The notes: generated from the sequence alone by a model not told the origin. DNA of 64,000 nt from an uncultured cyanobacterium (GCA_963793265.1 CAWBZI010000001.1:1504001-1568000), one strand, 5' to 3'; positions 1 through 64,000 are shown, counted from the stretch's first letter. Numbers and translations are program-made.

Positions 1-62
1 TCCTTGTAACTATCTTTGCTGTCTAACCGTTTGCCCTGCTCGGCGCGATTTTGAGGAAACGA

Positions 63-3000
63 ATGACTGACTCTACCCTTGCCACTGTCGAAAACACCCC
101 TGAAAACACTACCGCAACCACGCTTGAAACCACTGTTACGCCTGCTGCCGTAAATCCTGACAAAATTCGTGAAACGCCCGTTCACCTACTGCCCGACCTC
201 GTTGAGATTCAGCGAGCCAGCTTTCGCTGGTTTCTTTCAGAAGGACTCGTAGAGGAGCTAGAGAGCTTCTCGCCTATCACTGATTACACTGGCAAGCTAG
301 AGCTTCACTTTTTGGGCAAAGACTACCGCCTGAAAGCACCTAAGTACATGGTGGACGAAGCCAAGCGGCGCGACAGCACTTACTCAGTACAAATGTATGT
401 TCCTACCCGCCTGATTAACAAGGAAACGGGTGAAATTAAGGAGCAGGAAGTCTTTATCGGCGACCTGCCTTTGATGACCGATCGCGGTACGTTCATCATT
501 AACGGTGCAGAAAGAGTCATCGTTAACCAGATTGTTCGCAGTCCTGGCGTGTACTACAAGGCTGAAACCGACAAGCACGGCCGTCGTACTTATACAGCTA
601 ATCTGATTCCCAACCGGGGCGCGTGGCTGAAGTTTGAGACAGATAAAAATGATTTGGTATGGGTTCGTATTGATAAAACCCGTAAGCTTTCTGCTCAAGT
701 GCTGCTCAAGGCGCTCGGCCTAAGCGACAGTGAAATCTTTGACTCGCTGCGTCACCCCGAGTACTTCCAAAAAACGATTGAGAAAGAGGGTCAGTTTAGC
801 GAAGAGGAAGCTTTGTTAGAGCTGTACCGCAAGCTTCGTCCGGGTGAGCCTCCTACGGTTAACGGTGGTCAGCAGCTACTAGACTCTCGCTTCTTTGATC
901 CCAAGCGCTATGACTTGGGCAAAGTGGGTCGCCATAAGCTCAACCGCAAGCTGCGCCTGAATATTCCTGAGACAACGCGCGTTTTAACGCCTCAAGATAT
1001 CGTTGCGGCGATTGACTACCTTGTGAACCTGGAGTTTGACATTGGTAACCCCGATGATATTGACCACTTGGGTAACCGTCGCGTTCGATCAGTCGGTGAG
1101 CTGCTTCAGAACCAAGTGCGCGTAGGTTTGAACCGTTTAGAGCGGATCATTCGTGAGCGGATGACGGTATCTGATGCCGACTCCCTCACCCCAGCATCAC
1201 TGGTGAACCCCAAGCCTTTAGTTGCTGCAATCAAAGAATTCTTTGGTTCTAGCCAGCTATCGCAGTTCATGGATCAGACCAACCCCCTAGCGGAGCTGAC
1301 TCATAAGCGACGGATTAGTGCACTTGGGCCGGGTGGTTTAACTCGTGAGCGCGCAGGTTTTGCCGTTCGAGACATTCACCCTTCGCACCACGGTCGCATT
1401 TGCCCAATCGAAACGCCTGAGGGGCCGAACGCGGGTCTGATTGGTTCACTAGCAACCCACGCTAGAGTGAACGACTTTGGCTTTATCGAAACGCCTTTCT
1501 TCCCCGTTGTGAACGGCCAGATCATTAAGGACAAGCCAGCGGTTTATATGACGGCTGACGAGGAAGATGATTTGCGCGTAGCCCCCGGTGATGTGCCGAT
1601 TGACTTGGACAACAACATCCTGGGTGAAACGGTGCCCGTGCGCTATCGCCAAGACTTTACGGTTACGACACCTAAAGAGGTGGACTACGTTGCGGTTTCG
1701 CCCGTACAGATTATTTCGGTAGCGACTTCGCTGATTCCTTTCTTGGAGCACGATGACGCCAACCGAGCCCTGATGGGATCGAACATGCAAAGGCAGGCAG
1801 TGCCACTACTGCGACCTGAGCGCGCTTTAGTTGGTACGGGGCTTGAAGCTCAAGCTGCTCGTGACTCCGGGATGGTAATTATTAGCCGTACTGACGGCGT
1901 GGTGAGCTATCTGGACGCGAACTGGATTAAGGTGCGCGATCCTGAAGGCAAAGTTCATACTTATGAGCTGCAAAAGTATCAGCGCTCTAACCAGGACACC
2001 TGTTTGAACCAGCGGCCTTTGGTGTATGAAGGTGACAAAATTGTGGCCGGTCAGGTGATGGCAGACGGTTCTGCAACTGAGGGCGGCGAGATTGCCCTGG
2101 GTCAGAACGTGCTGATTACCTATATGCCATGGGAGGGCTACAACTACGAGGACGCGATTCTGCTCAGCGAACGGCTAGTGTACGAAGACGTTTATACCTC
2201 TATCCACATTGAAAAATATGAGATTGAGGCGCGTCAGACCAAGCTTGGGCCTGAGGAGATTACCCGCGAGATTCCTAACGTGGGTGAAGACGCGCTGCGT
2301 CAGCTTGATGAGACTGGCATTATTCGGATTGGTGCCTGGGTAAGTTCGGGCGAGATCTTAGTAGGTAAGGTGACGCCAAAGGGTGAATCTGACCAGCCAC
2401 CTGAAGAGAAGCTGCTGCGAGCGATCTTTGGTGAAAAAGCCAGAGACGTGCGGGATAACTCGTTGAGAGTGCCTAACGGTGAGAAAGGCCGAGTCGTAGA
2501 CGTGCGAGTGTTTACACGCGAGCAAGGCGATGAGCTGCCACCGGGCGCGAACATGGTGGTGCGCGTGTACGTGGCCCAAAAGCGTAAGATTCAGGTCGGT
2601 GACAAGATGGCCGGTCGTCACGGTAATAAAGGGATTATTTCTCGGATTTTGCCGGTTGAAGACATGCCTTATTTGCCAGATGGCACACCGATTGACATTG
2701 CGCTCAATCCGCTGGGCGTACCGTCACGGATGAACGTGGGCCAGGTGTTTGAGTGTTTGCTGGGCTGGGCGGGCGAAAACCTGGGCGCTCGATTCAAGGT
2801 GACGCCGTTTGATGAGATGTATGGCGAAGAAGCCTCGCTTGAAACAACTCACGGCAAGATGGCCGAAGCCCGCGAACTGACGGGTAAAGACTGGATATTT
2901 GACCCAGACAACCCTGGCAAAATTCAGCTTTATGATGGCCGTACGGGTGAGCCGTTCGATCAGCCGGTGACGGTAGGTCAGTCTTACATGCTGAAGCTTG

Positions 3001-3647
3001 TTCACCTGGTTGACGACAAGATTCACGCGCGGTCTACTGGGCCCTACTCGCTGGTAACTCAGCAGCCTTTGGGTGGTAAAGCTCAGCAGGGCGGTCAGCG
3101 CTTTGGTGAAATGGAAGTTTGGGCGCTTGAGGCGTTTGGTGCGGCCTATACTTTGCAGGAATTGTTGACTGTGAAGTCGGACGATATGCAAGGGCGTAAT
3201 GAAGCGTTGAATGCGATTGTCAAAGGGAAAGCGATTCCACGCCCCGGTACGCCTGAGTCATTCAAGGTACTGATGCGCGAGCTGCAATCGCTGTGTTTGG
3301 ACATTGCGGTGCATAAGCTAGAGACGCAGGAAGATGGAACTAGCCGCGATAGCGAAGTGGACTTAATGGCAGATGTCGGCAATCGTAGAACGCCTTCGCG
3401 GCCTACCTACGAGTCGGTTTCTCGCGATGAGCCGATGGGTACGGCAGGCGCGGCAGGTGCTGCGGTTGCTCCTGATGGTTCTGCGGTGACCAGCGCGGTA
3501 AGTGCGGCTCCCGGCGCTGCGGCTGTTGGCGTTCCTGGCATTACGGTGCCAACGACGGCAACCGAGGTGACGGCTGAAACGGCTGCGCCTGCTGCCGATA
3601 TCGCCCCCGATGGTACGGATGCGCCCCCCTCTACGCCTCTTTTATAG
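63..3647 (+). CDS. rpoB: DNA-directed RNA polymerase beta subunit
   Basis: Motifs [45 protein letters not shown] at 63 preferred over TTG at 51. Confidence 0.99.
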
Positions 3648-3883
3648 ACGACTGTTTCTTAGGTCTGGCGGCTTCTAGCTAAGCGCCGTCTTAGCTTGGC
3701 CGCTCAGACCTATATCTGCTGCAAGGGTCGTTGACTTCAATCGGTGACGCTTGCCACAAAAAGTTTTCGTTAGACAGTTCGATCGCTGTAGCCTTCATTG
3801 GTTTTGAGAAGAGCCCGCTTTGTTAGAAGACTCAGCCGAACTCAAGTATTAGCCTCGTCAAGTTGTAAGGGAATAAACAAAGG

Positions 3884-5758
3884 ATGCCGAAAGTAGAACA
3901 GCGGTTTGACTATGTAAAGATCGGGATTGCTTCGCCAGAGCGAATCCGTGACTGGGGCGAGCGCACGTTGCCGAACGGTACGGTAGTCGGTGAAGTGACA
4001 AAGCCGGAGACAATCAACTACAGAACGCTTAAGCCTGAAATGGACGGGCTGTTTTGTGAGCGTATCTTTGGCCCTGCTAAGGACTGGGAATGTCACTGTG
4101 GTAAGTACAAGCGTGTACGTCACCGTGGCATTGTGTGCGAGCGCTGCGGCGTAGAGGTGACTGAATCTCGGGTGCGTCGTCATCGCATGGGCTTTATTAA
4201 GCTAGCTGCGCCCGTGGCTCACGTTTGGTACTTAAAAGGTATTCCCAGCTATATTGCAATTTTGCTGGACATGCCTCTGCGCGATGTTGAGCAGATTGTG
4301 TACTTTAACGCCTACGTTGTCCTTGATCCGGGCAATGCTGACAACCTCTCCTATAAGCAGCTACTGAGTGAAGATCAGTGGATGGAGATTGAGGATCAGC
4401 TCTATGACGAAGATTCTCAACTTGCTGGGATTGAAGTTGGCATCGGGGCTGAAGCGCTGAAGCGGCTGCTGGAAGATTTGCAGCTTGAAGAAACCGCTGA
4501 GATGCTGCGGGAGACGATTGCGACTTCTAAAGGTCAAAAGCGGGCCAAGCTGATCAAGCGCCTGCGGGTGATTGACAACTTTATTGCTACGGGCTCTAAG
4601 CCTGAGTGGATGGTGCTGGATGTAATTCCAGTGATTCCGCCTGACTTACGTCCGATGGTTCAGCTAGACGGCGGTCGCTTTGCAACTTCTGACCTGAACG
4701 ATCTGTACCGGCGAGTGATTAACCGGAACAATCGTTTGGCCCGGTTGCAGGAGATTTTAGCGCCTGAAATCATCGTCCGTAACGAGAAACGGATGCTTCA
4801 GGAGGCAGTTGATGCCCTGATTGATAACGGTCGTCGTGGTCGTACGGTGGTGGGCGCAAACAACCGTCCGCTGAAGTCGCTCTCCGACATTATTGAAGGT
4901 AAGCAGGGCCGATTCCGTCAGAACTTGCTGGGTAAGCGAGTTGACTACTCAGGTCGTTCTGTGATCGTAGTTGGCCCGAATCTGAAGATTCACCAGTGTG
5001 GCCTGCCGCGTGAAATGGCCATTGAGCTGTTCCAGCCGTTTGTGATTCACCGGCTGATTCGTCAGGGCTTAGTGAATAACATTAAGGCCGCTAAGAAGCT
5101 GATTCAGCGGAACGATCCGAGCGTTTGGGAAGTGTTAGAGGATGTGATTGAAACCCATCCCGTGATGCTGAACCGAGCGCCGACGCTGCACAGGCTAGGT
5201 ATTCAAGCGTTTGAGCCGATTATGGTGGAAGGCCGAGCAATTCAGCTTCATCCGTTGGTTTGTCCGGCGTTTAACGCTGACTTTGACGGTGACCAGATGG
5301 CGGTGCACGTACCGCTGTCGTTAGAAGCGCAGTCTGAGGCACGGCTGCTGATGCTGGCGTCTAACAACATCCTTTCGCCTGCGACGGGTCGGCCGATTAT
5401 TACGCCGAGTCAGGATATGGTGCTGGGCTGCTATTACCTGACGGCTGAGAACCCTGGTAAGCAGGAAGGGGCCGGGCGTTATTTTGCCAATATGGAGGAT
5501 GCGATCGCTGCCTACGAACAAGGCAACGTAGATTTGCACGCCAACGTATGGCTCCGCTTTGACGGCGAAGTAGAAAACCCCGACGACGACGACACTCCTA
5601 AAGAAACCACCACAGACGACAGCGGTGCCACCATCGAAATGTACAAGTTCCGCAAGGTGCGCAAAGACGAAACCGGTCAGGTGATTTCTCAGTACGTGAA
5701 GACCACACCGGGTCGGATCATCTACAACCACGCGGTACTAGGCGCACTGGCCGAGTAG
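3884..5758 (+). CDS. rpoC1: RNA polymerase gamma subunit
   Basis: NADFDGDQM catalytic motif and zinc-finger cysteines; cyanobacterial split beta-prime. Confidence 0.99.
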
Positions 5759-5849
5759 CTTGAGATCTGAACAATTTGAATGAACTGGGCCAGGCGCACT
5801 GGCCCGATAAAGCATCGCAGTAGCAGACACGAAAAAGGCAAAGAAACAC

Positions 5850-8800
5850 ATGGCAGAGCAAGGCGAATCAAGACCCGTTATTTTTCGCAACCGCACAATT
5901 GATAAAAAGCAGCTAAAAAACTTGGTTTCCTGGTCTTTTGAGCACTACGGCACCGCCCGCACCGCTCAAATGGCCGATGAAATCAAAAGCTTGGGCTTCA
6001 AATATGCAACCAGAGCCGGGGTATCGATTAGCGTTGATGACCTCGAAGTACCGCCCAGTAAAAAGGCGATGCTAGAAACCGCAGAGGGTGAAATTCGTGA
6101 CACCGAAGAGCGCTACACTCGCGGCGAAATCACTGAAGTAGAACGCTTTCAGAAGGTTATTGACACCTGGAACGAAACCAGCGAACACCTCAAAGACAAA
6201 GTGGTCGAAAACTTCCGCGACCACAACCCTTTGAACTCCGTGTATATGATGTCTAACTCGGGCGCACGGGGAAACATTTCGCAGGTGCGTCAGCTTGTCG
6301 GAATGCGCGGCCTGATGGCCAATCCACAAGGCGAAATTATTGACCTACCGATTAAAACTAACTTCCGAGAAGGCTTAACGGTTACTGAGTACATTATTTC
6401 ATCCTACGGTGCGCGTAAGGGACTGGTAGACACCGCCCTTCGTACCGCTGACTCGGGCTACCTTACCCGCCGTTTGGTAGACGTTTCACAAGATGTCATC
6501 GTCCGTGAAATCGACTGTGGCACCGAGCGCTATATTCCCGTGCGCCCCATGACAGACGGTGAGCGAGTTTTGATTCCGCTGCAAGATCGCCTGCTGGGCC
6601 GGGTTCCGGCTGAGGATGTTAAGCATCCTAAAACGGGCGAAGTGATTGTGGCGCGTAACCAGGCGATTACCGATGATTTGGCTCAGGCCATCGGTAAGGC
6701 CAAGGTGAAAGAAGTGAAGGCGCGTTCGGCGCTGACTTGTGAAGCGGCTAGATCGGTGTGTCAGCACTGCTACGGCTGGAGCTTGGCGCATTCGCATATG
6801 GTGGATTTGGGCGAAGCGGTTGGCATTATTGCTGCTCAGTCTATTGGTGAGCCGGGTACTCAGCTCACGATGCGTACCTTCCACACGGGGGGAACCTTCA
6901 CTGGCGAGCTAGCTCCGCAGATTCGGGCGAAGCGAACAGGTACGGTGCACATTCCGACCGATACCACCGAGATGCGCGTACGTCCTTTCCGCACCCGTCA
7001 CGGTGAAGATGCGCTGGTGATGGAAGCGAATAACCAGATTTCCATGGAAACGAATGGAAAGGAGTATTCGATTTCGCTACCTCAGGGCTCAATTTTGTTC
7101 GCCAAAGAAGGCGATGAGCTGAAAAAAGGCGACTTGATTGCTGAGCTGCCAAATACTAGCCGAGTTAAGAAAGTCACTGAGAAGGCCAGTAAGGACGTAA
7201 CCTCTGACCTATCGGGTGAGGTGTTCTTTGACGGGCTGGTGCAGGAAGAGAAGACTGACCGTCAGGGGAATATGACCCGGCTGGCGCAAAGAGGTGGCCT
7301 GATTTGGGTGCTTTCGGGCGAGGTGTATAACCTGCCGCCTGGCGCGGAGCCGGTTGTGAAAAACGGCGATCGCGTAGACGCAGAAGGCGTACTCGCTGAA
7401 ACCAAACTGATCACCGAGCGCGGCGGTATTGTCCGCCTCACCGATACCTCTAATGACGGTAAAGGCGGTCGCGAAGTCGAAATTATCACGGCTTCTGTGC
7501 TGCTCGACCAGTCCGAAGTAGAAGTGGAAAGTGGCCAAGGCCGCGAGCACTACTTCCTCAAAACCTCCACGGGCCAAAAGTTCTCTTTGAATGCGACACC
7601 TGGCACTAAAGTGTCTAGCGGTCAGGTCGTAGCCGAGCTAGTTGATGACACCTTCCGTACGCAAACTGGCGGCATCATCAAGTTTGCTGGGGTTGAAGTC
7701 GCTAAGCGCGGCAAGGCCAAGAACGGCTACGAAATCACCAAAGGCGGCACCATTCTGTGGATTCCGGCAGAGAGCCATGAGGTGAATAAGGACATTTCCT
7801 TGCTGATGGTAGAAACTGGCCAGTACATCGAAGCGGGCACAGAAGTTGTTAAGGACATCTTCTGTCAGACCAGCGGCGTTGTAGACGTGATTCAGAAGAA
7901 TGACATTCTGCGTGAGGTGACCATTCGCCCCGGTGACATTCACATGGTAGATAGCCCAGATGTGGCTAGCGCTAAGAATGAAACCATCGTGAACGCAGGC
8001 GAGGAAGTGATTCCGGGTGTGGTAGCAGATTCGCTGCGCTATGTGGAATTCGTTGAAACGCCTGAAGGTGCAGCGCTGCTACTGCGCCCAGTGCAGGAGT
8101 TTGAGGTGCCTGATGAGGCCAGAGTGCCAAGTCAGTCTTCTGTGAGCGACAGTGACGATAATTCGATTAGCCTGCGCGCGATTCAGCGGCTGCTCTATAA
8201 AGACGGCGAGCGTGTTAAGTCGGTAGATGGCCTAGAGATTCTGCGGACGCAGCTCGTGCTTGATATAGACGAAGGCGGCTCTCAGCTTACGGCTGACATT
8301 GAGATGAAAGCGGATGACGAGAACGATGAGGAGTCGGCTAAGCGCTTGCAGCTTGTGGTACTCGAAACGCTTGTGGTTCGTCGTGATATTGAGGCTGACC
8401 AGACTCAGGGCAGTACTAAGACACGGCTGCTCGTAGAAGATGGTGACGAGATTACGCCAGGTGCGGTGATCGCGCGGACTGAGATTCGCTGTAAGGAAGC
8501 TGGGCAAATTCGCGGTATCCGTGAAGACCTAGAATCTGTACGGCGGGTGCTGGTGGTGCGTGATGCTGATCAGATGGTGATTGATACTGAGGGCAAGCCG
8601 CCAACGGTTTCTGAAGGTGATTTGCTGGTGGATGCGACAGAGGTTGCTGATGGGGTGCGATCGCAAGAATCGGGCCAGGTCATCGAAGCCACCGACAGCC
8701 AAATCACCATGCGAATTGCGCGTCCTTATCGCGTATCTACTGGCGCGGTACTGCACATCGACAACGGCGATCTGGTACAGCGGGGTGACGGTTTGGTGCT

Positions 8801-9809
8801 GCTCGTATTTGAGCGCGCTAAAACCGGCGACATCATTCAGGGCTTGCCGCGTATTGAGGAGCTGCTAGAAGCTCGTAAGCCGAAAGAAGCCTGCATCCTA
8901 GCGGAGCGTCCAGGCGTTGCCCAAGTGGTATATGCCGAGGATGAAACCGTTGAGATTAAGGTGGTTGAAAGCGATGGGGTCGTGACTGACTACCCCGTAA
9001 CGCCAGGGCAGAACCTTGTGATCGGTGACGGTCAGAAGGTGACAACGGGCGAGCCGCTAACAGACGGGCCTTCTAACCCTCACCAGATTCTAGAGGTGTT
9101 CTACAAGTACTACCGCGAGAATAAGGGCACACATGAAGCTGCGATGCTGAGCCTGGAGCAGGTGCAGTCGTTCTTAGTGAACGAAGTGCAATCTGTGTAT
9201 CAGTCGCAGGGCGTTGATATTTCTGACAAGCACATTGAAGTGATTGTGCGGCAGATGACCTCGAAGGCGCGTTTGGAAGATGGCGGTGATACCACCATGC
9301 TACCGGGCGAGCTGGTTGAGATTCGTCAGCTTGAGCAGGTGAACGAGGCGATGTCGATTACGGGGATGGCTCCGGCGGACTACACGCCTGTGCTGCTCGG
9401 AATTACGAAGGCGTCACTGAATACCGACAGCTTTATCTCGGCGGCAAGCTTCCAAGAGACGACTCGCGTACTGACTGAAGCGGCGATTCAAGGTAAGTCT
9501 GACTGGCTGCGCGGCCTGAAGGAGAACGTGATTATCGGTCGCTTGATTCCGGCAGGTACGGGATTCAATGCCTACGAAGAGCCCACCTCACCTGAGATTG
9601 ATACGTCGTTTGACGGGACTTTCTTAGGCGATAATATGGCGCTTTCGGATATGGTGCTTGATGACCGTACGGCGAGAGCTTACGACCGTGAAGGTGGCCT
9701 GGATATGATTGCAGGCGACGGCATGGTTGGTGGCACTGAGAAGAAAGCTGAGGAGAAGAAGCTGCCGTTTGGTGGTGACGGGCTGATTGATGATAGTTCG
9801 GCGCTGTAG
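5850..9809 (+). CDS. rpoC2: RNA polymerase beta-prime C-terminal subunit
   Basis: Motifs [35 protein letters not shown]; large SI3 insertion. Confidence 0.99.
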
Positions 9810-9824
9810 GTTAGATTGCTGAGG

Positions 9825-9853
9825 TCGGAGGGCGTATGACCATACGCCCCTAC
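9825..9853 (-). repeat. GTAG-type REP-like palindrome
   Basis: Minus strand reads GTAGGGGCGTATGGTCATACGCCCTCCGA; closely related copy at 54682-54711. Confidence 0.7.
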
Positions 9854-9872
9854 CAGTGAATAGACAGCCAAC

Positions 9873-9908
9873 AAAAAGCCCTGAGGTTTGGAACCTCAGG
9901 GCTTTTTT
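9873..9908. terminator. Bidirectional intrinsic terminator between rpoC2 and remA
   Basis: AAAAAGCCCTGAGGTT-tgg-AACCTCAGGGCTTTTT between convergent genes. Confidence 0.9.
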
Positions 9909-9927
9909 GCTAGGTGGAAACCGATGG

Positions 9928-10218
9928 CTAGACGACGAATCGCTGGGCGACGGTTTCGGGTTGGATGGCGGATAGGACGACGTGGCCGGAGTCGGTGACG
10001 ATGACGGCGCGGGTGCGTCTGCCGTAGGTGGCGTCGATAAGCTGGGTGCGATCGCGCGCCTCTGAAACAATCCGCTTAATCGGTGCAGATTCAGGGCTCA
10101 CAATGGCAATCACGCGGCTGGCTGAAACAGTATTGCCAAACCCGATATTGATCAGCCTTAAAGCTACTGAATTTTGCGTAGGGTAGGTCATTGGGGTGTT
10201 AGTTTCTGTAGACATCAA
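9928..10218 (-). CDS. remA: DUF370 / RemA-family protein
   Basis: [28 protein letters not shown]...[11 protein letters not shown]. Confidence 0.9.
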
Positions 10219-10574
10219 TTGCGAAAATGGAATTTATAAAGGCTCTTTCATAAAAGTGTTTTTTTGTGATCACTGACCTGTACGAAAGAGCCCCGACAAA
10301 GCGCAAGCTGGCAGTAAAAAACCCAGCAGAAAATGTTACTTGATAGCAAGTAAGAAATTTCTCCCAAGCTGTTATTTCGCCGTGTACGTTAGCTATCGTG
10401 TACTCGGCTATGCCATTTGTTTTAAGATAGGCTGCCTCTTTTAGTGCCGTAAACCTGCGTTAGATTGTACGAGCTTGTCTGTACTAACACAATAGTTTCA
10501 AGGCTGATAAACTAGAGCCAAACTGTTAGCGAAATATAGCTAAAATCGTCTGTTTTTTAACAGTTATTGGTCAA

Positions 10575-11858
10575 TTAAGCGTTTTCCTGTGTAGAAAGGT
10601 CGGCTGTTTTAACAAATATTTTCTGAATGTGATCGCCTCTTTTCAAAGTCACCTGCAACGCATCGCCTACCTTCACTTCGTCCACCGTGCTCTGTAGCTG
10701 ATCGGCCCGGCGAATCGGCTGTCCGCCAATCTCAACAATCACATCACCTCGGCGCAGCCCGGCATCAGCCGCAGGCGTATTCGGCAGCACACGTACAACC
10801 AACACACCATTAGTAACCGGCAGCTCAATCGCGCTGTTGGGGTCTTCGTTGTTCATTTTCGCCATATCTGGCGTAAGGGTCGCAATCTGTACGCCTAAAT
10901 AAGGATGTGCAATACGCTCGCCTTTAGCCAACCGGGCCTGAATAGATTTGGCCTTATCGATGGGAATGGCAAATCCAATCCCCATCGCATCGGCGCGAAT
11001 AGCGGTATTGATACCAATTACCTCGCCTCTAGCGTTGAGCAAGGGGCCACCCGAATTACCAGGATTAATCGCCGCGTCGGTCTGGATAAAGTCGATGCGT
11101 TTGTCAGGAATGCCGACTGCCGTGCTTGAGCGCTTGAGGGTGCTCACAATGCCGAGGGTGACGGTGTTGTCTAGACCCAATGGATTGCCGACTGCGATCG
11201 CCCAGTCCCCGACAGCTACCTCATCTGAGTTGCCAAGCTGCGCCACTGGCAAAGGCTCACCCGCCGTATCGATCCGCACCACCGCCAAATCTGTAATCTC
11301 ATCAATACCTTCTACATAGCCCTCAAAAGAACGACCGTCTTTGAGCTTAACGCTGACCTTATCAGTGCCTTCAACCACGTGAGCATTAGTGAGAATATCG
11401 CCGCGTTCGCTAATGATAAAGCCGGAGCCCTGACCGCTGAGGCGTTCTTCTTGGGGGATGCTTTGAAAGCCGCCGCCTCGATTGCCGTAAGAGCCGCGAA
11501 AGAAAGGGTCATCGTAGAAAAGGTCAGGTACGTTGCGCGTAACGGTGCGCTCTGTGTCGATGCGAACCACTGCGCTACCAACATTGCGAACGGCAGCGGC
11601 GACAAAGCTGTCACCGGAGAGCGCGCTAATCGGCGCGGGGCGGCTGCTTTCTACTTGCGTGTCTGTCAGTGTATCTGTTTGAGTGATGGTTGTAGGTGGC
11701 GGGGCGATCGCCTCTTCAACTGCCGAGAGCGCCCAGGCAGGCAGCATCCAAAGCGTATTCGTCAGCAAGAACACGACGGCAGCGCTGGCCATCCATCGAA
11801 CCCACTGCCGAATTTCTCGCTTCAAAGATGTGCCGGGCAGTTTTTTTATAAAACTCAT
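10575..11858 (-). CDS. HtrA/HhoA-family trypsin-like serine protease with PDZ domain
   Basis: TNAHVV, DLAVV, IQTDAAINPGNSGGPL; N-terminal signal; C-terminal PDZ. Confidence 0.93.
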   Translation of the reverse strand: MSFIKKLPGTSLKREIRQWVRWMASAAVVFLLTNTLWMLPAWALSAVEEAIAPPPTTITQTDTLTDTQVESSRPAPISALSGDSFVAAAVRNVGSAVVRIDTERTVTRNVPDLFYDDPFFRGSYGNRGGGFQSIPQEERLSGQGSGFIISERGDILTNAHVVEGTDKVSVKLKDGRSFEGYVEGIDEITDLAVVRIDTAGEPLPVAQLGNSDEVAVGDWAIAVGNPLGLDNTVTLGIVSTLKRSSTAVGIPDKRIDFIQTDAAINPGNSGGPLLNARGEVIGINTAIRADAMGIGFAIPIDKAKSIQARLAKGERIAHPYLGVQIATLTPDMAKMNNEDPNSAIELPVTNGVLVVRVLPNTPAADAGLRRGDVIVEIGGQPIRRADQLQSTVDEVKVGDALQVTLKRGDHIQKIFVKTADLSTQENA

Positions 11859-12008
11859 CAGATCTCACGCTCGTTATTACGATATATACTGCCAGATTCT
11901 TTAAGAAATGTGGGGTGTGGATACCCTACACACTCGCAATAGGGTGACGATGGCCTGTAGGGAATGCTGACTATTTCTATTGATAATGATGTATCAGAAA
12001 GTGAACCT

Positions 12009-12440
12009 ATGAGTCGTAGCCAAAAGCGCAATTTTTCAAGTCGGCTATTGTTTCTGGGTGTAACGCTAACGGCCCTGAGCGGATGTAGCTCGCTGCCGGG
12101 CTCTTACAAAGCGCAGCTTGCTAACTACTTGAGTGATACCGGAGCAAAAATGTATGGCGCGTACTGGTGCCCTCACTGCTCGGTTCAAAAGCAATACTTT
12201 GACGGAGTGGTAGATCTAATTCCTTATGTAGAGTGCGACCCGCAAGGCTATAACCCGCAGCCGGAGCTATGCGATGAAATGGGCATAGATGTTTATCCAA
12301 CCTGGGTAATTGATGATGAGTATTACTTTGGCGCACAGACTTTGGGCAAGCTAGCGGCAATTTCTGGCTTTGAGTCGGAGAAGGAGCCGCCCGCTGCTGT
12401 GAGAGGACTTGAGCCAGGCGGATACAGTCCGGCTGATTGA
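12009..12440 (+). CDS. Thioredoxin-like lipoprotein (VKOR-partner type)
   Basis: MYGAYWCPHC, YVEC and YPTW motifs; lipobox LSGC. Confidence 0.75.
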   Translation: MSRSQKRNFSSRLLFLGVTLTALSGCSSLPGSYKAQLANYLSDTGAKMYGAYWCPHCSVQKQYFDGVVDLIPYVECDPQGYNPQPELCDEMGIDVYPTWVIDDEYYFGAQTLGKLAAISGFESEKEPPAAVRGLEPGGYSPAD

Positions 12441-12492
12441 TCTGGCTAATTAAACGATAGATTAAAGCGGTCACACCATTTGGAAATAGGCT

Positions 12493-13122
12493 ATGTCTCG
12501 CCTGAACCTATTAGAAAAGGGCAGATCGTATACGTTTCGATCATATTTTGAAATGCCTTACGAGATCGACGAGATCCTAGCCGAATTTGGCGTGGGATTT
12601 GTCCTCGAAGATCTTACTTTCCACAGGGGAGAGGCCAATTCCTCTATCGTTGAACCGCTAAAGGCAGAGCTTCAAAGCAGGCTGAAGCGCGTCCGGCTCT
12701 CTAGTGAAACTGCCCGCCGGGAAGCTTTAGTTTCTCCTATTCTTTTTAGCGTAACGGAGCAATCAAATAGTCAACTGCGCATTGAGTACGCGCTCGCTGT
12801 TGACGATCAGCTTAAGGGTAAGCTGGACTATTTAGTCAGAGGTGAGAAAAGCCTGCTCGTTGTAGAAGCTAAAAACGACGATCTCACGCGCGGGTTTACT
12901 CAGCTAGCGGTTGAGCTACTAGCCCTTTCTCGCAAAGAAAACACCCAGAAGAAACTCTACGGCGCTGTCACTATCGGCAATGTATGGCAGTTTGGTTGGT
13001 TGGATGCTGAGAAGCAAATCGTATTTCAAGATTCTTCTCTTTATCGCGTACCTACAGATTTACAAGACGTGATGGAAATTTTGATGGGCATATTAACCAG
13101 CAATCAGGCGGCGACAGATTAG
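12493..13122 (+). CDS. Cyanobacterial hypothetical protein, PD-(D/E)XK-like fold
   Basis: LDY...VVEAK motif and YGAVTIGNVWQF. Confidence 0.6.
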   Translation: MSRLNLLEKGRSYTFRSYFEMPYEIDEILAEFGVGFVLEDLTFHRGEANSSIVEPLKAELQSRLKRVRLSSETARREALVSPILFSVTEQSNSQLRIEYALAVDDQLKGKLDYLVRGEKSLLVVEAKNDDLTRGFTQLAVELLALSRKENTQKKLYGAVTIGNVWQFGWLDAEKQIVFQDSSLYRVPTDLQDVMEILMGILTSNQAATD

Positions 13123-14804
13123 CTGGCAACGGCATAGTCTACAAGCTGAAGCACTTTCTGCTTGAGCGTGTCTAGACCTAATTTATTGACTGCCGAGATG
13201 AATACTGCTTGAGGGTACTCGTCTTTGGCTAGCTCTAGAGCATCGGTGCTGGCTTCATCGAGCTTGTTAAATACCAGTAGAATTGGCCCTGGTGCGATTG
13301 GCATTTGGCCGAGCAGGCCCATCACAGACTGAATGTGCTCTTTCCAGGCTGAGTGTGAGGCATCGACCACGTGAACGAGGGCGTCGGCTTCGGTGACTTC
13401 TTCTAGGGTGGCGCGAAAGGCGTCCATTAGTGCGGGCGGCAGGTCTTGGATAAAGCCTACGGTGTCGGTGAGGACGAGCGATCGCACCTCGCAGCTATCA
13501 TCTTCTGCAATCTGGATCTTCCGAGTCGTCGGATCTAGGGTCGCAAATAGCTGATCGGCGGCATACACATCCGAGTCCGTCAGGCAGTTGAGCAGGGTAG
13601 ATTTGCCCGCGTTTGTGTAGCCGATAATCGCGACAGACGGTACAGAATTTTGCTGACGGCGCTGGCGCATTCTAGCCCGGTGCTCTTGCAGCTCGCTCAC
13701 TTCTTTTTGCAGCCGACTAATCCGCTTTTGAATGGCGCGGCGCTCGGTTTCAAGCTTCGTTTCGCCAGGGCCTCGGGTGCCAATACCGCCACCAAGCCTG
13801 GACATGGCCTGGCCGCGTCCGGTCAAACGAGGAAGCTGATATTCAAGCTGCGCGAGTTCAACTTGGAGCTTACCGGCTCCTGATTTGGCGCGCTGGGCGA
13901 AAATGTCGAGGATGAGTTCGGTGCGATCGACGACGCGGATACCGACCTGGGCCTCTAGATTGCGGATTTGGGCGGGGGAAAGATCGCGATCGCACACAAT
14001 CAAATTCGCTCCCAAGGTCTGCACGGCCAAAGCCACATCCTCGACCTTACCGGCACCAATCACCGTTCGCGGATGAGGGCGAGCGCGTTTTTGCGTCATG
14101 GTTTGCAGCACGTCGCCGCCCGCGGTTTCCACCAGCCGAGTCACTTCCTCCAGGCCATTTTCAAAAGCAGCATCGGTCATTTTGTCAGTCATCAAGCCGA
14201 CCAGGATGGCGCGATCGCGATCCGTATCGACCTGCTGCGCGACAAACACCCGGCGAAATTCTTCCTCTAGCCCTTCGGCCAAGTCCAAAAAATCTTGCTC
14301 GTCGAGGTCTTCTAGCGTCAACGGCTCAGAGACTTCCCACTTCACTTCGGGGTGGGGCACCAGATGGGCCAGGTAGCTTTCGCGGATGTAGCCGGTTGCG
14401 CCGCCGCCTTTGCGCTTGAAGCCGGAGCCGCTGAGGGTGAGCAGAGCGATCGCATCTAACCGCTGAATCGCCATGGCCGTGAGCACGCTATGGCTCGGCG
14501 GCTCTACCTTAAGCTGAGTCGCCACGCAGCGAATGCCGCACAGGCGCTCGGCACCATAGCGCGGCAGCTCCAAAACAGGAATTTGCGTTTTGTGCGGAGA
14601 GCCCACGCCAACTCGAATCACATGCCCGCGCCGGTCGATATAGGCACATATTGCCTGGTTGATGTCTGTACTCACAGCCGCCAAGCGCTGGGCAAATTCT
14701 GGCGTGGTAACGCGGTCAACCGGCAACCTTTGGTGATAGATTCTTCTGAGTTCTTTGAGCTGACTGGTTTTCAGCCCCTTTAGCTCGCCGTAAATTTTCT
14801 CTAT
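13119..14804 (-). CDS. hflX: Ribosome-splitting GTPase HflX (probable ATA start)
   Basis: GYTNAGKST, LFATLDPT, DTVGF, NKLD. Frame stays open upstream of TTG 14726 to ATA 14804, which has an AGGAG Shine-Dalgarno. Confidence 0.93.
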   Translation of the reverse strand: MEKIYGELKGLKTSQLKELRRIYHQRLPVDRVTTPEFAQRLAAVSTDINQAICAYIDRRGHVIRVGVGSPHKTQIPVLELPRYGAERLCGIRCVATQLKVEPPSHSVLTAMAIQRLDAIALLTLSGSGFKRKGGGATGYIRESYLAHLVPHPEVKWEVSEPLTLEDLDEQDFLDLAEGLEEEFRRVFVAQQVDTDRDRAILVGLMTDKMTDAAFENGLEEVTRLVETAGGDVLQTMTQKRARPHPRTVIGAGKVEDVALAVQTLGANLIVCDRDLSPAQIRNLEAQVGIRVVDRTELILDIFAQRAKSGAGKLQVELAQLEYQLPRLTGRGQAMSRLGGGIGTRGPGETKLETERRAIQKRISRLQKEVSELQEHRARMRQRRQQNSVPSVAIIGYTNAGKSTLLNCLTDSDVYAADQLFATLDPTTRKIQIAEDDSCEVRSLVLTDTVGFIQDLPPALMDAFRATLEEVTEADALVHVVDASHSAWKEHIQSVMGLLGQMPIAPGPILLVFNKLDEASTDALELAKDEYPQAVFISAVNKLGLDTLKQKVLQLVDYAVAS

Positions 14805-15288
14805 GGGGTCACTCCTAAAACAATTGCAGTTCTCTCTATTCTAGAGAGGTGAGCGCGCAGGCTTCACAGAGCTTAAAGATAGAAATACTCCAAGTAGTAC
14901 ACTTAATAGTACAATCAAGCGCAAGGGAGTTAATATTGCAGCGATTACTACGGTTTTCTTCAAATGTCAGGCTTTTATCTTATTTAGGTCTGTCGGAATA
15001 TTGAGGAATAGATTGCCTTGGCTCTATAAACTGGAGTAAAAGCTATAAGCTAGCTCTCGTTAACAAAAGACTAGCGATCGCAGCTAGTCACCTTGCAGTG
15101 AAGGCGCTACTATGGTGCCTTAATTTATACTTTGCTTACTGTCAGTACTTTTTAGGCAGTTCTTTTACAGCTGAATGGGCTATTACTTTCGGAATGGTCA
15201 TCGGCTCTTTAAAGTGACAAGAACTCTCTAAAAAAAGCACAGCATAGCGAAGTTTTAGTTCTCTGTCCTTAACTAAATACCCACTACT

Positions 15289-15708
15289 ATGACTACCGAA
15301 TTTAAAACAGACGAGCCTGTCGTCACCAACGGCGTCCGAACGCCCGCAGAAGCCACCGAACCGCCTGCTAATGAGTCGGTTGAACAATTGAAAGCTGTGA
15401 CCGCTAAAGTGGTCGATAGCCTGGGAGAATTGCCCAAGTACTTTGGTGAGTTTTTTCGAGAGTACAAGCGACCTTTGCTTGCGTTGGGCCTTATTTTCGG
15501 CGCGTTTATCGCCGTCAAGCTCACCCTGGCAATCTTAGATGCCATCAACGATGTGCCCGTACTAGCGCCTTTGTTTGAGCTAATCGGCCTCATTTATAGC
15601 GGCTGGTTTATCTACCGCTATCTACTCAAGGCATCCAATCGCGCTGAACTTGCTAGCGAGATGAACGGCCTCAAAGATCAGGTTTTGGGTCGAGCTTCTC
15701 AGATGTAG
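15289..15708 (+). CDS. curT: CAAD/CURT1 thylakoid curvature protein
   Basis: LAILDAINDVPVLAPLFELIGLIYSGWFIYRYLL. Confidence 0.88.
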   Translation: MTTEFKTDEPVVTNGVRTPAEATEPPANESVEQLKAVTAKVVDSLGELPKYFGEFFREYKRPLLALGLIFGAFIAVKLTLAILDAINDVPVLAPLFELIGLIYSGWFIYRYLLKASNRAELASEMNGLKDQVLGRASQM

Positions 15709-15755
15709 ATTTGCTCAAAGCTTTTGAGATGAGTCTATTTAGATAAGCACATCGT

Positions 15756-15800
15756 AAATGCCGGTTGCCTTCCGATTCTTTGGAACGACCGGCATTTTTT
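15756..15800 (+). terminator. Intrinsic terminator after curT
   Basis: AAATGCCGGTTG...CGACCGGCATTTTTT hairpin plus U tract. Confidence 0.75.
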
Positions 15801-15960
15801 ATGGCATTTTTACATGGCATTTGTAAGCACTGGGAAACCCGAACATCGGCCCGGTCTGTCGCCTTTAATTTTGCCTCCTATACTAAAGGGAAAGAGATTT
15901 GGAGACTACCACCGAAAGTCTGTACAAGAAGAAGACTGGTGGGCTTTGCGAGGCAATAGC

Positions 15961-17322
15961 ATGAATGCAGCGTTAGATGTTAAAGAACTGAACCCAAACG
16001 TGATGAAGGCGGTGGAGTCTCTTGACTACCGGGTGACGGTGGGCGATGTGGCTGCAAAGGCGGGTTTGAATGTGGAGGTGGCGCAGCAGGGGTTGCTGGC
16101 GCTGGCCTCGGAGACGCAAGGGCATTTGCAGGTGTCGGAAACGGGCGAGATTGCCTATGAGTTTCCGAAAAACTTTAGGGGCGTGCTGCGCAGTAAGTAC
16201 TGGCAGTTGCGCTTTAAGGAGTCGGCGGCGAAGGTGTGGCGGGTGGTGTTTTACCTGATTCGCATTTCGTTTGGCTTGCTGCTAATGCTGTCGATTGCGG
16301 TAATTGCGATCGCAATTTTGGCACTCACCGTTGCAATGGCTAGCCAGGGTGGCGGCGGCAACAACCGAGACGATCGGGGCGGCGGTGGATTCATGATTTT
16401 CCCCACCAACTTCTTTTATTTCTTCAGCCCAGGCTACGGACGCAGGCGCTACTACTCTAACGGCTATGGCCGACGTGGGATGAGTCCGGCGAGGCGATCG
16501 CAGGGACGCGCGCCGAGCGATCAGCCCAACTTCCTTGAAGCTATCTTCTCCTTTCTCTTTGGCGACGGCGATCCTAATGCCGACCTAGAAGAACGTCGCT
16601 GGCAAACAATCGGAACGGTAATTGCTAACAACAAAGGCGCGGTTACGGCTGAGCAAATTGCACCTTATTTAGACGACTTAGGCGAAGGCTCTGATCGAGA
16701 GTTTGAAGACTACATGCTGCCAGTACTCAGCCGCTTTAACGGTGTGCCTGAAGTGAGCCCAACCGGAGACTTGGTGTATTACTTTCCAGAGCTTCAGGTC
16801 ACCGCAGCTCAGAGAAGATCTTCTAATGTAGCGGCTTATTTGAAAGAGGTTAAGCGTAAGTTTACATCGGCCTCTTCGGGGCAGGTGATGGGTGCGATCG
16901 CATTAGGCTCATTAAACATTGTTGGCGCTTTAGTGCTTTGGAATATGTTTCAAAGCGCAGTGGCTCAGGGCATCGTGCTCACCGGATATTTAGCACTGGT
17001 TCAATCTATCTTCTGGGTGCTGCTCGCTTACGGGATTGGCTTTTTAGGCATTCCTTTAGCTCGCTATTACTGGACGCAGTGGCGCAACAGCAAAATTGAA
17101 AAGCGCAACGAAGAACGCGCCGATCGGGCAATCATGCTCAACCAGTTAAGCGGTGTCGATCGCTTTCAGCAAAAGCTGGCCTTTGCCCATCAGTTTGCTG
17201 AGCAGAAGGTACTGCGGGCTGATGAGTCTGTTTACGACTCTGGCAAGGACATGCTGACCCAAGAGCTTGAGCAAAAGGATCGAATAGACGCTGAGTTTCA
17301 GCGGCGGCTTAACGAGATTTGA
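15961..17322 (+). CDS. Conserved cyanobacterial/plastid membrane protein (At5g03900-like)
   Basis: YRVTVGDVAA, FSFLFGDGDPN, YYFPEL; several TM segments; ATG at 15961. Confidence 0.7.
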   Translation: MNAALDVKELNPNVMKAVESLDYRVTVGDVAAKAGLNVEVAQQGLLALASETQGHLQVSETGEIAYEFPKNFRGVLRSKYWQLRFKESAAKVWRVVFYLIRISFGLLLMLSIAVIAIAILALTVAMASQGGGGNNRDDRGGGGFMIFPTNFFYFFSPGYGRRRYYSNGYGRRGMSPARRSQGRAPSDQPNFLEAIFSFLFGDGDPNADLEERRWQTIGTVIANNKGAVTAEQIAPYLDDLGEGSDREFEDYMLPVLSRFNGVPEVSPTGDLVYYFPELQVTAAQRRSSNVAAYLKEVKRKFTSASSGQVMGAIALGSLNIVGALVLWNMFQSAVAQGIVLTGYLALVQSIFWVLLAYGIGFLGIPLARYYWTQWRNSKIEKRNEERADRAIMLNQLSGVDRFQQKLAFAHQFAEQKVLRADESVYDSGKDMLTQELEQKDRIDAEFQRRLNEI

Positions 17323-17358
17323 TGATGTCTTTGGGTAGGGTGTAGAGATTGTTGCGAA

Positions 17359-20300
17359 CTACTGCTGAATCAGCGACAACAACTGCTCTGTCGAAACCTT
17401 ACCGCTCGCATCCGATCCTGTCAGCAAACTATCGGCAAGATCGCGCTTGAGCTTATGCAAAGAGACAATCTTGTCTTCAATCGTTCCTTTGGCCACCAGT
17501 CGATAAATCGTCACCGGGCGCTGCTGTCCAATCCGATAGGCTCTATCGCTCGCCTGATCTTCTACCGCCGGATTCCACCAGGGATCCATATGTATCACGT
17601 AGTCTGCCGCCGTCAGGTTTAAGCCCGTTCCACCCGCTTTAAGACTGATTAAAAACACGTCGCCTTCACCGTCTTGAAAGGCATCAACACGCACCTTCCG
17701 TTGCTTCGCGGGCGTACTGCCATCAAGATACTGATAGGAAATCTTTTGCTTATCTAAATGCTTACGCAAGATTTTGAGATGATCAACAAACTGGCTGAAT
17801 ACCAGCGCCTTATGACCGTTGTCCAACAGTTCTGCAATCAGATCAGCAAACTGCTGCAACTTTGTGCTCTCTATGCCTAGCTCAGGTCGCACTAATGCCG
17901 GATTGCAGCAGGCACGACGCAGCCGCATAATTTCAGCAAGCACCTGCAAATGCTTTTGGCCCGCCTGCACCTCTTTGCCGCTCAGCTTTTCTAGCGCCTC
18001 TCTTCTTAACGCCTCGTAAAAGGCCATCTCATCATCACTCAGCTCTACAGGCAGCGTAATTTCTGTTCGCGAGGGCAGCTCCGTAAGCACCTGATCTTTT
18101 GTACGGCGCAAGATGAAGGGCTGAATAATCTTTCTAAGCGCATCGCGGGCGGCTTCGTCTTGGTCGCGCTCAATCGGGTTAGCAAAGCGGAGATTGAAGC
18201 TGTCGAGCGAGCCTAGCAGGCCCGGATTAATGAAGCGAAACAGGTTCCAGAGTTCGCCCAGGTGATTTTCAATTGGGGTGCCAGTCATGATGATTTTGAA
18301 GCTGCCCTGTAGGGCCATCACGGCTTGCGATCGCCTAGTCGCCTGATTCTTAATCGCCTGCGCCTCATCAAGCACAATGGTTTCCCAACTCACCTCCGCC
18401 AGCATATTAGCCACCTCATCCTGCTGCAAAAGCCCATAGCTACACACCAGCAGATCCTTCGGCCCCAGGCTCTCTACAAGCTGCTGCCGACTACCCGTAC
18501 CAAAGCTTTTCACCTGCAAACTCGGCGCAAATCGCTCGGCCTCACTGCTCCAGTTCATACACACCGAAGTCGGCGCAATCACTAGCGTTGGCCCCTTACG
18601 ACAGCGGCTCAGAATCACGGCGAGTCCTTGCAGGGTTTTGCCCAAGCCCATATCGTCAGCTAGGCAAGCGCCCACACCCCAGCGCGCCAGCCTAGACAGC
18701 CAAACATAGCCTTCACGCTGATAGTCTCGTAGCTTAGCCTTAAGCCCGCTTGGCAGTTTGGGCTTGATCTGCTGCGCCGTTTTAATGCGTTTGATATGCG
18801 ATCGCCACGCCTGATCAACCTCAAGCTGTTTCATACCAGCCATGGCTTCATCAAGCGCCAAAGCGGCGGTTCCATGAATTCGCACCTCGTTACTACGAGA
18901 CTCCGACACCCGGCTTAGAGACTGCAAGCGCCTGCGAAACTCATCTGTGAGCGCCAAAAACTCTCCACCTGCTAGCGGAATAAACTGCCCGGTGGCTGAG
19001 TTCATCAGCAACATAAGCTGTTGCAGATCAACCACATGTCCTTCGCTGACCTGCAATTCTCCACTGGCCGCAAACCAGTCTTTTTTGCGATGAATGTTGA
19101 TCTTAAAATCGCTAACGCCAAACTGACGAGAGATCTTAAACTTCTCACCTTCTGGCCATTCAACCTTCACCTTCTCTCCGAGTTCTTGAAGCTGCAACAA
19201 TAGCGCTAAGCAATCAGAAGTCTCATCAACTAGCCACTCTCCCGAGTCCGCCTTATACTGCTGAAGCACCGCGCACGCTCTCTTCACCGCGCTGGTATTT
19301 TTCCTCTCCATCTGTAGATCTCTCTGCGTTTGCAGACGATTACCCTCTACTTCGGCAATCACTGTCTCCCCACCTTTCCCCGGCGGATAGTAAGCACCAC
19401 CTGTCGAAAACGGGCGAACTAGCAGCGATACTTTTAGCCCTTCACCTGCGGGCAGTAAATGCACGTGCGGGGTCGCATCGGCAGGCACTTCTTCGGCGTC
19501 TGTACCGCCACCGATATCGGATTGAATGGTGACCAAGCTCGCAATAGAGGCGATCGCATCTAACACCTTTTCTTCAGCAGCAGCAGGCACCTCTAACTGA
19601 TTTCGCGGCCCCAACACCTGCGCAATTCGCTGGTGCTGCTCATTAATCACAATCACCTTTAGCCGAGTCGGCGTTTCTTTTACCACCAGCACATCAGAAT
19701 TTTTCACAGGCGGCGATAGCGCTAGGCGGAGGCGATCGCTATCCAACCGTTTCACCAACAGCTCAGGCTCACCAGCCACCACATCTACTCGCACGGTTGG
19801 CGCGTCTTCCCAAAAGACTAGGGGATGCCCGATGAGCGATCGCAATGCCTCAGCCGTAAACGTATACTTAGGCTTGGAATACTGAGAATAATAGTGTTCC
19901 TCGTACCCGACCTCTAGACCGTCGCAAACCTGTCTGTCCTGGTCAGTGAAGTAGTCTATTTTTTCAGTAGCAAGGCGCTTTAGGGCGATCGCCTTGCCCT
20001 TTGTCCAGCCACCTTTTACGCTAAGTTTTTGTTCTATTGGCGTAAGCGACCAAAAGGTAGAAGAGATAAATCGCAGCCGCCAAACTAAACGAAAGGTAGC
20101 CTGTGGAACAGCCGTCTCTTCAACAGCTTGTGGGCTCACTAAATTGGTAAGCGCGTTTAGCGATAGCTCCCAGGCAGCTTTCTTTTGAATAACACCGAGC
20201 AAAGGAAGACTTTGTGTTCTATCTCGCAGCGCAATGATATTCTCGGCATAGATACTTTTGTTTTGATAGCTCACCAACAGTTCAGCAGTCTCTAGTGCGA

Positions 20301-21582
20301 TCCAGTCGTAGCCTGCGTTGAGTGCGCTTTGGCACAGAGGCGGTAGCTCGGCAGCAAAGCGCTGGCCGATATGCTGGGTATCTAGCCAATAAAGGCTGTA
20401 GATTTCGATAAGAAAGGGTAGGCCCGCATTGCTGAAAGCGTGTTGCGTAAACTGTTCTGCGGTTTCTGTTCCTGTGGCAAATTTTCCTTGCTGCGTATGT
20501 AGAACGCTTCGCAGCATTGGCATACTGCGCTTGAGCCCATGTTCTTTTTGTCGTAGTAATAAAGAGGCGTATTTCTCAGCTTCGGCGTAGGCTGTAGGGC
20601 TACCGTCTTTGAGCAGAGCAAAAAAGAAGAGAGCGGCGGCTGACTGTTCAAACCATTCGGCCTTAGCAGATTGTGATTTGCCAGTAGCTTTTAAAGCGCT
20701 GCGGTAGTGGGCTAGGGCTTCTGTATTTTGATCAAAGAGAAAGGCGATCACACCCAACAAAGCGCTATGACTCGCCTTATCATCGCCCGTGACTTTAGTA
20801 TTTGCGAGTACATCGGCAGCTTCGTTGATGTAGCCGCGCAACCATAGCTGCTCAGCATAAACAAGGCATAGCGCCGGGCTCAACTGATAATCGTTATAGG
20901 CTTCTTCTAGCAGGGCAAAAGGCTCATGAGCAGGTGCGCCCTTTTCTACAGCATCTCTCAGAATGACGCTCAGCCCAAGCTCAAAAAACTCTCTAGAAAG
21001 GCCGTTGAACCAGTCTACGTCAAAAGGATTTGTGAGTGCCTGTCGTAGTACCTCTGGGAAAGAAACGGTCGCTGGCCAGTAAACGTGCTTAAGGTCTTCG
21101 AGTAGCGCGTCTATTTCCCGCAGGTCTTGCCGGTAGATGGCAATTCTTAGCTCTCGGATGAACTGGGATTCTTGACGAAAGTTTAGCGGGCCGTCAGGAT
21201 AGCGTTCATAAACAGGGAAGTGGGTTGCGATCGCCATAGCAATCGGCTCAAATGTGCCTGCAACAACCGCATCTCGCACCACAATATCAATCAGAACCTC
21301 ATGACAGTGAACGCCCTTTGACCGCTGCTGACTGAGAATATCCTGGTCAACCAGTTCTGTTATGAGCCCTCTAAAAGGTTTGGTTTCTATAGGCTCAATT
21401 TCTAGATGTTCGAGAAGATCGCTGTTTCGAGCGATCGCACTATTCCAGCACTTAAACGCGACTTCACGGCTAACAGGTTCGTAGAGTATGGCGATGACCT
21501 GGACGAGCGATCGCGCCGCATCCGATAGCTGCCGGTACTTTTTCTCAAGCGCCCGTTGCTGTGGGGTCATCACAAAACTCAT
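17359..21582 (-). CDS. SNF2-family helicase/ATPase with long N-terminal region
   Basis: LADDMGLGKT, DEAQ, TGTPIEN, QASDRAYRIGQ. Confidence 0.92.
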   Translation of the reverse strand: MSFVMTPQQRALEKKYRQLSDAARSLVQVIAILYEPVSREVAFKCWNSAIARNSDLLEHLEIEPIETKPFRGLITELVDQDILSQQRSKGVHCHEVLIDIVVRDAVVAGTFEPIAMAIATHFPVYERYPDGPLNFRQESQFIRELRIAIYRQDLREIDALLEDLKHVYWPATVSFPEVLRQALTNPFDVDWFNGLSREFFELGLSVILRDAVEKGAPAHEPFALLEEAYNDYQLSPALCLVYAEQLWLRGYINEAADVLANTKVTGDDKASHSALLGVIAFLFDQNTEALAHYRSALKATGKSQSAKAEWFEQSAAALFFFALLKDGSPTAYAEAEKYASLLLRQKEHGLKRSMPMLRSVLHTQQGKFATGTETAEQFTQHAFSNAGLPFLIEIYSLYWLDTQHIGQRFAAELPPLCQSALNAGYDWIALETAELLVSYQNKSIYAENIIALRDRTQSLPLLGVIQKKAAWELSLNALTNLVSPQAVEETAVPQATFRLVWRLRFISSTFWSLTPIEQKLSVKGGWTKGKAIALKRLATEKIDYFTDQDRQVCDGLEVGYEEHYYSQYSKPKYTFTAEALRSLIGHPLVFWEDAPTVRVDVVAGEPELLVKRLDSDRLRLALSPPVKNSDVLVVKETPTRLKVIVINEQHQRIAQVLGPRNQLEVPAAAEEKVLDAIASIASLVTIQSDIGGGTDAEEVPADATPHVHLLPAGEGLKVSLLVRPFSTGGAYYPPGKGGETVIAEVEGNRLQTQRDLQMERKNTSAVKRACAVLQQYKADSGEWLVDETSDCLALLLQLQELGEKVKVEWPEGEKFKISRQFGVSDFKINIHRKKDWFAASGELQVSEGHVVDLQQLMLLMNSATGQFIPLAGGEFLALTDEFRRRLQSLSRVSESRSNEVRIHGTAALALDEAMAGMKQLEVDQAWRSHIKRIKTAQQIKPKLPSGLKAKLRDYQREGYVWLSRLARWGVGACLADDMGLGKTLQGLAVILSRCRKGPTLVIAPTSVCMNWSSEAERFAPSLQVKSFGTGSRQQLVESLGPKDLLVCSYGLLQQDEVANMLAEVSWETIVLDEAQAIKNQATRRSQAVMALQGSFKIIMTGTPIENHLGELWNLFRFINPGLLGSLDSFNLRFANPIERDQDEAARDALRKIIQPFILRRTKDQVLTELPSRTEITLPVELSDDEMAFYEALRREALEKLSGKEVQAGQKHLQVLAEIMRLRRACCNPALVRPELGIESTKLQQFADLIAELLDNGHKALVFSQFVDHLKILRKHLDKQKISYQYLDGSTPAKQRKVRVDAFQDGEGDVFLISLKAGGTGLNLTAADYVIHMDPWWNPAVEDQASDRAYRIGQQRPVTIYRLVAKGTIEDKIVSLHKLKRDLADSLLTGSDASGKVSTEQLLSLIQQ

Positions 21583-21588
21583 AGCCGT

Positions 21589-22488
21589 TTAGTCCCAATT
21601 CTCACGACGCAACAGCGGATTAATAAACTCGTTGAGCCCTTCGCCAATCAGCGACAGACCTGTCACCATCGTCGTAATCGCCAATCCTGGAAAGAGCGCC
21701 GTCCACCATATACCTGTCGGCAAAGCATCCAGTGCCTTGCGCAAAGCATCGCCCCACTCAGGCGTAGCCCCTGGTAAGCCAAGGCCCAAAAAGCCCAGTC
21801 CGCCCAGCACCAGCACCGCGTCCGCCGCATTCAATGTAAAGAGTACTGGCACACTTTGCACAACGTTAAGAAACAAATAGCGAGAGAGCACCACCCAGGT
21901 AGACGCGCCCATCGATTGGGCGGCCTCAATAAATAGCTCCGTTTTAACGCTAACGGTGTGGTTGCGAACCACCCGGTAGTACTGAGGCACGTAGGCAATG
22001 GAAAGCGCCACGGCTGCATTAACGACGCCACGGCCCACCACAAAAGCCAGCGTGACTGACAGCAAAAGCCCCGGCAGCGTGTAAATCGTGTCCATAAAAA
22101 ACAGCAGTATTCGGTCAATAGCGCCGCCTCGATAGCCGCTCACCATGCCCAGCGGTACGCCAATTGCCAGGCTCATTACCGTGGCTAAAATCACTACCTG
22201 CCAGGCCGCCCGAGCACCGTAGAGCGTCCGCGCGAAAATATCATAGCCTTCGCGATCTGTGCCGAACCAGTGCGCACTAGAAGGTGGCTCGTGCGGAATA
22301 TTGGCTAAGCCTTGCAGCGGATCTTGAATCCAGCCCCAGCTTTGCATAAGCGGGGCGAACAGGGCGGCTAATACAAACACCAGCGTGATTGAGATGCCTG
22401 CATACATCAGCGCCACCGAAATGGTCAGCGGGCGATCGCTCCCCTTAAAAAGTCCACCTAAAAAGCTGCGTCGTGTTTCTGGAGCCAT
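21589..22488 (-). CDS. Peptide/nickel ABC transporter permease (DppC/OppC type)
   Basis: HWFGTD...DIF, EAA loop (FIEAAQSMGAS), PEWG. Confidence 0.9.
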   Translation of the reverse strand: MAPETRRSFLGGLFKGSDRPLTISVALMYAGISITLVFVLAALFAPLMQSWGWIQDPLQGLANIPHEPPSSAHWFGTDREGYDIFARTLYGARAAWQVVILATVMSLAIGVPLGMVSGYRGGAIDRILLFFMDTIYTLPGLLLSVTLAFVVGRGVVNAAVALSIAYVPQYYRVVRNHTVSVKTELFIEAAQSMGASTWVVLSRYLFLNVVQSVPVLFTLNAADAVLVLGGLGFLGLGLPGATPEWGDALRKALDALPTGIWWTALFPGLAITTMVTGLSLIGEGLNEFINPLLRRENWD

Positions 22489-22575
22489 GACTATAATCGC
22501 TTAGTAAAGTCGGCTTTTATTGTCGCAGGGATTGAGCAATCTGGTGACTTTCTATTGATATTTCGAGGATTCATT

Positions 22576-23356
22576 GTGCGCGATCGCCCCCACTCTCGCC
22601 AAGACGCTACCCAACGCTTTTCCGACCGAGTAGAAAACTACGTTCGCTATCGCCCGAGCTACCCGTCAGGCGTCCTTGCCCTGCTACAGCAAGAAACCCA
22701 CCTAACGCCTACCGACAGCATCGCAGATATTGGCTCAGGTACGGGCATTTCTGCCGAGCTGTTTTTGCGTAATGGCAATTCAGTTTTTGGCGTAGAGCCG
22801 AATTCAGCAATGCGGTTAGCAGCAGCGCAACAGTTACGCTCATATCCAACCTTTCACAGCGTCACAGGTACCGCCGAATCAACAACGCTACCGAGTCAGT
22901 CTGTTGATTATGTAATAGCCGCTCAAGCTTTTCACTGGTTTGATCAGCAAAAGGCTAAACAAGAGTTTGCGCGTATTCTTAAGCCCGAAGGATGGGTTGT
23001 ATTGATCTGGAATTCTAGACGAACAGAATCAACCGCGTTCCTTCGTGACTATGAAGCGCTGCTACAGCAGTACGGTACTGACTACAAAGAGATTCGTCAT
23101 AAGAATATTGTACTGCTTGAGCTGCAAGCTTTCTTCAACGGATCGGTAGAAACAAAATCTCTCTACAACGAACAGCTTCTTCGATTTCACCGCACTCAAA
23201 GGAAGGCTTCTTTCTTCGTCTTACACACCTAATGAACAGCATCCAAACTTTCAGCAGATGGTAGACGCACTAGAGAAGATATTTAAGACGCATCAGCAGG
23301 CAGGCAAGGTATGTGTTGAGTACGATACTGAAATTTACTTTGGTCGCATGGTGTAG
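22576..23356 (+). pseudogene. Class I SAM methyltransferase, frameshifted near 23180
   Basis: ADIGSGTG and AAQAFHWF. The C-terminus (FDFTALKGRLLSSSYTP...YFGRMV*) continues in another frame to TAG 23356. Confidence 0.8.
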
Positions 23357-23407
23357 TGCGATCGCTTCAAGAAACAAATCAACTCCTTGAAGCGACAAAC
23401 CTGCCCC

Positions 23408-23674
23408 TTACCCGCGTTCTACCTTCACCTGCTTCGTAAGAATGACCATTATCTCGTTGACCTTGCCCGTCGAAATCGGCTGACTCCAATCGTTCGGCTC
23501 AGCGTAGCCCAAGGTGTATAGCAGCTTAATCGTGGCTTGCACCGTGAGCAGATTGCCATATATCATGTGGCGCACTCGATTAGGATCGGCACTGGGTTCT
23601 GAGGCGGGCGGCTCAAAACCGCTGGCATTGGAAGTTTTGGGCGCTGATGCGTCCGAGGTATCGGGTATAAACAT
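23408..23674 (-). CDS. Small cyanobacterial hypothetical protein (LGYAE...WS family)
   Basis: RHMIYG...TIKLLYTLGYAEPNDWS resembles a multi-copy cyanobacterial family. ATG at 23674 with GGAG upstream. Confidence 0.7.
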   Translation of the reverse strand: MFIPDTSDASAPKTSNASGFEPPASEPSADPNRVRHMIYGNLLTVQATIKLLYTLGYAEPNDWSQPISTGKVNEIMVILTKQVKVERG

Positions 23675-23913
23675 GAGGGTCTGATCTCCAAAAAGGTGAG
23701 TCGTTTTGAGGAAATCAGAACCCAAAAGAGCTGAGCCACCCCGCAAAATGAAGTACGAATCGAGGTGGCAAAGGGTTACAGTAACCCTAGCCTCCAGACT
23801 GGTGTGATCAGTTTGTCAGGTTAGCCGTCGGTTAGGTGTTGTAGCACCTGCCGATGGCGCTCGGCAAAATTGAGTTCTGAGGAAGTAGAATTGTGATAGG
23901 CATCACAGCTCTG
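23675..23913 (-). ncRNA. Putative structured 5' leader / cis-regulatory RNA
   Basis: At least five hairpins between the predicted promoter and the ATG; one covers the RBS. Confidence 0.5.
23892..23907. promoter_or_regulatory. CRP-type operator TGTGA-N6-TCACA
   Basis: TGTGAtaggcaTCACA is an exact consensus match. Confidence 0.55.
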
Positions 23914-23919
23914 ACACTG

Positions 23920-23948
23920 AAGATAGACTGATTTCTGTTTGGAGTCAA
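23920..23948 (-). promoter_or_regulatory. Sigma70-type promoter
   Basis: TTGACT-17 nt-TATCTT on the minus strand. Confidence 0.6.
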
Positions 23949-23973
23949 GTACCGTGACAAGGATTGAGCCTAT

Positions 23974-24150
23974 CTACACTTGTTTCGTCACCTGAGTAAT
24001 TCGCAGACGAAGAAGAGATAAGAATTCTGATATGTCAACCAGTCCCTCCGCTTCCTGTTGTTCTAATAGAGATAACTTATGGCCTTCGTCTTAGCGGTCA
24101 AGTAGCATCTGCAAACGCGATTGAACTGCTTGGGGCAGTTGGGAACGAGC
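23974..24150 (-). pseudogene. Remnant of a small antitoxin-like gene
   Basis: Reads RSQLPQAVQSRLQMLLDR*DEGHKLSLLEQQEAEGLVDISEFLSLLRLRITQVTKQV*, with an internal TAA and no start codon. Confidence 0.55.
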
Positions 24151-24152
24151 TA

Positions 24153-24750
24153 CTACTGTGGTTTTTTCGATTCAGTTTCTTCAAACTCGATTGCCTCGTA
24201 TAAGTCTGCTAGCGCGATCGCTACACCCACAGCCTCTATCGTAAAGCTAGCTCTCCAACCCTACATACTCTCTAAACAACCATTGGTTCTCCGACTGCCT
24301 GACATAGTGCTCTACGCAAGGGCGATACTGATGAATGAGCACATATTCTTGAAACGTCTTCATCGTTCGATAGTGCGCAAACTTATCCCCGCGATCGTAG
24401 GCTTCTGTAGAATCAGAAAGCGTCTCTGCAATTAAGATCGCGTTCATCACTGTATCTTTTCTTCCTGGCTTCAGCTCTACCGGATCAGCAAGCACCATCA
24501 CATCAGGATAGGTGTGTAAGTTAGCATCTGGAAGCCAGAGCCTTTGATCCGTTACGAATACGATGTATGGCTTCTGCCTCAAGCCAAACCAAAGCAGCGC
24601 ACTCAGCGCACTCGATAGCTGGTTATGAGCTGGCGTTCCTCCGGCCATTGGCACAATCTCCCCATTACGGTACTCATTGCGAATGTCAGAGTTTACTTCC
24701 AGCGCCAGGTACTCTTCAGCCGTATAGCGTCTTACCGAAGTTGCAACCAT
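24153..24750 (-). pseudogene. Uma2-family endonuclease, frameshifted near 24253
   Basis: YPDVMV and AETLSDSTEAYDRGDKF. C-terminus ASFTIEAVGVAIALADLYEAIEF continues in another frame. Confidence 0.8.
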
Positions 24751-24904
24751 GAGCGAATTTCTCCTCGCGATATTGACTCATTGTAGTAGGTATTAGTGAA
24801 TCTCCTTACCGCAGTGAGGGTAGTTGGACTGAACGCACTTACGCTGCACCTCATGCCTTTTCAGTATGATGTGAAGGCCGTTTGTATTTATCGGGGGGTG
24901 AGCG

Positions 24905-25740
24905 GTGGGTGATTTCTCTTACGAAAAGCTCTGCCAGCGCACAGATTCTGCCAGCTTTTGCAAACTGCGGTACGTACCTGGCATTGAGCTATTTAGGGCG
25001 CACCTGTTTGAGCATCAGTTCGGCAAACACTTCCACGATGCCTATACCATTGGGCTCAACCAAAGCGGCGTAGGAAAGTGCTTTTACAAAAGAGAAACGC
25101 ACTATCACTATCCTGGCAGCTTCAACTGCATTAATCCGGGTGAAGTGCACACTGGTGCGCCTGTCGCAAATGAGGGCTGGGCCTTCTGGAATGTCTGCAT
25201 TAGCAGTACTGCCATTCAACAGATTGTTCGTCAATTGGGTTGGTCAGATCAAAGCTCGCTGCCGTACTTCTCCCGTATTGTTGTAGAAGATCCTGCTTTG
25301 CATGGGCTGTTTCAACAGCTTTTTTATTCTCTTTCAGAGGCATCTACTCAACCGCTAGATCAGCAGTTTTATCTACTTCACTTCTTTGCTCAGCTATTCT
25401 CTAGACATGTTCAATCTCAACCATCGCTCAGCCCTCCAAAGCTAGAACACAAGGCTATCGGTCGAATACGCGACTATCTGGAATCACGCTGCACTGAGCC
25501 AGTTTCAATCGATGAACTTGCTAAGCTAGCGAGCTCCTTATTCTAATAGGTGCTTTCATCAGTGGCCCCACATAGCTACAAAGGCAGTTGTTGAAGGCAA
25601 AGCAAGCACTAAAAAAAGAAGCTTCCCTGGCAAGTATGCAACAGATTGTTATATTGCGGACGAACTTTTATGACCAAAGTCATTTTACCCGTTGTTTCAA
25701 ATCAAGCTTTTGGGCAACGCGGCAAGTACAGAACGTCAGT
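24905..25740 (+). pseudogene. AraC-family regulator with disrupted HTH region
   Basis: N-terminal HFHDAYTIG and NPGEVH. After 25530, fragments RCFHQ, PHSY, LLKAKQAL, FYDQSHFTRCFK and GKYR lie in different frames. Confidence 0.8.
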
Positions 25741-25808
25741 TTTGTCCTATAAATTGGGTCTTAGAAATATATAGGCTGGGCAGTAGTTTTTATTGCGCCC
25801 TTAAGCCT

Positions 25809-26977
25809 ATGACACTCGCTAAAGATTTCTCATTTTCTGCGGTCATTGCCGGATTTATTACGGTGCTGGTCGGCTTCACAAGTGCAGGCGTCATTGTGTT
25901 TCAGGCCGCACAAGCCTTAGGCGCTTCACCTGCTGAAATTGGTTCGTGGATGTGGGCCTTAGGGCTCGGCATGGGGCTTACCAGCGCGATCTTATCGTGG
26001 CGCTACAAAATGCCAGTGGTTACTGCCTGGTCTACGCCGGGCGCGGCACTGCTGATTCCGGCGGCTGTGGGCGTCTCTATGTCCGATGCGATTGGCGCTT
26101 TTCTACTCTGTGCGCGCTGATTACAGTTTGCGGATTTACCGGCTGGTTTGAGCGAGCTATGAATTCAATCCCGCTGTCTCTGGCCTCAGCAATGCTAGCA
26201 GGCGTATTGTTGCAGTTTGGCTTGGGCGCATTTGTTGCAATGCAAACCCGGTTCGTGATGACGTTTGCAATGTTTTGCTTGTACTTATTCATGCGTCAAA
26301 TCTCACCGCGCTATGCCGTACTGTCTTCTCTGGTACTTGGGATTTTGATTGCAGGGGCGCAAGGACTGCTTCAGCTCGATACAATTCAGTGGCAGCTCGC
26401 ACAGCCTGTTTTTACGGCACCCACTTTCTCCTTTTCAGCCATTGTCGGCGTTGGTTTACCGCTATTTATTGTGACAATGGCTTCGCAGAATGTACCGGGT
26501 GTTGCGGTAATTCGCGCCTTTGGTTACGATACGCCGATCTCTCCTTTAATTGGCTGGACGGGTGTTGCAACTTTGTTGTTGGCCCCATTTGGTGCATTTG
26601 CGATTAACTTAGCTGCGATTACAGCGGCCATTTCAATGGGGAGAGAAGCGCACGAAGACCCGGATAAGCGGTATGTGGCAGCGATCGCAGTCGGCATTTT
26701 TTACATCATCATTGGCCTATTCGGCGCTACTGTCGGCTCATTATTTGCGGCCTTGCCTAACGAGCTTGTAGTCGCGATCGCTGGCCTTGCCCTCTTAGGC
26801 ACTATCGGCAAAGGTCTTGCAGTCGCCCTCGCAGACGAAAAAGACCGCGAAGCCGCACTCATCACTTTTCTTGTTACTGCCTCTGGAATTGCCTTATTCG
26901 GTATCGGATCAGCCTTCTGGGGGCTCATTGCAGGCGGATTTGCTACTGCTATCACAACGCTTAAGCGAAGCACATAG
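25809..26977 (+). pseudogene. BenE/YdcO benzoate-H+ symporter family, frameshifted near 26113
   Basis: TAWSTPGAALL lies in one ORF; VTMASQNVPG and NLAAITAAI lie in the overlapping ORF. Confidence 0.85.
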
Positions 26978-26999
26978 TTGGGTACAGGAATCGAATAGC

Positions 27000-27461
27000 T
27001 TATTCAGCCATAAAGTCGTCATGTAACGACTGAGCAATTGTATAAGGGCACTCGTTCGGAAATGCCGATTGAGCAATGCCTGTTTCTATCGATGCTAGCT
27101 TCACTGCGCTGGTATAGGCTGATGACAATATATTCTCTATGTAAGGCTTCAGACTAGGTGAAGCCTCAAGCGCTTCATGCACTCGTCTGCGATGCTCTGC
27201 AATGCTACTAGCCCAGCTTCTGCTTCTGCGATCGGGCTGATACTGCCATTTAAGGAGATGCAGTAGAACGATAATAAGATTACTTTTTAAACGACGCTTT
27301 TCGCTGCGGCTCATCTCAGCAATCTCATCTAGCAAATTCTCCCAGTCAACGTCGGCATAGTCCTGACGCTGTAATTTTTGTATCGTCGTTTCTACCCACT
27401 GCACGTAGTCAGTATCGTATAGCGATCGCGTCGTCCGTTTAGTAGAAGGTGAGATTGTCAT
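27000..27461 (-). CDS. DUF29 protein
   Basis: LYDTDY, DWENL, HLLKWQYQP, SPSLKPY. Confidence 0.9.
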   Translation of the reverse strand: MTISPSTKRTTRSLYDTDYVQWVETTIQKLQRQDYADVDWENLLDEIAEMSRSEKRRLKSNLIIVLLHLLKWQYQPDRRSRSWASSIAEHRRRVHEALEASPSLKPYIENILSSAYTSAVKLASIETGIAQSAFPNECPYTIAQSLHDDFMAE

Positions 27462-27493
27462 AGCGAATCATTTTTACCGTTTCAAAAAGGGAC

Positions 27494-27955
27494 TCATCTG
27501 GGCATAAAATCTTGGTCTAGAACTTGATCTATTGTGTAAGGACATTCTGATGGAAAAGTATCTACAGAAAGTTGTGTTTCAGCAACCGCTTGCCGAAGAG
27601 CGTAGCGATACTCACCATCAAATACTTGCTCTAAATAAGGTTTTAAGCTGGGTGATTCTTTCAACGACTTAGAAACTCGTCTGCGATGCTCAACGATACT
27701 CCCAGCCCAGCTTCCGCTTCTACGCTCAGGCTGATACTGCCACTTTAGCAAATGCAACACTATGACAATGAGGTTGCTTTCTAAACTATGCTTTTCACTA
27801 CGCCCCATGGCTTCAATTTCCTCAACCAAATTCTCCCAATCGACACCGGCATAGTCCTGCTGCTTTATCTTTTGCAGCGTCGTTTCTATCCACCGCATGT
27901 AATCGGTATCGTAAAGGGATTGAGTTGTTGGCTTGAGAGAAGGTGAGGTGGTCAT
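27494..27955 (-). CDS. DUF29 protein (tandem paralog)
   Basis: Same motifs and same length (153 aa) as the neighbour. Confidence 0.9.
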   Translation of the reverse strand: MTTSPSLKPTTQSLYDTDYMRWIETTLQKIKQQDYAGVDWENLVEEIEAMGRSEKHSLESNLIVIVLHLLKWQYQPERRSGSWAGSIVEHRRRVSKSLKESPSLKPYLEQVFDGEYRYALRQAVAETQLSVDTFPSECPYTIDQVLDQDFMPR

Positions 27956-28103
27956 GGCATCACTGTCTTTAGCGAGTCAGAATAGATTGATTATAGCGGT
28001 CGCTAGGACTTGAGAAGATGGGCGATCGCATTCAATGCAACCTCTGTAACAGTCCATTTGCCCTATGCTGTGCTTAACTAAAGCGGCGTAAGCGAGGAAC
28101 ACA

Positions 28104-29165
28104 ATGGATGTTGCGATTATCGGGGCTAGCGGAGACTGCGGCAGAGAAATTGTCGCACAGCTAGTGGTGCTTGGCGTACTAGATCCAACTGAGCGGTTGC
28201 AGCTCGTAGGGCGAGAAGAAGGGCGCAGCGGGCAGGTATTGTTTGGGCTCTGTAGCGATTTGAGCGATGCCTACGCAGAGAAAGCACCGATCTTTGATGT
28301 GGCGCTGCGGCCTGAAGATATTGTTGCTGACGTGATTGTGATGACGGCGGGGGCAACGGTAGATGGGAAGATTACGTCTCGAGCGCAGCTCGCTGAGACG
28401 AATCTGCCGATATTTGAGCGCTACGCTAAGGCGATCGCGAAACATGGCTACGGTCACGAAGTCGCTATCATCATCACCAATCCTGTAGAACTTGCCGTTG
28501 AAGTATTCAGCCGACACTTAGGTCGCCATCGAGTGATTGGGGTAGGCGCTTACTCCGACACGCTCAGATTTCGTAGAGAAATTGCCGCTGACTTGGGCGT
28601 GCGGCGACAGCTCGTGCAGGGCTTTGTAGTGGGCGAGCACGGTGAGAGAATGGTGCCGCTATGGAGCAGCGTAAAGATTCACGGCATGACTAATGAAGAA
28701 CTTAGAGAAACCCGCCGTTGCATTCAAAGAGATCGCTCTATTCACGCCTTTCATGACGAAATTATCCAAGAAAAACAGGTAGCGATGGACTTAGTGAAAG
28801 CAGGTGATATTCCTAAAGCCTACCGCTATGTTGATAGCCTAGCGCCTGATTTACGCGTATTTATCAAGCCTTTTGTGACACATCAGTCTGGGGCAAAAAC
28901 GGTTGTTGCTACAGCGAACGTTACGGTGGACTTAGTGCAAAATTTACTTCAGGGAAGAGAGATTGTCGTGTGCGGGCAGGTGCAGCTTGCGGGTGAGTTT
29001 TATGATATTCATACGCCGCTGGGAGTGCCAATTGTGGTGACGCCTAGCGGCTGGAGCCGGGTTGTTAATTTGCAGCTTTGGGCTGAAGAAGCTGAAATGC
29101 TTCAGCAGACGGCCGACGTGCTCAACAAACGGCTAAAGGAGGATTTGGCGCATGGAAAAGTCTGA
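28104..29165 (+). CDS. Lactate/malate dehydrogenase superfamily protein
   Basis: IIGASGDCG Rossmann motif, ITNPVE, DTLRFR, GEHG. Confidence 0.85.
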   Translation: MDVAIIGASGDCGREIVAQLVVLGVLDPTERLQLVGREEGRSGQVLFGLCSDLSDAYAEKAPIFDVALRPEDIVADVIVMTAGATVDGKITSRAQLAETNLPIFERYAKAIAKHGYGHEVAIIITNPVELAVEVFSRHLGRHRVIGVGAYSDTLRFRREIAADLGVRRQLVQGFVVGEHGERMVPLWSSVKIHGMTNEELRETRRCIQRDRSIHAFHDEIIQEKQVAMDLVKAGDIPKAYRYVDSLAPDLRVFIKPFVTHQSGAKTVVATANVTVDLVQNLLQGREIVVCGQVQLAGEFYDIHTPLGVPIVVTPSGWSRVVNLQLWAEEAEMLQQTADVLNKRLKEDLAHGKV

Positions 29166-29637
29166 AGGGTTTGTCAGCAGGCGGTGGGTGTTTGTGGTGC
29201 GAGCGTTGAATAAGCCGGGAACGGTGACGGCAGCGGCGGCGGTGTTTTCTAATCGCGGGGTGTCATTAGAGAGTATTTTGGGCAGTGGAATTGATGCGGC
29301 TAGTGAGGATGATGGCCGGTTGTTGTTTAGCTTTAGAACGAGTGAGGAGAAGCAAGAGTTGTTGAAGCGATCGCTCGAAAGGCTTCCGCATATTTTCAAG
29401 GTCGATGCCTACCCCTATGAAGACGATCGGCTAAGAGCGATCGCAGTGGCAAAGCTCGTGCCTGAAGCCCGGCTTAACCGTGATACAGAAGAACTCTATA
29501 TCGAGACGATTTCACGCAGTAAAACCTCTTCTTTGCTGCTGTTGAGTGGCGGAACTAACGCCGTTGAGGAGGCGATCACGCATTTCCGTGAGCAGCAGCA
29601 GCTCAAAGACGTAGTGATGTCTACGATTACGGTTTAA
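29152..29637 (+). CDS. ACT-domain protein
   Basis: NKPGTVTAAAAVFSNRGVSLESI resembles the IlvH/IlvN ACT domain; overlaps the upstream gene by 14 nt. Confidence 0.7.
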   Translation: MEKSEGFVSRRWVFVVRALNKPGTVTAAAAVFSNRGVSLESILGSGIDAASEDDGRLLFSFRTSEEKQELLKRSLERLPHIFKVDAYPYEDDRLRAIAVAKLVPEARLNRDTEELYIETISRSKTSSLLLLSGGTNAVEEAITHFREQQQLKDVVMSTITV

Positions 29638-29675
29638 GGTCGAAGATTAAGCAAGTTTAACCTGCATATCTCGCG

Positions 29676-29777
29676 GCCCTCATCCTAAATCCTTCTCCCT
29701 CGGGGAGAAGGACTTTGAGTCCGCGCTCCCTCTCTCTTTGGCTCCCTCTCCCTTTGGGAGAGGGTTGGGGTGAGGGC
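29676..29777. repeat. Small palindromic MITE-like dispersed repeat
   Basis: Ends GCCCTCATCCTAA / TTGGGGTGAGGGC; internal hairpins TCCTTCTCCC-GGGAGAAGGA and CCCTCTCCC-GGGAGAGGG. Confidence 0.7.
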
Positions 29778-29826
29778 TCCAGCAAATGACGCTTGAGCAG
29801 TTTGCTCAACCCCTGCTCCCTAGCCC

Positions 29827-31419
29827 TCATGCCGTGATCGCCTCACTCTCATGCGCAAGCTGCTCTGTCCAATCCATATCCTCTCCTTTCACAGCCCCAG
29901 CAGCAGGCATCTTACGCAAACGCATCAGCTCAGAAATAGCGGCAATATCGCGATCGCGCCCAATCCCCGCCACCGCCATCACCTGATCGTCTTCTATATA
30001 GAACGCCAAAAACTTCTGATCGTCCAAGCTCCCCTGCACAACAACATCGTCATACTTCTCTGAATGTCCAACATAGCGCAGCTTCAGATCAAACTGGCCT
30101 GACCAAAAATAAGGAACAGCTTTAAAAGGCACCGTCTGCCCGTTCATATTACAGGCGGCAATCCGACCGTGCTGCATTGCCAGCCGCCAGTGCTCAATCC
30201 GTACCGGCTCACCCGTCATAAAGTGCGGAAACTGTGCGATATCACCCGCCGCGTATACGTTGGGCGCAGCCTGCAAATACTGACTAACCGGCACACTATG
30301 GTCGTCATCATCCAGCGCAATCCCCTCGATAAAGTCCGTCGCCGGGCTCACGCCGATGCCTACAATCACCAAATCCGCAGGCAAAGTCTCTCCTGACTCC
30401 AGCTCAACCGATTCAACTTTCCCATTACCTTTTAGCGTCTTCGCCTTGTTCTCTAACTTAAACACCACGCCTTTTGACTCATGCACCTGTTGAAACATCT
30501 TGCCAACAGAGTCACCCAGAACCTTCTCAAAAGGCACTTTATTCGGCGCTACTACCGTCACATCAAGGCCCTTTTGTTGCAGGCTTGCCGCCGCTTCCAT
30601 GCCAATAAAACCCGCACCAATTACAACAACTTTCTTGGCATCTTTGGCAGTCTCTAGAATGCTTTGCGTGTCTTGAACTTGCCTGATCGTAAATACGTTA
30701 GACAGCTCGCTACCGTCTATGGGTAGGCTGCGAACCTTGCCGCCAGTTGCTAATAACAGCGCATCGTAGTTGAGTGTTTGACTATCGCCATAGGTAATCT
30801 GTTGCGCTTTTACGTCTAAGCCTGTGACCGGGGAGTTTGTTTTTACTTCGATGGCGTGCTGTTTGTAGAATTGGGGCGATCGCAATAAATCCGCTCCCGC
30901 CAGCTCATCCTTTTGCAAAGCCGCCTTACTCAGCTTCGTGCGGTCATAAGGCAAATCAGCATCCGCCGTCAGCATCACCACTTTTCCCTTAAAGCCAGTC
31001 TGCCTCAGCATCTCAGCCGCCGAATTACCCGCCGCACCGCCACCGACAACCACAAACACTCTGCCATCTTCACCAGCATCGGCATTCACCATCTCAGGCG
31101 TCACATGATCTTCTCCCAACTCGGGCAGCTCAACATAAACAGTTCCCGACTCAACCTCAACCGCATAGCTAGCCAGATTCTTTCGACCCGGCGGCTCTAG
31201 CTGCTCACCAGACTCGATCCCATAACACGCATTATGCCAAGGACAGATCACTCTATTGTTGTGCAGCACTCCTTTCTCCAAAGGCGCACCGTAGTGCGAA
31301 CAGTGCGCGGCTGTCGCAAAAAAACCGTCTTTAGAATGCGCCAGCAAAATTTCTTTATCAGCAACTGAAAACTGTCGCATCTCGCCTTCGCGCAGCTCAT
31401 TCGTCTGACAAACTGATAC
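29827..31419 (-). CDS. Rieske [2Fe-2S] + FAD/NAD oxidoreductase (AIF3/ferredoxin reductase-like), 5' end interrupted by IS
   Basis: CSHYG...CPWH, GGGAAG, GAGFIG, GDIA. The native start MGSQK lies at 33375, beyond the IS. Confidence 0.88.
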   Translation of the reverse strand, partial: VSVCQTNELREGEMRQFSVADKEILLAHSKDGFFATAAHCSHYGAPLEKGVLHNNRVICPWHNACYGIESGEQLEPPGRKNLASYAVEVESGTVYVELPELGEDHVTPEMVNADAGEDGRVFVVVGGGAAGNSAAEMLRQTGFKGKVVMLTADADLPYDRTKLSKAALQKDELAGADLLRSPQFYKQHAIEVKTNSPVTGLDVKAQQITYGDSQTLNYDALLLATGGKVRSLPIDGSELSNVFTIRQVQDTQSILETAKDAKKVVVIGAGFIGMEAAASLQQKGLDVTVVAPNKVPFEKVLGDSVGKMFQQVHESKGVVFKLENKAKTLKGNGKVESVELESGETLPADLVIVGIGVSPATDFIEGIALDDDDHSVPVSQYLQAAPNVYAAGDIAQFPHFMTGEPVRIEHWRLAMQHGRIAACNMNGQTVPFKAVPYFWSGQFDLKLRYVGHSEKYDDVVVQGSLDDQKFLAFYIEDDQVMAVAGIGRDRDIAAISELMRLRKMPAAGAVKGEDMDWTEQLAHESEAITA

Positions 31420-33353
31420 GACACCGTTGGCGAACTCCACAGTAGCGAGTAATCGGTAAGCTATAGCTGACTTCCATCTTTTCTATGAGGGCGATCGCAA
31501 ATGTCTATCCAACCTCAATCCACCTCAGCAGTTCCGGCAGACACACTGCGCGTCGCGAAAGCCGCGTTTGCCAAAGGCAATCCATACCTAACGCTGCACG
31601 ATGAACTGGGGCTAATTTTTGAGGACAGCGACTTTAGCGAAGTCTTCTCAAAAGTGGGCCAGTCAGCGATTCCACCGTGGCGACTAGCGCTCATAACTAT
31701 CATGCAGTTCCGCGAGAAGCTCCCAGACCGGCAAGCAGCAGAAGCCGTACGCTCTCGCATCGACTGGAAATATCTGCTGCGGCTAGATCTAACCGATACC
31801 GGCTTTAACTACAGCGTTCTGAGTGAGTTTCGAGACCGTCTTATAGCCGGTAATATCGAAAACCTGCTGCTCGATAAACTACTAGAGCGGTGCCAAGCGC
31901 TAGGCCTCATCAAAGCAGGCGGCAAGCAGCGCACTGACTCAACGCGAGTGCTAGCGGCGATTCGCAACCTGAATCGCTTGGAAGTTGTTGGAGAAACCCT
32001 ACGCGCAGCGCTCAACGACTTGGCAGTACTCGCGCCTGATTGGTTACAACAGATAGCACCGGAAGACTGGTACGAGCGCTATGGACGGCGAATAGAAGAC
32101 TACCGCCTGCCCGCTAAGAAGTCAGAGCGGGATGCCTATGCCCAGCAGACAGGCGAGGACGGTGAATACCTACTCAAGTGTCTAGCTGCCTCAGCAATAG
32201 CCGCCGAAGGACAGGCGCTAGCAACGGTTCAAACACTCAACACCGTTTGGGACTATCACTACGAACGAGCTGACGGGGAGGACGGTGTGAGCCTGCGTTG
32301 GAAAAGCCGTAAGGAAATAGGCGTCACCGCCCTCTGCATCGAGTCTCCTTACGATACAGAAGCCCGCTACCGTCGTCGATGCGGGACGACCTGGGTAGGC
32401 TATATTGCCCACCTGAGCGAAACGTGCGATGACGATGGTAGCGCTCATCTGGTGACCCACGTTGCGACCACCGATGGGAGTGGCCACGAAGCGCAGTCTA
32501 TCGAAGGGATTCACGATGCGCTCATTGCTAAACAACTACGGCCAGATGAGCACTATGTCGATGCAGCTTATGTCGATGCGCTATTGCTGGTGAAAGCCCA
32601 AGAGCAGGGCATCGAAACCGTCGGCCCACCGCGTCCAAACCCCAGTTGGCAGACGCGAACCGAAGGGGCATACAACGTAGAGCAGTTCGAGATTGATTGG
32701 AAAAACAAGCAAGTCACCTGCCCAGAAGGTAAAACCACTAGGCCGTGGAAGGAACACGTTCGAGCCTCAGGCGACCCCTACCTATTTGCTAGGTTTCGCA
32801 AGCAGGACTGTCTTGAGTGTGAGGCCCGTCCGCTGTGCACTCACGCTGCCGCAGGCCGGACGCTGCATCTATTGCCACAAGCCGCTCATGAAGCGCTTGC
32901 TCGTGCCAGAGCGATCCAGGGCACGGATAAAGGACAGAAGCGCTATCGACGTAGGGCGGGTATCGAGAGTGCTATAGCTCAAGGCGTCAAAGGCTTCGGG
33001 CTTCGGCACGCTCGGTACATCGGCTTAGCGAAGACGCATCTACAGAACATGGCTATCGGCGCTGCCATGAATATCGACCGTTTGTTCAACTGGTTTCAGG
33101 GCGTTCCTTTGGCCAAAACTAGAGTCTCTCACTTCAGAGCGCTGAAGTCTGCTTAGCCCTGCCAGTAGGGTCTTTCATAAAACAACAACAGTATAAACAA
33201 CAAATTATCGAGGGTAGCAAGCTATCCTTGAACAAATTCTCTTGCCTGAAATTATCTAATGGCTTGTTTCGGTTGCTGTTGCAGCGTTTCACGCCTACTA
33301 TCTATTGCCGAACCAGGCTCTGAAAAGGGTAGTAAGAGTTCGCCAACGGTGTC
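31420..33353 (+). mobile_element. Complete IS1182-family insertion sequence
   Basis: Perfect 18-bp TIRs GACACCGTTGGCGAACTC (31420-31437 and 33336-33353); 7-bp target duplication CTGATAC (31413-31419 and 33354-33360). Confidence 0.93.
31501..33156 (+). CDS. IS1182-family DDE transposase
   Basis: DRQAAEAVRSRIDWKYLL, RTDST, YVDAAY, YRRRAGIES. Confidence 0.9.
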   Translation: MSIQPQSTSAVPADTLRVAKAAFAKGNPYLTLHDELGLIFEDSDFSEVFSKVGQSAIPPWRLALITIMQFREKLPDRQAAEAVRSRIDWKYLLRLDLTDTGFNYSVLSEFRDRLIAGNIENLLLDKLLERCQALGLIKAGGKQRTDSTRVLAAIRNLNRLEVVGETLRAALNDLAVLAPDWLQQIAPEDWYERYGRRIEDYRLPAKKSERDAYAQQTGEDGEYLLKCLAASAIAAEGQALATVQTLNTVWDYHYERADGEDGVSLRWKSRKEIGVTALCIESPYDTEARYRRRCGTTWVGYIAHLSETCDDDGSAHLVTHVATTDGSGHEAQSIEGIHDALIAKQLRPDEHYVDAAYVDALLLVKAQEQGIETVGPPRPNPSWQTRTEGAYNVEQFEIDWKNKQVTCPEGKTTRPWKEHVRASGDPYLFARFRKQDCLECEARPLCTHAAAGRTLHLLPQAAHEALARARAIQGTDKGQKRYRRRAGIESAIAQGVKGFGLRHARYIGLAKTHLQNMAIGAAMNIDRLFNWFQGVPLAKTRVSHFRALKSA

Positions 33354-33495
33354 CTGATACCTTTTGAGATCCCATATGCTTTTCAGTGTTTGTGAATGGC
33401 GACAGCGCCGAAGGTCACTCACACTTTAAAAAAACGCTGTGGCTTAGCCTGTCTCTCATAAGGCACAAGCCAGAGGGATTCTGCAGGAATAGATT

Positions 33496-33684
33496 CTATG
33501 CCATTTCCATCCAGTCAAAAATTCTTTCGAGCTGTTGCAGGGTCAACACGCCCTGCTGCCATAGCACCATTGGTAAAGGCCCGACATCTTCAGCGCACTT
33601 TTGCAGGGCTAGCTTGATAGAAGTGGGGGGAACCGATAGCTCGTCTTGTAAAAAGCGAATGAGTTTGGTGTAGTCGCTAGACAT
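33496..33684 (-). CDS. DUF2949 protein
   Basis: LPMVLWQQGVLTLQQLERIFDW. Confidence 0.85.
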   Translation of the reverse strand: MSSDYTKLIRFLQDELSVPPTSIKLALQKCAEDVGPLPMVLWQQGVLTLQQLERIFDWMEMA

Positions 33685-34048
33685 GATGGTAGATGTGAAA
33701 AATATTGATGTTATAGGGCCGAAAGCGAAAACCGAAATAGCCTTTGCCGGGTTCTGTAGAATAAGGTCTAAAAGTTAGGCGCTTTTGGGTAAATACACAA
33801 TTGCGCAAACGCATAGAACCCTGTCTCTATCCAAGGCTACATCTGTAAAAAACTGTTTCCGTAGGCCGATAAGGTTGAATCTGGTGGATGAGTCCGTTAG
33901 ATTGCTCCTTAGTTAACCCATTCTTGAGAGGCTGAATTCTCAAGAAAATATGGAGCTTTGTTTTTGGTTCAGTGATTGTACGGTGTAACGGCAGATATCC
34001 TACTTTTCTTACATATTCGCTTAATAATTCTCAGCAATCAGGGCCAGA

Positions 34049-34651
34049 TTAGGGGTCAGAGAGGGCAGTGATATCGACGCGATCGCCCACCTCAAGCCCA
34101 ATCTCAGCCGCTCGCCCGCCGCGCAGCTCCAACACCTGATCGACAATTTGCTCAGGCGGCCCATACGTAGGACAAGGCTCACTAGCACAAGGAGCCGCTT
34201 CTGCCGCAATGTACACCACTTCTGTGTTCAGTAAAAACACCATATCCAAAGGCACTGGAACGTTCTTCATCCAGAAGTTAGTACGCCTTGGAGCCGGGAA
34301 AGGAAACAGCATCCCGCGATCGTCCGGCAGCTCGGAGCGAAACATAAGGCCGAGCGCTTGCTGCTGAGGGTCTTGGGCGACTTCTAGCTGAAACGTTTCA
34401 CCTTTTATTTCAGCCGTCGCTGTTACAGGTAATAGCTGACCGGGGCCGCTGAGCGTAATCAGATCTTCTTTCATTTCAGTGGGCATAGCCGCTTCTCCGC
34501 TAGGGTCGTCGGCGGGTGGCGGTGGCCCGCCAGGCGTAGAGCAGCCGATGAGTAGGGCGCTGAGCAAAAAGGGTAGGGCCGCAGCCAAGGAAAAGGAGCG
34601 TCGCTGGCCGTTCAACCCGTTAGTCATTAGAGGCATATCAAACACACTCAC
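34049..34651 (-). CDS. DUF192 lipoprotein
   Basis: GLMFR, GMLF, FWMKNVPVPLDMVF, VLELRGG. Confidence 0.9.
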   Translation of the reverse strand: MSVFDMPLMTNGLNGQRRSFSLAAALPFLLSALLIGCSTPGGPPPPADDPSGEAAMPTEMKEDLITLSGPGQLLPVTATAEIKGETFQLEVAQDPQQQALGLMFRSELPDDRGMLFPFPAPRRTNFWMKNVPVPLDMVFLLNTEVVYIAAEAAPCASEPCPTYGPPEQIVDQVLELRGGRAAEIGLEVGDRVDITALSDP

Positions 34652-34691
34652 CAGTAAAGAGATTCAGTAAGTCAACAATAATAGACACTTA

Positions 34692-35435
34692 TTAGCTTTC
34701 TCTGAGCACATAGCCCACGCTACGCACCGTCTGAATCAAGCGCTTTTCGTTCTCGCCATCTATCTTCAGCCGCAAGTAGCGAATATACACCTCAATCACA
34801 TTCGATTCACCAATAAAGTCATAGCCCCACACGCTCTCTAGAATCTGCTTGCGGGTAAGTACCTCACGCGGATGCTCCATCAAATACTTCAGCAGCTCAA
34901 ACTCCTTCATCGTCAGCTCAATCACCCGGTCATTCCGAATCACCTGACGCTGCGCTAAGTCAAGCACCATATCGGCAAACCGTAGCTGCTCGCCACTGGC
35001 CGCACTGGGCTGAAGATACGCGTTCACCAGCTTAATAAAGTCATCGCTGCGGTAAGGCGCTAAAAAGTAGTCATCTGCGCCCGATTCTAGGCAGGCAATG
35101 CGATCGCTCAGCTCATCACGCGCCATCATCAATAAAATCGGCACCCGGTTCTGCTCGCTGCGGAGCTGAAGGCACAGGTCAAAGCCCGAGGCATCTTCTA
35201 GGCGCTGAGCGGCCACGATCAAAGAAGGGGTGTGGTTTCGCGCGATCGCTAACCCCTCTGATAGAGAGTGAGCCGTCAACAGCGCATAGCCCGCCTCGTG
35301 CAGATCCACGCCAATTGCCGTAGCCACACTCTCGTTACTCTCAACGACCAGGACTCTGGGTAAGCCTTGAGATCGCAGGTCTTGAGGCGATCCATTTGGA
35401 GAAAGCCCTCCATTGGAAGCGGATGTCACACTCAT
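34692..35435 (-). CDS. nblR: OmpR-family response regulator NblR
   Basis: Atypical receiver plus winged HTH (SNVIEVYIRYLRLK); lies downstream of NAD kinase as in other cyanobacteria. Confidence 0.8.
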   Translation of the reverse strand: MSVTSASNGGLSPNGSPQDLRSQGLPRVLVVESNESVATAIGVDLHEAGYALLTAHSLSEGLAIARNHTPSLIVAAQRLEDASGFDLCLQLRSEQNRVPILLMMARDELSDRIACLESGADDYFLAPYRSDDFIKLVNAYLQPSAASGEQLRFADMVLDLAQRQVIRNDRVIELTMKEFELLKYLMEHPREVLTRKQILESVWGYDFIGESNVIEVYIRYLRLKIDGENEKRLIQTVRSVGYVLRES

Positions 35436-35461
35436 AACTCAGCACTGAAGAACATTCCCGC

Positions 35462-36379
35462 TCAGGGTAGCTCTACCGAAGTCGGCTTGGCAATGTGCGG
35501 TAGCCCCCACCCCAGCTTTTCACGCAGCACCCGAAAAAACTCAGGCGACTTAAGGCGGACAAACTTGGCGGAATAGGCAGAACGCGTGAGGCAGACGCGA
35601 TCGCTTGGCACCACATAGCACCCGGCATTTCCGTCGACCACCATCACCAGCGACTCGGGGTTAGCTGAAGCAATGGTCACCGGCTCCGCGTCGGGGAACA
35701 CCAGCCCGCGAGAGGCCAGCGAGTGCGGACAAATCGGCATAAGCTGAAGCACCGGCACGCCTGGGGCAATCACCGGCCCACCGGCTGAGAGTGAATAGGC
35801 CGTAGAGCCCGTTGGCGTAGAAATAATAATGCCGTCAGCTGCAATATCTACAGGCGCATGGTTGCCCACCTGCACCTCAAAGTGGCACATGCTCGTAAGC
35901 GGCTGTCGCTGTAGCACCAGCTCATTCATACACAGCGCCTCCCAGCTCAGGCGATCGCGGCTATAAAGCTGCACCAGCACCATCGCCCGTTCTTCTAGCT
36001 GATACTCACCCGACACAAGCTGATCCATAGACTGATCGAGCTGGCTAAGGTAAATCTCGGTCAAAAAGCCCATGTGACCCGTATTCACTGCCAGCAGTGG
36101 AATGCCTTTAGGCGCAACCTGACGAAACGCAGAGAGCACTGTCCCATCGCCACCAAACACAATCGCAAACTCCATGTCTTGATCAAAGCCGGGCGGCACC
36201 AGGCTCTCGACAGGGGTGTGGCAAACTGGCTTGCCGGGTTGAGAGTAGCCCAAAATGCCGGTTGCGCCCGTGGCTAAGCACACCTCATAGCCCCGAGACT
36301 CGAACCGTTCTCGAAGCAGTTTCGCGGCATCTACCGCAACTGGCTTGATGTCGTTGTAAATGACGCCGACTTTAGGCAC
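35462..36379 (-). CDS. nadK: NAD(+) kinase
   Basis: [22 protein letters not shown]. Confidence 0.95.
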
Positions 36380-36694
36380 GGAAATTCTCTAGTTAAGTTT
36401 TCAGCAGTTGCGAGTCGTGAAAGGAACAGGCCAATACCCTATAGGCTACCGTCTTTGGCGATGTCTTGAATAGAGGCTTTAAGGGAGTGGATATTGAGAT
36501 GTTATTTTGTGACGAGTCACGAAGAGACATGTTTAAAGAACCATACTTCTTCACAAAGTTTTCAGATCTTCAGGGGCCGAAAAAGTCCTAAAAGCGTCTT
36601 AGCGGGGTAGTTGCCTGCCAGGCAGACCGCTATCGTGAGAAATAACGTTTGATTCTAATCAAGCGTCATTTCTATATAAGAGCAATCAGTTCGC

Positions 36695-36961
36695 GTGAGT
36701 TCTAAAGACCATCTACCCGCAACCACGGCCCACGTTCGCATCACCCATCAGTCCTGGCACAGTGGCCGGATTGAGGGTGATGTGAGTGCCAATGAATTTG
36801 AGTGGCATTTTCGCTGGCGGTTTCGTCAGGGCCAGCTCACGGTGGAGCCATCTTTAGGGCGAGCGCTAATTCAAGAGCCGCTAGGACGGTTTTTAGAGCA
36901 GTTCGACTATCAGCTAGAGCCTGGCGGCGACTATTCCTTTACAATTCGCGCCGAGCTGTAA
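36695..36961 (+). CDS. DUF3146 protein
   Basis: PATTAHVRI, PSLGRALIQEPLGRFLE, LEPGGDY. Confidence 0.85.
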   Translation: MSSKDHLPATTAHVRITHQSWHSGRIEGDVSANEFEWHFRWRFRQGQLTVEPSLGRALIQEPLGRFLEQFDYQLEPGGDYSFTIRAEL

Positions 36962-36985
36962 GTCTGCCGAGCTGTAGGTCAACCC

Positions 36986-37453
36986 CTACTCACCAGATAG
37001 CCGCTTCAAGTACCGCTCTATGAGTAAAATCGCCACAATGTCATCAATGGGTCTAGGAATGCTGCGAAAGCTTTGCGGGATGATTTTGCCAAAGCCGGTT
37101 GGGGGATACATTTCCCAGTAGCGATCGCGCGCCTCCAAAGAACTATATCGCTCGTCTACTAGCGTAATTCTAGGCGCATTCGGCAGTCTTTTTAACTGCT
37201 GCTGCCAGTGCTTAGACCCGGTTTGATCGCCCATCACAATATTAGAGATGGGATAGGCTTCTCTAAGCGACTGAATCGCGTTCGGCACCTCGCGCACCGG
37301 GACAACTTGGTGGTAGTGTAGCGAGCGATCTAAACCCACCACGGCAATACCACACTTAGCATTACCAGGATCTATGCCGAGCAAAGCTGGCCCTAAAAGT
37401 TCTTTAGCAGGGCCCTGAGAGAATGGCTGTGGAATATCAGAAAAAGATGACAC
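36986..37453 (-). CDS. YqgF/RNase H-fold nuclease
   Basis: LGIDPG..KCG, VDERYSSLEAR, DDIVA. Confidence 0.8.
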   Translation of the reverse strand: MSSFSDIPQPFSQGPAKELLGPALLGIDPGNAKCGIAVVGLDRSLHYHQVVPVREVPNAIQSLREAYPISNIVMGDQTGSKHWQQQLKRLPNAPRITLVDERYSSLEARDRYWEMYPPTGFGKIIPQSFRSIPRPIDDIVAILLIERYLKRLSGE

Positions 37454-37751
37454 AGAACCTAAGCTGACGAATATACCTTTACAGTAACGAGAATTGACAA
37501 AAAAAGAGGGACTTATTCTTTAGTCAGGGCAAAACAACTTTTAAGACTTTTTTGATAAAAGGGTGATCTTTAACCCATTCTTTGCTAAGAATACGACTTA
37601 TAGTTTTGGCCAAGCTATATTTCAACCACCTTCTCTGGCATCTCTCGAGCGTATTTTGGGTGCGCGTTCTGGCAGAGTCAGTAGGCCAGTGCTATGTTTT
37701 ATGAGTAGCCATTTTAGTACAACCGTACGCACTGCCTAGTGCGTCGTCTGC

Positions 37752-40700
37752 GTGCACGTAAAAAGAGTCGAACTTTCTAATTTCAAATCATTTGGCGGGG
37801 CCACAGACGTTCCTCTTTTAGAGGGATTCACGGTAATTTCCGGCCCGAATGGTTCTGGCAAATCGAATATTCTCGATTCGCTACTTTTTTGCCTGGGCCT
37901 CGCCAGCTCTCGCGGAATGCGCGCCGAACGCCTGCCTGACTTGGTGAATCAAAATCAGGCCAAGCGCCGCTCCACGGTTGAAACGACTGTCACCGCGACC
38001 TTTGATATCAGCGATGTCACTGACATGCTGATTACCGAAGAAGAAGAGGAGCGTTCTGAAAGTGACGATTTTGAAGAATTTCAAGAAGCACCTGAGCCGG
38101 TAGCCGAGGACGAGCCAGCCAATATAGAGGCTGGTATAGAAGTAGAGGTTTTAGCGGCTCGTAATGGTCAAAATGGATCGGGCAATATCACTCAAAACGG
38201 CAACGGCATCGCTACGCCCGTACCGCCTGGATCACCCTCTCAAACAGCAGAAGTTCCGCACGAATGGAAAGTCACCAGGCGACTGCGGGTAACCGCTCAG
38301 GGCACCTATACCTCTAACTACTACATCAACGGCGAGCCCTGTACGCTCAATCAGCTTCACGAGCAATTGCAGCGCTTCCGCATTTATCCCGAAGGCTACA
38401 ACGTTGTGCTTCAGGGCGACGTTACCAGCATTATTTCAATGAACGCCCGCGAGCGGCGAGAGATTATTGACGAACTTGCAGGCGTCGCGTCGTTTGACCG
38501 CAAAATTAATCAGGCTAAAGGCAAGCTCGATGTGGTTAAAGACCGAGAGGAGCGCTTTCGGATTGTTGAGACTGAGCTGATAGCGCAGCTAGAGCGGCTG
38601 GATCAAGACCGGAAGAAGGCGGAGAAGTATAAGCAGATTAAGGCGACCCTTCAGGAGAAACAGACCTGGGAAGGGGTGATGCAGTGGCGATCGCAGACCA
38701 AACAGGCCGCAAATCTGGAAAGCCAGATTGCTAAGGGCCATACCGAAGGCGAAGCAATTGAGCAGAAGATAGTCGTGCTGACTGAGCAGATGGAGAAAAC
38801 CGCTGCCGAGCTGACGGTGCTCAATGCCAAGGTAAAGGCGCTGGGTGAGGAGGAGTATCTGGCGCTTCAGGCGAAGCTGGCAACTCAAGAAGCTGAGCTG
38901 CGGCAGCTTGTGCGGCAAGAAGAGACGCTAAAGGAATCTTCAAAGACGCTAACAACGCAGCTAGCAGACATTCAAGGCGGCATTCAGAATCAGGAAGGGG
39001 AGCTGGAAATGCTCAGCCGCCGGTTGAAGGCGCTGACGGAAGAGGAGCTAGCGCAGATTGTAGAAGGGCGGGATAAAGCGGCGGCTGATTTGGAGGCGAA
39101 GAGAGAAGAAACGAATGCGATCGCCGGACAGTCTCAAGCCTGGGTACAGCAGCAAACCGACCTGCGCAAACAGGTAGAAGCCCTGCTTAGCCAGCTAGAG
39201 CCCCAAAGATCCGAGCGCGTCCGGCTGCAAGAGCGCATCAACCAGCTCGAAGCCCAAACGACCAGTCAAAGAGAAGCCCTTGCCAAGCTTGAAACAGAAA
39301 TGACGCAGGCAGGCGGCGTCTCTGAGTCCAGTTCTGAAGAGTCAGGAATGGCACAGGCAGCAGACGCGGGCCAGGCCAACATTCAGACCCTCGCGCAGGC
39401 CGTTGCCGACATCGAAGCCGATCTGCAAACGCAAACGCAGACGCTTAACCGACTCTTGCAGGAGCAACGAGAGAAGCAGCGGGAGCTAGACAGGCTAGAG
39501 GCTCAGGAGCAGGCGATTAAGGAGTCTCAAGGCACACAGGCAACAGAAGCACTCAAGCGCAGCGGCCTAGACGGACTGTGTGGCATTGTGGCAGAGCTAG
39601 GCCGGGCCGACAAAAAGTTTCAGCTCGCCCTCGAAATTTCTGCGGGCGGACGGATGGGCTTTATGGTGGTTGAGGACGATCGCGTCGCCTCTAGAGGCAT
39701 TGACCTGCTCAAGCAAAAGCGAGCCGGACGCGCGACTTTTCTACCGCTTAATAAAATTCGCGTTCCTAACTTCAGGCCCGCCGATAAGTGGAACCGTCCT
39801 GATGGCTTTATCGACTACGCCGTCAACTTAATCGAGTGCGATGACAAGTACGCCGACGTGTTTGCCTTTGTCTTTGGCAGCACGGTTGTGTTCGACACGC
39901 TCTCAGCCGCCCGGCAGAACCTGGGTAAGTATCGGATGGTGACGCTAGAAGGTGAAATTCTAGAGTCTAGCGGTGCGATGACCGGGGGTAGCTTGAGCCG
40001 CCGGGGTCGGCTGCACTTTGGCACGGTGGCCGCAGGGGAGTCTCAAGAAGCAAAGGGGTTGCGCGATCGCCTCGAAGAAATCAACGCCATCCTCCGCCGC
40101 TGCGAGCAAAAGGTAAACCAGCTCACCATGAAGGCCAAGGAAAAATCCAAGGCTCTAATCGAAGCGCGCCAGAACTACCGAGAGAATGAGCTTAAGGCCA
40201 ACCAGGCCGCCAGCCAGCGTCAGGCGATTGAACAACGATTGAACCAGGCCAAAGAGCAGCTCGCTCGCGCCGATCAGGAACATGCGGACGCCAGAAAACG
40301 ATTGGAGGAGATTGAGCAGGCGTTACCGGAGCAGGAGCAGCTACTGGCGCAAAAGCGTCAGGAACTAGATGAGTTGGAGAAGTCGCAAACGCATAGCGAG
40401 TGGCAGCAGGCACAAGGTCTTGTTCGCGTGTTAGAAACGCAGCTCAACGAACAGCAGCAGAGGTTGCGCACTGCAGAGAAGCAGCAGCAGGACTTAGCCG
40501 CGCAGCAGCAGAGATTGCAGGAAAAGGTGCAGCGGGATACAGAGCAAATCGGTAGCTTACGGCGGCAGCAGCAGGCGCAGGTTGACCAAACCTCTGAGGT
40601 AGCCCAGCAGCAGCAGGCGTTGCAGGAGAGTATTGCGCAGAGTAAGGGTGCGATCGCTATCCTCGACGACCAGCTCAAGCAAGAAAAGAACGCCCGCGAC

Positions 40701-41531
40701 ACCGTAGAGCGCCAGTACAAAACCGAGCAAAATCAGCAGCAGCAAAACCAGTGGCAGCTCGAAAAGCTCAAAGAAACTCAAACCCTCCGCCAGCAGCAGC
40801 TCACCGCCCTCCGAGAATCCATTCAGCGCCAGGCAATTGAACTCCCCGACCCGCTGCCCGAAATCCCGGAAGATCTCACCCTCGAAGAACTCAACAAGTC
40901 ACTCAAATCGCTTCAGCGCAGGCTTGAAGCTTTAGAACCCGTCAACATGCTCGCCCTCGAAGAATACGAGAGAACACAGGAGCGCCTTGAAGAACTCACC
41001 GACAAGCTCACCACCCTCGAAGAAGAGCGCACCGAGCTACTGCTACGCATCGAAAACTTCACCACCCTCCGCAAAGAAGCCTTCAAAGAAGCCTTCGACG
41101 CCGTGAACGAAAACTTCCAAACCATCTTTGAAGAACTCTCCGACGGCGACGGCCATCTCCAACTAGACGACGCCAACGATCCCTTCGCTGGGGGCCTGAC
41201 GCTAGTTGCCCACCCCAAAGGCAAGCAGGTTCGCCGCCTGGCCTCCATGTCCGGTGGCGAAAAATCCCTCACCGCCCTCAGCTTCATCTTCGCCCTACAG
41301 CGCTACCGCCCCTCCCCCTTCTACGCCTTCGACGAAGTAGACATGTTCCTCGATGGTGCCAACGTAGAACGGCTCTCTAAAATGATTCAGCAGCAGGCGC
41401 GGCAGGCGCAGTTTATTGTCGTTAGCCTGCGCAGGCCGATGATTGAAGCGGCTGAGCGAACCATTGGTGTGACGCAAGCCCGTGGGGCTTATACCCAGGT
41501 GTTAGGGATCAACTTAGCCAAAGCGACCTAA
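37752..41531 (+). CDS. smc: Chromosome segregation protein SMC
   Basis: GPNGSGKSN, hinge GRATFLPLNKI, MSGGEKS, FDEVD; coiled coils. Confidence 0.97.
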   Translation: MHVKRVELSNFKSFGGATDVPLLEGFTVISGPNGSGKSNILDSLLFCLGLASSRGMRAERLPDLVNQNQAKRRSTVETTVTATFDISDVTDMLITEEEEERSESDDFEEFQEAPEPVAEDEPANIEAGIEVEVLAARNGQNGSGNITQNGNGIATPVPPGSPSQTAEVPHEWKVTRRLRVTAQGTYTSNYYINGEPCTLNQLHEQLQRFRIYPEGYNVVLQGDVTSIISMNARERREIIDELAGVASFDRKINQAKGKLDVVKDREERFRIVETELIAQLERLDQDRKKAEKYKQIKATLQEKQTWEGVMQWRSQTKQAANLESQIAKGHTEGEAIEQKIVVLTEQMEKTAAELTVLNAKVKALGEEEYLALQAKLATQEAELRQLVRQEETLKESSKTLTTQLADIQGGIQNQEGELEMLSRRLKALTEEELAQIVEGRDKAAADLEAKREETNAIAGQSQAWVQQQTDLRKQVEALLSQLEPQRSERVRLQERINQLEAQTTSQREALAKLETEMTQAGGVSESSSEESGMAQAADAGQANIQTLAQAVADIEADLQTQTQTLNRLLQEQREKQRELDRLEAQEQAIKESQGTQATEALKRSGLDGLCGIVAELGRADKKFQLALEISAGGRMGFMVVEDDRVASRGIDLLKQKRAGRATFLPLNKIRVPNFRPADKWNRPDGFIDYAVNLIECDDKYADVFAFVFGSTVVFDTLSAARQNLGKYRMVTLEGEILESSGAMTGGSLSRRGRLHFGTVAAGESQEAKGLRDRLEEINAILRRCEQKVNQLTMKAKEKSKALIEARQNYRENELKANQAASQRQAIEQRLNQAKEQLARADQEHADARKRLEEIEQALPEQEQLLAQKRQELDELEKSQTHSEWQQAQGLVRVLETQLNEQQQRLRTAEKQQQDLAAQQQRLQEKVQRDTEQIGSLRRQQQAQVDQTSEVAQQQQALQESIAQSKGAIAILDDQLKQEKNARDTVERQYKTEQNQQQQNQWQLEKLKETQTLRQQQLTALRESIQRQAIELPDPLPEIPEDLTLEELNKSLKSLQRRLEALEPVNMLALEEYERTQERLEELTDKLTTLEEERTELLLRIENFTTLRKEAFKEAFDAVNENFQTIFEELSDGDGHLQLDDANDPFAGGLTLVAHPKGKQVRRLASMSGGEKSLTALSFIFALQRYRPSPFYAFDEVDMFLDGANVERLSKMIQQQARQAQFIVVSLRRPMIEAAERTIGVTQARGAYTQVLGINLAKAT

Positions 41532-41678
41532 AAAGCGGTGTCTTAGAGCGGTGTTCGGCATTCCCTCCTAATGAAGGAACCGGGAAAGGGATAAGAGTTC
41601 GGTACAATAGTCGTCTAATTAAGGTATAGTCCCTCAAGCTGCTGCTGAGTTCTGCGCGACCTTGCTCTGTGTGACCTT

Positions 41679-41750
41679 GCAAAGACAAAACGTGCAAAGA
41701 CAAAACGTGCGAAGACAAAACGCCTAGACAACACCTGCGACGACACCTTC
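41679..41750 (+). repeat. 15-bp tandem repeat (about 3 copies plus degenerate copies)
   Basis: GCAAAGACAAAACGT x2, then GCGAAGACAAAACGC, then decayed units. Confidence 0.8.
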
Positions 41751-41770
41751 CGAGGCAATTTTTAACAGCC

Positions 41771-42706
41771 ATGAGTTTTGAACAAAGCCGACTCCGCTCA
41801 GACATCGTAGGCACCCAGGTAATCACTCGCAGTACAGGCCGTCGCCTGGGCATTGTGAGCCAGCTCTGGGTCGATCTTGACCGTCTAGAAGTGTTGGCCA
41901 TTGGCTTACAAGAAAACATTCTTTCTAAGGTGATTGCCAGCAACGAAAGGGTCATGCTCCTCAGCGACATTCGGCAGATGGGTGACGTGCTGCTAGTTGA
42001 TGACGACACCGTGCTAGATGGCGATATCAATACCGCTGGATTTAGCAGCATTATCAACAGCGAAGTTATCACCGAATCAGGCGAAGTACTAGGCAAAGCG
42101 CGCGGCTTTAAGTTTGATGTGATCACTGGCAAGCTCGAAACAATCGTGGTGGCCTCAATAGGTCTGCCGCAGATTCCTGACCAGATTGTGAGCACCTACG
42201 AGCTACCCATAGAAGAAATTGTCAGTACTGGCCCCGATCGCATCATTGTGTTTGAAGGCAGTGAAGAAAAGCTCGTGCAGCTCAGCATGGGCCTGCTAGA
42301 GCGGTTAGGACTGGGCAGTGCGCCATGGGATCGCGGGCTCAGTGATGGCTACGTGATGCCGACTTCAGCTTCTAACCAACTGCCTTCTGGCATGAGAAAT
42401 GAGGGTCGACCCGAAAATCGCAGCAGTCGGCCTATGGAAGAGGAGCGCTGGCGTGAAGAAGCGCCGCCACAGAGCAGAGAGCAGCGCAGACCACCGCAAG
42501 AAGCCTATCGCGAGCCGCCACCAGCGGCCCCCAGACGTGAACAAAGACCACCTGTACCGCCCGTTGTTGATGTGCCAGTAGATGACGATATTACCGGCGA
42601 CGTTTGGGACGATGGAGAGAAGCAAGAGGAGCTAATTGAGAATAAGCAGCCTTTGAATATTCCGAAGAAAAAGGTGATGGAATACGAAGAGGAAACGGAC
42701 TATTAG
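41771..42706 (+). CDS. PRC-barrel domain protein
   Basis: Two PRC barrels (GTQVITRSTGRRLG; EVITESGEVLGK) and a disordered C-terminus. Confidence 0.85.
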   Translation: MSFEQSRLRSDIVGTQVITRSTGRRLGIVSQLWVDLDRLEVLAIGLQENILSKVIASNERVMLLSDIRQMGDVLLVDDDTVLDGDINTAGFSSIINSEVITESGEVLGKARGFKFDVITGKLETIVVASIGLPQIPDQIVSTYELPIEEIVSTGPDRIIVFEGSEEKLVQLSMGLLERLGLGSAPWDRGLSDGYVMPTSASNQLPSGMRNEGRPENRSSRPMEEERWREEAPPQSREQRRPPQEAYREPPPAAPRREQRPPVPPVVDVPVDDDITGDVWDDGEKQEELIENKQPLNIPKKKVMEYEEETDY

Positions 42707-42785
42707 TAGACGACTGCGCCTAACCACGTCTATTGTTTTATAAATTACTCGCGACTCTATTTCCGCGTAGGCGCAAAGGTGGCAA

Positions 42786-43535
42786 ATGGTTGTGGCTGAA
42801 CACGAAACCCTCAATACGCTATCCGTGATGGGCTTGCCGGTTCATCACAGTCATAACTATGTGGGCTGGCTCAATCGCAGGCTGGCTAATCATAAGGGCA
42901 CACATGTCGTCACGCTCAACGCTGAGATGTGTATGCAGGCCCAAGAAAATTCGCAGCTACACAGCTTTATTGACAATGCTGATCTGGTGGCCCCTGACGG
43001 CTCGGGCATTGAGCTATATTTTCGCCTGCTGGGCAAGCAGCCGATGCGCCGGTACCCAGGCATTGAGCTGGCGGCTGACTTATTGCAGAGCTTAGGCCCA
43101 CATACGAAAGTGGCTTTTTATGGCGGTAAGCCTGAAGTGGTGGCCGCAGCAGCGGACTATTGGCGGAGGCGATCGCCCCACATAAACCTAGCTATTGTCC
43201 AAGACGGCTACGCATCCGGCGTAGCGCTCGACGACTTCATCAACCAGCTTGAACAAGTGCAGCCCGATCTGATCTGCGTCGGCCTCGGCGTACCGCGCCA
43301 GGAATTTTGGATCGCTCAGCATCGCCGCCTTTGCCCCAACGCAGTATGGATCGGCGTCGGCGGTAGCTATGACATTTGGTCAGGCACCAAAACACGTGCG
43401 CCACAGTGGATGCAAAACGCTCATTTGGAATGGCTTTACCGGCTTTATCAAGAGCCCTGGCGCTGGCGCAGAATGCTCGCACTGCCGCATTTTGTCTGGG
43501 CATCTTTTTGGTATCGATTGCGTCATCAACAATAG
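42786..43535 (+). CDS. WecB/TagA/CpsF glycosyltransferase
   Basis: VTLNAE, PDG, GLGVPRQE, GVGGSYD, LEWLYRL. Confidence 0.92.
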   Translation: MVVAEHETLNTLSVMGLPVHHSHNYVGWLNRRLANHKGTHVVTLNAEMCMQAQENSQLHSFIDNADLVAPDGSGIELYFRLLGKQPMRRYPGIELAADLLQSLGPHTKVAFYGGKPEVVAAAADYWRRRSPHINLAIVQDGYASGVALDDFINQLEQVQPDLICVGLGVPRQEFWIAQHRRLCPNAVWIGVGGSYDIWSGTKTRAPQWMQNAHLEWLYRLYQEPWRWRRMLALPHFVWASFWYRLRHQQ

Positions 43536-43601
43536 TTTGTACGATACTTCTTACGACTTTCTCCAAATCAGGGACTTCTTAGACTTAAGGGCAGGGCATA
43601 G

Positions 43602-44453
43602 ATGAAGCGGCGGTGGTTTTTAGCGGGGATGGCACTCTCAGCAGTCGGTGCTGGCTGTCAGGCCAACGGCAGCAGCGTTGCTGACACTGAAGATGCAGGA
43701 GGCTTGAAGGTTACTCGCAATAGCAAAACCTTAGTCGTCGCCACTTCAGCGAACTATCCGCCCTACGAGCATCTGGTTGAAGGCACTTCTAGCGCTATAA
43801 GGGCAGAAGAGGCAGAGGATTCAGAAGCCGCCGCGATAGAGAACGAAAACGGGCAGAAGATTGTTGGCTTTGATATTGATTTAGCGCAGCTATTGGCCCA
43901 GCGACTAGACCGTAAGCTCTCTGTTGTAGATCTTGAGTTTGGGGCGTTGATTCCCTCGCTGGTGAACGATGAAGTTGATATGGCGATCGCAGCCCTAGAG
44001 CCCAATCGCACCCGCAAACAAAAAGTTGACTTCTCTAACATCTACTACCGCTCCCGCCAGGCGCTCATCTCAATAGAAGGCTACATGCGCCCTGCTGATC
44101 TCAACTATCAAACCATCGGCATTCGCGAAGGCAGCGTTCAGGCTCGCTACACCAACCGCATCAGCACCGACTATCCAGACTTGGACGTGATTACCTTCGA
44201 CTCCATACAAGAGGTGTTTGAAGCGCTTGATATTGGCACCGTCGAGGGCGTTATTTTAGAAGCCAACGTTGCCAAGGACTACCTGCGTCGATATACAGAC
44301 TTTGAAGCGCGTATGATGCCTAGCGATCAGCCATCAGGCAGTGCGATCGCCTTCCCCAAAAACTCACCACTACGCCGCGAAATCAACGCCGCGCTCTCCG
44401 AAATCAAGGCCAACGGAGAAATGAACAAGCTCATCGAAAAATGGTTTAGCTAA
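43602..44453 (+). CDS. Polar amino-acid ABC substrate-binding lipoprotein
   Basis: SANYPPYE, GFDIDLA, VDFSNIYY; lipobox-like GAGC. Confidence 0.85.
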   Translation: MKRRWFLAGMALSAVGAGCQANGSSVADTEDAGGLKVTRNSKTLVVATSANYPPYEHLVEGTSSAIRAEEAEDSEAAAIENENGQKIVGFDIDLAQLLAQRLDRKLSVVDLEFGALIPSLVNDEVDMAIAALEPNRTRKQKVDFSNIYYRSRQALISIEGYMRPADLNYQTIGIREGSVQARYTNRISTDYPDLDVITFDSIQEVFEALDIGTVEGVILEANVAKDYLRRYTDFEARMMPSDQPSGSAIAFPKNSPLRREINAALSEIKANGEMNKLIEKWFS

Positions 44454-44578
44454 ACTCTCACATGAGAAAGGCTAAGCCACCTTTCTTACGCGGCCAACCA
44501 TCAACTCTGGCTGATGAACGGGAATATTGAATCTGGCGCATCGTCCGTTGGCCTCAAGTTTTCCTCGTCACACCTGCC

Positions 44579-45445
44579 ATGATTTCTATTCTTTCGCGCA
44601 AGCCTAAAGCCGCAGCCGCTCCTTTAGCCCAGCCGCAGGTCACTGCCCGCCTCCGTCAGCCCCAAGCTCAGCCGCTATCCAATCCACCCCTAGCCGGTCA
44701 GCCCTTACCCGATCAGCTACGCGCAGATGCCAAAGACCACGTAGCCGCAGTCGCTAATGAGGCCAGCGCCCCTGCCGCCACACCCATCATCGCGCTTAAC
44801 CGGGTCACCAAAACTTACAACAACGGTGCGCCTGCTCTGATCGACATCAGTCTTGCGCTCAACAAAGGCGATTTCCTCTTTATCACTGGCCCCTCCGGCG
44901 CAGGTAAATCAACCCTGCTCAAAATGCTCTACGGCCAAGAGAAGCCCACTACTGGCAGCCTCCATATCAACGGCCAAGACATTGCTCCACTTAAAGGCAA
45001 CCGCCTGGCTATGCTCCGCCGCCGTATTGGCGTCGTTTTTCAAGACTACAAGCTTATTCCCACTCGCACCGTTGCCGAAAACGTTGCTTTTGTCCTCCAT
45101 GCGCAGGGGTACAGCCGTAAAGAGATTAATCGCCGTCTGCCGGTTACGCTCAAGATGGTGGGATTGCAAGATAAGGGCGATCGCTTCCCCTCCCAGCTCT
45201 CAGGCGGGGAACAGCAAAGGGCCAGCATTGCCCGCGCCATCGTCGGCACCCCGCCTTTGCTCTTAGCTGATGAGCCCACTGGCAACTTAGATAGTGACAA
45301 TGCGCGTCAGGTCATCAACATTTTGCGCAGACTCAACAGCATGGGAATTACAGTAGTTGTGACCACACACGATGAAGGTATGGTACGCAGTCTTAACTAC
45401 CCAGTTGTTCAAATTCGCGGTCACCGACTGTACAACTTCCGATAA
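44579..45445 (+). CDS. ftsE: Cell division ATP-binding protein FtsE
   Basis: [38 protein letters not shown]. Confidence 0.9.
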
Positions 45446-45539
45446 AAAGATCTGCCTGGATTGCAAAGAGAACCTGTAGAAACAGCCAAGTTAAAGGAGC
45501 GCCTGTACGATATCGAAAACAGTTCCTAAAGGTTTGCTA

Positions 45540-45941
45540 ATGGCTGAGCTGATAAATGCTGAGGCGATTAATTTAGAGCAAAAGTTCGCGAAGTTTTTTG
45601 ACTACTGGTCGCCCAAAGTCATTGCTGAAATGAATGACTATCAGCTAAAGCTGGTGAAGTTTCAGGGCGATTTTGTTTGGCACAGCCACCCCGATACCGA
45701 TGAGGTATTTCTGGTGACTAAAGGCGCGATGGAGATTGAGTTTCGCGATGGCGAAGCCTCTCCAGGGGAGAATCGCACCGTCACCGTTGCTGAAGGAGAG
45801 ATGTATGTCATTCCTAAAGGCTTAGAGCACTGCACCCGCGCCAAGAACGAGTGTCAGGCAATGCTGATTGAGCCACGCGGCGTTGTGAACGCGGGCGAAG
45901 CAGAAGGTGAGCTGACTGCGGCTAATGACGTGTGGATTTAG
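45540..45941 (+). CDS. Cupin domain protein
   Basis: WSPKVIAEMNDY, FVWHSHPDTDEVF, PKGLEH. Confidence 0.85.
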   Translation: MAELINAEAINLEQKFAKFFDYWSPKVIAEMNDYQLKLVKFQGDFVWHSHPDTDEVFLVTKGAMEIEFRDGEASPGENRTVTVAEGEMYVIPKGLEHCTRAKNECQAMLIEPRGVVNAGEAEGELTAANDVWI

Positions 45942-46000
45942 GGGAACGAGTGCTATCAGGCAAGCTAACATTAGTTCAAACGCGAACTTTGTGAGAAAAA

Positions 46001-46222
46001 TTGAAAGTGGTTCAAGTAGAGATTGAGTTACCCAAAAAGCTTGCCGAACAACTTGATACATATCTTTCTAACAACCCAAGCGATAATATGGCTGCGATAG
46101 TGAAAGAAGCCCTTCGCATCAGGGAGTTTCCCAAAGATGGCCGCAAGATTCTAGAACTGGCTGGCGTTGTAAAAGAGGCTTCTCGGGGTGCAGCGGAACA
46201 CGCAGAAGACTTTTTAGGGTAA
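46001..46222 (+). CDS. Small CopG/RHH-like protein (antitoxin-like)
   Basis: Beta-strand + helix-helix pattern (VEIELPKKLAEQLDTYL). Confidence 0.5.
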   Translation: MKVVQVEIELPKKLAEQLDTYLSNNPSDNMAAIVKEALRIREFPKDGRKILELAGVVKEASRGAAEHAEDFLG

Positions 46223-46286
46223 ACCAAACTGTGCCTAAGTCAATAGATGAACGTCTAATTCAAACACCCACACTTGGAGAAAATCA

Positions 46287-46490
46287 ATGAAATTAAAAAT
46301 TGTCGTTCACGAAGCAGAAGAGGGTGGCTATTGGGCAGAGGTTCCTGCTATTCCAGGTTGTGCTACTCAAGGAGATAGCTTCGAGGAACTTCTTAACAAC
46401 CTATATGAGGCTATTGAGGGATGTCTAGCGGTAGACGTTGCAACCCTCGAAACAAATGAGACTAGCCGAGTGATGGAAATCGCTGTATGA
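46287..46490 (+). CDS. hicB: HicB-family antitoxin
   Basis: EEGGYWAEVPAIPGCATQGDSFEE. Confidence 0.9.
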   Translation: MKLKIVVHEAEEGGYWAEVPAIPGCATQGDSFEELLNNLYEAIEGCLAVDVATLETNETSRVMEIAV

Positions 46491-46693
46491 AGTCGATTTC
46501 CGGGAAAAAGTTTAGTAAGTTACTAGAGCGTAAAGGATGGCAGCTTGCGCGTATCCAAGGAAGCCACCACATCTACTGGAAGCCTGGAAATACAACGCGA
46601 ATTTCTGTACCCGTTCACGGAAACAAGGACATAAGAATAGGCTTGCTTCGCTATCTAATGAAACAAGCTGGAATTCAAGAAAGCGAACTCTAG
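46487..46693 (+). CDS. hicA: HicA-family toxin
   Basis: GSHHIY and [12 protein letters not shown] overlap with hicB. Confidence 0.9.
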
Positions 46694-47643
46694 CCTTCCT
46701 CGTCGCCAACGATAGACTTCATGCTTTCGAGCGCACCAGGAATGCTGCGCGGGTCAAGAAACATAACTTTGCTACTATCGCTCTCACCAATTTTGCTACT
46801 CATAGCAACGTACTCCTGCGCCAAAATGAACTGAAGCGCCTCGCGAGCGTTAGGATCGTGCTTAATCTTTTTAGCCAGCACGTCTACCGCTTCAGCCGTA
46901 GCCTGCGCCTGCAATACCCTTTCCTGCCTTTGAGCCTGAGCGCGTAGCACAATCGTCTTCTGGTCAGCCTGCGCGTCTAAAATAGCCGACTTTTGCCGGG
47001 CCTCAGCATCTAAAACCACCGACTCAGCCCGACCCCGCGCTGAGTTAATCGCAGAGTCGCGTTCACCTTCAGAGGTCAGCACATCGGCCCTTTTCTGCCG
47101 CTCAGCCGTCATCTGCAATTCCATCGAATCCTGCACCGCTTTAGAAGGTGAAATATCACGTAGCTCTACGCGAGTGACTTTTACACCCCAAGGATCGGTA
47201 GAGATGTCTAGCTCTCGCAGCAGCAGTTCGTTAATGTCAGCGCGAGCGGTAAAAGTTTCGTCAAGCTCTAGCTGGCCCATTTCTGAGCGAATTTGGGTGA
47301 GCACCATGTTCACCATCGCCGCCTGAAGGTCTTCAACCTTGTAATAGGCTTTTTCCATATCGACGATGCGCCAGTACACGACCGCATCGACGCTGATAGA
47401 AACGTTGTCGCGGGTGATGCACTGCTGGGGCGGTACGTCGAGCACTTTTTCGCGCACGGTTTGCTTGTACACCACCCGATCGACAAAGGGCACGGTGTAG
47501 TTGAGGCCGGGCTTGAGCTTTTTACCGTTGTAGCGCCCGAGCGTTTCAACTAAGGCTTCATCGCCTTGATTGACGATGCGGATAGATTTGGAGGCGACGG
47601 TGCCGCCAAGAGCTAGAACGATTAGCCAGACAATAGGGTTCAT
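46690..47643 (-). CDS. SPFH/stomatin-like protein
   Basis: [28 protein letters not shown]. Confidence 0.92.
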
Positions 47644-47681
47644 AGAACAGCGTGTTTACTGGAATGCTTGGTTGGGTTGCT

Positions 47682-48104
47682 TTACTGAAAGGTGCTAAGC
47701 GGAATCACGATCAGCGTGTTGCCTTTACGCTCGACGACAAAAACTTCTTGATTAGGCGGAATTGAAACCTGATCGTCGTTGCATTTGGCCTGCCAGGAGT
47801 TGCCTTCGTAGATGACCCGGCCCACCTGACCAGGGGCGATCGCTGTCGTTGTCCGCGCCTCCGTCGCCTCTTGCAAAGCAGGCGCAGTCCGATTAGGAAT
47901 AAACCGCTTCAGCGCCCAAAACATCAGCCCCGAAATCACCACCCACAGCAAAATTTGGTAGTTAGGACTCGGGACAACGAAGGTAAGCAGGGCGACGACA
48001 AAGGCACTCAGCCCCAGCGCCGACTCTAAAAAAGCCGTGGGGATCAGTAGCTCCATCAGGCAGAGCACAACGCCGACGATCACCCATATTAAGGCAGGAG
48101 ACAT
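47682..48104 (-). CDS. NfeD-family protein
   Basis: N-terminal TMs plus OB fold (GRVIYEGNSWQA); adjacent to the SPFH gene. Confidence 0.88.
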   Translation of the reverse strand: MSPALIWVIVGVVLCLMELLIPTAFLESALGLSAFVVALLTFVVPSPNYQILLWVVISGLMFWALKRFIPNRTAPALQEATEARTTTAIAPGQVGRVIYEGNSWQAKCNDDQVSIPPNQEVFVVERKGNTLIVIPLSTFQ

Positions 48105-48427
48105 AAACTGGCTGGGCCAAACGCCCAGAGTAGAAAGCAGAACATATTCAAACTACCTCACTGCATCCTAGAGCAAATAGTTTGACCATCCTTATGATCT
48201 TATCGCGCGTAGCTATAGCTAACTGAAGCCGCGATTAAACGACTCATATATTCGTACATTGGCGATCTATCCCTTTTCCCTTACCATTGTCCTAACTTAA
48301 CGGCAATACCCCCAGCCACCGAGGCCATTCTCCTTAAATCAGAGCATGTGCCCTCATAAAAAAGCTCCCCAAAAACTTCCCAAAAGCTCCTAATGTTTGA
48401 AGTACACCGCACCAGTACTCACCCCCT

Positions 48428-50362
48428 ATGAACGGCGATCAAAACAAATACCCTTTCAGACAATACGTCTGGGCATTAGGCCAGGGCACAAACAAAATTT
48501 CGATTGGCACTCTTGTCGACAATCGCTACGAAGTGGTGGCCCCTTCTATTTGGCAAGATACACAGCCTGAAAAGTCGCCCAAGGTGCCCGATAGCGTCCC
48601 TAATTTTGCGCTGCCCTACCTCAAAGCGTATCCCTACCAGCTCAATTTGCCAGGCGTGTATGGCATTTGCCACCAGGATTCAGGAGAGGCAGTGCTGCTA
48701 TTGAGCAATGTTCCGATTAACCGTCAGGGCCAGCTTGCGCCTGCGATCGCTAAAGCCTGGCCGCAAGCATCCGCCTTCTATCAGGTGTACTGGCTCTGGC
48801 AAATGATCAACCTGTGGGAGCCCATGCAAGCCTTTGGCGCTGCTGCGAGCCTGCTGAAAAAAAGTAATATCCGCATTGAGTCGTGGCGCATCCGCCTGAT
48901 TGGCCTTTCCACTAATCCAGCCGCACCGACCACCGCACAGCTAGCAGAGGTTTGGGAAACCACTTACTTGCCAGAGGCTAAGCCAAGTATCGCGCAGCTT
49001 ATTAAAGATGTTTGCCAGCAGCTACGGGCTCCAAACCTTGAGCTAGCTGACGTGCGATCGCTGGTGAACACGCAGCTTTTGAAAGAAGCCGCAGGCGAAA
49101 CTGTAGAGCTTCAGGTCGCTGGGGGTACCAGCAGTGGCCCGAGCAAATCTCGGAATGAGGATGCCTGCTATCCGAGCCAAACAGAGATGCAGCGGACGGG
49201 TGCGGCAGATTTGCCCTTGCTGCCGCGTTTGGCGATTGTGTGTGATGGCGTCGGTGGGCATGAGGGCGGTGAAGTGGCGAGCCAGATGGTGGTGCGATCG
49301 CTCCAACTTCAGCTCAGGGGCCTGCTGGCCGAAGCCATGGAGCAAAAGCAGCCTATCCCCACCTATGTCGTCGTCGAGCAAATAGAAGCTGCCATTCGCG
49401 TTGCGAACAACCTCATTGCCCAGCAAAACGACCAGCAAGGCCGCGCCGATCGTCAGCGCATGGGCACCACCTTAGTCATGGCGCTAGTACTCCCTCAGCA
49501 CGTAGATACCCCGGATGGCCCTGCTGAAGTTAACGAACTCTATCTCACCCACATCGGCGACAGCCGCGCCTATTGGATCACCACAGAACACTGCCAGCAG
49601 CTCACCGTAGACGACGATATCGCCGGTCGAGAGATCAGTGCAGGTCACAGCTTTTATGCCACAGCCATTCAGCGCCGAGACGCCACCGCGCTCAGTCAGG
49701 CGGTCGGCGTTCGCGAGTTCGAGCAGCTGAAACCCCACACGCAGCGATTTTTGTTCACCACCAGCGGCGTTTTGCTGCTGTGCTCCGACGGCCTCAGCGA
49801 CAATCAGCAGGTAGAAGCCTCATGGGCTAACTACGTTGGGCTCATCGTGAAAAAGATTGTGTCTTTAGAGGCCGCTGTAGACTCCTGGATAGAGCTGGCA
49901 AATCAAAAGAACGGACACGATAACGTCGCTGTCGCCTTGATGAGCGTGGATATGCCAAACGAGGCAGAATTGCTGCCAATAGGCGCGACGAGTGGATCGC
50001 AAGGAGCCGCAGGAGAATCAAACGCGCTTGCCCGCAGCGTCGCGCTACCCGTGCCGCCAGGTCGAACCGCTCAGCGCGACGATCAAGCTGCCCAAACCAC
50101 AGACCAGATGACAGCCGCTTCTAGAGCGCTGCTGTATGGCGAAGATGATGACGATGATACGCCGCTAACCGATGAGGAGAGAGCAGCCATCGAAAACGAG
50201 GGTGAAACCGCCGGACGCTCTGCGGGTCAGAAGCTTGTGACGATTGTCCTAGGGCTAGTCATTCTAGGCGTCGTTAGTGCCGTCGGCTGGCTGCTGTGGC
50301 GCAACTTTGAGCCGCAGCCGGTCGAACCGCTGCCGCCAGGGCAAGAAACGTCGGAGCTATGA
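48428..50362 (+). CDS. PP2C-family Ser/Thr phosphatase with N-terminal extension and C-terminal TM
   Basis: NEDA, VCDGVGGH, MGTT, HIGDSRAY, LCSDGL, GHDN. Confidence 0.88.
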   Translation: MNGDQNKYPFRQYVWALGQGTNKISIGTLVDNRYEVVAPSIWQDTQPEKSPKVPDSVPNFALPYLKAYPYQLNLPGVYGICHQDSGEAVLLLSNVPINRQGQLAPAIAKAWPQASAFYQVYWLWQMINLWEPMQAFGAAASLLKKSNIRIESWRIRLIGLSTNPAAPTTAQLAEVWETTYLPEAKPSIAQLIKDVCQQLRAPNLELADVRSLVNTQLLKEAAGETVELQVAGGTSSGPSKSRNEDACYPSQTEMQRTGAADLPLLPRLAIVCDGVGGHEGGEVASQMVVRSLQLQLRGLLAEAMEQKQPIPTYVVVEQIEAAIRVANNLIAQQNDQQGRADRQRMGTTLVMALVLPQHVDTPDGPAEVNELYLTHIGDSRAYWITTEHCQQLTVDDDIAGREISAGHSFYATAIQRRDATALSQAVGVREFEQLKPHTQRFLFTTSGVLLLCSDGLSDNQQVEASWANYVGLIVKKIVSLEAAVDSWIELANQKNGHDNVAVALMSVDMPNEAELLPIGATSGSQGAAGESNALARSVALPVPPGRTAQRDDQAAQTTDQMTAASRALLYGEDDDDDTPLTDEERAAIENEGETAGRSAGQKLVTIVLGLVILGVVSAVGWLLWRNFEPQPVEPLPPGQETSEL

Positions 50363-50413
50363 GAGAATAGATAATCAGTCATTTTGTAGCTTTAGTAACA
50401 TAATTTTTGTCTT

Positions 50414-50653
50414 ATGAAAGTTGGCGATCGCGTTCGTATCAAAGCCCCTCTAACGCTGTTCAACCATCCGCAGCACCGCAACGAGCCCTTCGATGTGCAG
50501 GGGATGGAAGGCACCATTGCCGATATTCTCACTGACTGGAAAGGCAGACCCATCAGCGCTAACTACCAGATCGTCACCGCCTTTGAAGTAGAAGGCGCTA
50601 AGCGACCTTTTAAAGCGCACTTACATGAAGATGAGCTAGAGCTAATTGAGTAG
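50414..50653 (+). CDS. ftrV: Ferredoxin-thioredoxin reductase variable chain
   Basis: MKVGDRVRI...HPQHRNEPFD...WKGRPISAN...FKAHL. Confidence 0.9.
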   Translation: MKVGDRVRIKAPLTLFNHPQHRNEPFDVQGMEGTIADILTDWKGRPISANYQIVTAFEVEGAKRPFKAHLHEDELELIE

Positions 50654-50678
50654 GTGATTGGCATATACGCTCCCATCC

Positions 50679-51452
50679 CTAGCTCAATTGCTGAGTAGGC
50701 CGCACCAAAATGTCGTTGATTTCAACGTGAGCTGGCTGGCTCAGCGCATAGACCACCGTGTTTGCAATATCAACGGCCTGTAGCACTGGAAACTGACCGT
50801 AGGTATTTTGGGCCTTTTGCGCACTCTGGTGATACTTCTCTGCAAACTCAGTTTCTACAATGCCAGGGCTCACGGAAGTGATGCGAATGGGGCTTTTAGC
50901 CGCGCGAAGTTCACGGCGGAGGGTTTCGGTGAGCGATCGCACCGCAAACTTAGTGGCCGAATACACGCCCGTAATCTCAGGCACCCGATGCCCTGACATG
51001 GAGCTAACGTGCAGCACATGACCAGCCCCGCCTGTGATCGGATTATGGGTGTCATTGGTTTTCATCAGCGCGATCGCCTCACGCGTACAAATGCACAGCG
51101 CCAGCACATTCACCTCAAACATCTCCCGCCAAGCCTCAGTTTCACCACTCATCAACGACGCCTTATGACCTAGCCCAGCATTGTTTATGAGAGCATCCAG
51201 CCTGCCCCAGCGCGTTTTTACCGCCGCAAAGAAGCTCAGTATCTGGGCCTCATCTCGCAGATCTACAACTTGCGAAAGCACATTGATATCCTGACGACGA
51301 AGCCGTTCAGCGGCAGCTTCAAGCCGATCTTTGCGGCGAGCACAGATTGCTAAGTCGTAGCCTTCAGCGGCAAGGCGACGGGCGATCGCCAGCCCAATTC
51401 CACTCGAAGCCCCCGTGACAACAGCGATCGGTCTTTGGATAGAATTTGGCAT
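50679..51452 (-). CDS. SDR oxidoreductase (YdfG/DHRS11-like)
   Basis: TGASSGIG, NNAG, YSATK. Confidence 0.9.
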   Translation of the reverse strand: MPNSIQRPIAVVTGASSGIGLAIARRLAAEGYDLAICARRKDRLEAAAERLRRQDINVLSQVVDLRDEAQILSFFAAVKTRWGRLDALINNAGLGHKASLMSGETEAWREMFEVNVLALCICTREAIALMKTNDTHNPITGGAGHVLHVSSMSGHRVPEITGVYSATKFAVRSLTETLRRELRAAKSPIRITSVSPGIVETEFAEKYHQSAQKAQNTYGQFPVLQAVDIANTVVYALSQPAHVEINDILVRPTQQLS

Positions 51453-51581
51453 CGTTACCTGAAGAATTTGTGTGTAATTTAAAGGTTAAGCGTGGATCGT
51501 TGGGGTGAGGATGATGTAGATTATATGAGAGGACTGTTACAACCTTTTAAGCATTACTAATTTTTTCTCAGAGGGCTCAAA

Positions 51582-51707
51582 ATGGATATTCGCGTCGTGT
51601 TGGTTCTATCACCTGTGCTCATCGCTGCAAGCTGGGCTGGGTTTAACATTTTCAGAGCGGCTTTAGGCCAGGTTCAAGATCTGCTCAACAAGAACAGCGC
51701 TACGTAG
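51582..51707 (+). CDS. psbY: Photosystem II protein Y (not in ORF track)
   Basis: [41 protein letters not shown]. Confidence 0.9.
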
Positions 51708-51770
51708 GCCAGCCGGTCAGTCAGAATAAAGACCGAAGAAAAAGACCAAACATACAAAGCTGAATGGAAG

Positions 51771-51804
51771 AGGGCTGCTTCATAACCGAAGCGGCCCTTT
51801 TTTT
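51771..51804 (+). terminator. Intrinsic terminator after psbY
   Basis: AGGGCTGCTTC-ataacc-GAAGCGGCCCT followed by a T tract. Confidence 0.85.
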
Positions 51805-51819
51805 GCTTAATCCTGCGCC

Positions 51820-52401
51820 CTACATAGTCGGTGCTAGCGCCTTTAGCTCGGGCATAAGCTGCTCGAACGCAATGCCGCGATGGCTGTAACGCTCTTTCTC
51901 TTCTGGGCTCATTTCAGCAAACGTTTTCCTTTGCGTTTGCACATAAAAAATAGGATCGTAGCCAAAGCCACCCGCCCCCTGTCCTTCAGCAAGAATTGAA
52001 CCCGGACAGCGCCCTTCGGTTTCTAGGGCAATTGTGCCATCGGGCCTAGCAAGGGCGATCGCACACACAAATTCAGCTTGCCGATCGGTGGCTTCCCCTA
52101 GCTCTCTTAGCACCCGATTAATGCGATCGGCATCGCTGTTGCCATAGCGCGCTGAATAGACCCCTGGCGCGCCGTTCAAGGCTTTTACAGACAGACCAGA
52201 ATCGTCTGCGATCGCCCAGCTTTTTGTGGCGATCGCCACCTCAGACGCCTTCAGCCTGGCATTTTCAAGAAACGTTTTCCCTGTCTCTTCCACCTCTATC
52301 TCTTGAGGCTTTAGCGCCAAATCCCAGTCCAGCACTTGCAGGTAGTCTTTGAGTTCAGACAGCTTGCCCGGATTGCCCGTAGCGACGACGACAGTGACCA
52401 T
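51820..52401 (-). CDS. rdgB: Non-canonical purine NTP pyrophosphatase
   Basis: ATGNPGK, ADDSGL, PGVYSAR, GFGYDPIF, SHRG. Confidence 0.95.
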   Translation of the reverse strand: MVTVVVATGNPGKLSELKDYLQVLDWDLALKPQEIEVEETGKTFLENARLKASEVAIATKSWAIADDSGLSVKALNGAPGVYSARYGNSDADRINRVLRELGEATDRQAEFVCAIALARPDGTIALETEGRCPGSILAEGQGAGGFGYDPIFYVQTQRKTFAEMSPEEKERYSHRGIAFEQLMPELKALAPTM

Positions 52402-52626
52402 AAAAGTAAAAAGCAGCTAGCGAAATTGTGAGCAGAAAAGCCCTTACAAGATTGTAGTGGCCTACTGTAGCGAACTACACATAAATTAAATGCTCCTTGA
52501 AAAGCAGGCTCAGGCTCGTCTCGTGCAACCAGCAATGCAACAATGTATAAAAAAGATCCTGCTGTAAGGCAGCGGTCGCCATACCCCTCCTGAAAATTCT
52601 CAGCACAATCGGAACGCAATCAGTCC

Positions 52627-54024
52627 ATGGCAAGATTCGGCAGACGCAAGTTTTTGAAGGTCAGTTTAGTCTCTAGTACAGCGACCGTCAGCGGCTCTCT
52701 TTTGCTTCAGAGCTGCACCCCTGATTTTGCTGCTATCGACGCTGCTGTACAGTCAGACGGCGAGTCTTTGGAGCCTGGAAGCGGTGAGTCATCAGCAGAA
52801 GGCTCAGGTGAGGCCGCTCAAAATGACGAAGCAGACGACACTATAAAAGTCGGCATTCTGCACTCGCTGAGCGGCACTATGGCGCTTAGCGAAACCCCTA
52901 TTGTCGAAGCTGAGCTATTGGCGATCACAGAAATCAACGCCAGCGGTGGCCTTTTAGGTAGGCAGCTTGTGCCCATTCAAGAAGATGGCGCTTCTGACTG
53001 GCCTACCTTTGCCGAAAAAGCCGAAAAACTCATCGACCAGCGCGGTGTCGCCGTCATTTTTGGCGGCCTCACCACAGAGAGCCGCAAAGCGATTTTGCCA
53101 GTTGTTAAGGCAAAAAATAAGCTGCTCTGGTATCCGGGCGCGTACGAAGGTCAGGAATGCTCCAACCATATTTTTTACGGCGGCGCACTCGCAAACCAAC
53201 AGATTGCCCCAGCCATTAGCTGGATGGTTGGCAACCGCGGGAAGTCGTTTTTCCTCGTCAGCTCCAACGCCCGTACGCTACACGAGATCGCTAAAGAGCA
53301 AGTCAGAAACTACGGCGGCAAAGTAGCGGGTGAAGCCTACGTGCCGATGGTTAACGGCGTCAATGTAGACATGTCTCCGGTGATTGAAGACATTAAAAAA
53401 GCGCTGCCCGAAGGTGGCATTATCTTTAACGCGCTGGTGGGCAACCACAATCGCGCTTTCTTTCGAGCCCTCAAAAGCGCTGGGCTCACCTCTGCTGACT
53501 ACTTAGTGATGTCCGTTAGAGTGGCTGAAGAAGAAGTCTTTCAAATTGGCTCTATTTTGCTAGACGGTCACTACGCTGCCTGGAACTATTTTCAAACAAT
53601 CGATAGCCCAGAGAACGAAGCCTGGGTCAGTCAGTTTCAAGATGCATACGGCCCGGATAGAGTCGTCGGCGCGCCAATGGCCTCGGCCTATGCCATGGTG
53701 AATCTGTGGGCACAGGCCGTCGCAGACGCCGGGTCTACAGATACAGACGCGGTGCGTGAAGCCGCCTATGGGCAAACGTTTCGCGCTCCCGAAGGATTGG
53801 TCACTATTCAGCCGAATCACCACATGACAAAAACGGCCCGAATTGGCAGAGTGGGTCGCGATGGTTTGTTTGAGATATTGCACACAGGCGAAGCGCCCAT
53901 AGCGCCTGTACCCTGGAGCCAGTCTTTGGCTGCTAGTAAGGGATTTGCCTGTGATTGGTCTGATGCTGATAAAGGCGAAAAATATGTCATCCAGTCGGCG
54001 GTCGAACCTGTCAAAGCAGATTAA
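52627..54024 (+). CDS. UrtA/AmiC-like substrate-binding protein with Tat-lipoprotein signal
   Basis: GRRKFLK, IKVGILHSLSGTMALSE, EDGASDWPTFAEKA. Confidence 0.85.
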   Translation: MARFGRRKFLKVSLVSSTATVSGSLLLQSCTPDFAAIDAAVQSDGESLEPGSGESSAEGSGEAAQNDEADDTIKVGILHSLSGTMALSETPIVEAELLAITEINASGGLLGRQLVPIQEDGASDWPTFAEKAEKLIDQRGVAVIFGGLTTESRKAILPVVKAKNKLLWYPGAYEGQECSNHIFYGGALANQQIAPAISWMVGNRGKSFFLVSSNARTLHEIAKEQVRNYGGKVAGEAYVPMVNGVNVDMSPVIEDIKKALPEGGIIFNALVGNHNRAFFRALKSAGLTSADYLVMSVRVAEEEVFQIGSILLDGHYAAWNYFQTIDSPENEAWVSQFQDAYGPDRVVGAPMASAYAMVNLWAQAVADAGSTDTDAVREAAYGQTFRAPEGLVTIQPNHHMTKTARIGRVGRDGLFEILHTGEAPIAPVPWSQSLAASKGFACDWSDADKGEKYVIQSAVEPVKAD

Positions 54025-54247
54025 GCGTCAAATCAAGAATTGCTTATCGTAAATAAAGTCTGAATTTTTAGGAAATACGGGTGGTTTGGTAGCAAAAAGG
54101 CTTGGAACTCAGAGAAAACACTGATAGTCTAGCGGTTGTGTTCACCGCATAGTTACAAACTATACCTACGCTTGATACAAACGGAGGTATTTTGGCCGCA
54201 GGTGGATAACCTCGTTTATGTATGCCTTATTCACAGGACGTTTTACC

Positions 54248-54670
54248 ATGGCTAATCGTCAAACAAGAGCTAGAGCAACCAGCTCTGCAAGCAGTTTTGC
54301 AAACGATTTCAAAGAGTTTTTGCTGCGTGGCAATGTTGTTGACTTAGCGATCGCGGTCGTTATTGGTGCGGCATTTGGCGCAATCGTGACTTCTTTTATT
54401 GATGACATCATCACGCCATTACTCTTAGCACCTGCCTTAAGAGCCGCTAACGTAGAAGATATTGCTCTATTAGCCTGGGGGCCGGTTAAGTACGGCTCCT
54501 TTTTAGCAGCGGTGATCAACTTTATTGTCATCGCTCTCGTGCTGTTCCTAGTAATTCGCCTCTTTGAACGGCTCAAGCGCAAAGAAGAGGTGGTTGCAGA
54601 ACCCACACCGATTGAAAAGCTAGACGCCACAATGTTGCAGCTCAACGAAACCATTCAAAGCAGAATCTAA
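54248..54670 (+). CDS. mscL: Large-conductance mechanosensitive channel
   Basis: FKEFLLRGNVVDLAIAVVIGAAF, YGSFLAAVINF. Confidence 0.95.
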   Translation: MANRQTRARATSSASSFANDFKEFLLRGNVVDLAIAVVIGAAFGAIVTSFIDDIITPLLLAPALRAANVEDIALLAWGPVKYGSFLAAVINFIVIALVLFLVIRLFERLKRKEEVVAEPTPIEKLDATMLQLNETIQSRI

Positions 54671-54681
54671 TTAAAAGGGCC

Positions 54682-54711
54682 GTAGGGGCGTCACGGCTGT
54701 ACGCCCTCCGA
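54682..54711 (+). repeat. GTAG-type REP-like palindrome
   Basis: GTAGGGGCGTcacggctgTACGCCCTCCGA matches the copy at 9825-9853. Confidence 0.7.
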
Positions 54712-54722
54712 TCCGACGCCCG

Positions 54723-55217
54723 CTACGGACAACCCAAGCTATCGCGCGTGTCTACACCCGTCACAGGATTGGTGCCCTCAGCGCGATCACACATCTTCTT
54801 TACCTGAAAGCGATCGAGAATTGAATCAGAAAAGTCAGCCCCCGTGATGATAGTGTCGCCAAACGAGCTGCTGGTTGCGATCGCCTCTACAAACACCACA
54901 TTTGTCATATCCGAGCCATCAAACAGCACCCGATCGGCAAAGGTCTTGGTAAAGTCAGCACCTCTAAGATTCGTACGCATAAACGTCGCCTTCGTCAGAA
55001 TCGTACCGCTCATATCTGCCCCTGCAAAATTAGCGTCTCGCACGTCAGCAGCGGCAAAGGAAGTGCCTGAGAGATTTTTGCCTGAAAAGTCCGCACCCGC
55101 CTGGTTTGTCAGCGTGTAGTCTACGGTGTTGTCTTGTGCAAACGCAGGCGAGCAGAATCCGATAGTCAGCGTAATAGTCAGAGCAAGCGCGGTCAGCCAT
55201 TGTCTAGCCCTGGCCAT
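54723..55217 (-). CDS. Pentapeptide-repeat lumenal protein
   Basis: A(D/N)FXX repeats, signal peptide, C-terminal [16 protein letters not shown]. Confidence 0.88.
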
Positions 55218-55354
55218 TAGCTTTACCTTGAGATTACTTGTTTGCGATCGCCCAAAACCCATCCGAACCCAACCCTTACTACTACACATCTCCTGATCGT
55301 ATCGGATCGCGCGTTATTCTAGGAACTAATAGCCTGCTCTCTTATGCGAAGGTA

Positions 55355-55960
55355 ATGACCATGACCTACACGCTCAAGCGCTACCAAAGTCTAGAAGAAT
55401 TTTTCAATGACGAAGACCTACGCCCCAATGGCAACTACCGACTGCTCAGCACAGGCGAGGCCATAGAGTTGGCTTCAGAAGACAAACTCAACTTAATAAT
55501 TGCCTACGCTCTGATTGAGGCAATTCTAATAGACCAAGGAATTTCAATCATTCGACGCCTTCGTAGGGGAGACGAGGATCTTGAAGTAAGGCCAATGGGT
55601 GATAGGTGGCTCAATCGTCAACCTGATTTGGTACTACTCAAGCCTGAACATCTTATTAGAGAAGAAAAGGCGATCTATTTATCGATGAATCCGCCTGATC
55701 TGGTTGCCGAAATCGTGAGTCCCGGCGGCGACTATAGCGAAAACTACAAGCGTGACTACGTTTGGAAGCGTCAGCAGTACCAAGATAGACAGATTCCCGA
55801 GTACTGGATTATCGATCCGCATCGAGAAAAAATAACGGTGCTAACACTTGTAGAAGGTGAGTATCAAGAAGCTGTCTATGCAAAAGCCGAAGCGATCGCC
55901 TCCCCCACCTTTCCAACCCTACAGCTTTCGCTAATGTCTCTACTGCCTGAAGCGCCCTAA
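55355..55960 (+). CDS. Uma2-family endonuclease
   Basis: QPDLV, PPDLVAEIVSPG, IPEYWIIDP. Confidence 0.88.
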   Translation: MTMTYTLKRYQSLEEFFNDEDLRPNGNYRLLSTGEAIELASEDKLNLIIAYALIEAILIDQGISIIRRLRRGDEDLEVRPMGDRWLNRQPDLVLLKPEHLIREEKAIYLSMNPPDLVAEIVSPGGDYSENYKRDYVWKRQQYQDRQIPEYWIIDPHREKITVLTLVEGEYQEAVYAKAEAIASPTFPTLQLSLMSLLPEAP

Positions 55961-58227
55961 TCCTTTTGCAGCATTTCAGAAAAGTCCAGGTTCTCCGCAG
56001 CCAGCACCAGCACCGTAGACGGTAGCCCCTCAAGCCGATCTTGCAGCGTTTGATAGTACTCAACTAGATCACCTTCAGGCACCGCGAGCCCTAAGAAGAC
56101 CAGATCAGCAGTAGCCGAAGACTTCTGCAAGATCTCATTAAACGGTCTGCCCTTAGCCAAAATAATTTCAGGCACCGCACCGATACGTAGGCTCTGAGTC
56201 AAATTATCTAGGTTCGTTTGCGCCGCCTGCGCCGCCGTATCATCATTCACCACCAGCTTCAGCCGAATCTCTGCCGAGCGCCACTGCCAGCTCGTCCGCA
56301 GCAAATAAGCCAAGATCAGCATCAGCCCGCCGTTAGACTGCAAACCACCCCACCACACGTCTATTCTTTGCTTGTCGCTGCGACCGAACAAAGGCGGCAG
56401 CAGCGACTCTGGCTGTTCATCATCCTTATCATCTCTCAAGATAATTACGTTCCGCTTGGCATCGTGACACATGCGAATCGTATTGCAATAGCGCTCAATG
56501 CTATCAGGTGCCATTTCTTCGCTATCGCCTAGCAGCACCGTATTCGGCACCAGCGGCCCAATGCCGTAGGTTTCTAATAGCTGCTGCGTCCCGACAAAGG
56601 GATCGTCAGCAGTAATGATTTTGGTAAAAGCTTGAACGCCTTTACGCTCCAAAAAGTCGCGCAGCGTCACCTGGGCTTTTTCTTGTTGCACAATGCTGCG
56701 CGAGCCGCTAGGCAAGATGCTCGCGACTGTGATCAAGCCTCGGTTATGCGTAAAAGAACGGGCCATTTCAACTAAATGCCAGCGCTTTGTGGGCGTACCC
56801 GATAAAACCAGCAGATGAGGTCGCCAGTTTTTCGGATCGGCGGTGTCGTCAATATTGAGCAAAGCCGCGCGGACAATGGTCATCCATACGCCCTGACGCA
56901 CGTCGCCCCAGGTGCTCTCAATTTGCCTGCGCTCTAGCCAAAAGTAAATCAGGCCGACAATTACCAGCGCCACAATAGTGGCTACTGGATTGATTAAAAA
57001 CATCACGGCAATACAGCCGAGTGCGCCCAGCATGGAGAGTGACCAGTGCACTTTGAAGGTGGGCCTAAAGGAAGGACTTTGTAGAAATCCCTCGATGCCA
57101 GCAGCGATGTTGAGCACTAAGTAGGTGGTGAGGAAAAACATGGAGAGGACAGGGGCGATCGCATCCAAGCTCCCTAAGCACACAACGGCCAGCACAATCC
57201 CCAACGTAAACAAAGTGCCATAGCGCGGGTCGTCGTTGGGGCCATTGCCTTTACCTAGCCATCGCAACGGACTCGGTAGAATATTGTCGCGAGCCAGCGC
57301 CTGTAAAATTCTGGGCGCACCTAAAATGCTGCCTAATGCGCTAGAGAGCGTTGCGCCCCATACGCCTAGAATGATCGTGTCAATTTTGAACTGCCCAAAC
57401 AAGGCAATCCGCTTCATCACCATCAAATCTGGATTGAGTAGCGCTTGAGAAGCCGTCGGTGTTCGGGTCACCAGAATGTAGGGAATTGCCATGTAAATGA
57501 CGTAGCCGACAATCACCGCTGCCAGTGTGCCGCGCGGAATTGAACGAATTGGATCTTTAAGATCGCCCGACATATTCACACCCGACATAATGCCGGTTAC
57601 CGCCGGGAAAAAGACCGCGAAGACCGCCCAAAAGCCAACCCTTTCAACCTGCGCAAAGTTGATGGCATCCGATGGGTCAGGGACAACATCGTGGCCGAAG
57701 AATAGGGCGATAAGCGACAGGGCAATCGCCGCCATAATGATGTACTGCGCTTTAATCGCAACATCTGCCGAAATCAGCGCCAGTGCGGTCACCAAAACCG
57801 TTGTCACCAAAGCAACTAGCACAATCGGCGCGCTGGGATACACCAGCCGCACGCTCTCAGCAAAACCAATCGTGTAGAGCGCCACTGATAGCGCCTGAGC
57901 AAAGTACAGCGGAATACCTACCGCACCGCCGGTTTCAATCCCTAGCGAGCGGCTGATCATGTAGTATGCGCCGCCTGCTCGCACGACCTTATCTGTAGCG
58001 ATCGCACTAATTGAAAGCGCTGTCAAAAACGTAATTGACGTGGCGATCGTCACAATCGCCAGCGTCGGCCAAAACCCTACCTGCCCGACCACCCAGCCAA
58101 AGCGCAGATACATGATCACGCCTAAAATGGTCAAAATAGACGGCGTAAATACGCCCCCAAACGTGCCTAAACCATTGGCCTCGTCTTTGGCCGGTAGCGA
58201 ATCGACTTTAGGTGAATCTGAAGTCAT
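55957..58227 (-). CDS. Cation-chloride cotransporter (SLC12-like amino acid permease family)
   Basis: LGTFGGVFTPSILTILGVIMYLR, GGAYYMISRSLG, FFPAVTGIM, KNWRP. Confidence 0.9.
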   Translation of the reverse strand: MTSDSPKVDSLPAKDEANGLGTFGGVFTPSILTILGVIMYLRFGWVVGQVGFWPTLAIVTIATSITFLTALSISAIATDKVVRAGGAYYMISRSLGIETGGAVGIPLYFAQALSVALYTIGFAESVRLVYPSAPIVLVALVTTVLVTALALISADVAIKAQYIIMAAIALSLIALFFGHDVVPDPSDAINFAQVERVGFWAVFAVFFPAVTGIMSGVNMSGDLKDPIRSIPRGTLAAVIVGYVIYMAIPYILVTRTPTASQALLNPDLMVMKRIALFGQFKIDTIILGVWGATLSSALGSILGAPRILQALARDNILPSPLRWLGKGNGPNDDPRYGTLFTLGIVLAVVCLGSLDAIAPVLSMFFLTTYLVLNIAAGIEGFLQSPSFRPTFKVHWSLSMLGALGCIAVMFLINPVATIVALVIVGLIYFWLERRQIESTWGDVRQGVWMTIVRAALLNIDDTADPKNWRPHLLVLSGTPTKRWHLVEMARSFTHNRGLITVASILPSGSRSIVQQEKAQVTLRDFLERKGVQAFTKIITADDPFVGTQQLLETYGIGPLVPNTVLLGDSEEMAPDSIERYCNTIRMCHDAKRNVIILRDDKDDEQPESLLPPLFGRSDKQRIDVWWGGLQSNGGLMLILAYLLRTSWQWRSAEIRLKLVVNDDTAAQAAQTNLDNLTQSLRIGAVPEIILAKGRPFNEILQKSSATADLVFLGLAVPEGDLVEYYQTLQDRLEGLPSTVLVLAAENLDFSEMLQKD

Positions 58228-58410
58228 AGAAGTTTCAAAAGGTAAGTTTGACTCGTGGTGGTTTTATTGGCACAGCAGCATATGGTCGCTACGACACATA
58301 GTCGCTTTACAGTCTAGAAGGGTTCGCCCCCTTTGTGCGAGATCACACGCCACCGAACTGCTTTTTCGCTCCCGTTCCCCAGTCTTTTGCCGCCCATCTT
58401 TTCATCTTTT

Positions 58411-59253
58411 ATGAGTATCCCTTCCCCCTCCTCGCCTCAGTGGCAGCGCCTTCTCAAAAACGCAGGCACCTGGCAAGGCTCTTTCACCCAGGTTTCCCCA
58501 TATGGAGAAATCTTGATAGATACGCCCACTGAAGTCGCGCTGATTCCTCAGCAAAACAATCAGGCGATGCGTCAGGAGATCCATCGCTACCCACCGGGCG
58601 AGCCCAAGCAAACCAAAGTGCTTGAATACAGCTCATTGAGCCGCGCCACCTATTTTTTTGAAGACGGCGCGTTTTCTCAAGGCTCTACTCAGTGGGGGCC
58701 GTTTTCACAGTTCGGCGCAGAAATGGGGTTGATCGCGAGTAATCGTCGCCTGCGCCTCGTGCAGCTATTCGATGCCACTAACGAACTCAAGCAAATCACC
58801 CTGATTCGCGAACAGCTCAAAGGCAGCAACACGCCCGAGCAAGAGTCGCTTAAGGCATCAGATTTAATCGGCACTTGGCAAGGTGAAGCAGTGACACACT
58901 ACGCCGACTTACGCCCCGAGCAAACGCAGACAACTCAGCTTAAAATTGAAATGACTGGCAGCGATAGTATCCGTCAAACCCTTACGCACAGCCAAAACAG
59001 CCCGCCCATCACCTCTACAGGCACTATCTCAGGCTCAACCATTTCATTTACCCAGAGCACACAGGCCGTTCGAGTCTTATGCCTTCCCGATGGCGCTTCG
59101 GCCACGTTCCCGCCTACTATCGCGCCGCGTCAGCCGCTATTTTTAGAAGCTGGCTGGCTGCTAAATGCCCATACTCGCCAGCGCATGATTCGTCGCTACG
59201 ATGCTGCTGGTGCTTGGGTTAGCCTCACGCTGGTAACTGAGAACAAGAAATAA
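58411..59253 (+). CDS. DUF3598 protein
   Basis: QWQRLLKNAGTWQGSFT, FLEAGWL, VSLTLVTE. Confidence 0.82.
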   Translation: MSIPSPSSPQWQRLLKNAGTWQGSFTQVSPYGEILIDTPTEVALIPQQNNQAMRQEIHRYPPGEPKQTKVLEYSSLSRATYFFEDGAFSQGSTQWGPFSQFGAEMGLIASNRRLRLVQLFDATNELKQITLIREQLKGSNTPEQESLKASDLIGTWQGEAVTHYADLRPEQTQTTQLKIEMTGSDSIRQTLTHSQNSPPITSTGTISGSTISFTQSTQAVRVLCLPDGASATFPPTIAPRQPLFLEAGWLLNAHTRQRMIRRYDAAGAWVSLTLVTENKK

Positions 59254-59296
59254 CCGCTTTTCTATTACTTGGACAGATATTTAGACAGCCTCTTAG

Positions 59297-59929
59297 CTAC
59301 CGATTTACAGGATGCTGACCGTAAAAAGGCAGCACTGATTCCCATTTTGAGCGATCGCCTCTCTCCCACCGAACACAGGCCACCGTCATCACCCCAGTAA
59401 CAGAGCCTGCAATACCCTGCCCCACCTCTGTAGTCACATTAACCAAAGGCTTCTCCCAATGAGCTAGCACCTGATTCCACTCGTCAACGGGCACCACTTC
59501 ATCAGCGAATGCTGCCTGCAAATCACCACCCGCGCTAGGCCGGTAAATCGCACCAAAAACAGCCTCTCGCTTCGCAGGCATGATCACAGCAATATCGCTT
59601 CCCTCAGCCACCGCACCCGCTGCCAAAGCCGCCAGACTAGACACCCCAAACAGCGGCACCTCCAACTGCTGTGCCAGCGTCCGCGCTGCCACCACCCCAA
59701 TCCGCGTACCCGTAAAGCCTCCCGGCCCTTTTGCCACCGCCACAAAGCTCAGGTCTTGCCAGGTATAGGGCGCAATAAACTCCATCATTTTGACGTGCAA
59801 ATGGCTAGAGACATCGCGGCCTAAGTCCCATACCTGATGCCGTTCTACAGGTTCATTCTGCTCATTACCTACCGACTTGAGCATCAGGCCAAGCTGAGGG
59901 CTGCTCGTATGAATGGCAAGGCCCAACAT
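59297..59929 (-). CDS. tsaB: tRNA t6A biosynthesis protein TsaB
   Basis: LAIHTSS, GPGGFTGTRIGV. Confidence 0.9.
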   Translation of the reverse strand: MLGLAIHTSSPQLGLMLKSVGNEQNEPVERHQVWDLGRDVSSHLHVKMMEFIAPYTWQDLSFVAVAKGPGGFTGTRIGVVAARTLAQQLEVPLFGVSSLAALAAGAVAEGSDIAVIMPAKREAVFGAIYRPSAGGDLQAAFADEVVPVDEWNQVLAHWEKPLVNVTTEVGQGIAGSVTGVMTVACVRWERGDRSKWESVLPFYGQHPVNR

Positions 59930-59993
59930 GGAAAACCTCTAAAAAACTAAAATAAAGACATGCGCGAATGCCTTTGAATCATGCCACGTCCCT

Positions 59994-60293
59994 ATGCCAA
60001 CCTGCGAACTTTGCCTCAGAGACTGCCCGAAGCTTACCGAACATCACCTCACCCCACGCCAGCAAACTAAGCGTCAAAGCAGGCGACAGAACAAGAGAAA
60101 CCGACACGATCTGGGCCCCACTATTGATATTTGTCCGCCCTGTCACAAGCAGGTGCACACGCTATTTACTAACAAAGAGCTGGCCGCTGATCTGCACTCA
60201 ACTGACCTGCTGCGATCGCACCCCGACATGCAAAAGTTTCTCAACTGGATCGCCAAGCAAGACCCCTACAAAAAGGTACGCACCCGCCGCTAG
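59994..60293 (+). CDS. Small HNH endonuclease-like protein
   Basis: CELC...EHHLTP...CPPCHKQVH. Confidence 0.8.
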   Translation: MPTCELCLRDCPKLTEHHLTPRQQTKRQSRRQNKRNRHDLGPTIDICPPCHKQVHTLFTNKELAADLHSTDLLRSHPDMQKFLNWIAKQDPYKKVRTRR

Positions 60294-60297
60294 GTTT

Positions 60298-61335
60298 CTA
60301 TTCTTTAAACCGAAAAGTCGCCATCAAAGGCAAATGGTCTGAAGCCTCTCCCGCCTCAGTCACAACCTGAGTTTGCAGCACTTCGAGCGTACTTGGCGTA
60401 TAGAAAATATAGTCAAGCTTGTATTCAGGGCTATCAGACGGAAACGTGGCGTTATCACTGCTTGACCAATCTGAGGTGACTACCGCAGAGGCAAAAACCT
60501 CAGAGGCGGTCATTTCTTGAATCGAAAACTTAGTCTCACCGAGTTCTTCACCCGATGCGGTTATAAACGTATCGCGGTTTAGAGCGCTGTTGAAGTCACC
60601 GAGCAAAATGACGGGGTGGGTTTGCGCGTATTCTTCTGCAAGCGATCGCACGACCTGAGTCTGCGCTACCCGTGTCTCCTCATCAAAAGCCTCTAAGTGA
60701 GTATTCATCACCACCAGCTTGCGGCCACCCATGTCTACTTCCGAAGCTTGAACCACCCGATCTAGATAGAACGCATTGTAGATAAAATTATTGCCTGCCA
60801 CCTTTTGCAGCACGGTGCGGCTGTTTTTTTCAATGGGATAGCGGCTCAAAACGGCTTGACCCGACAGAATTTTGCCAAAGTGCGCCGATACAGGCCAATA
60901 GGGGAAAGGCAGATAGGTTTTATCCCAGTTGATAGCGATCGCACCTGCTCCTAATCCCAAAGCATTCGCTATTGTCTGAGCCTGGTTCACGCCATAAGAG
61001 CGATCGGCTCCGAAGTCAATTTCTTGAAACGCCACGATGTCGGGATTGATCGATTTGAGCGCAGTGATCGCCTGCGTCTGGTTTGCCTCAAAGAAAGCCT
61101 TTTCGGGCTTAACCGTCGTATTGTTTGCCAGCCCTGAGAGGTAGCCAAGGTTGTAGCTGACAATGGTATAGCTGTCTTTGGCAGTAACCGATGCCGCCGC
61201 CGCACCGTAGTCCACAATGGCCGCATAGTTTTGCTTATCGTAGCTACCCGAAGAGGCCCATACGTAAAAGATTGCGATCGCTACCGTCGGCACACCCACC
61301 AGCAATCCCAGCAGCTTAAACATCACCTTCATCAC
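60298..61335 (-). CDS. Endonuclease/exonuclease/phosphatase family protein
   Basis: SYNLG, FQEID, GDFN, LDYIF, SDHLP; N-terminal TM. Confidence 0.9.
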   Translation of the reverse strand: MMKVMFKLLGLLVGVPTVAIAIFYVWASSGSYDKQNYAAIVDYGAAAASVTAKDSYTIVSYNLGYLSGLANNTTVKPEKAFFEANQTQAITALKSINPDIVAFQEIDFGADRSYGVNQAQTIANALGLGAGAIAINWDKTYLPFPYWPVSAHFGKILSGQAVLSRYPIEKNSRTVLQKVAGNNFIYNAFYLDRVVQASEVDMGGRKLVVMNTHLEAFDEETRVAQTQVVRSLAEEYAQTHPVILLGDFNSALNRDTFITASGEELGETKFSIQEMTASEVFASAVVTSDWSSSDNATFPSDSPEYKLDYIFYTPSTLEVLQTQVVTEAGEASDHLPLMATFRFKE

Positions 61336-61482
61336 CCTTTTTCCCCGCTCGCTTTCCGTTTAATACAACTTATATTGATAGGATTATTCCCCTGGGTAAC
61401 CTCGTAGAAGCCTTAGTCTTTAACCCACTCGTCTAAACACTGAGTTCAACCTGTCAAGTTCAACGTCTTTTGGAGCGGCTTA

Positions 61483-62667
61483 ATGTCCATTAAAAATATA
61501 ATCTTCTATGGATTTCTCGGGTTCATCCCAGTTTCCTTAGCCGCCCACTTTCTAGGCTGGGGCGACTTGATTGTATTCGTCACCGCAGGCTTAGCTATCA
61601 TTCCGCTTGCAGGCTGGATGGGTGCCGCCACCGAAGAAATTGCCGTCGTCCTCGGCCCCTCGCTAGGCGGCCTGATGAACGCAACTTTTGGCAACGCTAC
61701 CGAACTCATCATTGCCATCTTCGCGCTGCGAGCAGGTCTTGTAAACGTTGTAAAGTCCAGCCTCACCGGCTCTATCATCGGCAATCTGCTGCTGGTCATG
61801 GGCCTTTCTATGCTGCTCGGCGGGCTCAAGTTCAAAGAGCAAAGCTTTGAGCCTACCATTGCCCGGCTCAACGCCTCTTCAATGAATTTAGCTGTGATCG
61901 CTATCTTGCTACCAACGGCTGTGGACTTCACGTCTACAGGCATTGAGCAGCCGATTTTACAAAAGCTCTCTATTGCTGTTGCCATCGTACTGATAGGCGT
62001 GTACGGCCTGACACTGCTTTTTTCGATGAAAACCCATGCCTATCTCTATGACGTAGGCACCGCTGAAGACAATAGCGATCCTGAAGCGCTATCTGCTTTA
62101 GCTGGGGGGAACTCAGTGAATATTAAGTCTGGAGAGGGTAAGTTAGCCGATACTAAAGCCCACGACAACGGACATCACGAAGAGCACAAGCCCAACTTAC
62201 CGCTATGGATAGGCGTTTTGCTAGCCGCCACGCTAGTTGTCGCTGTCGAATCCGAATTCTTAGTCGGTACGCTCGAAGTCGCCTCTAAGCAGCTTGGCCT
62301 CTCTGAACTATTCACAGGCGTCATCATTTTGCCAATCATCGGCAACGCCGCCGAACACGCGACCGCCGTAACCGTCGCGCTCAAGAACAAAATGGATCTT
62401 TCTCTCAGCGTAGCAGTGGGCTCTAGTATGCAAATTGCCCTCTTTGTTGCACCACTACTCGTTATCGTAGGCGCATTCATGGGTCAGCCGATGGATCTTG
62501 ACTTCAACAACTTCGAGCTGCTTTCAGTTGCCGTCGCAGTTTTAGTGGCCAACTCCATCAGCGGCGACGGCAAATCCAACTGGCTAGAAGGCACTTTGCT
62601 ACTTGCCACCTACGCAGTCATCAGCCTATCGTTCTACTTTCACCCAGTCATTGAAGGCGTTGGCTAA
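61483..62667 (+). CDS. cax: Ca2+/H+ antiporter
   Basis: GNATELI and GNAAEH alpha repeats, GSSMQIALF. Confidence 0.93.
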   Translation: MSIKNIIFYGFLGFIPVSLAAHFLGWGDLIVFVTAGLAIIPLAGWMGAATEEIAVVLGPSLGGLMNATFGNATELIIAIFALRAGLVNVVKSSLTGSIIGNLLLVMGLSMLLGGLKFKEQSFEPTIARLNASSMNLAVIAILLPTAVDFTSTGIEQPILQKLSIAVAIVLIGVYGLTLLFSMKTHAYLYDVGTAEDNSDPEALSALAGGNSVNIKSGEGKLADTKAHDNGHHEEHKPNLPLWIGVLLAATLVVAVESEFLVGTLEVASKQLGLSELFTGVIILPIIGNAAEHATAVTVALKNKMDLSLSVAVGSSMQIALFVAPLLVIVGAFMGQPMDLDFNNFELLSVAVAVLVANSISGDGKSNWLEGTLLLATYAVISLSFYFHPVIEGVG

Positions 62668-62687
62668 AAGCCGCGTATAAAAGCACA

Positions 62688-63665
62688 ATGATTGACCACG
62701 ACCGATTATTCAAAGAACTCCTGTCTACTTTTTTCTTAGACTTTTTGGAACTGTTTGCACCAGAAGTCCTGAGATACATAGACTCTGATTCCATTACCTT
62801 TCTAGACAAAGAGATCTTCACGGACGTTACAGCAGGCAAGAAATACGAAACCGATCTTCTTGTTCAAGCGCAGTTTCGAGGCCAGCAATCGTTCTTCTTG
62901 ATCCATATAGAAAATCAAGCAACCGATCAGGCTGACTTCGGAAAGCGCATGTTTCGATACTTCTCTCGCCTCTTTGAGCAGTACGATTGTCCGGTATATC
63001 CTATCGTCATTTTTTCTTACGATAGCCCACAGACAATAGCACCTGATGAGTTCAAAGTTGACTTCCCCGATCTTGCTGTTCTGATATTCAATTACCGAGT
63101 AGTTCAACTCAACCAGCTCAACTGGCGCGACTATTTAAAGCGGCAAAACCCAGTCGCCTCGGCGCTAATGTCAAAAATGAAAATTGCAGTAGAAGATAGG
63201 CCAAAGGTGAAAGCAGAGTGCCTACGCCTGCTAGTGACACTAAAGCTAGACGCTGCCAGAATGCAGCTCATCTCAGGATTCGTAGACACCTACTTAAAGC
63301 TGACACCCGAAGAGGAATCAGCGTTTAAGATTGAAATAGGTAGCGCTGAACTTACGGAGCAAGAAGACGTGATGGAAATCGTGACGAGCTGGATGCAGCA
63401 AGGGCTAGAACAAGGGCTAGAACAAGGGCTAGAACAAGGGCTAGAACAAGGGCTAGAACAAGGGCTAGAACGGGGCCGACAGGAAGGCGAACTGAAGGTT
63501 TTGATTCGGCTATTGACAAATAAACTAGGTAGCTTGCCCAGTGATGTACGCGAGAAGATGGACTTGCTGACAGAAGAGCAGATTGAACAGCTAATTGATG
63601 CGTCCCCAGAGCTATCATCGGTAGATGATTTATCTGTTTGGTTGGGGAGTCGGGTTAGTTCATAG
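62688..63665 (+). CDS. Rpn/YhgA-like PD-(D/E)XK protein with DUF4351-type C-terminus
   Basis: DHDRLFKELL, HIENQ, RMFRYF, MEIVTSW, QGLE repeats. Confidence 0.85.
   Translation: MIDHDRLFKELLSTFFLDFLELFAPEVLRYIDSDSITFLDKEIFTDVTAGKKYETDLLVQAQFRGQQSFFLIHIENQATDQADFGKRMFRYFSRLFEQYDCPVYPIVIFSYDSPQTIAPDEFKVDFPDLAVLIFNYRVVQLNQLNWRDYLKRQNPVASALMSKMKIAVEDRPKVKAECLRLLVTLKLDAARMQLISGFVDTYLKLTPEEESAFKIEIGSAELTEQEDVMEIVTSWMQQGLEQGLEQGLEQGLEQGLEQGLERGRQEGELKVLIRLLTNKLGSLPSDVREKMDLLTEEQIEQLIDASPELSSVDDLSVWLGSRVSS
63399..63470 (+). repeat. Six perfect 12-bp tandem repeats CAAGGGCTAGAA (QGLE)
   Basis: Read directly from the sequence. Confidence 0.95.
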
Positions 63666-63683
63666 GGGCGATCGCAACACGCT

Positions 63684-64000
63684 CTAAAACCTATATTGCT
63701 GCTCTCCTACCCACAAACTCACAGGCACACTGTTACCTTTATCATCAACTTTCACATCGACTACAAATGCTTGGTTTCCAGAGCGCTGTATGTCATTAAT
63801 TTGTGAATTGATGTCGTTACGCTGAGACTCGGGCATGTAGTAGGTTTCTAGGCCGTACTCTATGCGCCAGCCGGTATAGCGGCCCTTCAAGGCGACTTGG
63901 TTTTGCGGGAGAGACTGGGGGCGATCGCTACTCACCGCCACAGGCTCCCACGCCGTAGGTACATCGCCTTCCGCCTCATCAGGCGCTTGCAGCGTGACGT
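63684..64000 (-). CDS. GDYXXLXY-domain membrane-anchored protein, C-terminal part (runs off window)
   Basis: LKGRY...IEYGLETYYMPE...VDVKVDDKGNSVP. Confidence 0.7.
   Translation of the reverse strand, partial: VTLQAPDEAEGDVPTAWEPVAVSSDRPQSLPQNQVALKGRYTGWRIEYGLETYYMPESQRNDINSQINDIQRSGNQAFVVDVKVDDKGNSVPVSLWVGEQQYRF

Follow-up and report, generated by a model that had tools for sequence, protein, structure and literature searches.

HIP1 sites in the window and the switch in strand composition

The window, a stretch of 64,000 nt from an uncultured cyanobacterium, contains 75 copies of the octamer HIP1 (GCGATCGC) between positions 5501 and 63928, against 2.0 expected from shuffles, and each copy is on average the centre of a switch from G-rich to C-rich DNA. 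The whole genome holds 6,888 HIP1 sites in 5.68 Mb, or approximately one per kb, which is a strong over-representation. The function of HIP1 has been an open question for about thirty years (PMC5861425, PMC13756078). An earlier sequence-only reading of the window had claimed that the plus strand is G/T-rich 5' of HIP1 and C/A-rich 3' of it, whatever the gene orientation. This was borne out at 65 of the 75 sites, where (G+T)-(C+A) in 60 nt flanks fell from 5' to 3'; nine sites were reversed and one was level, and the contrast was mainly one of C versus G. The mean drop over the 75 sites was +0.27 (se 0.026), and the four-fold skew 3' of HIP1 in the window was -0.43 (se 0.04).

Individual sites were characterized by G minus C in the 60 nt flanks, given below as the values before and after the octamer. 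The rpoC1 gene (3884-5758, plus strand; TIGR02387) carries HIP1 at 5501-5508 (+11, -1). Within rpoC2 (5850-9809, plus strand; TIGR02388), the site at 8657-8664 changed from +14 to -4, and the site at 7366-7373 had a weak 3' side (+10, +2). Further switch points were located at 10048-10055 (+16, -4) and, close to the window end, at 63921-63928 (+9, -14). Minus-strand ORFs contained sites at 11704-11711 (ORF 10575-11858; +12, -4), 13986-13993 (ORF 13119-14726; +8, -13), 18327-18334 (ORF 17359-21582; +4, -13), 30876-30883 (ORF 29827-31440; +11, -11) and 59351-59358 (ORF 59297-59929; -2, -19), the last of which was skewed on its 3' side only. Plus-strand ORFs contained sites at 29367-29374 (ORF 29152-29637; +17, -3) and 49294-49301 (ORF 48428-50362; +23, -6), the latter having been misquoted as starting at 49293. 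All 14 sites named in the sequence-only reading shifted in the claimed direction, but 7366 was not C-rich after the octamer and 59351 was not G-rich before it. The base counts reported for HIP1 57155-57162 were exact: in the interval 57121-57200, the 34 nt 5' flank had 16 G and 2 C, and the 38 nt 3' flank had 16 C and 5 G. The surrounding minus-strand gene (55957-58227) is cation-chloride cotransporter-like, with a match to TIGR00930 below its cut-off.

The smc gene (37752-41531, plus strand; TIGR02169) carries HIP1 at 40650-40657 (+9, -6), followed on the plus strand by a tract of C/A-ending codons (40658-41357) that agreed with the earlier description: GAA 25 versus GAG 6, CTC 23, GCC 12 versus GCG 0, and ACC 13. 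Upstream of the site (40071-40649), the described excess held for CAG (36 versus CAA 7) and GAG (16 versus GAA 10), but not for GCG (9 versus GCC 10) and hardly for TTG (6 versus CTC 5). The next HIP1 lies at 43169, 2.5 kb from 40650, so the long component of the footprint is unopposed in this tract. The codons quoted around 5501 in rpoC1 do occur there, but they had been picked out and form no continuous run; the actual sequence is TAT TTT GCC AAT ATG GAG GAT GCG ATC GCT GCC TAC GAA CAA GGC AAC.

Genome-wide analysis confirmed the HIP1-centred G-rich-to-C-rich switch as genuine. A G-to-C shift was present at 5,950 of 6,888 HIP1 sites compared with 3,244 of 6,886 random positions, and third-position skew flipped sign at HIP1, as had been predicted. 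The four-fold GC skew was approximately +0.6 directly 5' of HIP1 and -0.6 directly 3' of it, independent of gene direction, with the sign change at the site on both strands. The log-odds shifts around HIP1 ranked as C/G (+1.06), C/T (+0.64), A/G (+0.50) and A/T (approximately +0.08), with C versus G as the main component. At four-fold sites, A versus T shifted by only +0.01 and +0.15, compared to about +1.06 for C/G; T and A did shift at two-fold sites. This order held in every neighbour context (14 of the 14 neighbour classes listed), and an APOBEC-like or dipyrimidine context could be rejected on the same grounds. The contrast was equal across the three reading frames (0.48, 0.46 and 0.44). 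Synonymous codons shifted in every family tested; for example, GTG made up 0.53 of Val codons before HIP1 and 0.21 after it. Intergenic DNA also carried the switch, more weakly than four-fold sites. An amino-acid or reading-frame effect was rejected given the similar frames, the synonymous shift within families and a null result for Ala-Ile-Ala coded with two mismatches to HIP1 (+0.10/+0.02, n=107). None of the three refuting conditions set in the sequence-only reading (no sign change at HIP1, an equal signal at control octamers, a full explanation by amino-acid composition) was borne out. A literature search found no description of HIP1-centred skew.

Specificity, reach and distribution of the footprint

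Control octamers were null, HIP1's own variants excepted, and the only control word with a full footprint was its C-to-T variant GTGATCGC. Among HIP1 variants, the most frequent has T in place of C at the first C of the inner CGATCG, the expected methylation target. The CGATCG core without the full octamer gave a null result (n=530), and six-base palindromes containing GATC, taken away from HIP1, gave no clear flip. A scan of 25,684 octamer pairs at least 250 nt from HIP1 returned HIP1-related words in all top 16 positions, by which other anchoring words were rejected; the first unrelated octamer had a z of 4.6 and the lowest was -4.3. Half-sites of the form GCGATCG[AGT] left a residual of -0.27 on the 5' side (se 0.05, n=489) versus -0.10 in 3,318 control words, a signal of about 3 se and one sixth of the full-site size, with no clear excess on the 3' side. 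An excess 5' of the half-site is what Elhai's proposal, replacement of the strand opposite G-mC, would lead one to expect.

The footprint had two reaches, a short one of 59 nt and a long one of approximately 1,350 nt, and the skew formed a plateau over the first 10-13 nt beside HIP1. It was reset at a neighbouring HIP1, since a nearest-site model exceeded an additive model by 464 log-likelihood units. A fixed reach of 1.2-1.4 kb fitted slightly better than scale-free diffusion between sites, by 16-30 log-likelihood units, a difference uncorrected for clustering. Complementarity of mirror positions around HIP1 was at chance level and lower at positions 1-3 (0.193 vs 0.268 at position 1), which spoke against a hairpin or cruciform. 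No helical periodicity was found at 10.5 nt; the best period, 13 nt, was weak.

Around dnaA-dnaN, the likely origin of this genome, C-rich DNA gives way to G-rich DNA, opposite in sign to HIP1, and the proposed likeness of each site to a tiny origin was therefore not sustained. The short component was 1.29 on the leading-like and 1.19 on the lagging-like strand (difference -0.10, se 0.06), whereas the long component leaned slightly towards the lagging-like strand (+0.17, se 0.07); this strand comparison is not airtight, because skew also served to define the blocks and replichores are only weakly marked in this genome.

When HIP1 was present in one of two genomes and the other had at least two mismatches, the skew was located in the genome carrying the site. 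Bearing versus lacking sequences gave -0.43 versus -0.06 (n=17) and -0.58 versus -0.085 (n=22) against genome G020, and -0.54 versus -0.18 (n=21) and -0.28 versus -0.07 (n=27) against genome G053. Fourteen new sites, found in one tip only, were unskewed (approximately +0.13, a value combined by hand over three rows of results), and 49 sites common to four genomes had a skew of -0.45. The signal thus tracks the gain and loss of HIP1 between genomes, which is compatible with the earlier proposal of a process starting at HIP1. The footprint was strong throughout the genus and moderate in three further families. However, five HIP1-rich families showed none at 4-60 nt, although all five have MutS and MutL; HIP1-rich cyanobacteria as a whole therefore do not share the footprint. 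It was also missing at 4-60 nt from plasmids of four model strains, and plasmid pAQ7 of PCC 7002 gave -0.04 (se 0.045, 66 sites). A C bias at 1-3 nt 3' of HIP1 was present even where the long footprint was absent. In a null set of mostly non-cyanobacteria, obtained by an RpoC1 scan of genome contigs, 40 chance sites gave -0.01 (se 0.04).

Substitution rates and repair genes

Log rate ratios near HIP1 (1-30 nt versus >200 nt) were obtained from maximum-likelihood fits in a quartet and in a second, deeper trio. On the 3' strand of the quartet, G>C was raised by +0.82 (se 0.27) and T>C by +0.40 (0.14). The reverse rates showed little of the predicted fall, with C>G at -0.60 (0.53), A>G at -0.15 (0.22) and C>T at +0.09 (0.11); T>G moved in the wrong direction (+0.22 (0.28)), and C>A, which was poorly estimated, did not rise. 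The trio gave G>C +1.23 (se 0.35) and C>G -1.24 (0.61), with no rise at 1-30 nt of T>C (-0.02, se 0.22) or G>A (-0.77 (0.64)); at its two-fold sites, G>A was 0.159 near versus 0.108 far and T>C was 0.114 versus 0.080. Total rates near versus far were flat, at 0.20 versus 0.18 in the quartet and 0.36 versus 0.39 in the trio. In the closest pair, corrected divergence near HIP1 was slightly higher (0.33-0.36 vs 0.26). Overall, substitution close to HIP1 is thus not clearly faster, and directional repair, or a bias in fixation, explains the data better than extra mutations would. The interpretation of the switch in the sequence-only reading is, as a whole, partly supported, with nicking, resection and resynthesis as putative steps.

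A census of MutL (24/27), MutS (24/25), Vsr, NucS, C5 methyltransferase, xseA (22/22) and recJ (22/22) revealed no enzyme that separates footprint-positive from footprint-negative genomes. No Vsr family match was obtained in 26 genomes, with a positive control search in E. coli. NucS was not found in G000, and weak NucS-like matches occurred in 6 of 25 genomes. MutS is present, together with a MutL containing EQHIAHERVLYE and CPHGRP motifs, which we take to mark an endonuclease-type MutL. HIP1 is typically methylated at the first C of its inner CGATCG by an orphan methyltransferase. Seven C5-methyltransferase matches were found in G000, and the four scanned neighbours of one of them, a candidate at C4:630912-632336, included no nuclease.

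Candidate mechanisms and related systems

We see an even balance of chances that the footprint is left by mismatch correction which enters at HIP1 and replaces DNA in the 5'-to-3' direction only. A nick would be made at HIP1, probably by MutL or a HIP1-specific factor, followed by 5'-to-3' removal and refilling of the strand running 3' from HIP1; with removal in this direction, the strand 3' of HIP1 would be the corrected strand. The short reach would resemble nick translation and the long reach an excision tract. Mispairs with G (G:G and G:T) would be made most often and recognised best, and C:C least, so the corrected strand would lose G and gain C, with the reverse on the template. In MutS recognition and repair, A:C ranks below G:T. 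The ranking used here is that of E. coli, where G:G is the best-repaired mispair and repair of C:C is very poor, with MutS binding best at G:T and worst at C:C (accessible part of PMC3167615). Mismatch correction is supported by the need for the full octamer, the nearest-site behaviour with its two reaches, the link to HIP1 presence between genomes, the raised forward rates at a flat total, the order of the base shifts and the occurrence of MutS and MutL; against it weigh the lack of a discriminating enzyme in the census, the weak or contrary changes in reverse rates, the missing rise of T>C and G>A at 1-30 nt in the deeper trio, the plasmids and five families without the footprint, the small half-site signal and the derivation of the mispair ranking from E. 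coli. More tentatively, and with rather less than even confidence, HIP1 may be the entry of an undescribed one-way mismatch-resolution pathway in which the strand is chosen by position, not age, at about one site per kilobase; such a pathway would steer synonymous codons genus-wide, and the same force towards G 5' and C 3' would turn CGATCG into GCGATCGC and GGCGATCGCC.

Recombination starting at HIP1, whether during natural transformation or between copies of the chromosome, is the foremost rival but an unlikely one. A nick or break, 5'-to-3' resection and a heteroduplex resolved with mispair-dependent bias would give the geometry of mismatch correction, with alleles instead of replication errors as the mismatches. 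Homologous HIP1 sites boost integration in PCC 7002, for which a Chi-like role was proposed (bioRxiv 10.1101/2024.09.10.611283, available text); the footprint is equally strong on leading-like and lagging-like strands, and raised forward rates with a flat total are what fixation bias yields. However, pAQ7 of the strain that gave the transformation result lacks the footprint, deletion of addAB left the HIP1 effect in the available text of the same preprint, and reset at a neighbouring HIP1 is not an obvious trait of conversion tracts. Added mutagenesis, with the strand 5' of HIP1 left single-stranded or the 3' strand refilled by an error-prone polymerase (deamination, abasic bypass), seems improbable. 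Several rates rise near HIP1, as does the divergence of the closest pair, and a G>A change on the 3' strand corresponds to C>T on the strand left exposed, but the total rate is flat in both fits, G>C and T>C rise at least as much as G>A, and no neighbour context stands out. Oxidised G on the template shows as C>A, whose lack of a rise, though poorly estimated, also argues against this explanation.

Selection or a protein binding preference for G 5' and C 3' of HIP1, through an extended site, DNA shape, a hairpin or cruciform, or the loading direction of a translocase, would suit the 1-3 nt C bias found even without the long footprint and the known GGCGATCGCC extensions (PMC4390886, Table 3, as far as accessible), and selection likewise lifts forward and lowers reverse rates. 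It is very unlikely in view of the reach of hundreds of bases to a kilobase, the chance-level complementarity of mirror positions, the missing 10.5-nt period and the weaker signal between genes than at four-fold sites. Still less likely is a role of HIP1 as a preferred priming site or Okazaki-fragment start, with the footprint marking the 5' ends of fragments, where primers are removed and the DNA is repaired: the 10-13 nt plateau, the reset per site and the 1.3 kb reach are similar to the lengths of primers and fragments, and the lagging-like strand has a slight lead in the long component, but the short component is not confined to that strand, with block directions inferred from skew. It is barely credible that HIP1 merely arises or survives where DNA already turns from G-rich to C-rich, or that amino-acid content creates the pattern. 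HIP1 does start with G and end with C, matching the local bias, but orthologous positions without HIP1 are nearly unskewed, new sites are unskewed, the Ala-Ile-Ala control is null and synonymous codon use shifts inside every family tested.

Among known systems, Dam/MutH of E. coli uses a short methylated palindrome to direct strand replacement over about 1 kb, and a comparable role over a comparable range is proposed for HIP1; the HIP1 base shifts follow the known mispair ranking, and MutS and MutL are present here. Excision in Dam/MutH is confined to the new strand and can approach the mismatch from both directions, so no flip at the site would result, whereas HIP1 skew does flip. MutH is also confined to some gamma-proteobacteria, while the MutL here keeps endonuclease-type motifs. 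Very short patch repair (Dcm/Vsr) involves a 5mC site, a nick there and 5'-to-3' refilling, and the C-to-T variant of HIP1 is reminiscent of it. In contrast to Dcm/Vsr, no Vsr occurs in 26/26 genomes, the reach of 60 nt to 1.3 kb compares with a patch of about 10 nt, and the bias spans all base pairs rather than only T:G at the site. NucS/EndoMS repair differs in that G000 has no NucS. Mammalian meiotic break hotspots display a mirror-image substitution bias centred on a cut site resected 5' to 3'; these are eukaryotic, protein-targeted breaks with added mutagenesis, whereas HIP1 is a bacterial palindrome, presumably methylated, around which the total rate stays flat.

The Elhai model (Life 2015, PMC4390886) proposes G-mC-directed mismatch repair at HIP1 with a MutH analogue. 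In its accessible part, it shares with our reading HIP1 as a repair entry, a range of about 1,000 nt, a nick opposite G-mC, and CGATCG flanked by G on its 5' side and C on its 3' side, but its subject is the making of HIP1 itself, and long skew in the flanks is not among its predictions; the words 'skew' and 'asymmetr' are absent from its text. Here, moreover, a strong signal needs the full octamer, any hint from 7-mers is weak and limited to one side, and HIP1 acts in a single direction. Replichore GC skew is likewise a strand-asymmetric C/G bias with a sign change at a point (PMC7198777, accessible part), and the regional skew of this genome is similar in make-up, with A/T moving little; HIP1 differs in having about 6,900 switch points versus two, a reach of 0.1-1 kb and a sign opposite to the dnaA-dnaN switch. 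For transformation of PCC 7002, the available text of bioRxiv 10.1101/2024.09.10.611283 suggested a nuclease/helicase or a MutS/MutL complex at HIP1. The Chi-like or uptake role considered there also has HIP1 acting locally on DNA processing, but that text describes no sequence footprint and pAQ7 has none. Chi-type sites are non-palindromic, strand-biased and read by RecBCD/AddAB, unlike the palindromic HIP1 with its addAB-independence in PCC 7002 as reported in that text. The accessible part of PMC5638367 held no usable analogue of the footprint.

The footprint is a large, measurable mark of something directional acting from HIP1 on adjoining DNA, and its polarity, two length scales and base-change signature must be reproduced by any function proposed for HIP1. 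It may have been overlooked because it is absent from the sampled model strains. As a cheap read-out for any genome, it can sort lineages by whether they have the activity, which helps in finding the gene. The footprint is also a strong local driver of synonymous codon use, by which studies of codon bias, horizontal transfer or origin position in these genomes would be misled. If the one-way rewriting reading is true, the long-unexplained HIP1 gains a testable job.

Strand composition around HIP1 in the window and the genome

The HIP1 footprint is real and large, silent sites being G-rich 5' and C-rich 3' of this over-represented palindromic octamer in either gene orientation. The assembly of the studied cyanobacterial genome (G000) consisted of 5.68 Mb in 7 contigs with a GC content of about 0.51, and HIP1 occurred 6,888 times genome-wide. 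The window (G000:C1:1504001-1568000), which carries rpoB, rpoC1, rpoC2, and smc, contained 75 sites against 2.0 expected. The sequence-only reading had claimed a switch of strand composition at these sites, and 65 of the 75 shifted in the claimed direction. Its nucleotide counts around the HIP1 at 57155 proved exact, and a site that it placed at 49293 starts at 49294. The codon switch described in smc was borne out 3' of the site, with only half of the description before the site holding, and the codons quoted from rpoC1 had been picked out selectively and did not form a continuous run.

Across the whole genome, a drop in G-C over 60 nt was observed at 5,950 of 6,888 HIP1 sites versus 3,244 of 6,886 random positions. 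Genes were called with our own script (4,958 ORFs in G000, scored on amino-acid content), and overlaps and ORFs with a score below 10 were excluded from the codon classes. At 6–10 nt from 6,878 sites, four-fold skew (5' side/3' side) was +0.59/-0.62 in plus-strand genes, +0.60/-0.59 in minus-strand genes, and +0.24/-0.27 in intergenic DNA. Synonymous codon use switched at HIP1 in 13 of 13 families tabulated; for threonine, ACG accounted for 0.46 before the site and ACC for 0.50 after it. The log-odds shifts on the strand 3' of HIP1 were largest for C/G (about +1.06), followed by C/T (+0.64), A/G (+0.50), and A/T (+0.01 to +0.15), and the footprint is thus chiefly a C-for-G exchange.

The footprint is apparently new to the literature, as searches combining HIP1 with skew, strand bias, or biased flanks yielded no description of it in titles and the starts of abstracts, most subscription papers lying outside this search. 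In the portions of text available, 'skew' has 0 occurrences in Xu 2018 (PMC5861425) and is used solely about sampling in a 2026 GBE paper (PMC13756078), 'HIP1' has 0 occurrences in Ohbayashi 2020, and PMC5638367 offered no usable analogue. In some cyanobacteria the footprint thus connects HIP1 with DNA processing that runs one way, and the mechanism discussed below is a proposed one.

Sequence specificity and the order of site and skew

The reading frame of HIP1 had no influence (contrast 0.48, 0.46, and 0.44 in the three frames), and Ala-Ile-Ala stretches whose codons differ from HIP1 at two positions showed no skew (n=107). When 25,684 octamer pairs were scanned in an unbiased way, HIP1-related words took all of the top 16 positions. 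Among 12 one-mismatch classes, each at least 300 nt from HIP1, a full flip was seen only at the C-to-T variant pair GTGATCGC/GCGATCAC (+0.36/-0.36; n=386), with partial flips at GCAATCGC/GCGATTGC (+0.20/-0.07) and GCGATCTC (+0.13/-0.17, se 0.07). A clear flip was absent from the CGATCG core (n=530) and other six-base palindromes, and no complementarity was found between mirror positions around HIP1. Alternative HIPs exist in some cyanobacterial strains (GGCGCC, rCCGGy, and GGGATCCC). Half-sites GCGATCG[AGT] showed a weak excess on the 5' side, which is also where Elhai's model expects a half-site effect.

Some side features of these words were also recorded in G000. Palindrome extension of HIP1 was avoided at positions 1–3, position 1 being complementary in 0.193 versus 0.268 expected. 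Away from HIP1, several six-base palindromes were nearly absent (GGCGCC 3, CCCGGG 5, GCCGGC 5, and GAGCTC 6), a scarcity that is probably restriction-site avoidance; seven C5-methyltransferase matches were present, one with internal stops.

Synechocystis methylates cytosine as m5CGATCG, according to Hagemann 2018 (PMC6105098), and GTGATCGC is the C-to-T product at the corresponding cytosine. Positions of GTGATCGC in G000 were HIP1 in 14 of 23 cases in G053 and 8 of 25 in G020, both relatives in the same genus, so the variant stems at least in part from recent decay. It may also be directly recognised itself, because its skew persists in frames where the C-to-T change is non-synonymous. G000 held 766 copies of GTGATCGC/GCGATCAC (0.13 per kb), and the stretches of G020, G056 (a third relative), and G053 held 0.10, 0.05, and 0.03 per kb, indicating that closely related genomes differ in the decay of HIP1 through C-to-T change.

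For the order of events, alignments to G000 comprised 145 kb for G020 and 159 kb for G053, at about 80% identity. Isolated HIP1 sites common to both aligned genomes had a skew of -0.50 to -0.57 in each. At one-sided sites, defined as HIP1 in one genome and at least two mismatches in the other, the genomes with and without HIP1 gave -0.43 vs -0.06 (n=17) and -0.58 vs -0.085 (n=22) for G000/G020, and -0.54 vs -0.18 (n=21) and -0.28 vs -0.07 (n=27) for G000/G053. Where the counterpart had one mismatch, both genomes were skewed in most cases. In a quartet of G056, G008, G042, and G050, the 49 HIP1 sites common to all had a skew of -0.45, and 14 sites confined to one of the three close tips had a pooled value of about +0.13 over 124 G/C positions, a hand sum of three rows; separately, six G050-only sites went unscored in G050. 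Since the skew resides in the HIP1-bearing genome and tip-only sites are unskewed, these small, concordant counts indicate that HIP1 arises first and the skew comes later.

Reach of the footprint and relation to replication

Within the first 10 nt the skew stood at about -0.65, and farther out it decayed with a tail. A model using the nearest site on each side outperformed an additive model of all sites by 464 log-likelihood units, and sites past the nearest HIP1 contributed just 0.01–0.04 each at 150–3,000 nt. With GTGATCGC treated as a site in these fits, the best fit combined a 59-nt exponential (1.26 log-odds) with a second one of about 1,350 nt (0.62); a scale-free alternative fitted nearly as well.

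The adjacent dnaA and dnaN genes lie at C5:381-384 kb. The cumulative four-fold G-C on C5 had its minimum at 366.7 kb, where skew passed from about -0.2 to +0.36. This change from C-rich to G-rich, some 15 kb from dnaA-dnaN, makes G000:C5:360,000-385,000 a likely candidate origin, and HIP1 polarity is therefore opposite to that of the likely origin. In blocks from parts of C1, C2, C4, C5, and C6 (C3, C7, and C1 up to 640 kb being omitted), the short component was 1.19 on lagging-like and 1.29 on leading-like strands and the long component 0.75 and 0.58, these directions having been derived from the same skew data as the test. Blocks of 20–200 kb with four-fold GC skew of 0.3–0.5 at >200 nt from any HIP1, independent of gene direction, also occur in G000 (C4:60-280 kb, C1:1,160-1,240 kb, and C6:1-80 kb are examples), and mid-gap skew was spread far beyond chance (sd 0.28 vs 0.10).

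Substitutions, possible mechanisms and distribution

Nine of 20 G056 stretches were used as queries, and the resulting alignments spanned 120 kb for three genomes and 93 kb for all four. After removal of sites whose nearest HIP1 was not common to the three close genomes, 7,703 four-fold sites were kept. Log rate ratios on the 3' strand (1–30 nt vs >200 nt from HIP1) have rough errors from 15–60 bootstrap rounds and understate the effect, because the long component also biases the far class. Quartet ratios toward C were +0.82 (0.27) for G>C, +0.40 (0.14) for T>C, and +0.44 (0.25) for A>C, and G>A gave +0.31 (0.16). The reverse changes gave -0.60 (0.53) for C>G, -0.15 (0.22) for A>G, +0.09 (0.11) for C>T, and +0.22 (0.28) for T>G. 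Two-fold sites, near versus far, gave 0.159 vs 0.108 for G>A, 0.114 vs 0.080 for T>C, 0.060 vs 0.069 for A>G, and 0.085 vs 0.095 for C>T. In the deeper trio G000/G020/G053, the ratios were +1.23 (0.35) for G>C and -1.24 (0.61) for C>G, and T>C and G>A showed no increase at 1–30 nt. Total rates near and far were 0.20 vs 0.18 in the quartet and 0.36 vs 0.39 in the trio. We read these aligned substitutions as a directional bias with a flat total rate, a drop in the reverse rates not being established.

The HIP1-centred bias acts in one direction. We infer that mismatch correction entering at HIP1, with replacement of the strand 3' of the site, has an even chance of being its source. On chemical grounds, the strand 3' of HIP1 would be the one corrected against its partner; correction there would turn G:G to C and C:C to G, T:G to C and C:A to T, and G:T to A and A:C to G. 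In the ranking of mispairs, A:C comes below G:T. The opposite polarity would require dominance of C-containing mispairs. Repair in E. coli works best on G:G and very poorly on C:C (Wang 2011, PMC3167615), and the same paper gives G:T as the most frequent and C:C as the least frequent polymerase error, with MutS binding best and worst likewise. The mispair ranking predicts that C gains most over G, that the gains of C on T and of A on G come next, and that A versus T stays near zero, an order that matches the observed log-odds shifts.

Recombination initiated at HIP1 would have the same geometry as mismatch correction and is an unlikely though possible source, and mutagenesis added near HIP1 is more doubtful still. 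Selection appears improbable, Okazaki priming at HIP1 slightly more so, and ascertainment as the origin of the pattern is barely credible. Among genes relevant to mismatch correction, MutS and a predicted endonuclease-type MutL were present, Vsr and NucS had no match in G000, and no gene tested tracked presence versus absence of the footprint among the lineages compared. G025 and G031 (completeness 99% and 93%) had MutS and lacked a MutL match. A second recJ match in G000 (C6:55889-57079) has an open frame of 488 aa, below the family cut-off, and most relatives have about 800 aa; it may be broken or misassembled.

At the rpoC locus, the footprint (3' side) was found in 6 of 6 genus clades sampled, at -0.35 to -0.59, and 333–400 kb per genome gave -0.43 in G020, -0.41 in G053, and -0.33 in G056. 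Other families were represented by a thin sample of 12 genomes with 17–60 kb apiece. Within it, a moderate footprint was observed in G033 (-0.25, se 0.07), G039 (-0.20, 0.045), and G040 (-0.18, 0.09), which fall apart from the genus in an RpoC1 tree (one gene, weak support). Presence was ambiguous in G030, G031, G034, and G037 at 17–60 kb each, and the footprint was undetected in like amounts of G026 (0.00, 73 sites), G029 (-0.01, 93), G032 (-0.02, 44), G035 (+0.07, 38), and G028 (+0.06, 28); G025 (1 site), G027 (1), and G038 (6) were left out for few HIP1 sites. Plasmid stretches were null at 4–60 nt in Nostoc PCC 7120 and Synechocystis PCC 6803 (+0.01 each), Picosynechococcus PCC 7002 (-0.04), and S. 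elongatus PCC 7942 (+0.02), and Leptolyngbya NIES-3755 gave -0.08 (0.06); such nulls are weaker than chromosomal ones because plasmids may be recent in their hosts. In the PCC 7120, PCC 6803, and PCC 7002 plasmids (L380-L382) and G026 (L387), which do not show the long footprint, the 3 nt directly 3' of HIP1 nevertheless favoured C (-0.40 to -0.52, counting all positions); this short-range bias was weak or missing in G029 and S. elongatus pANL.
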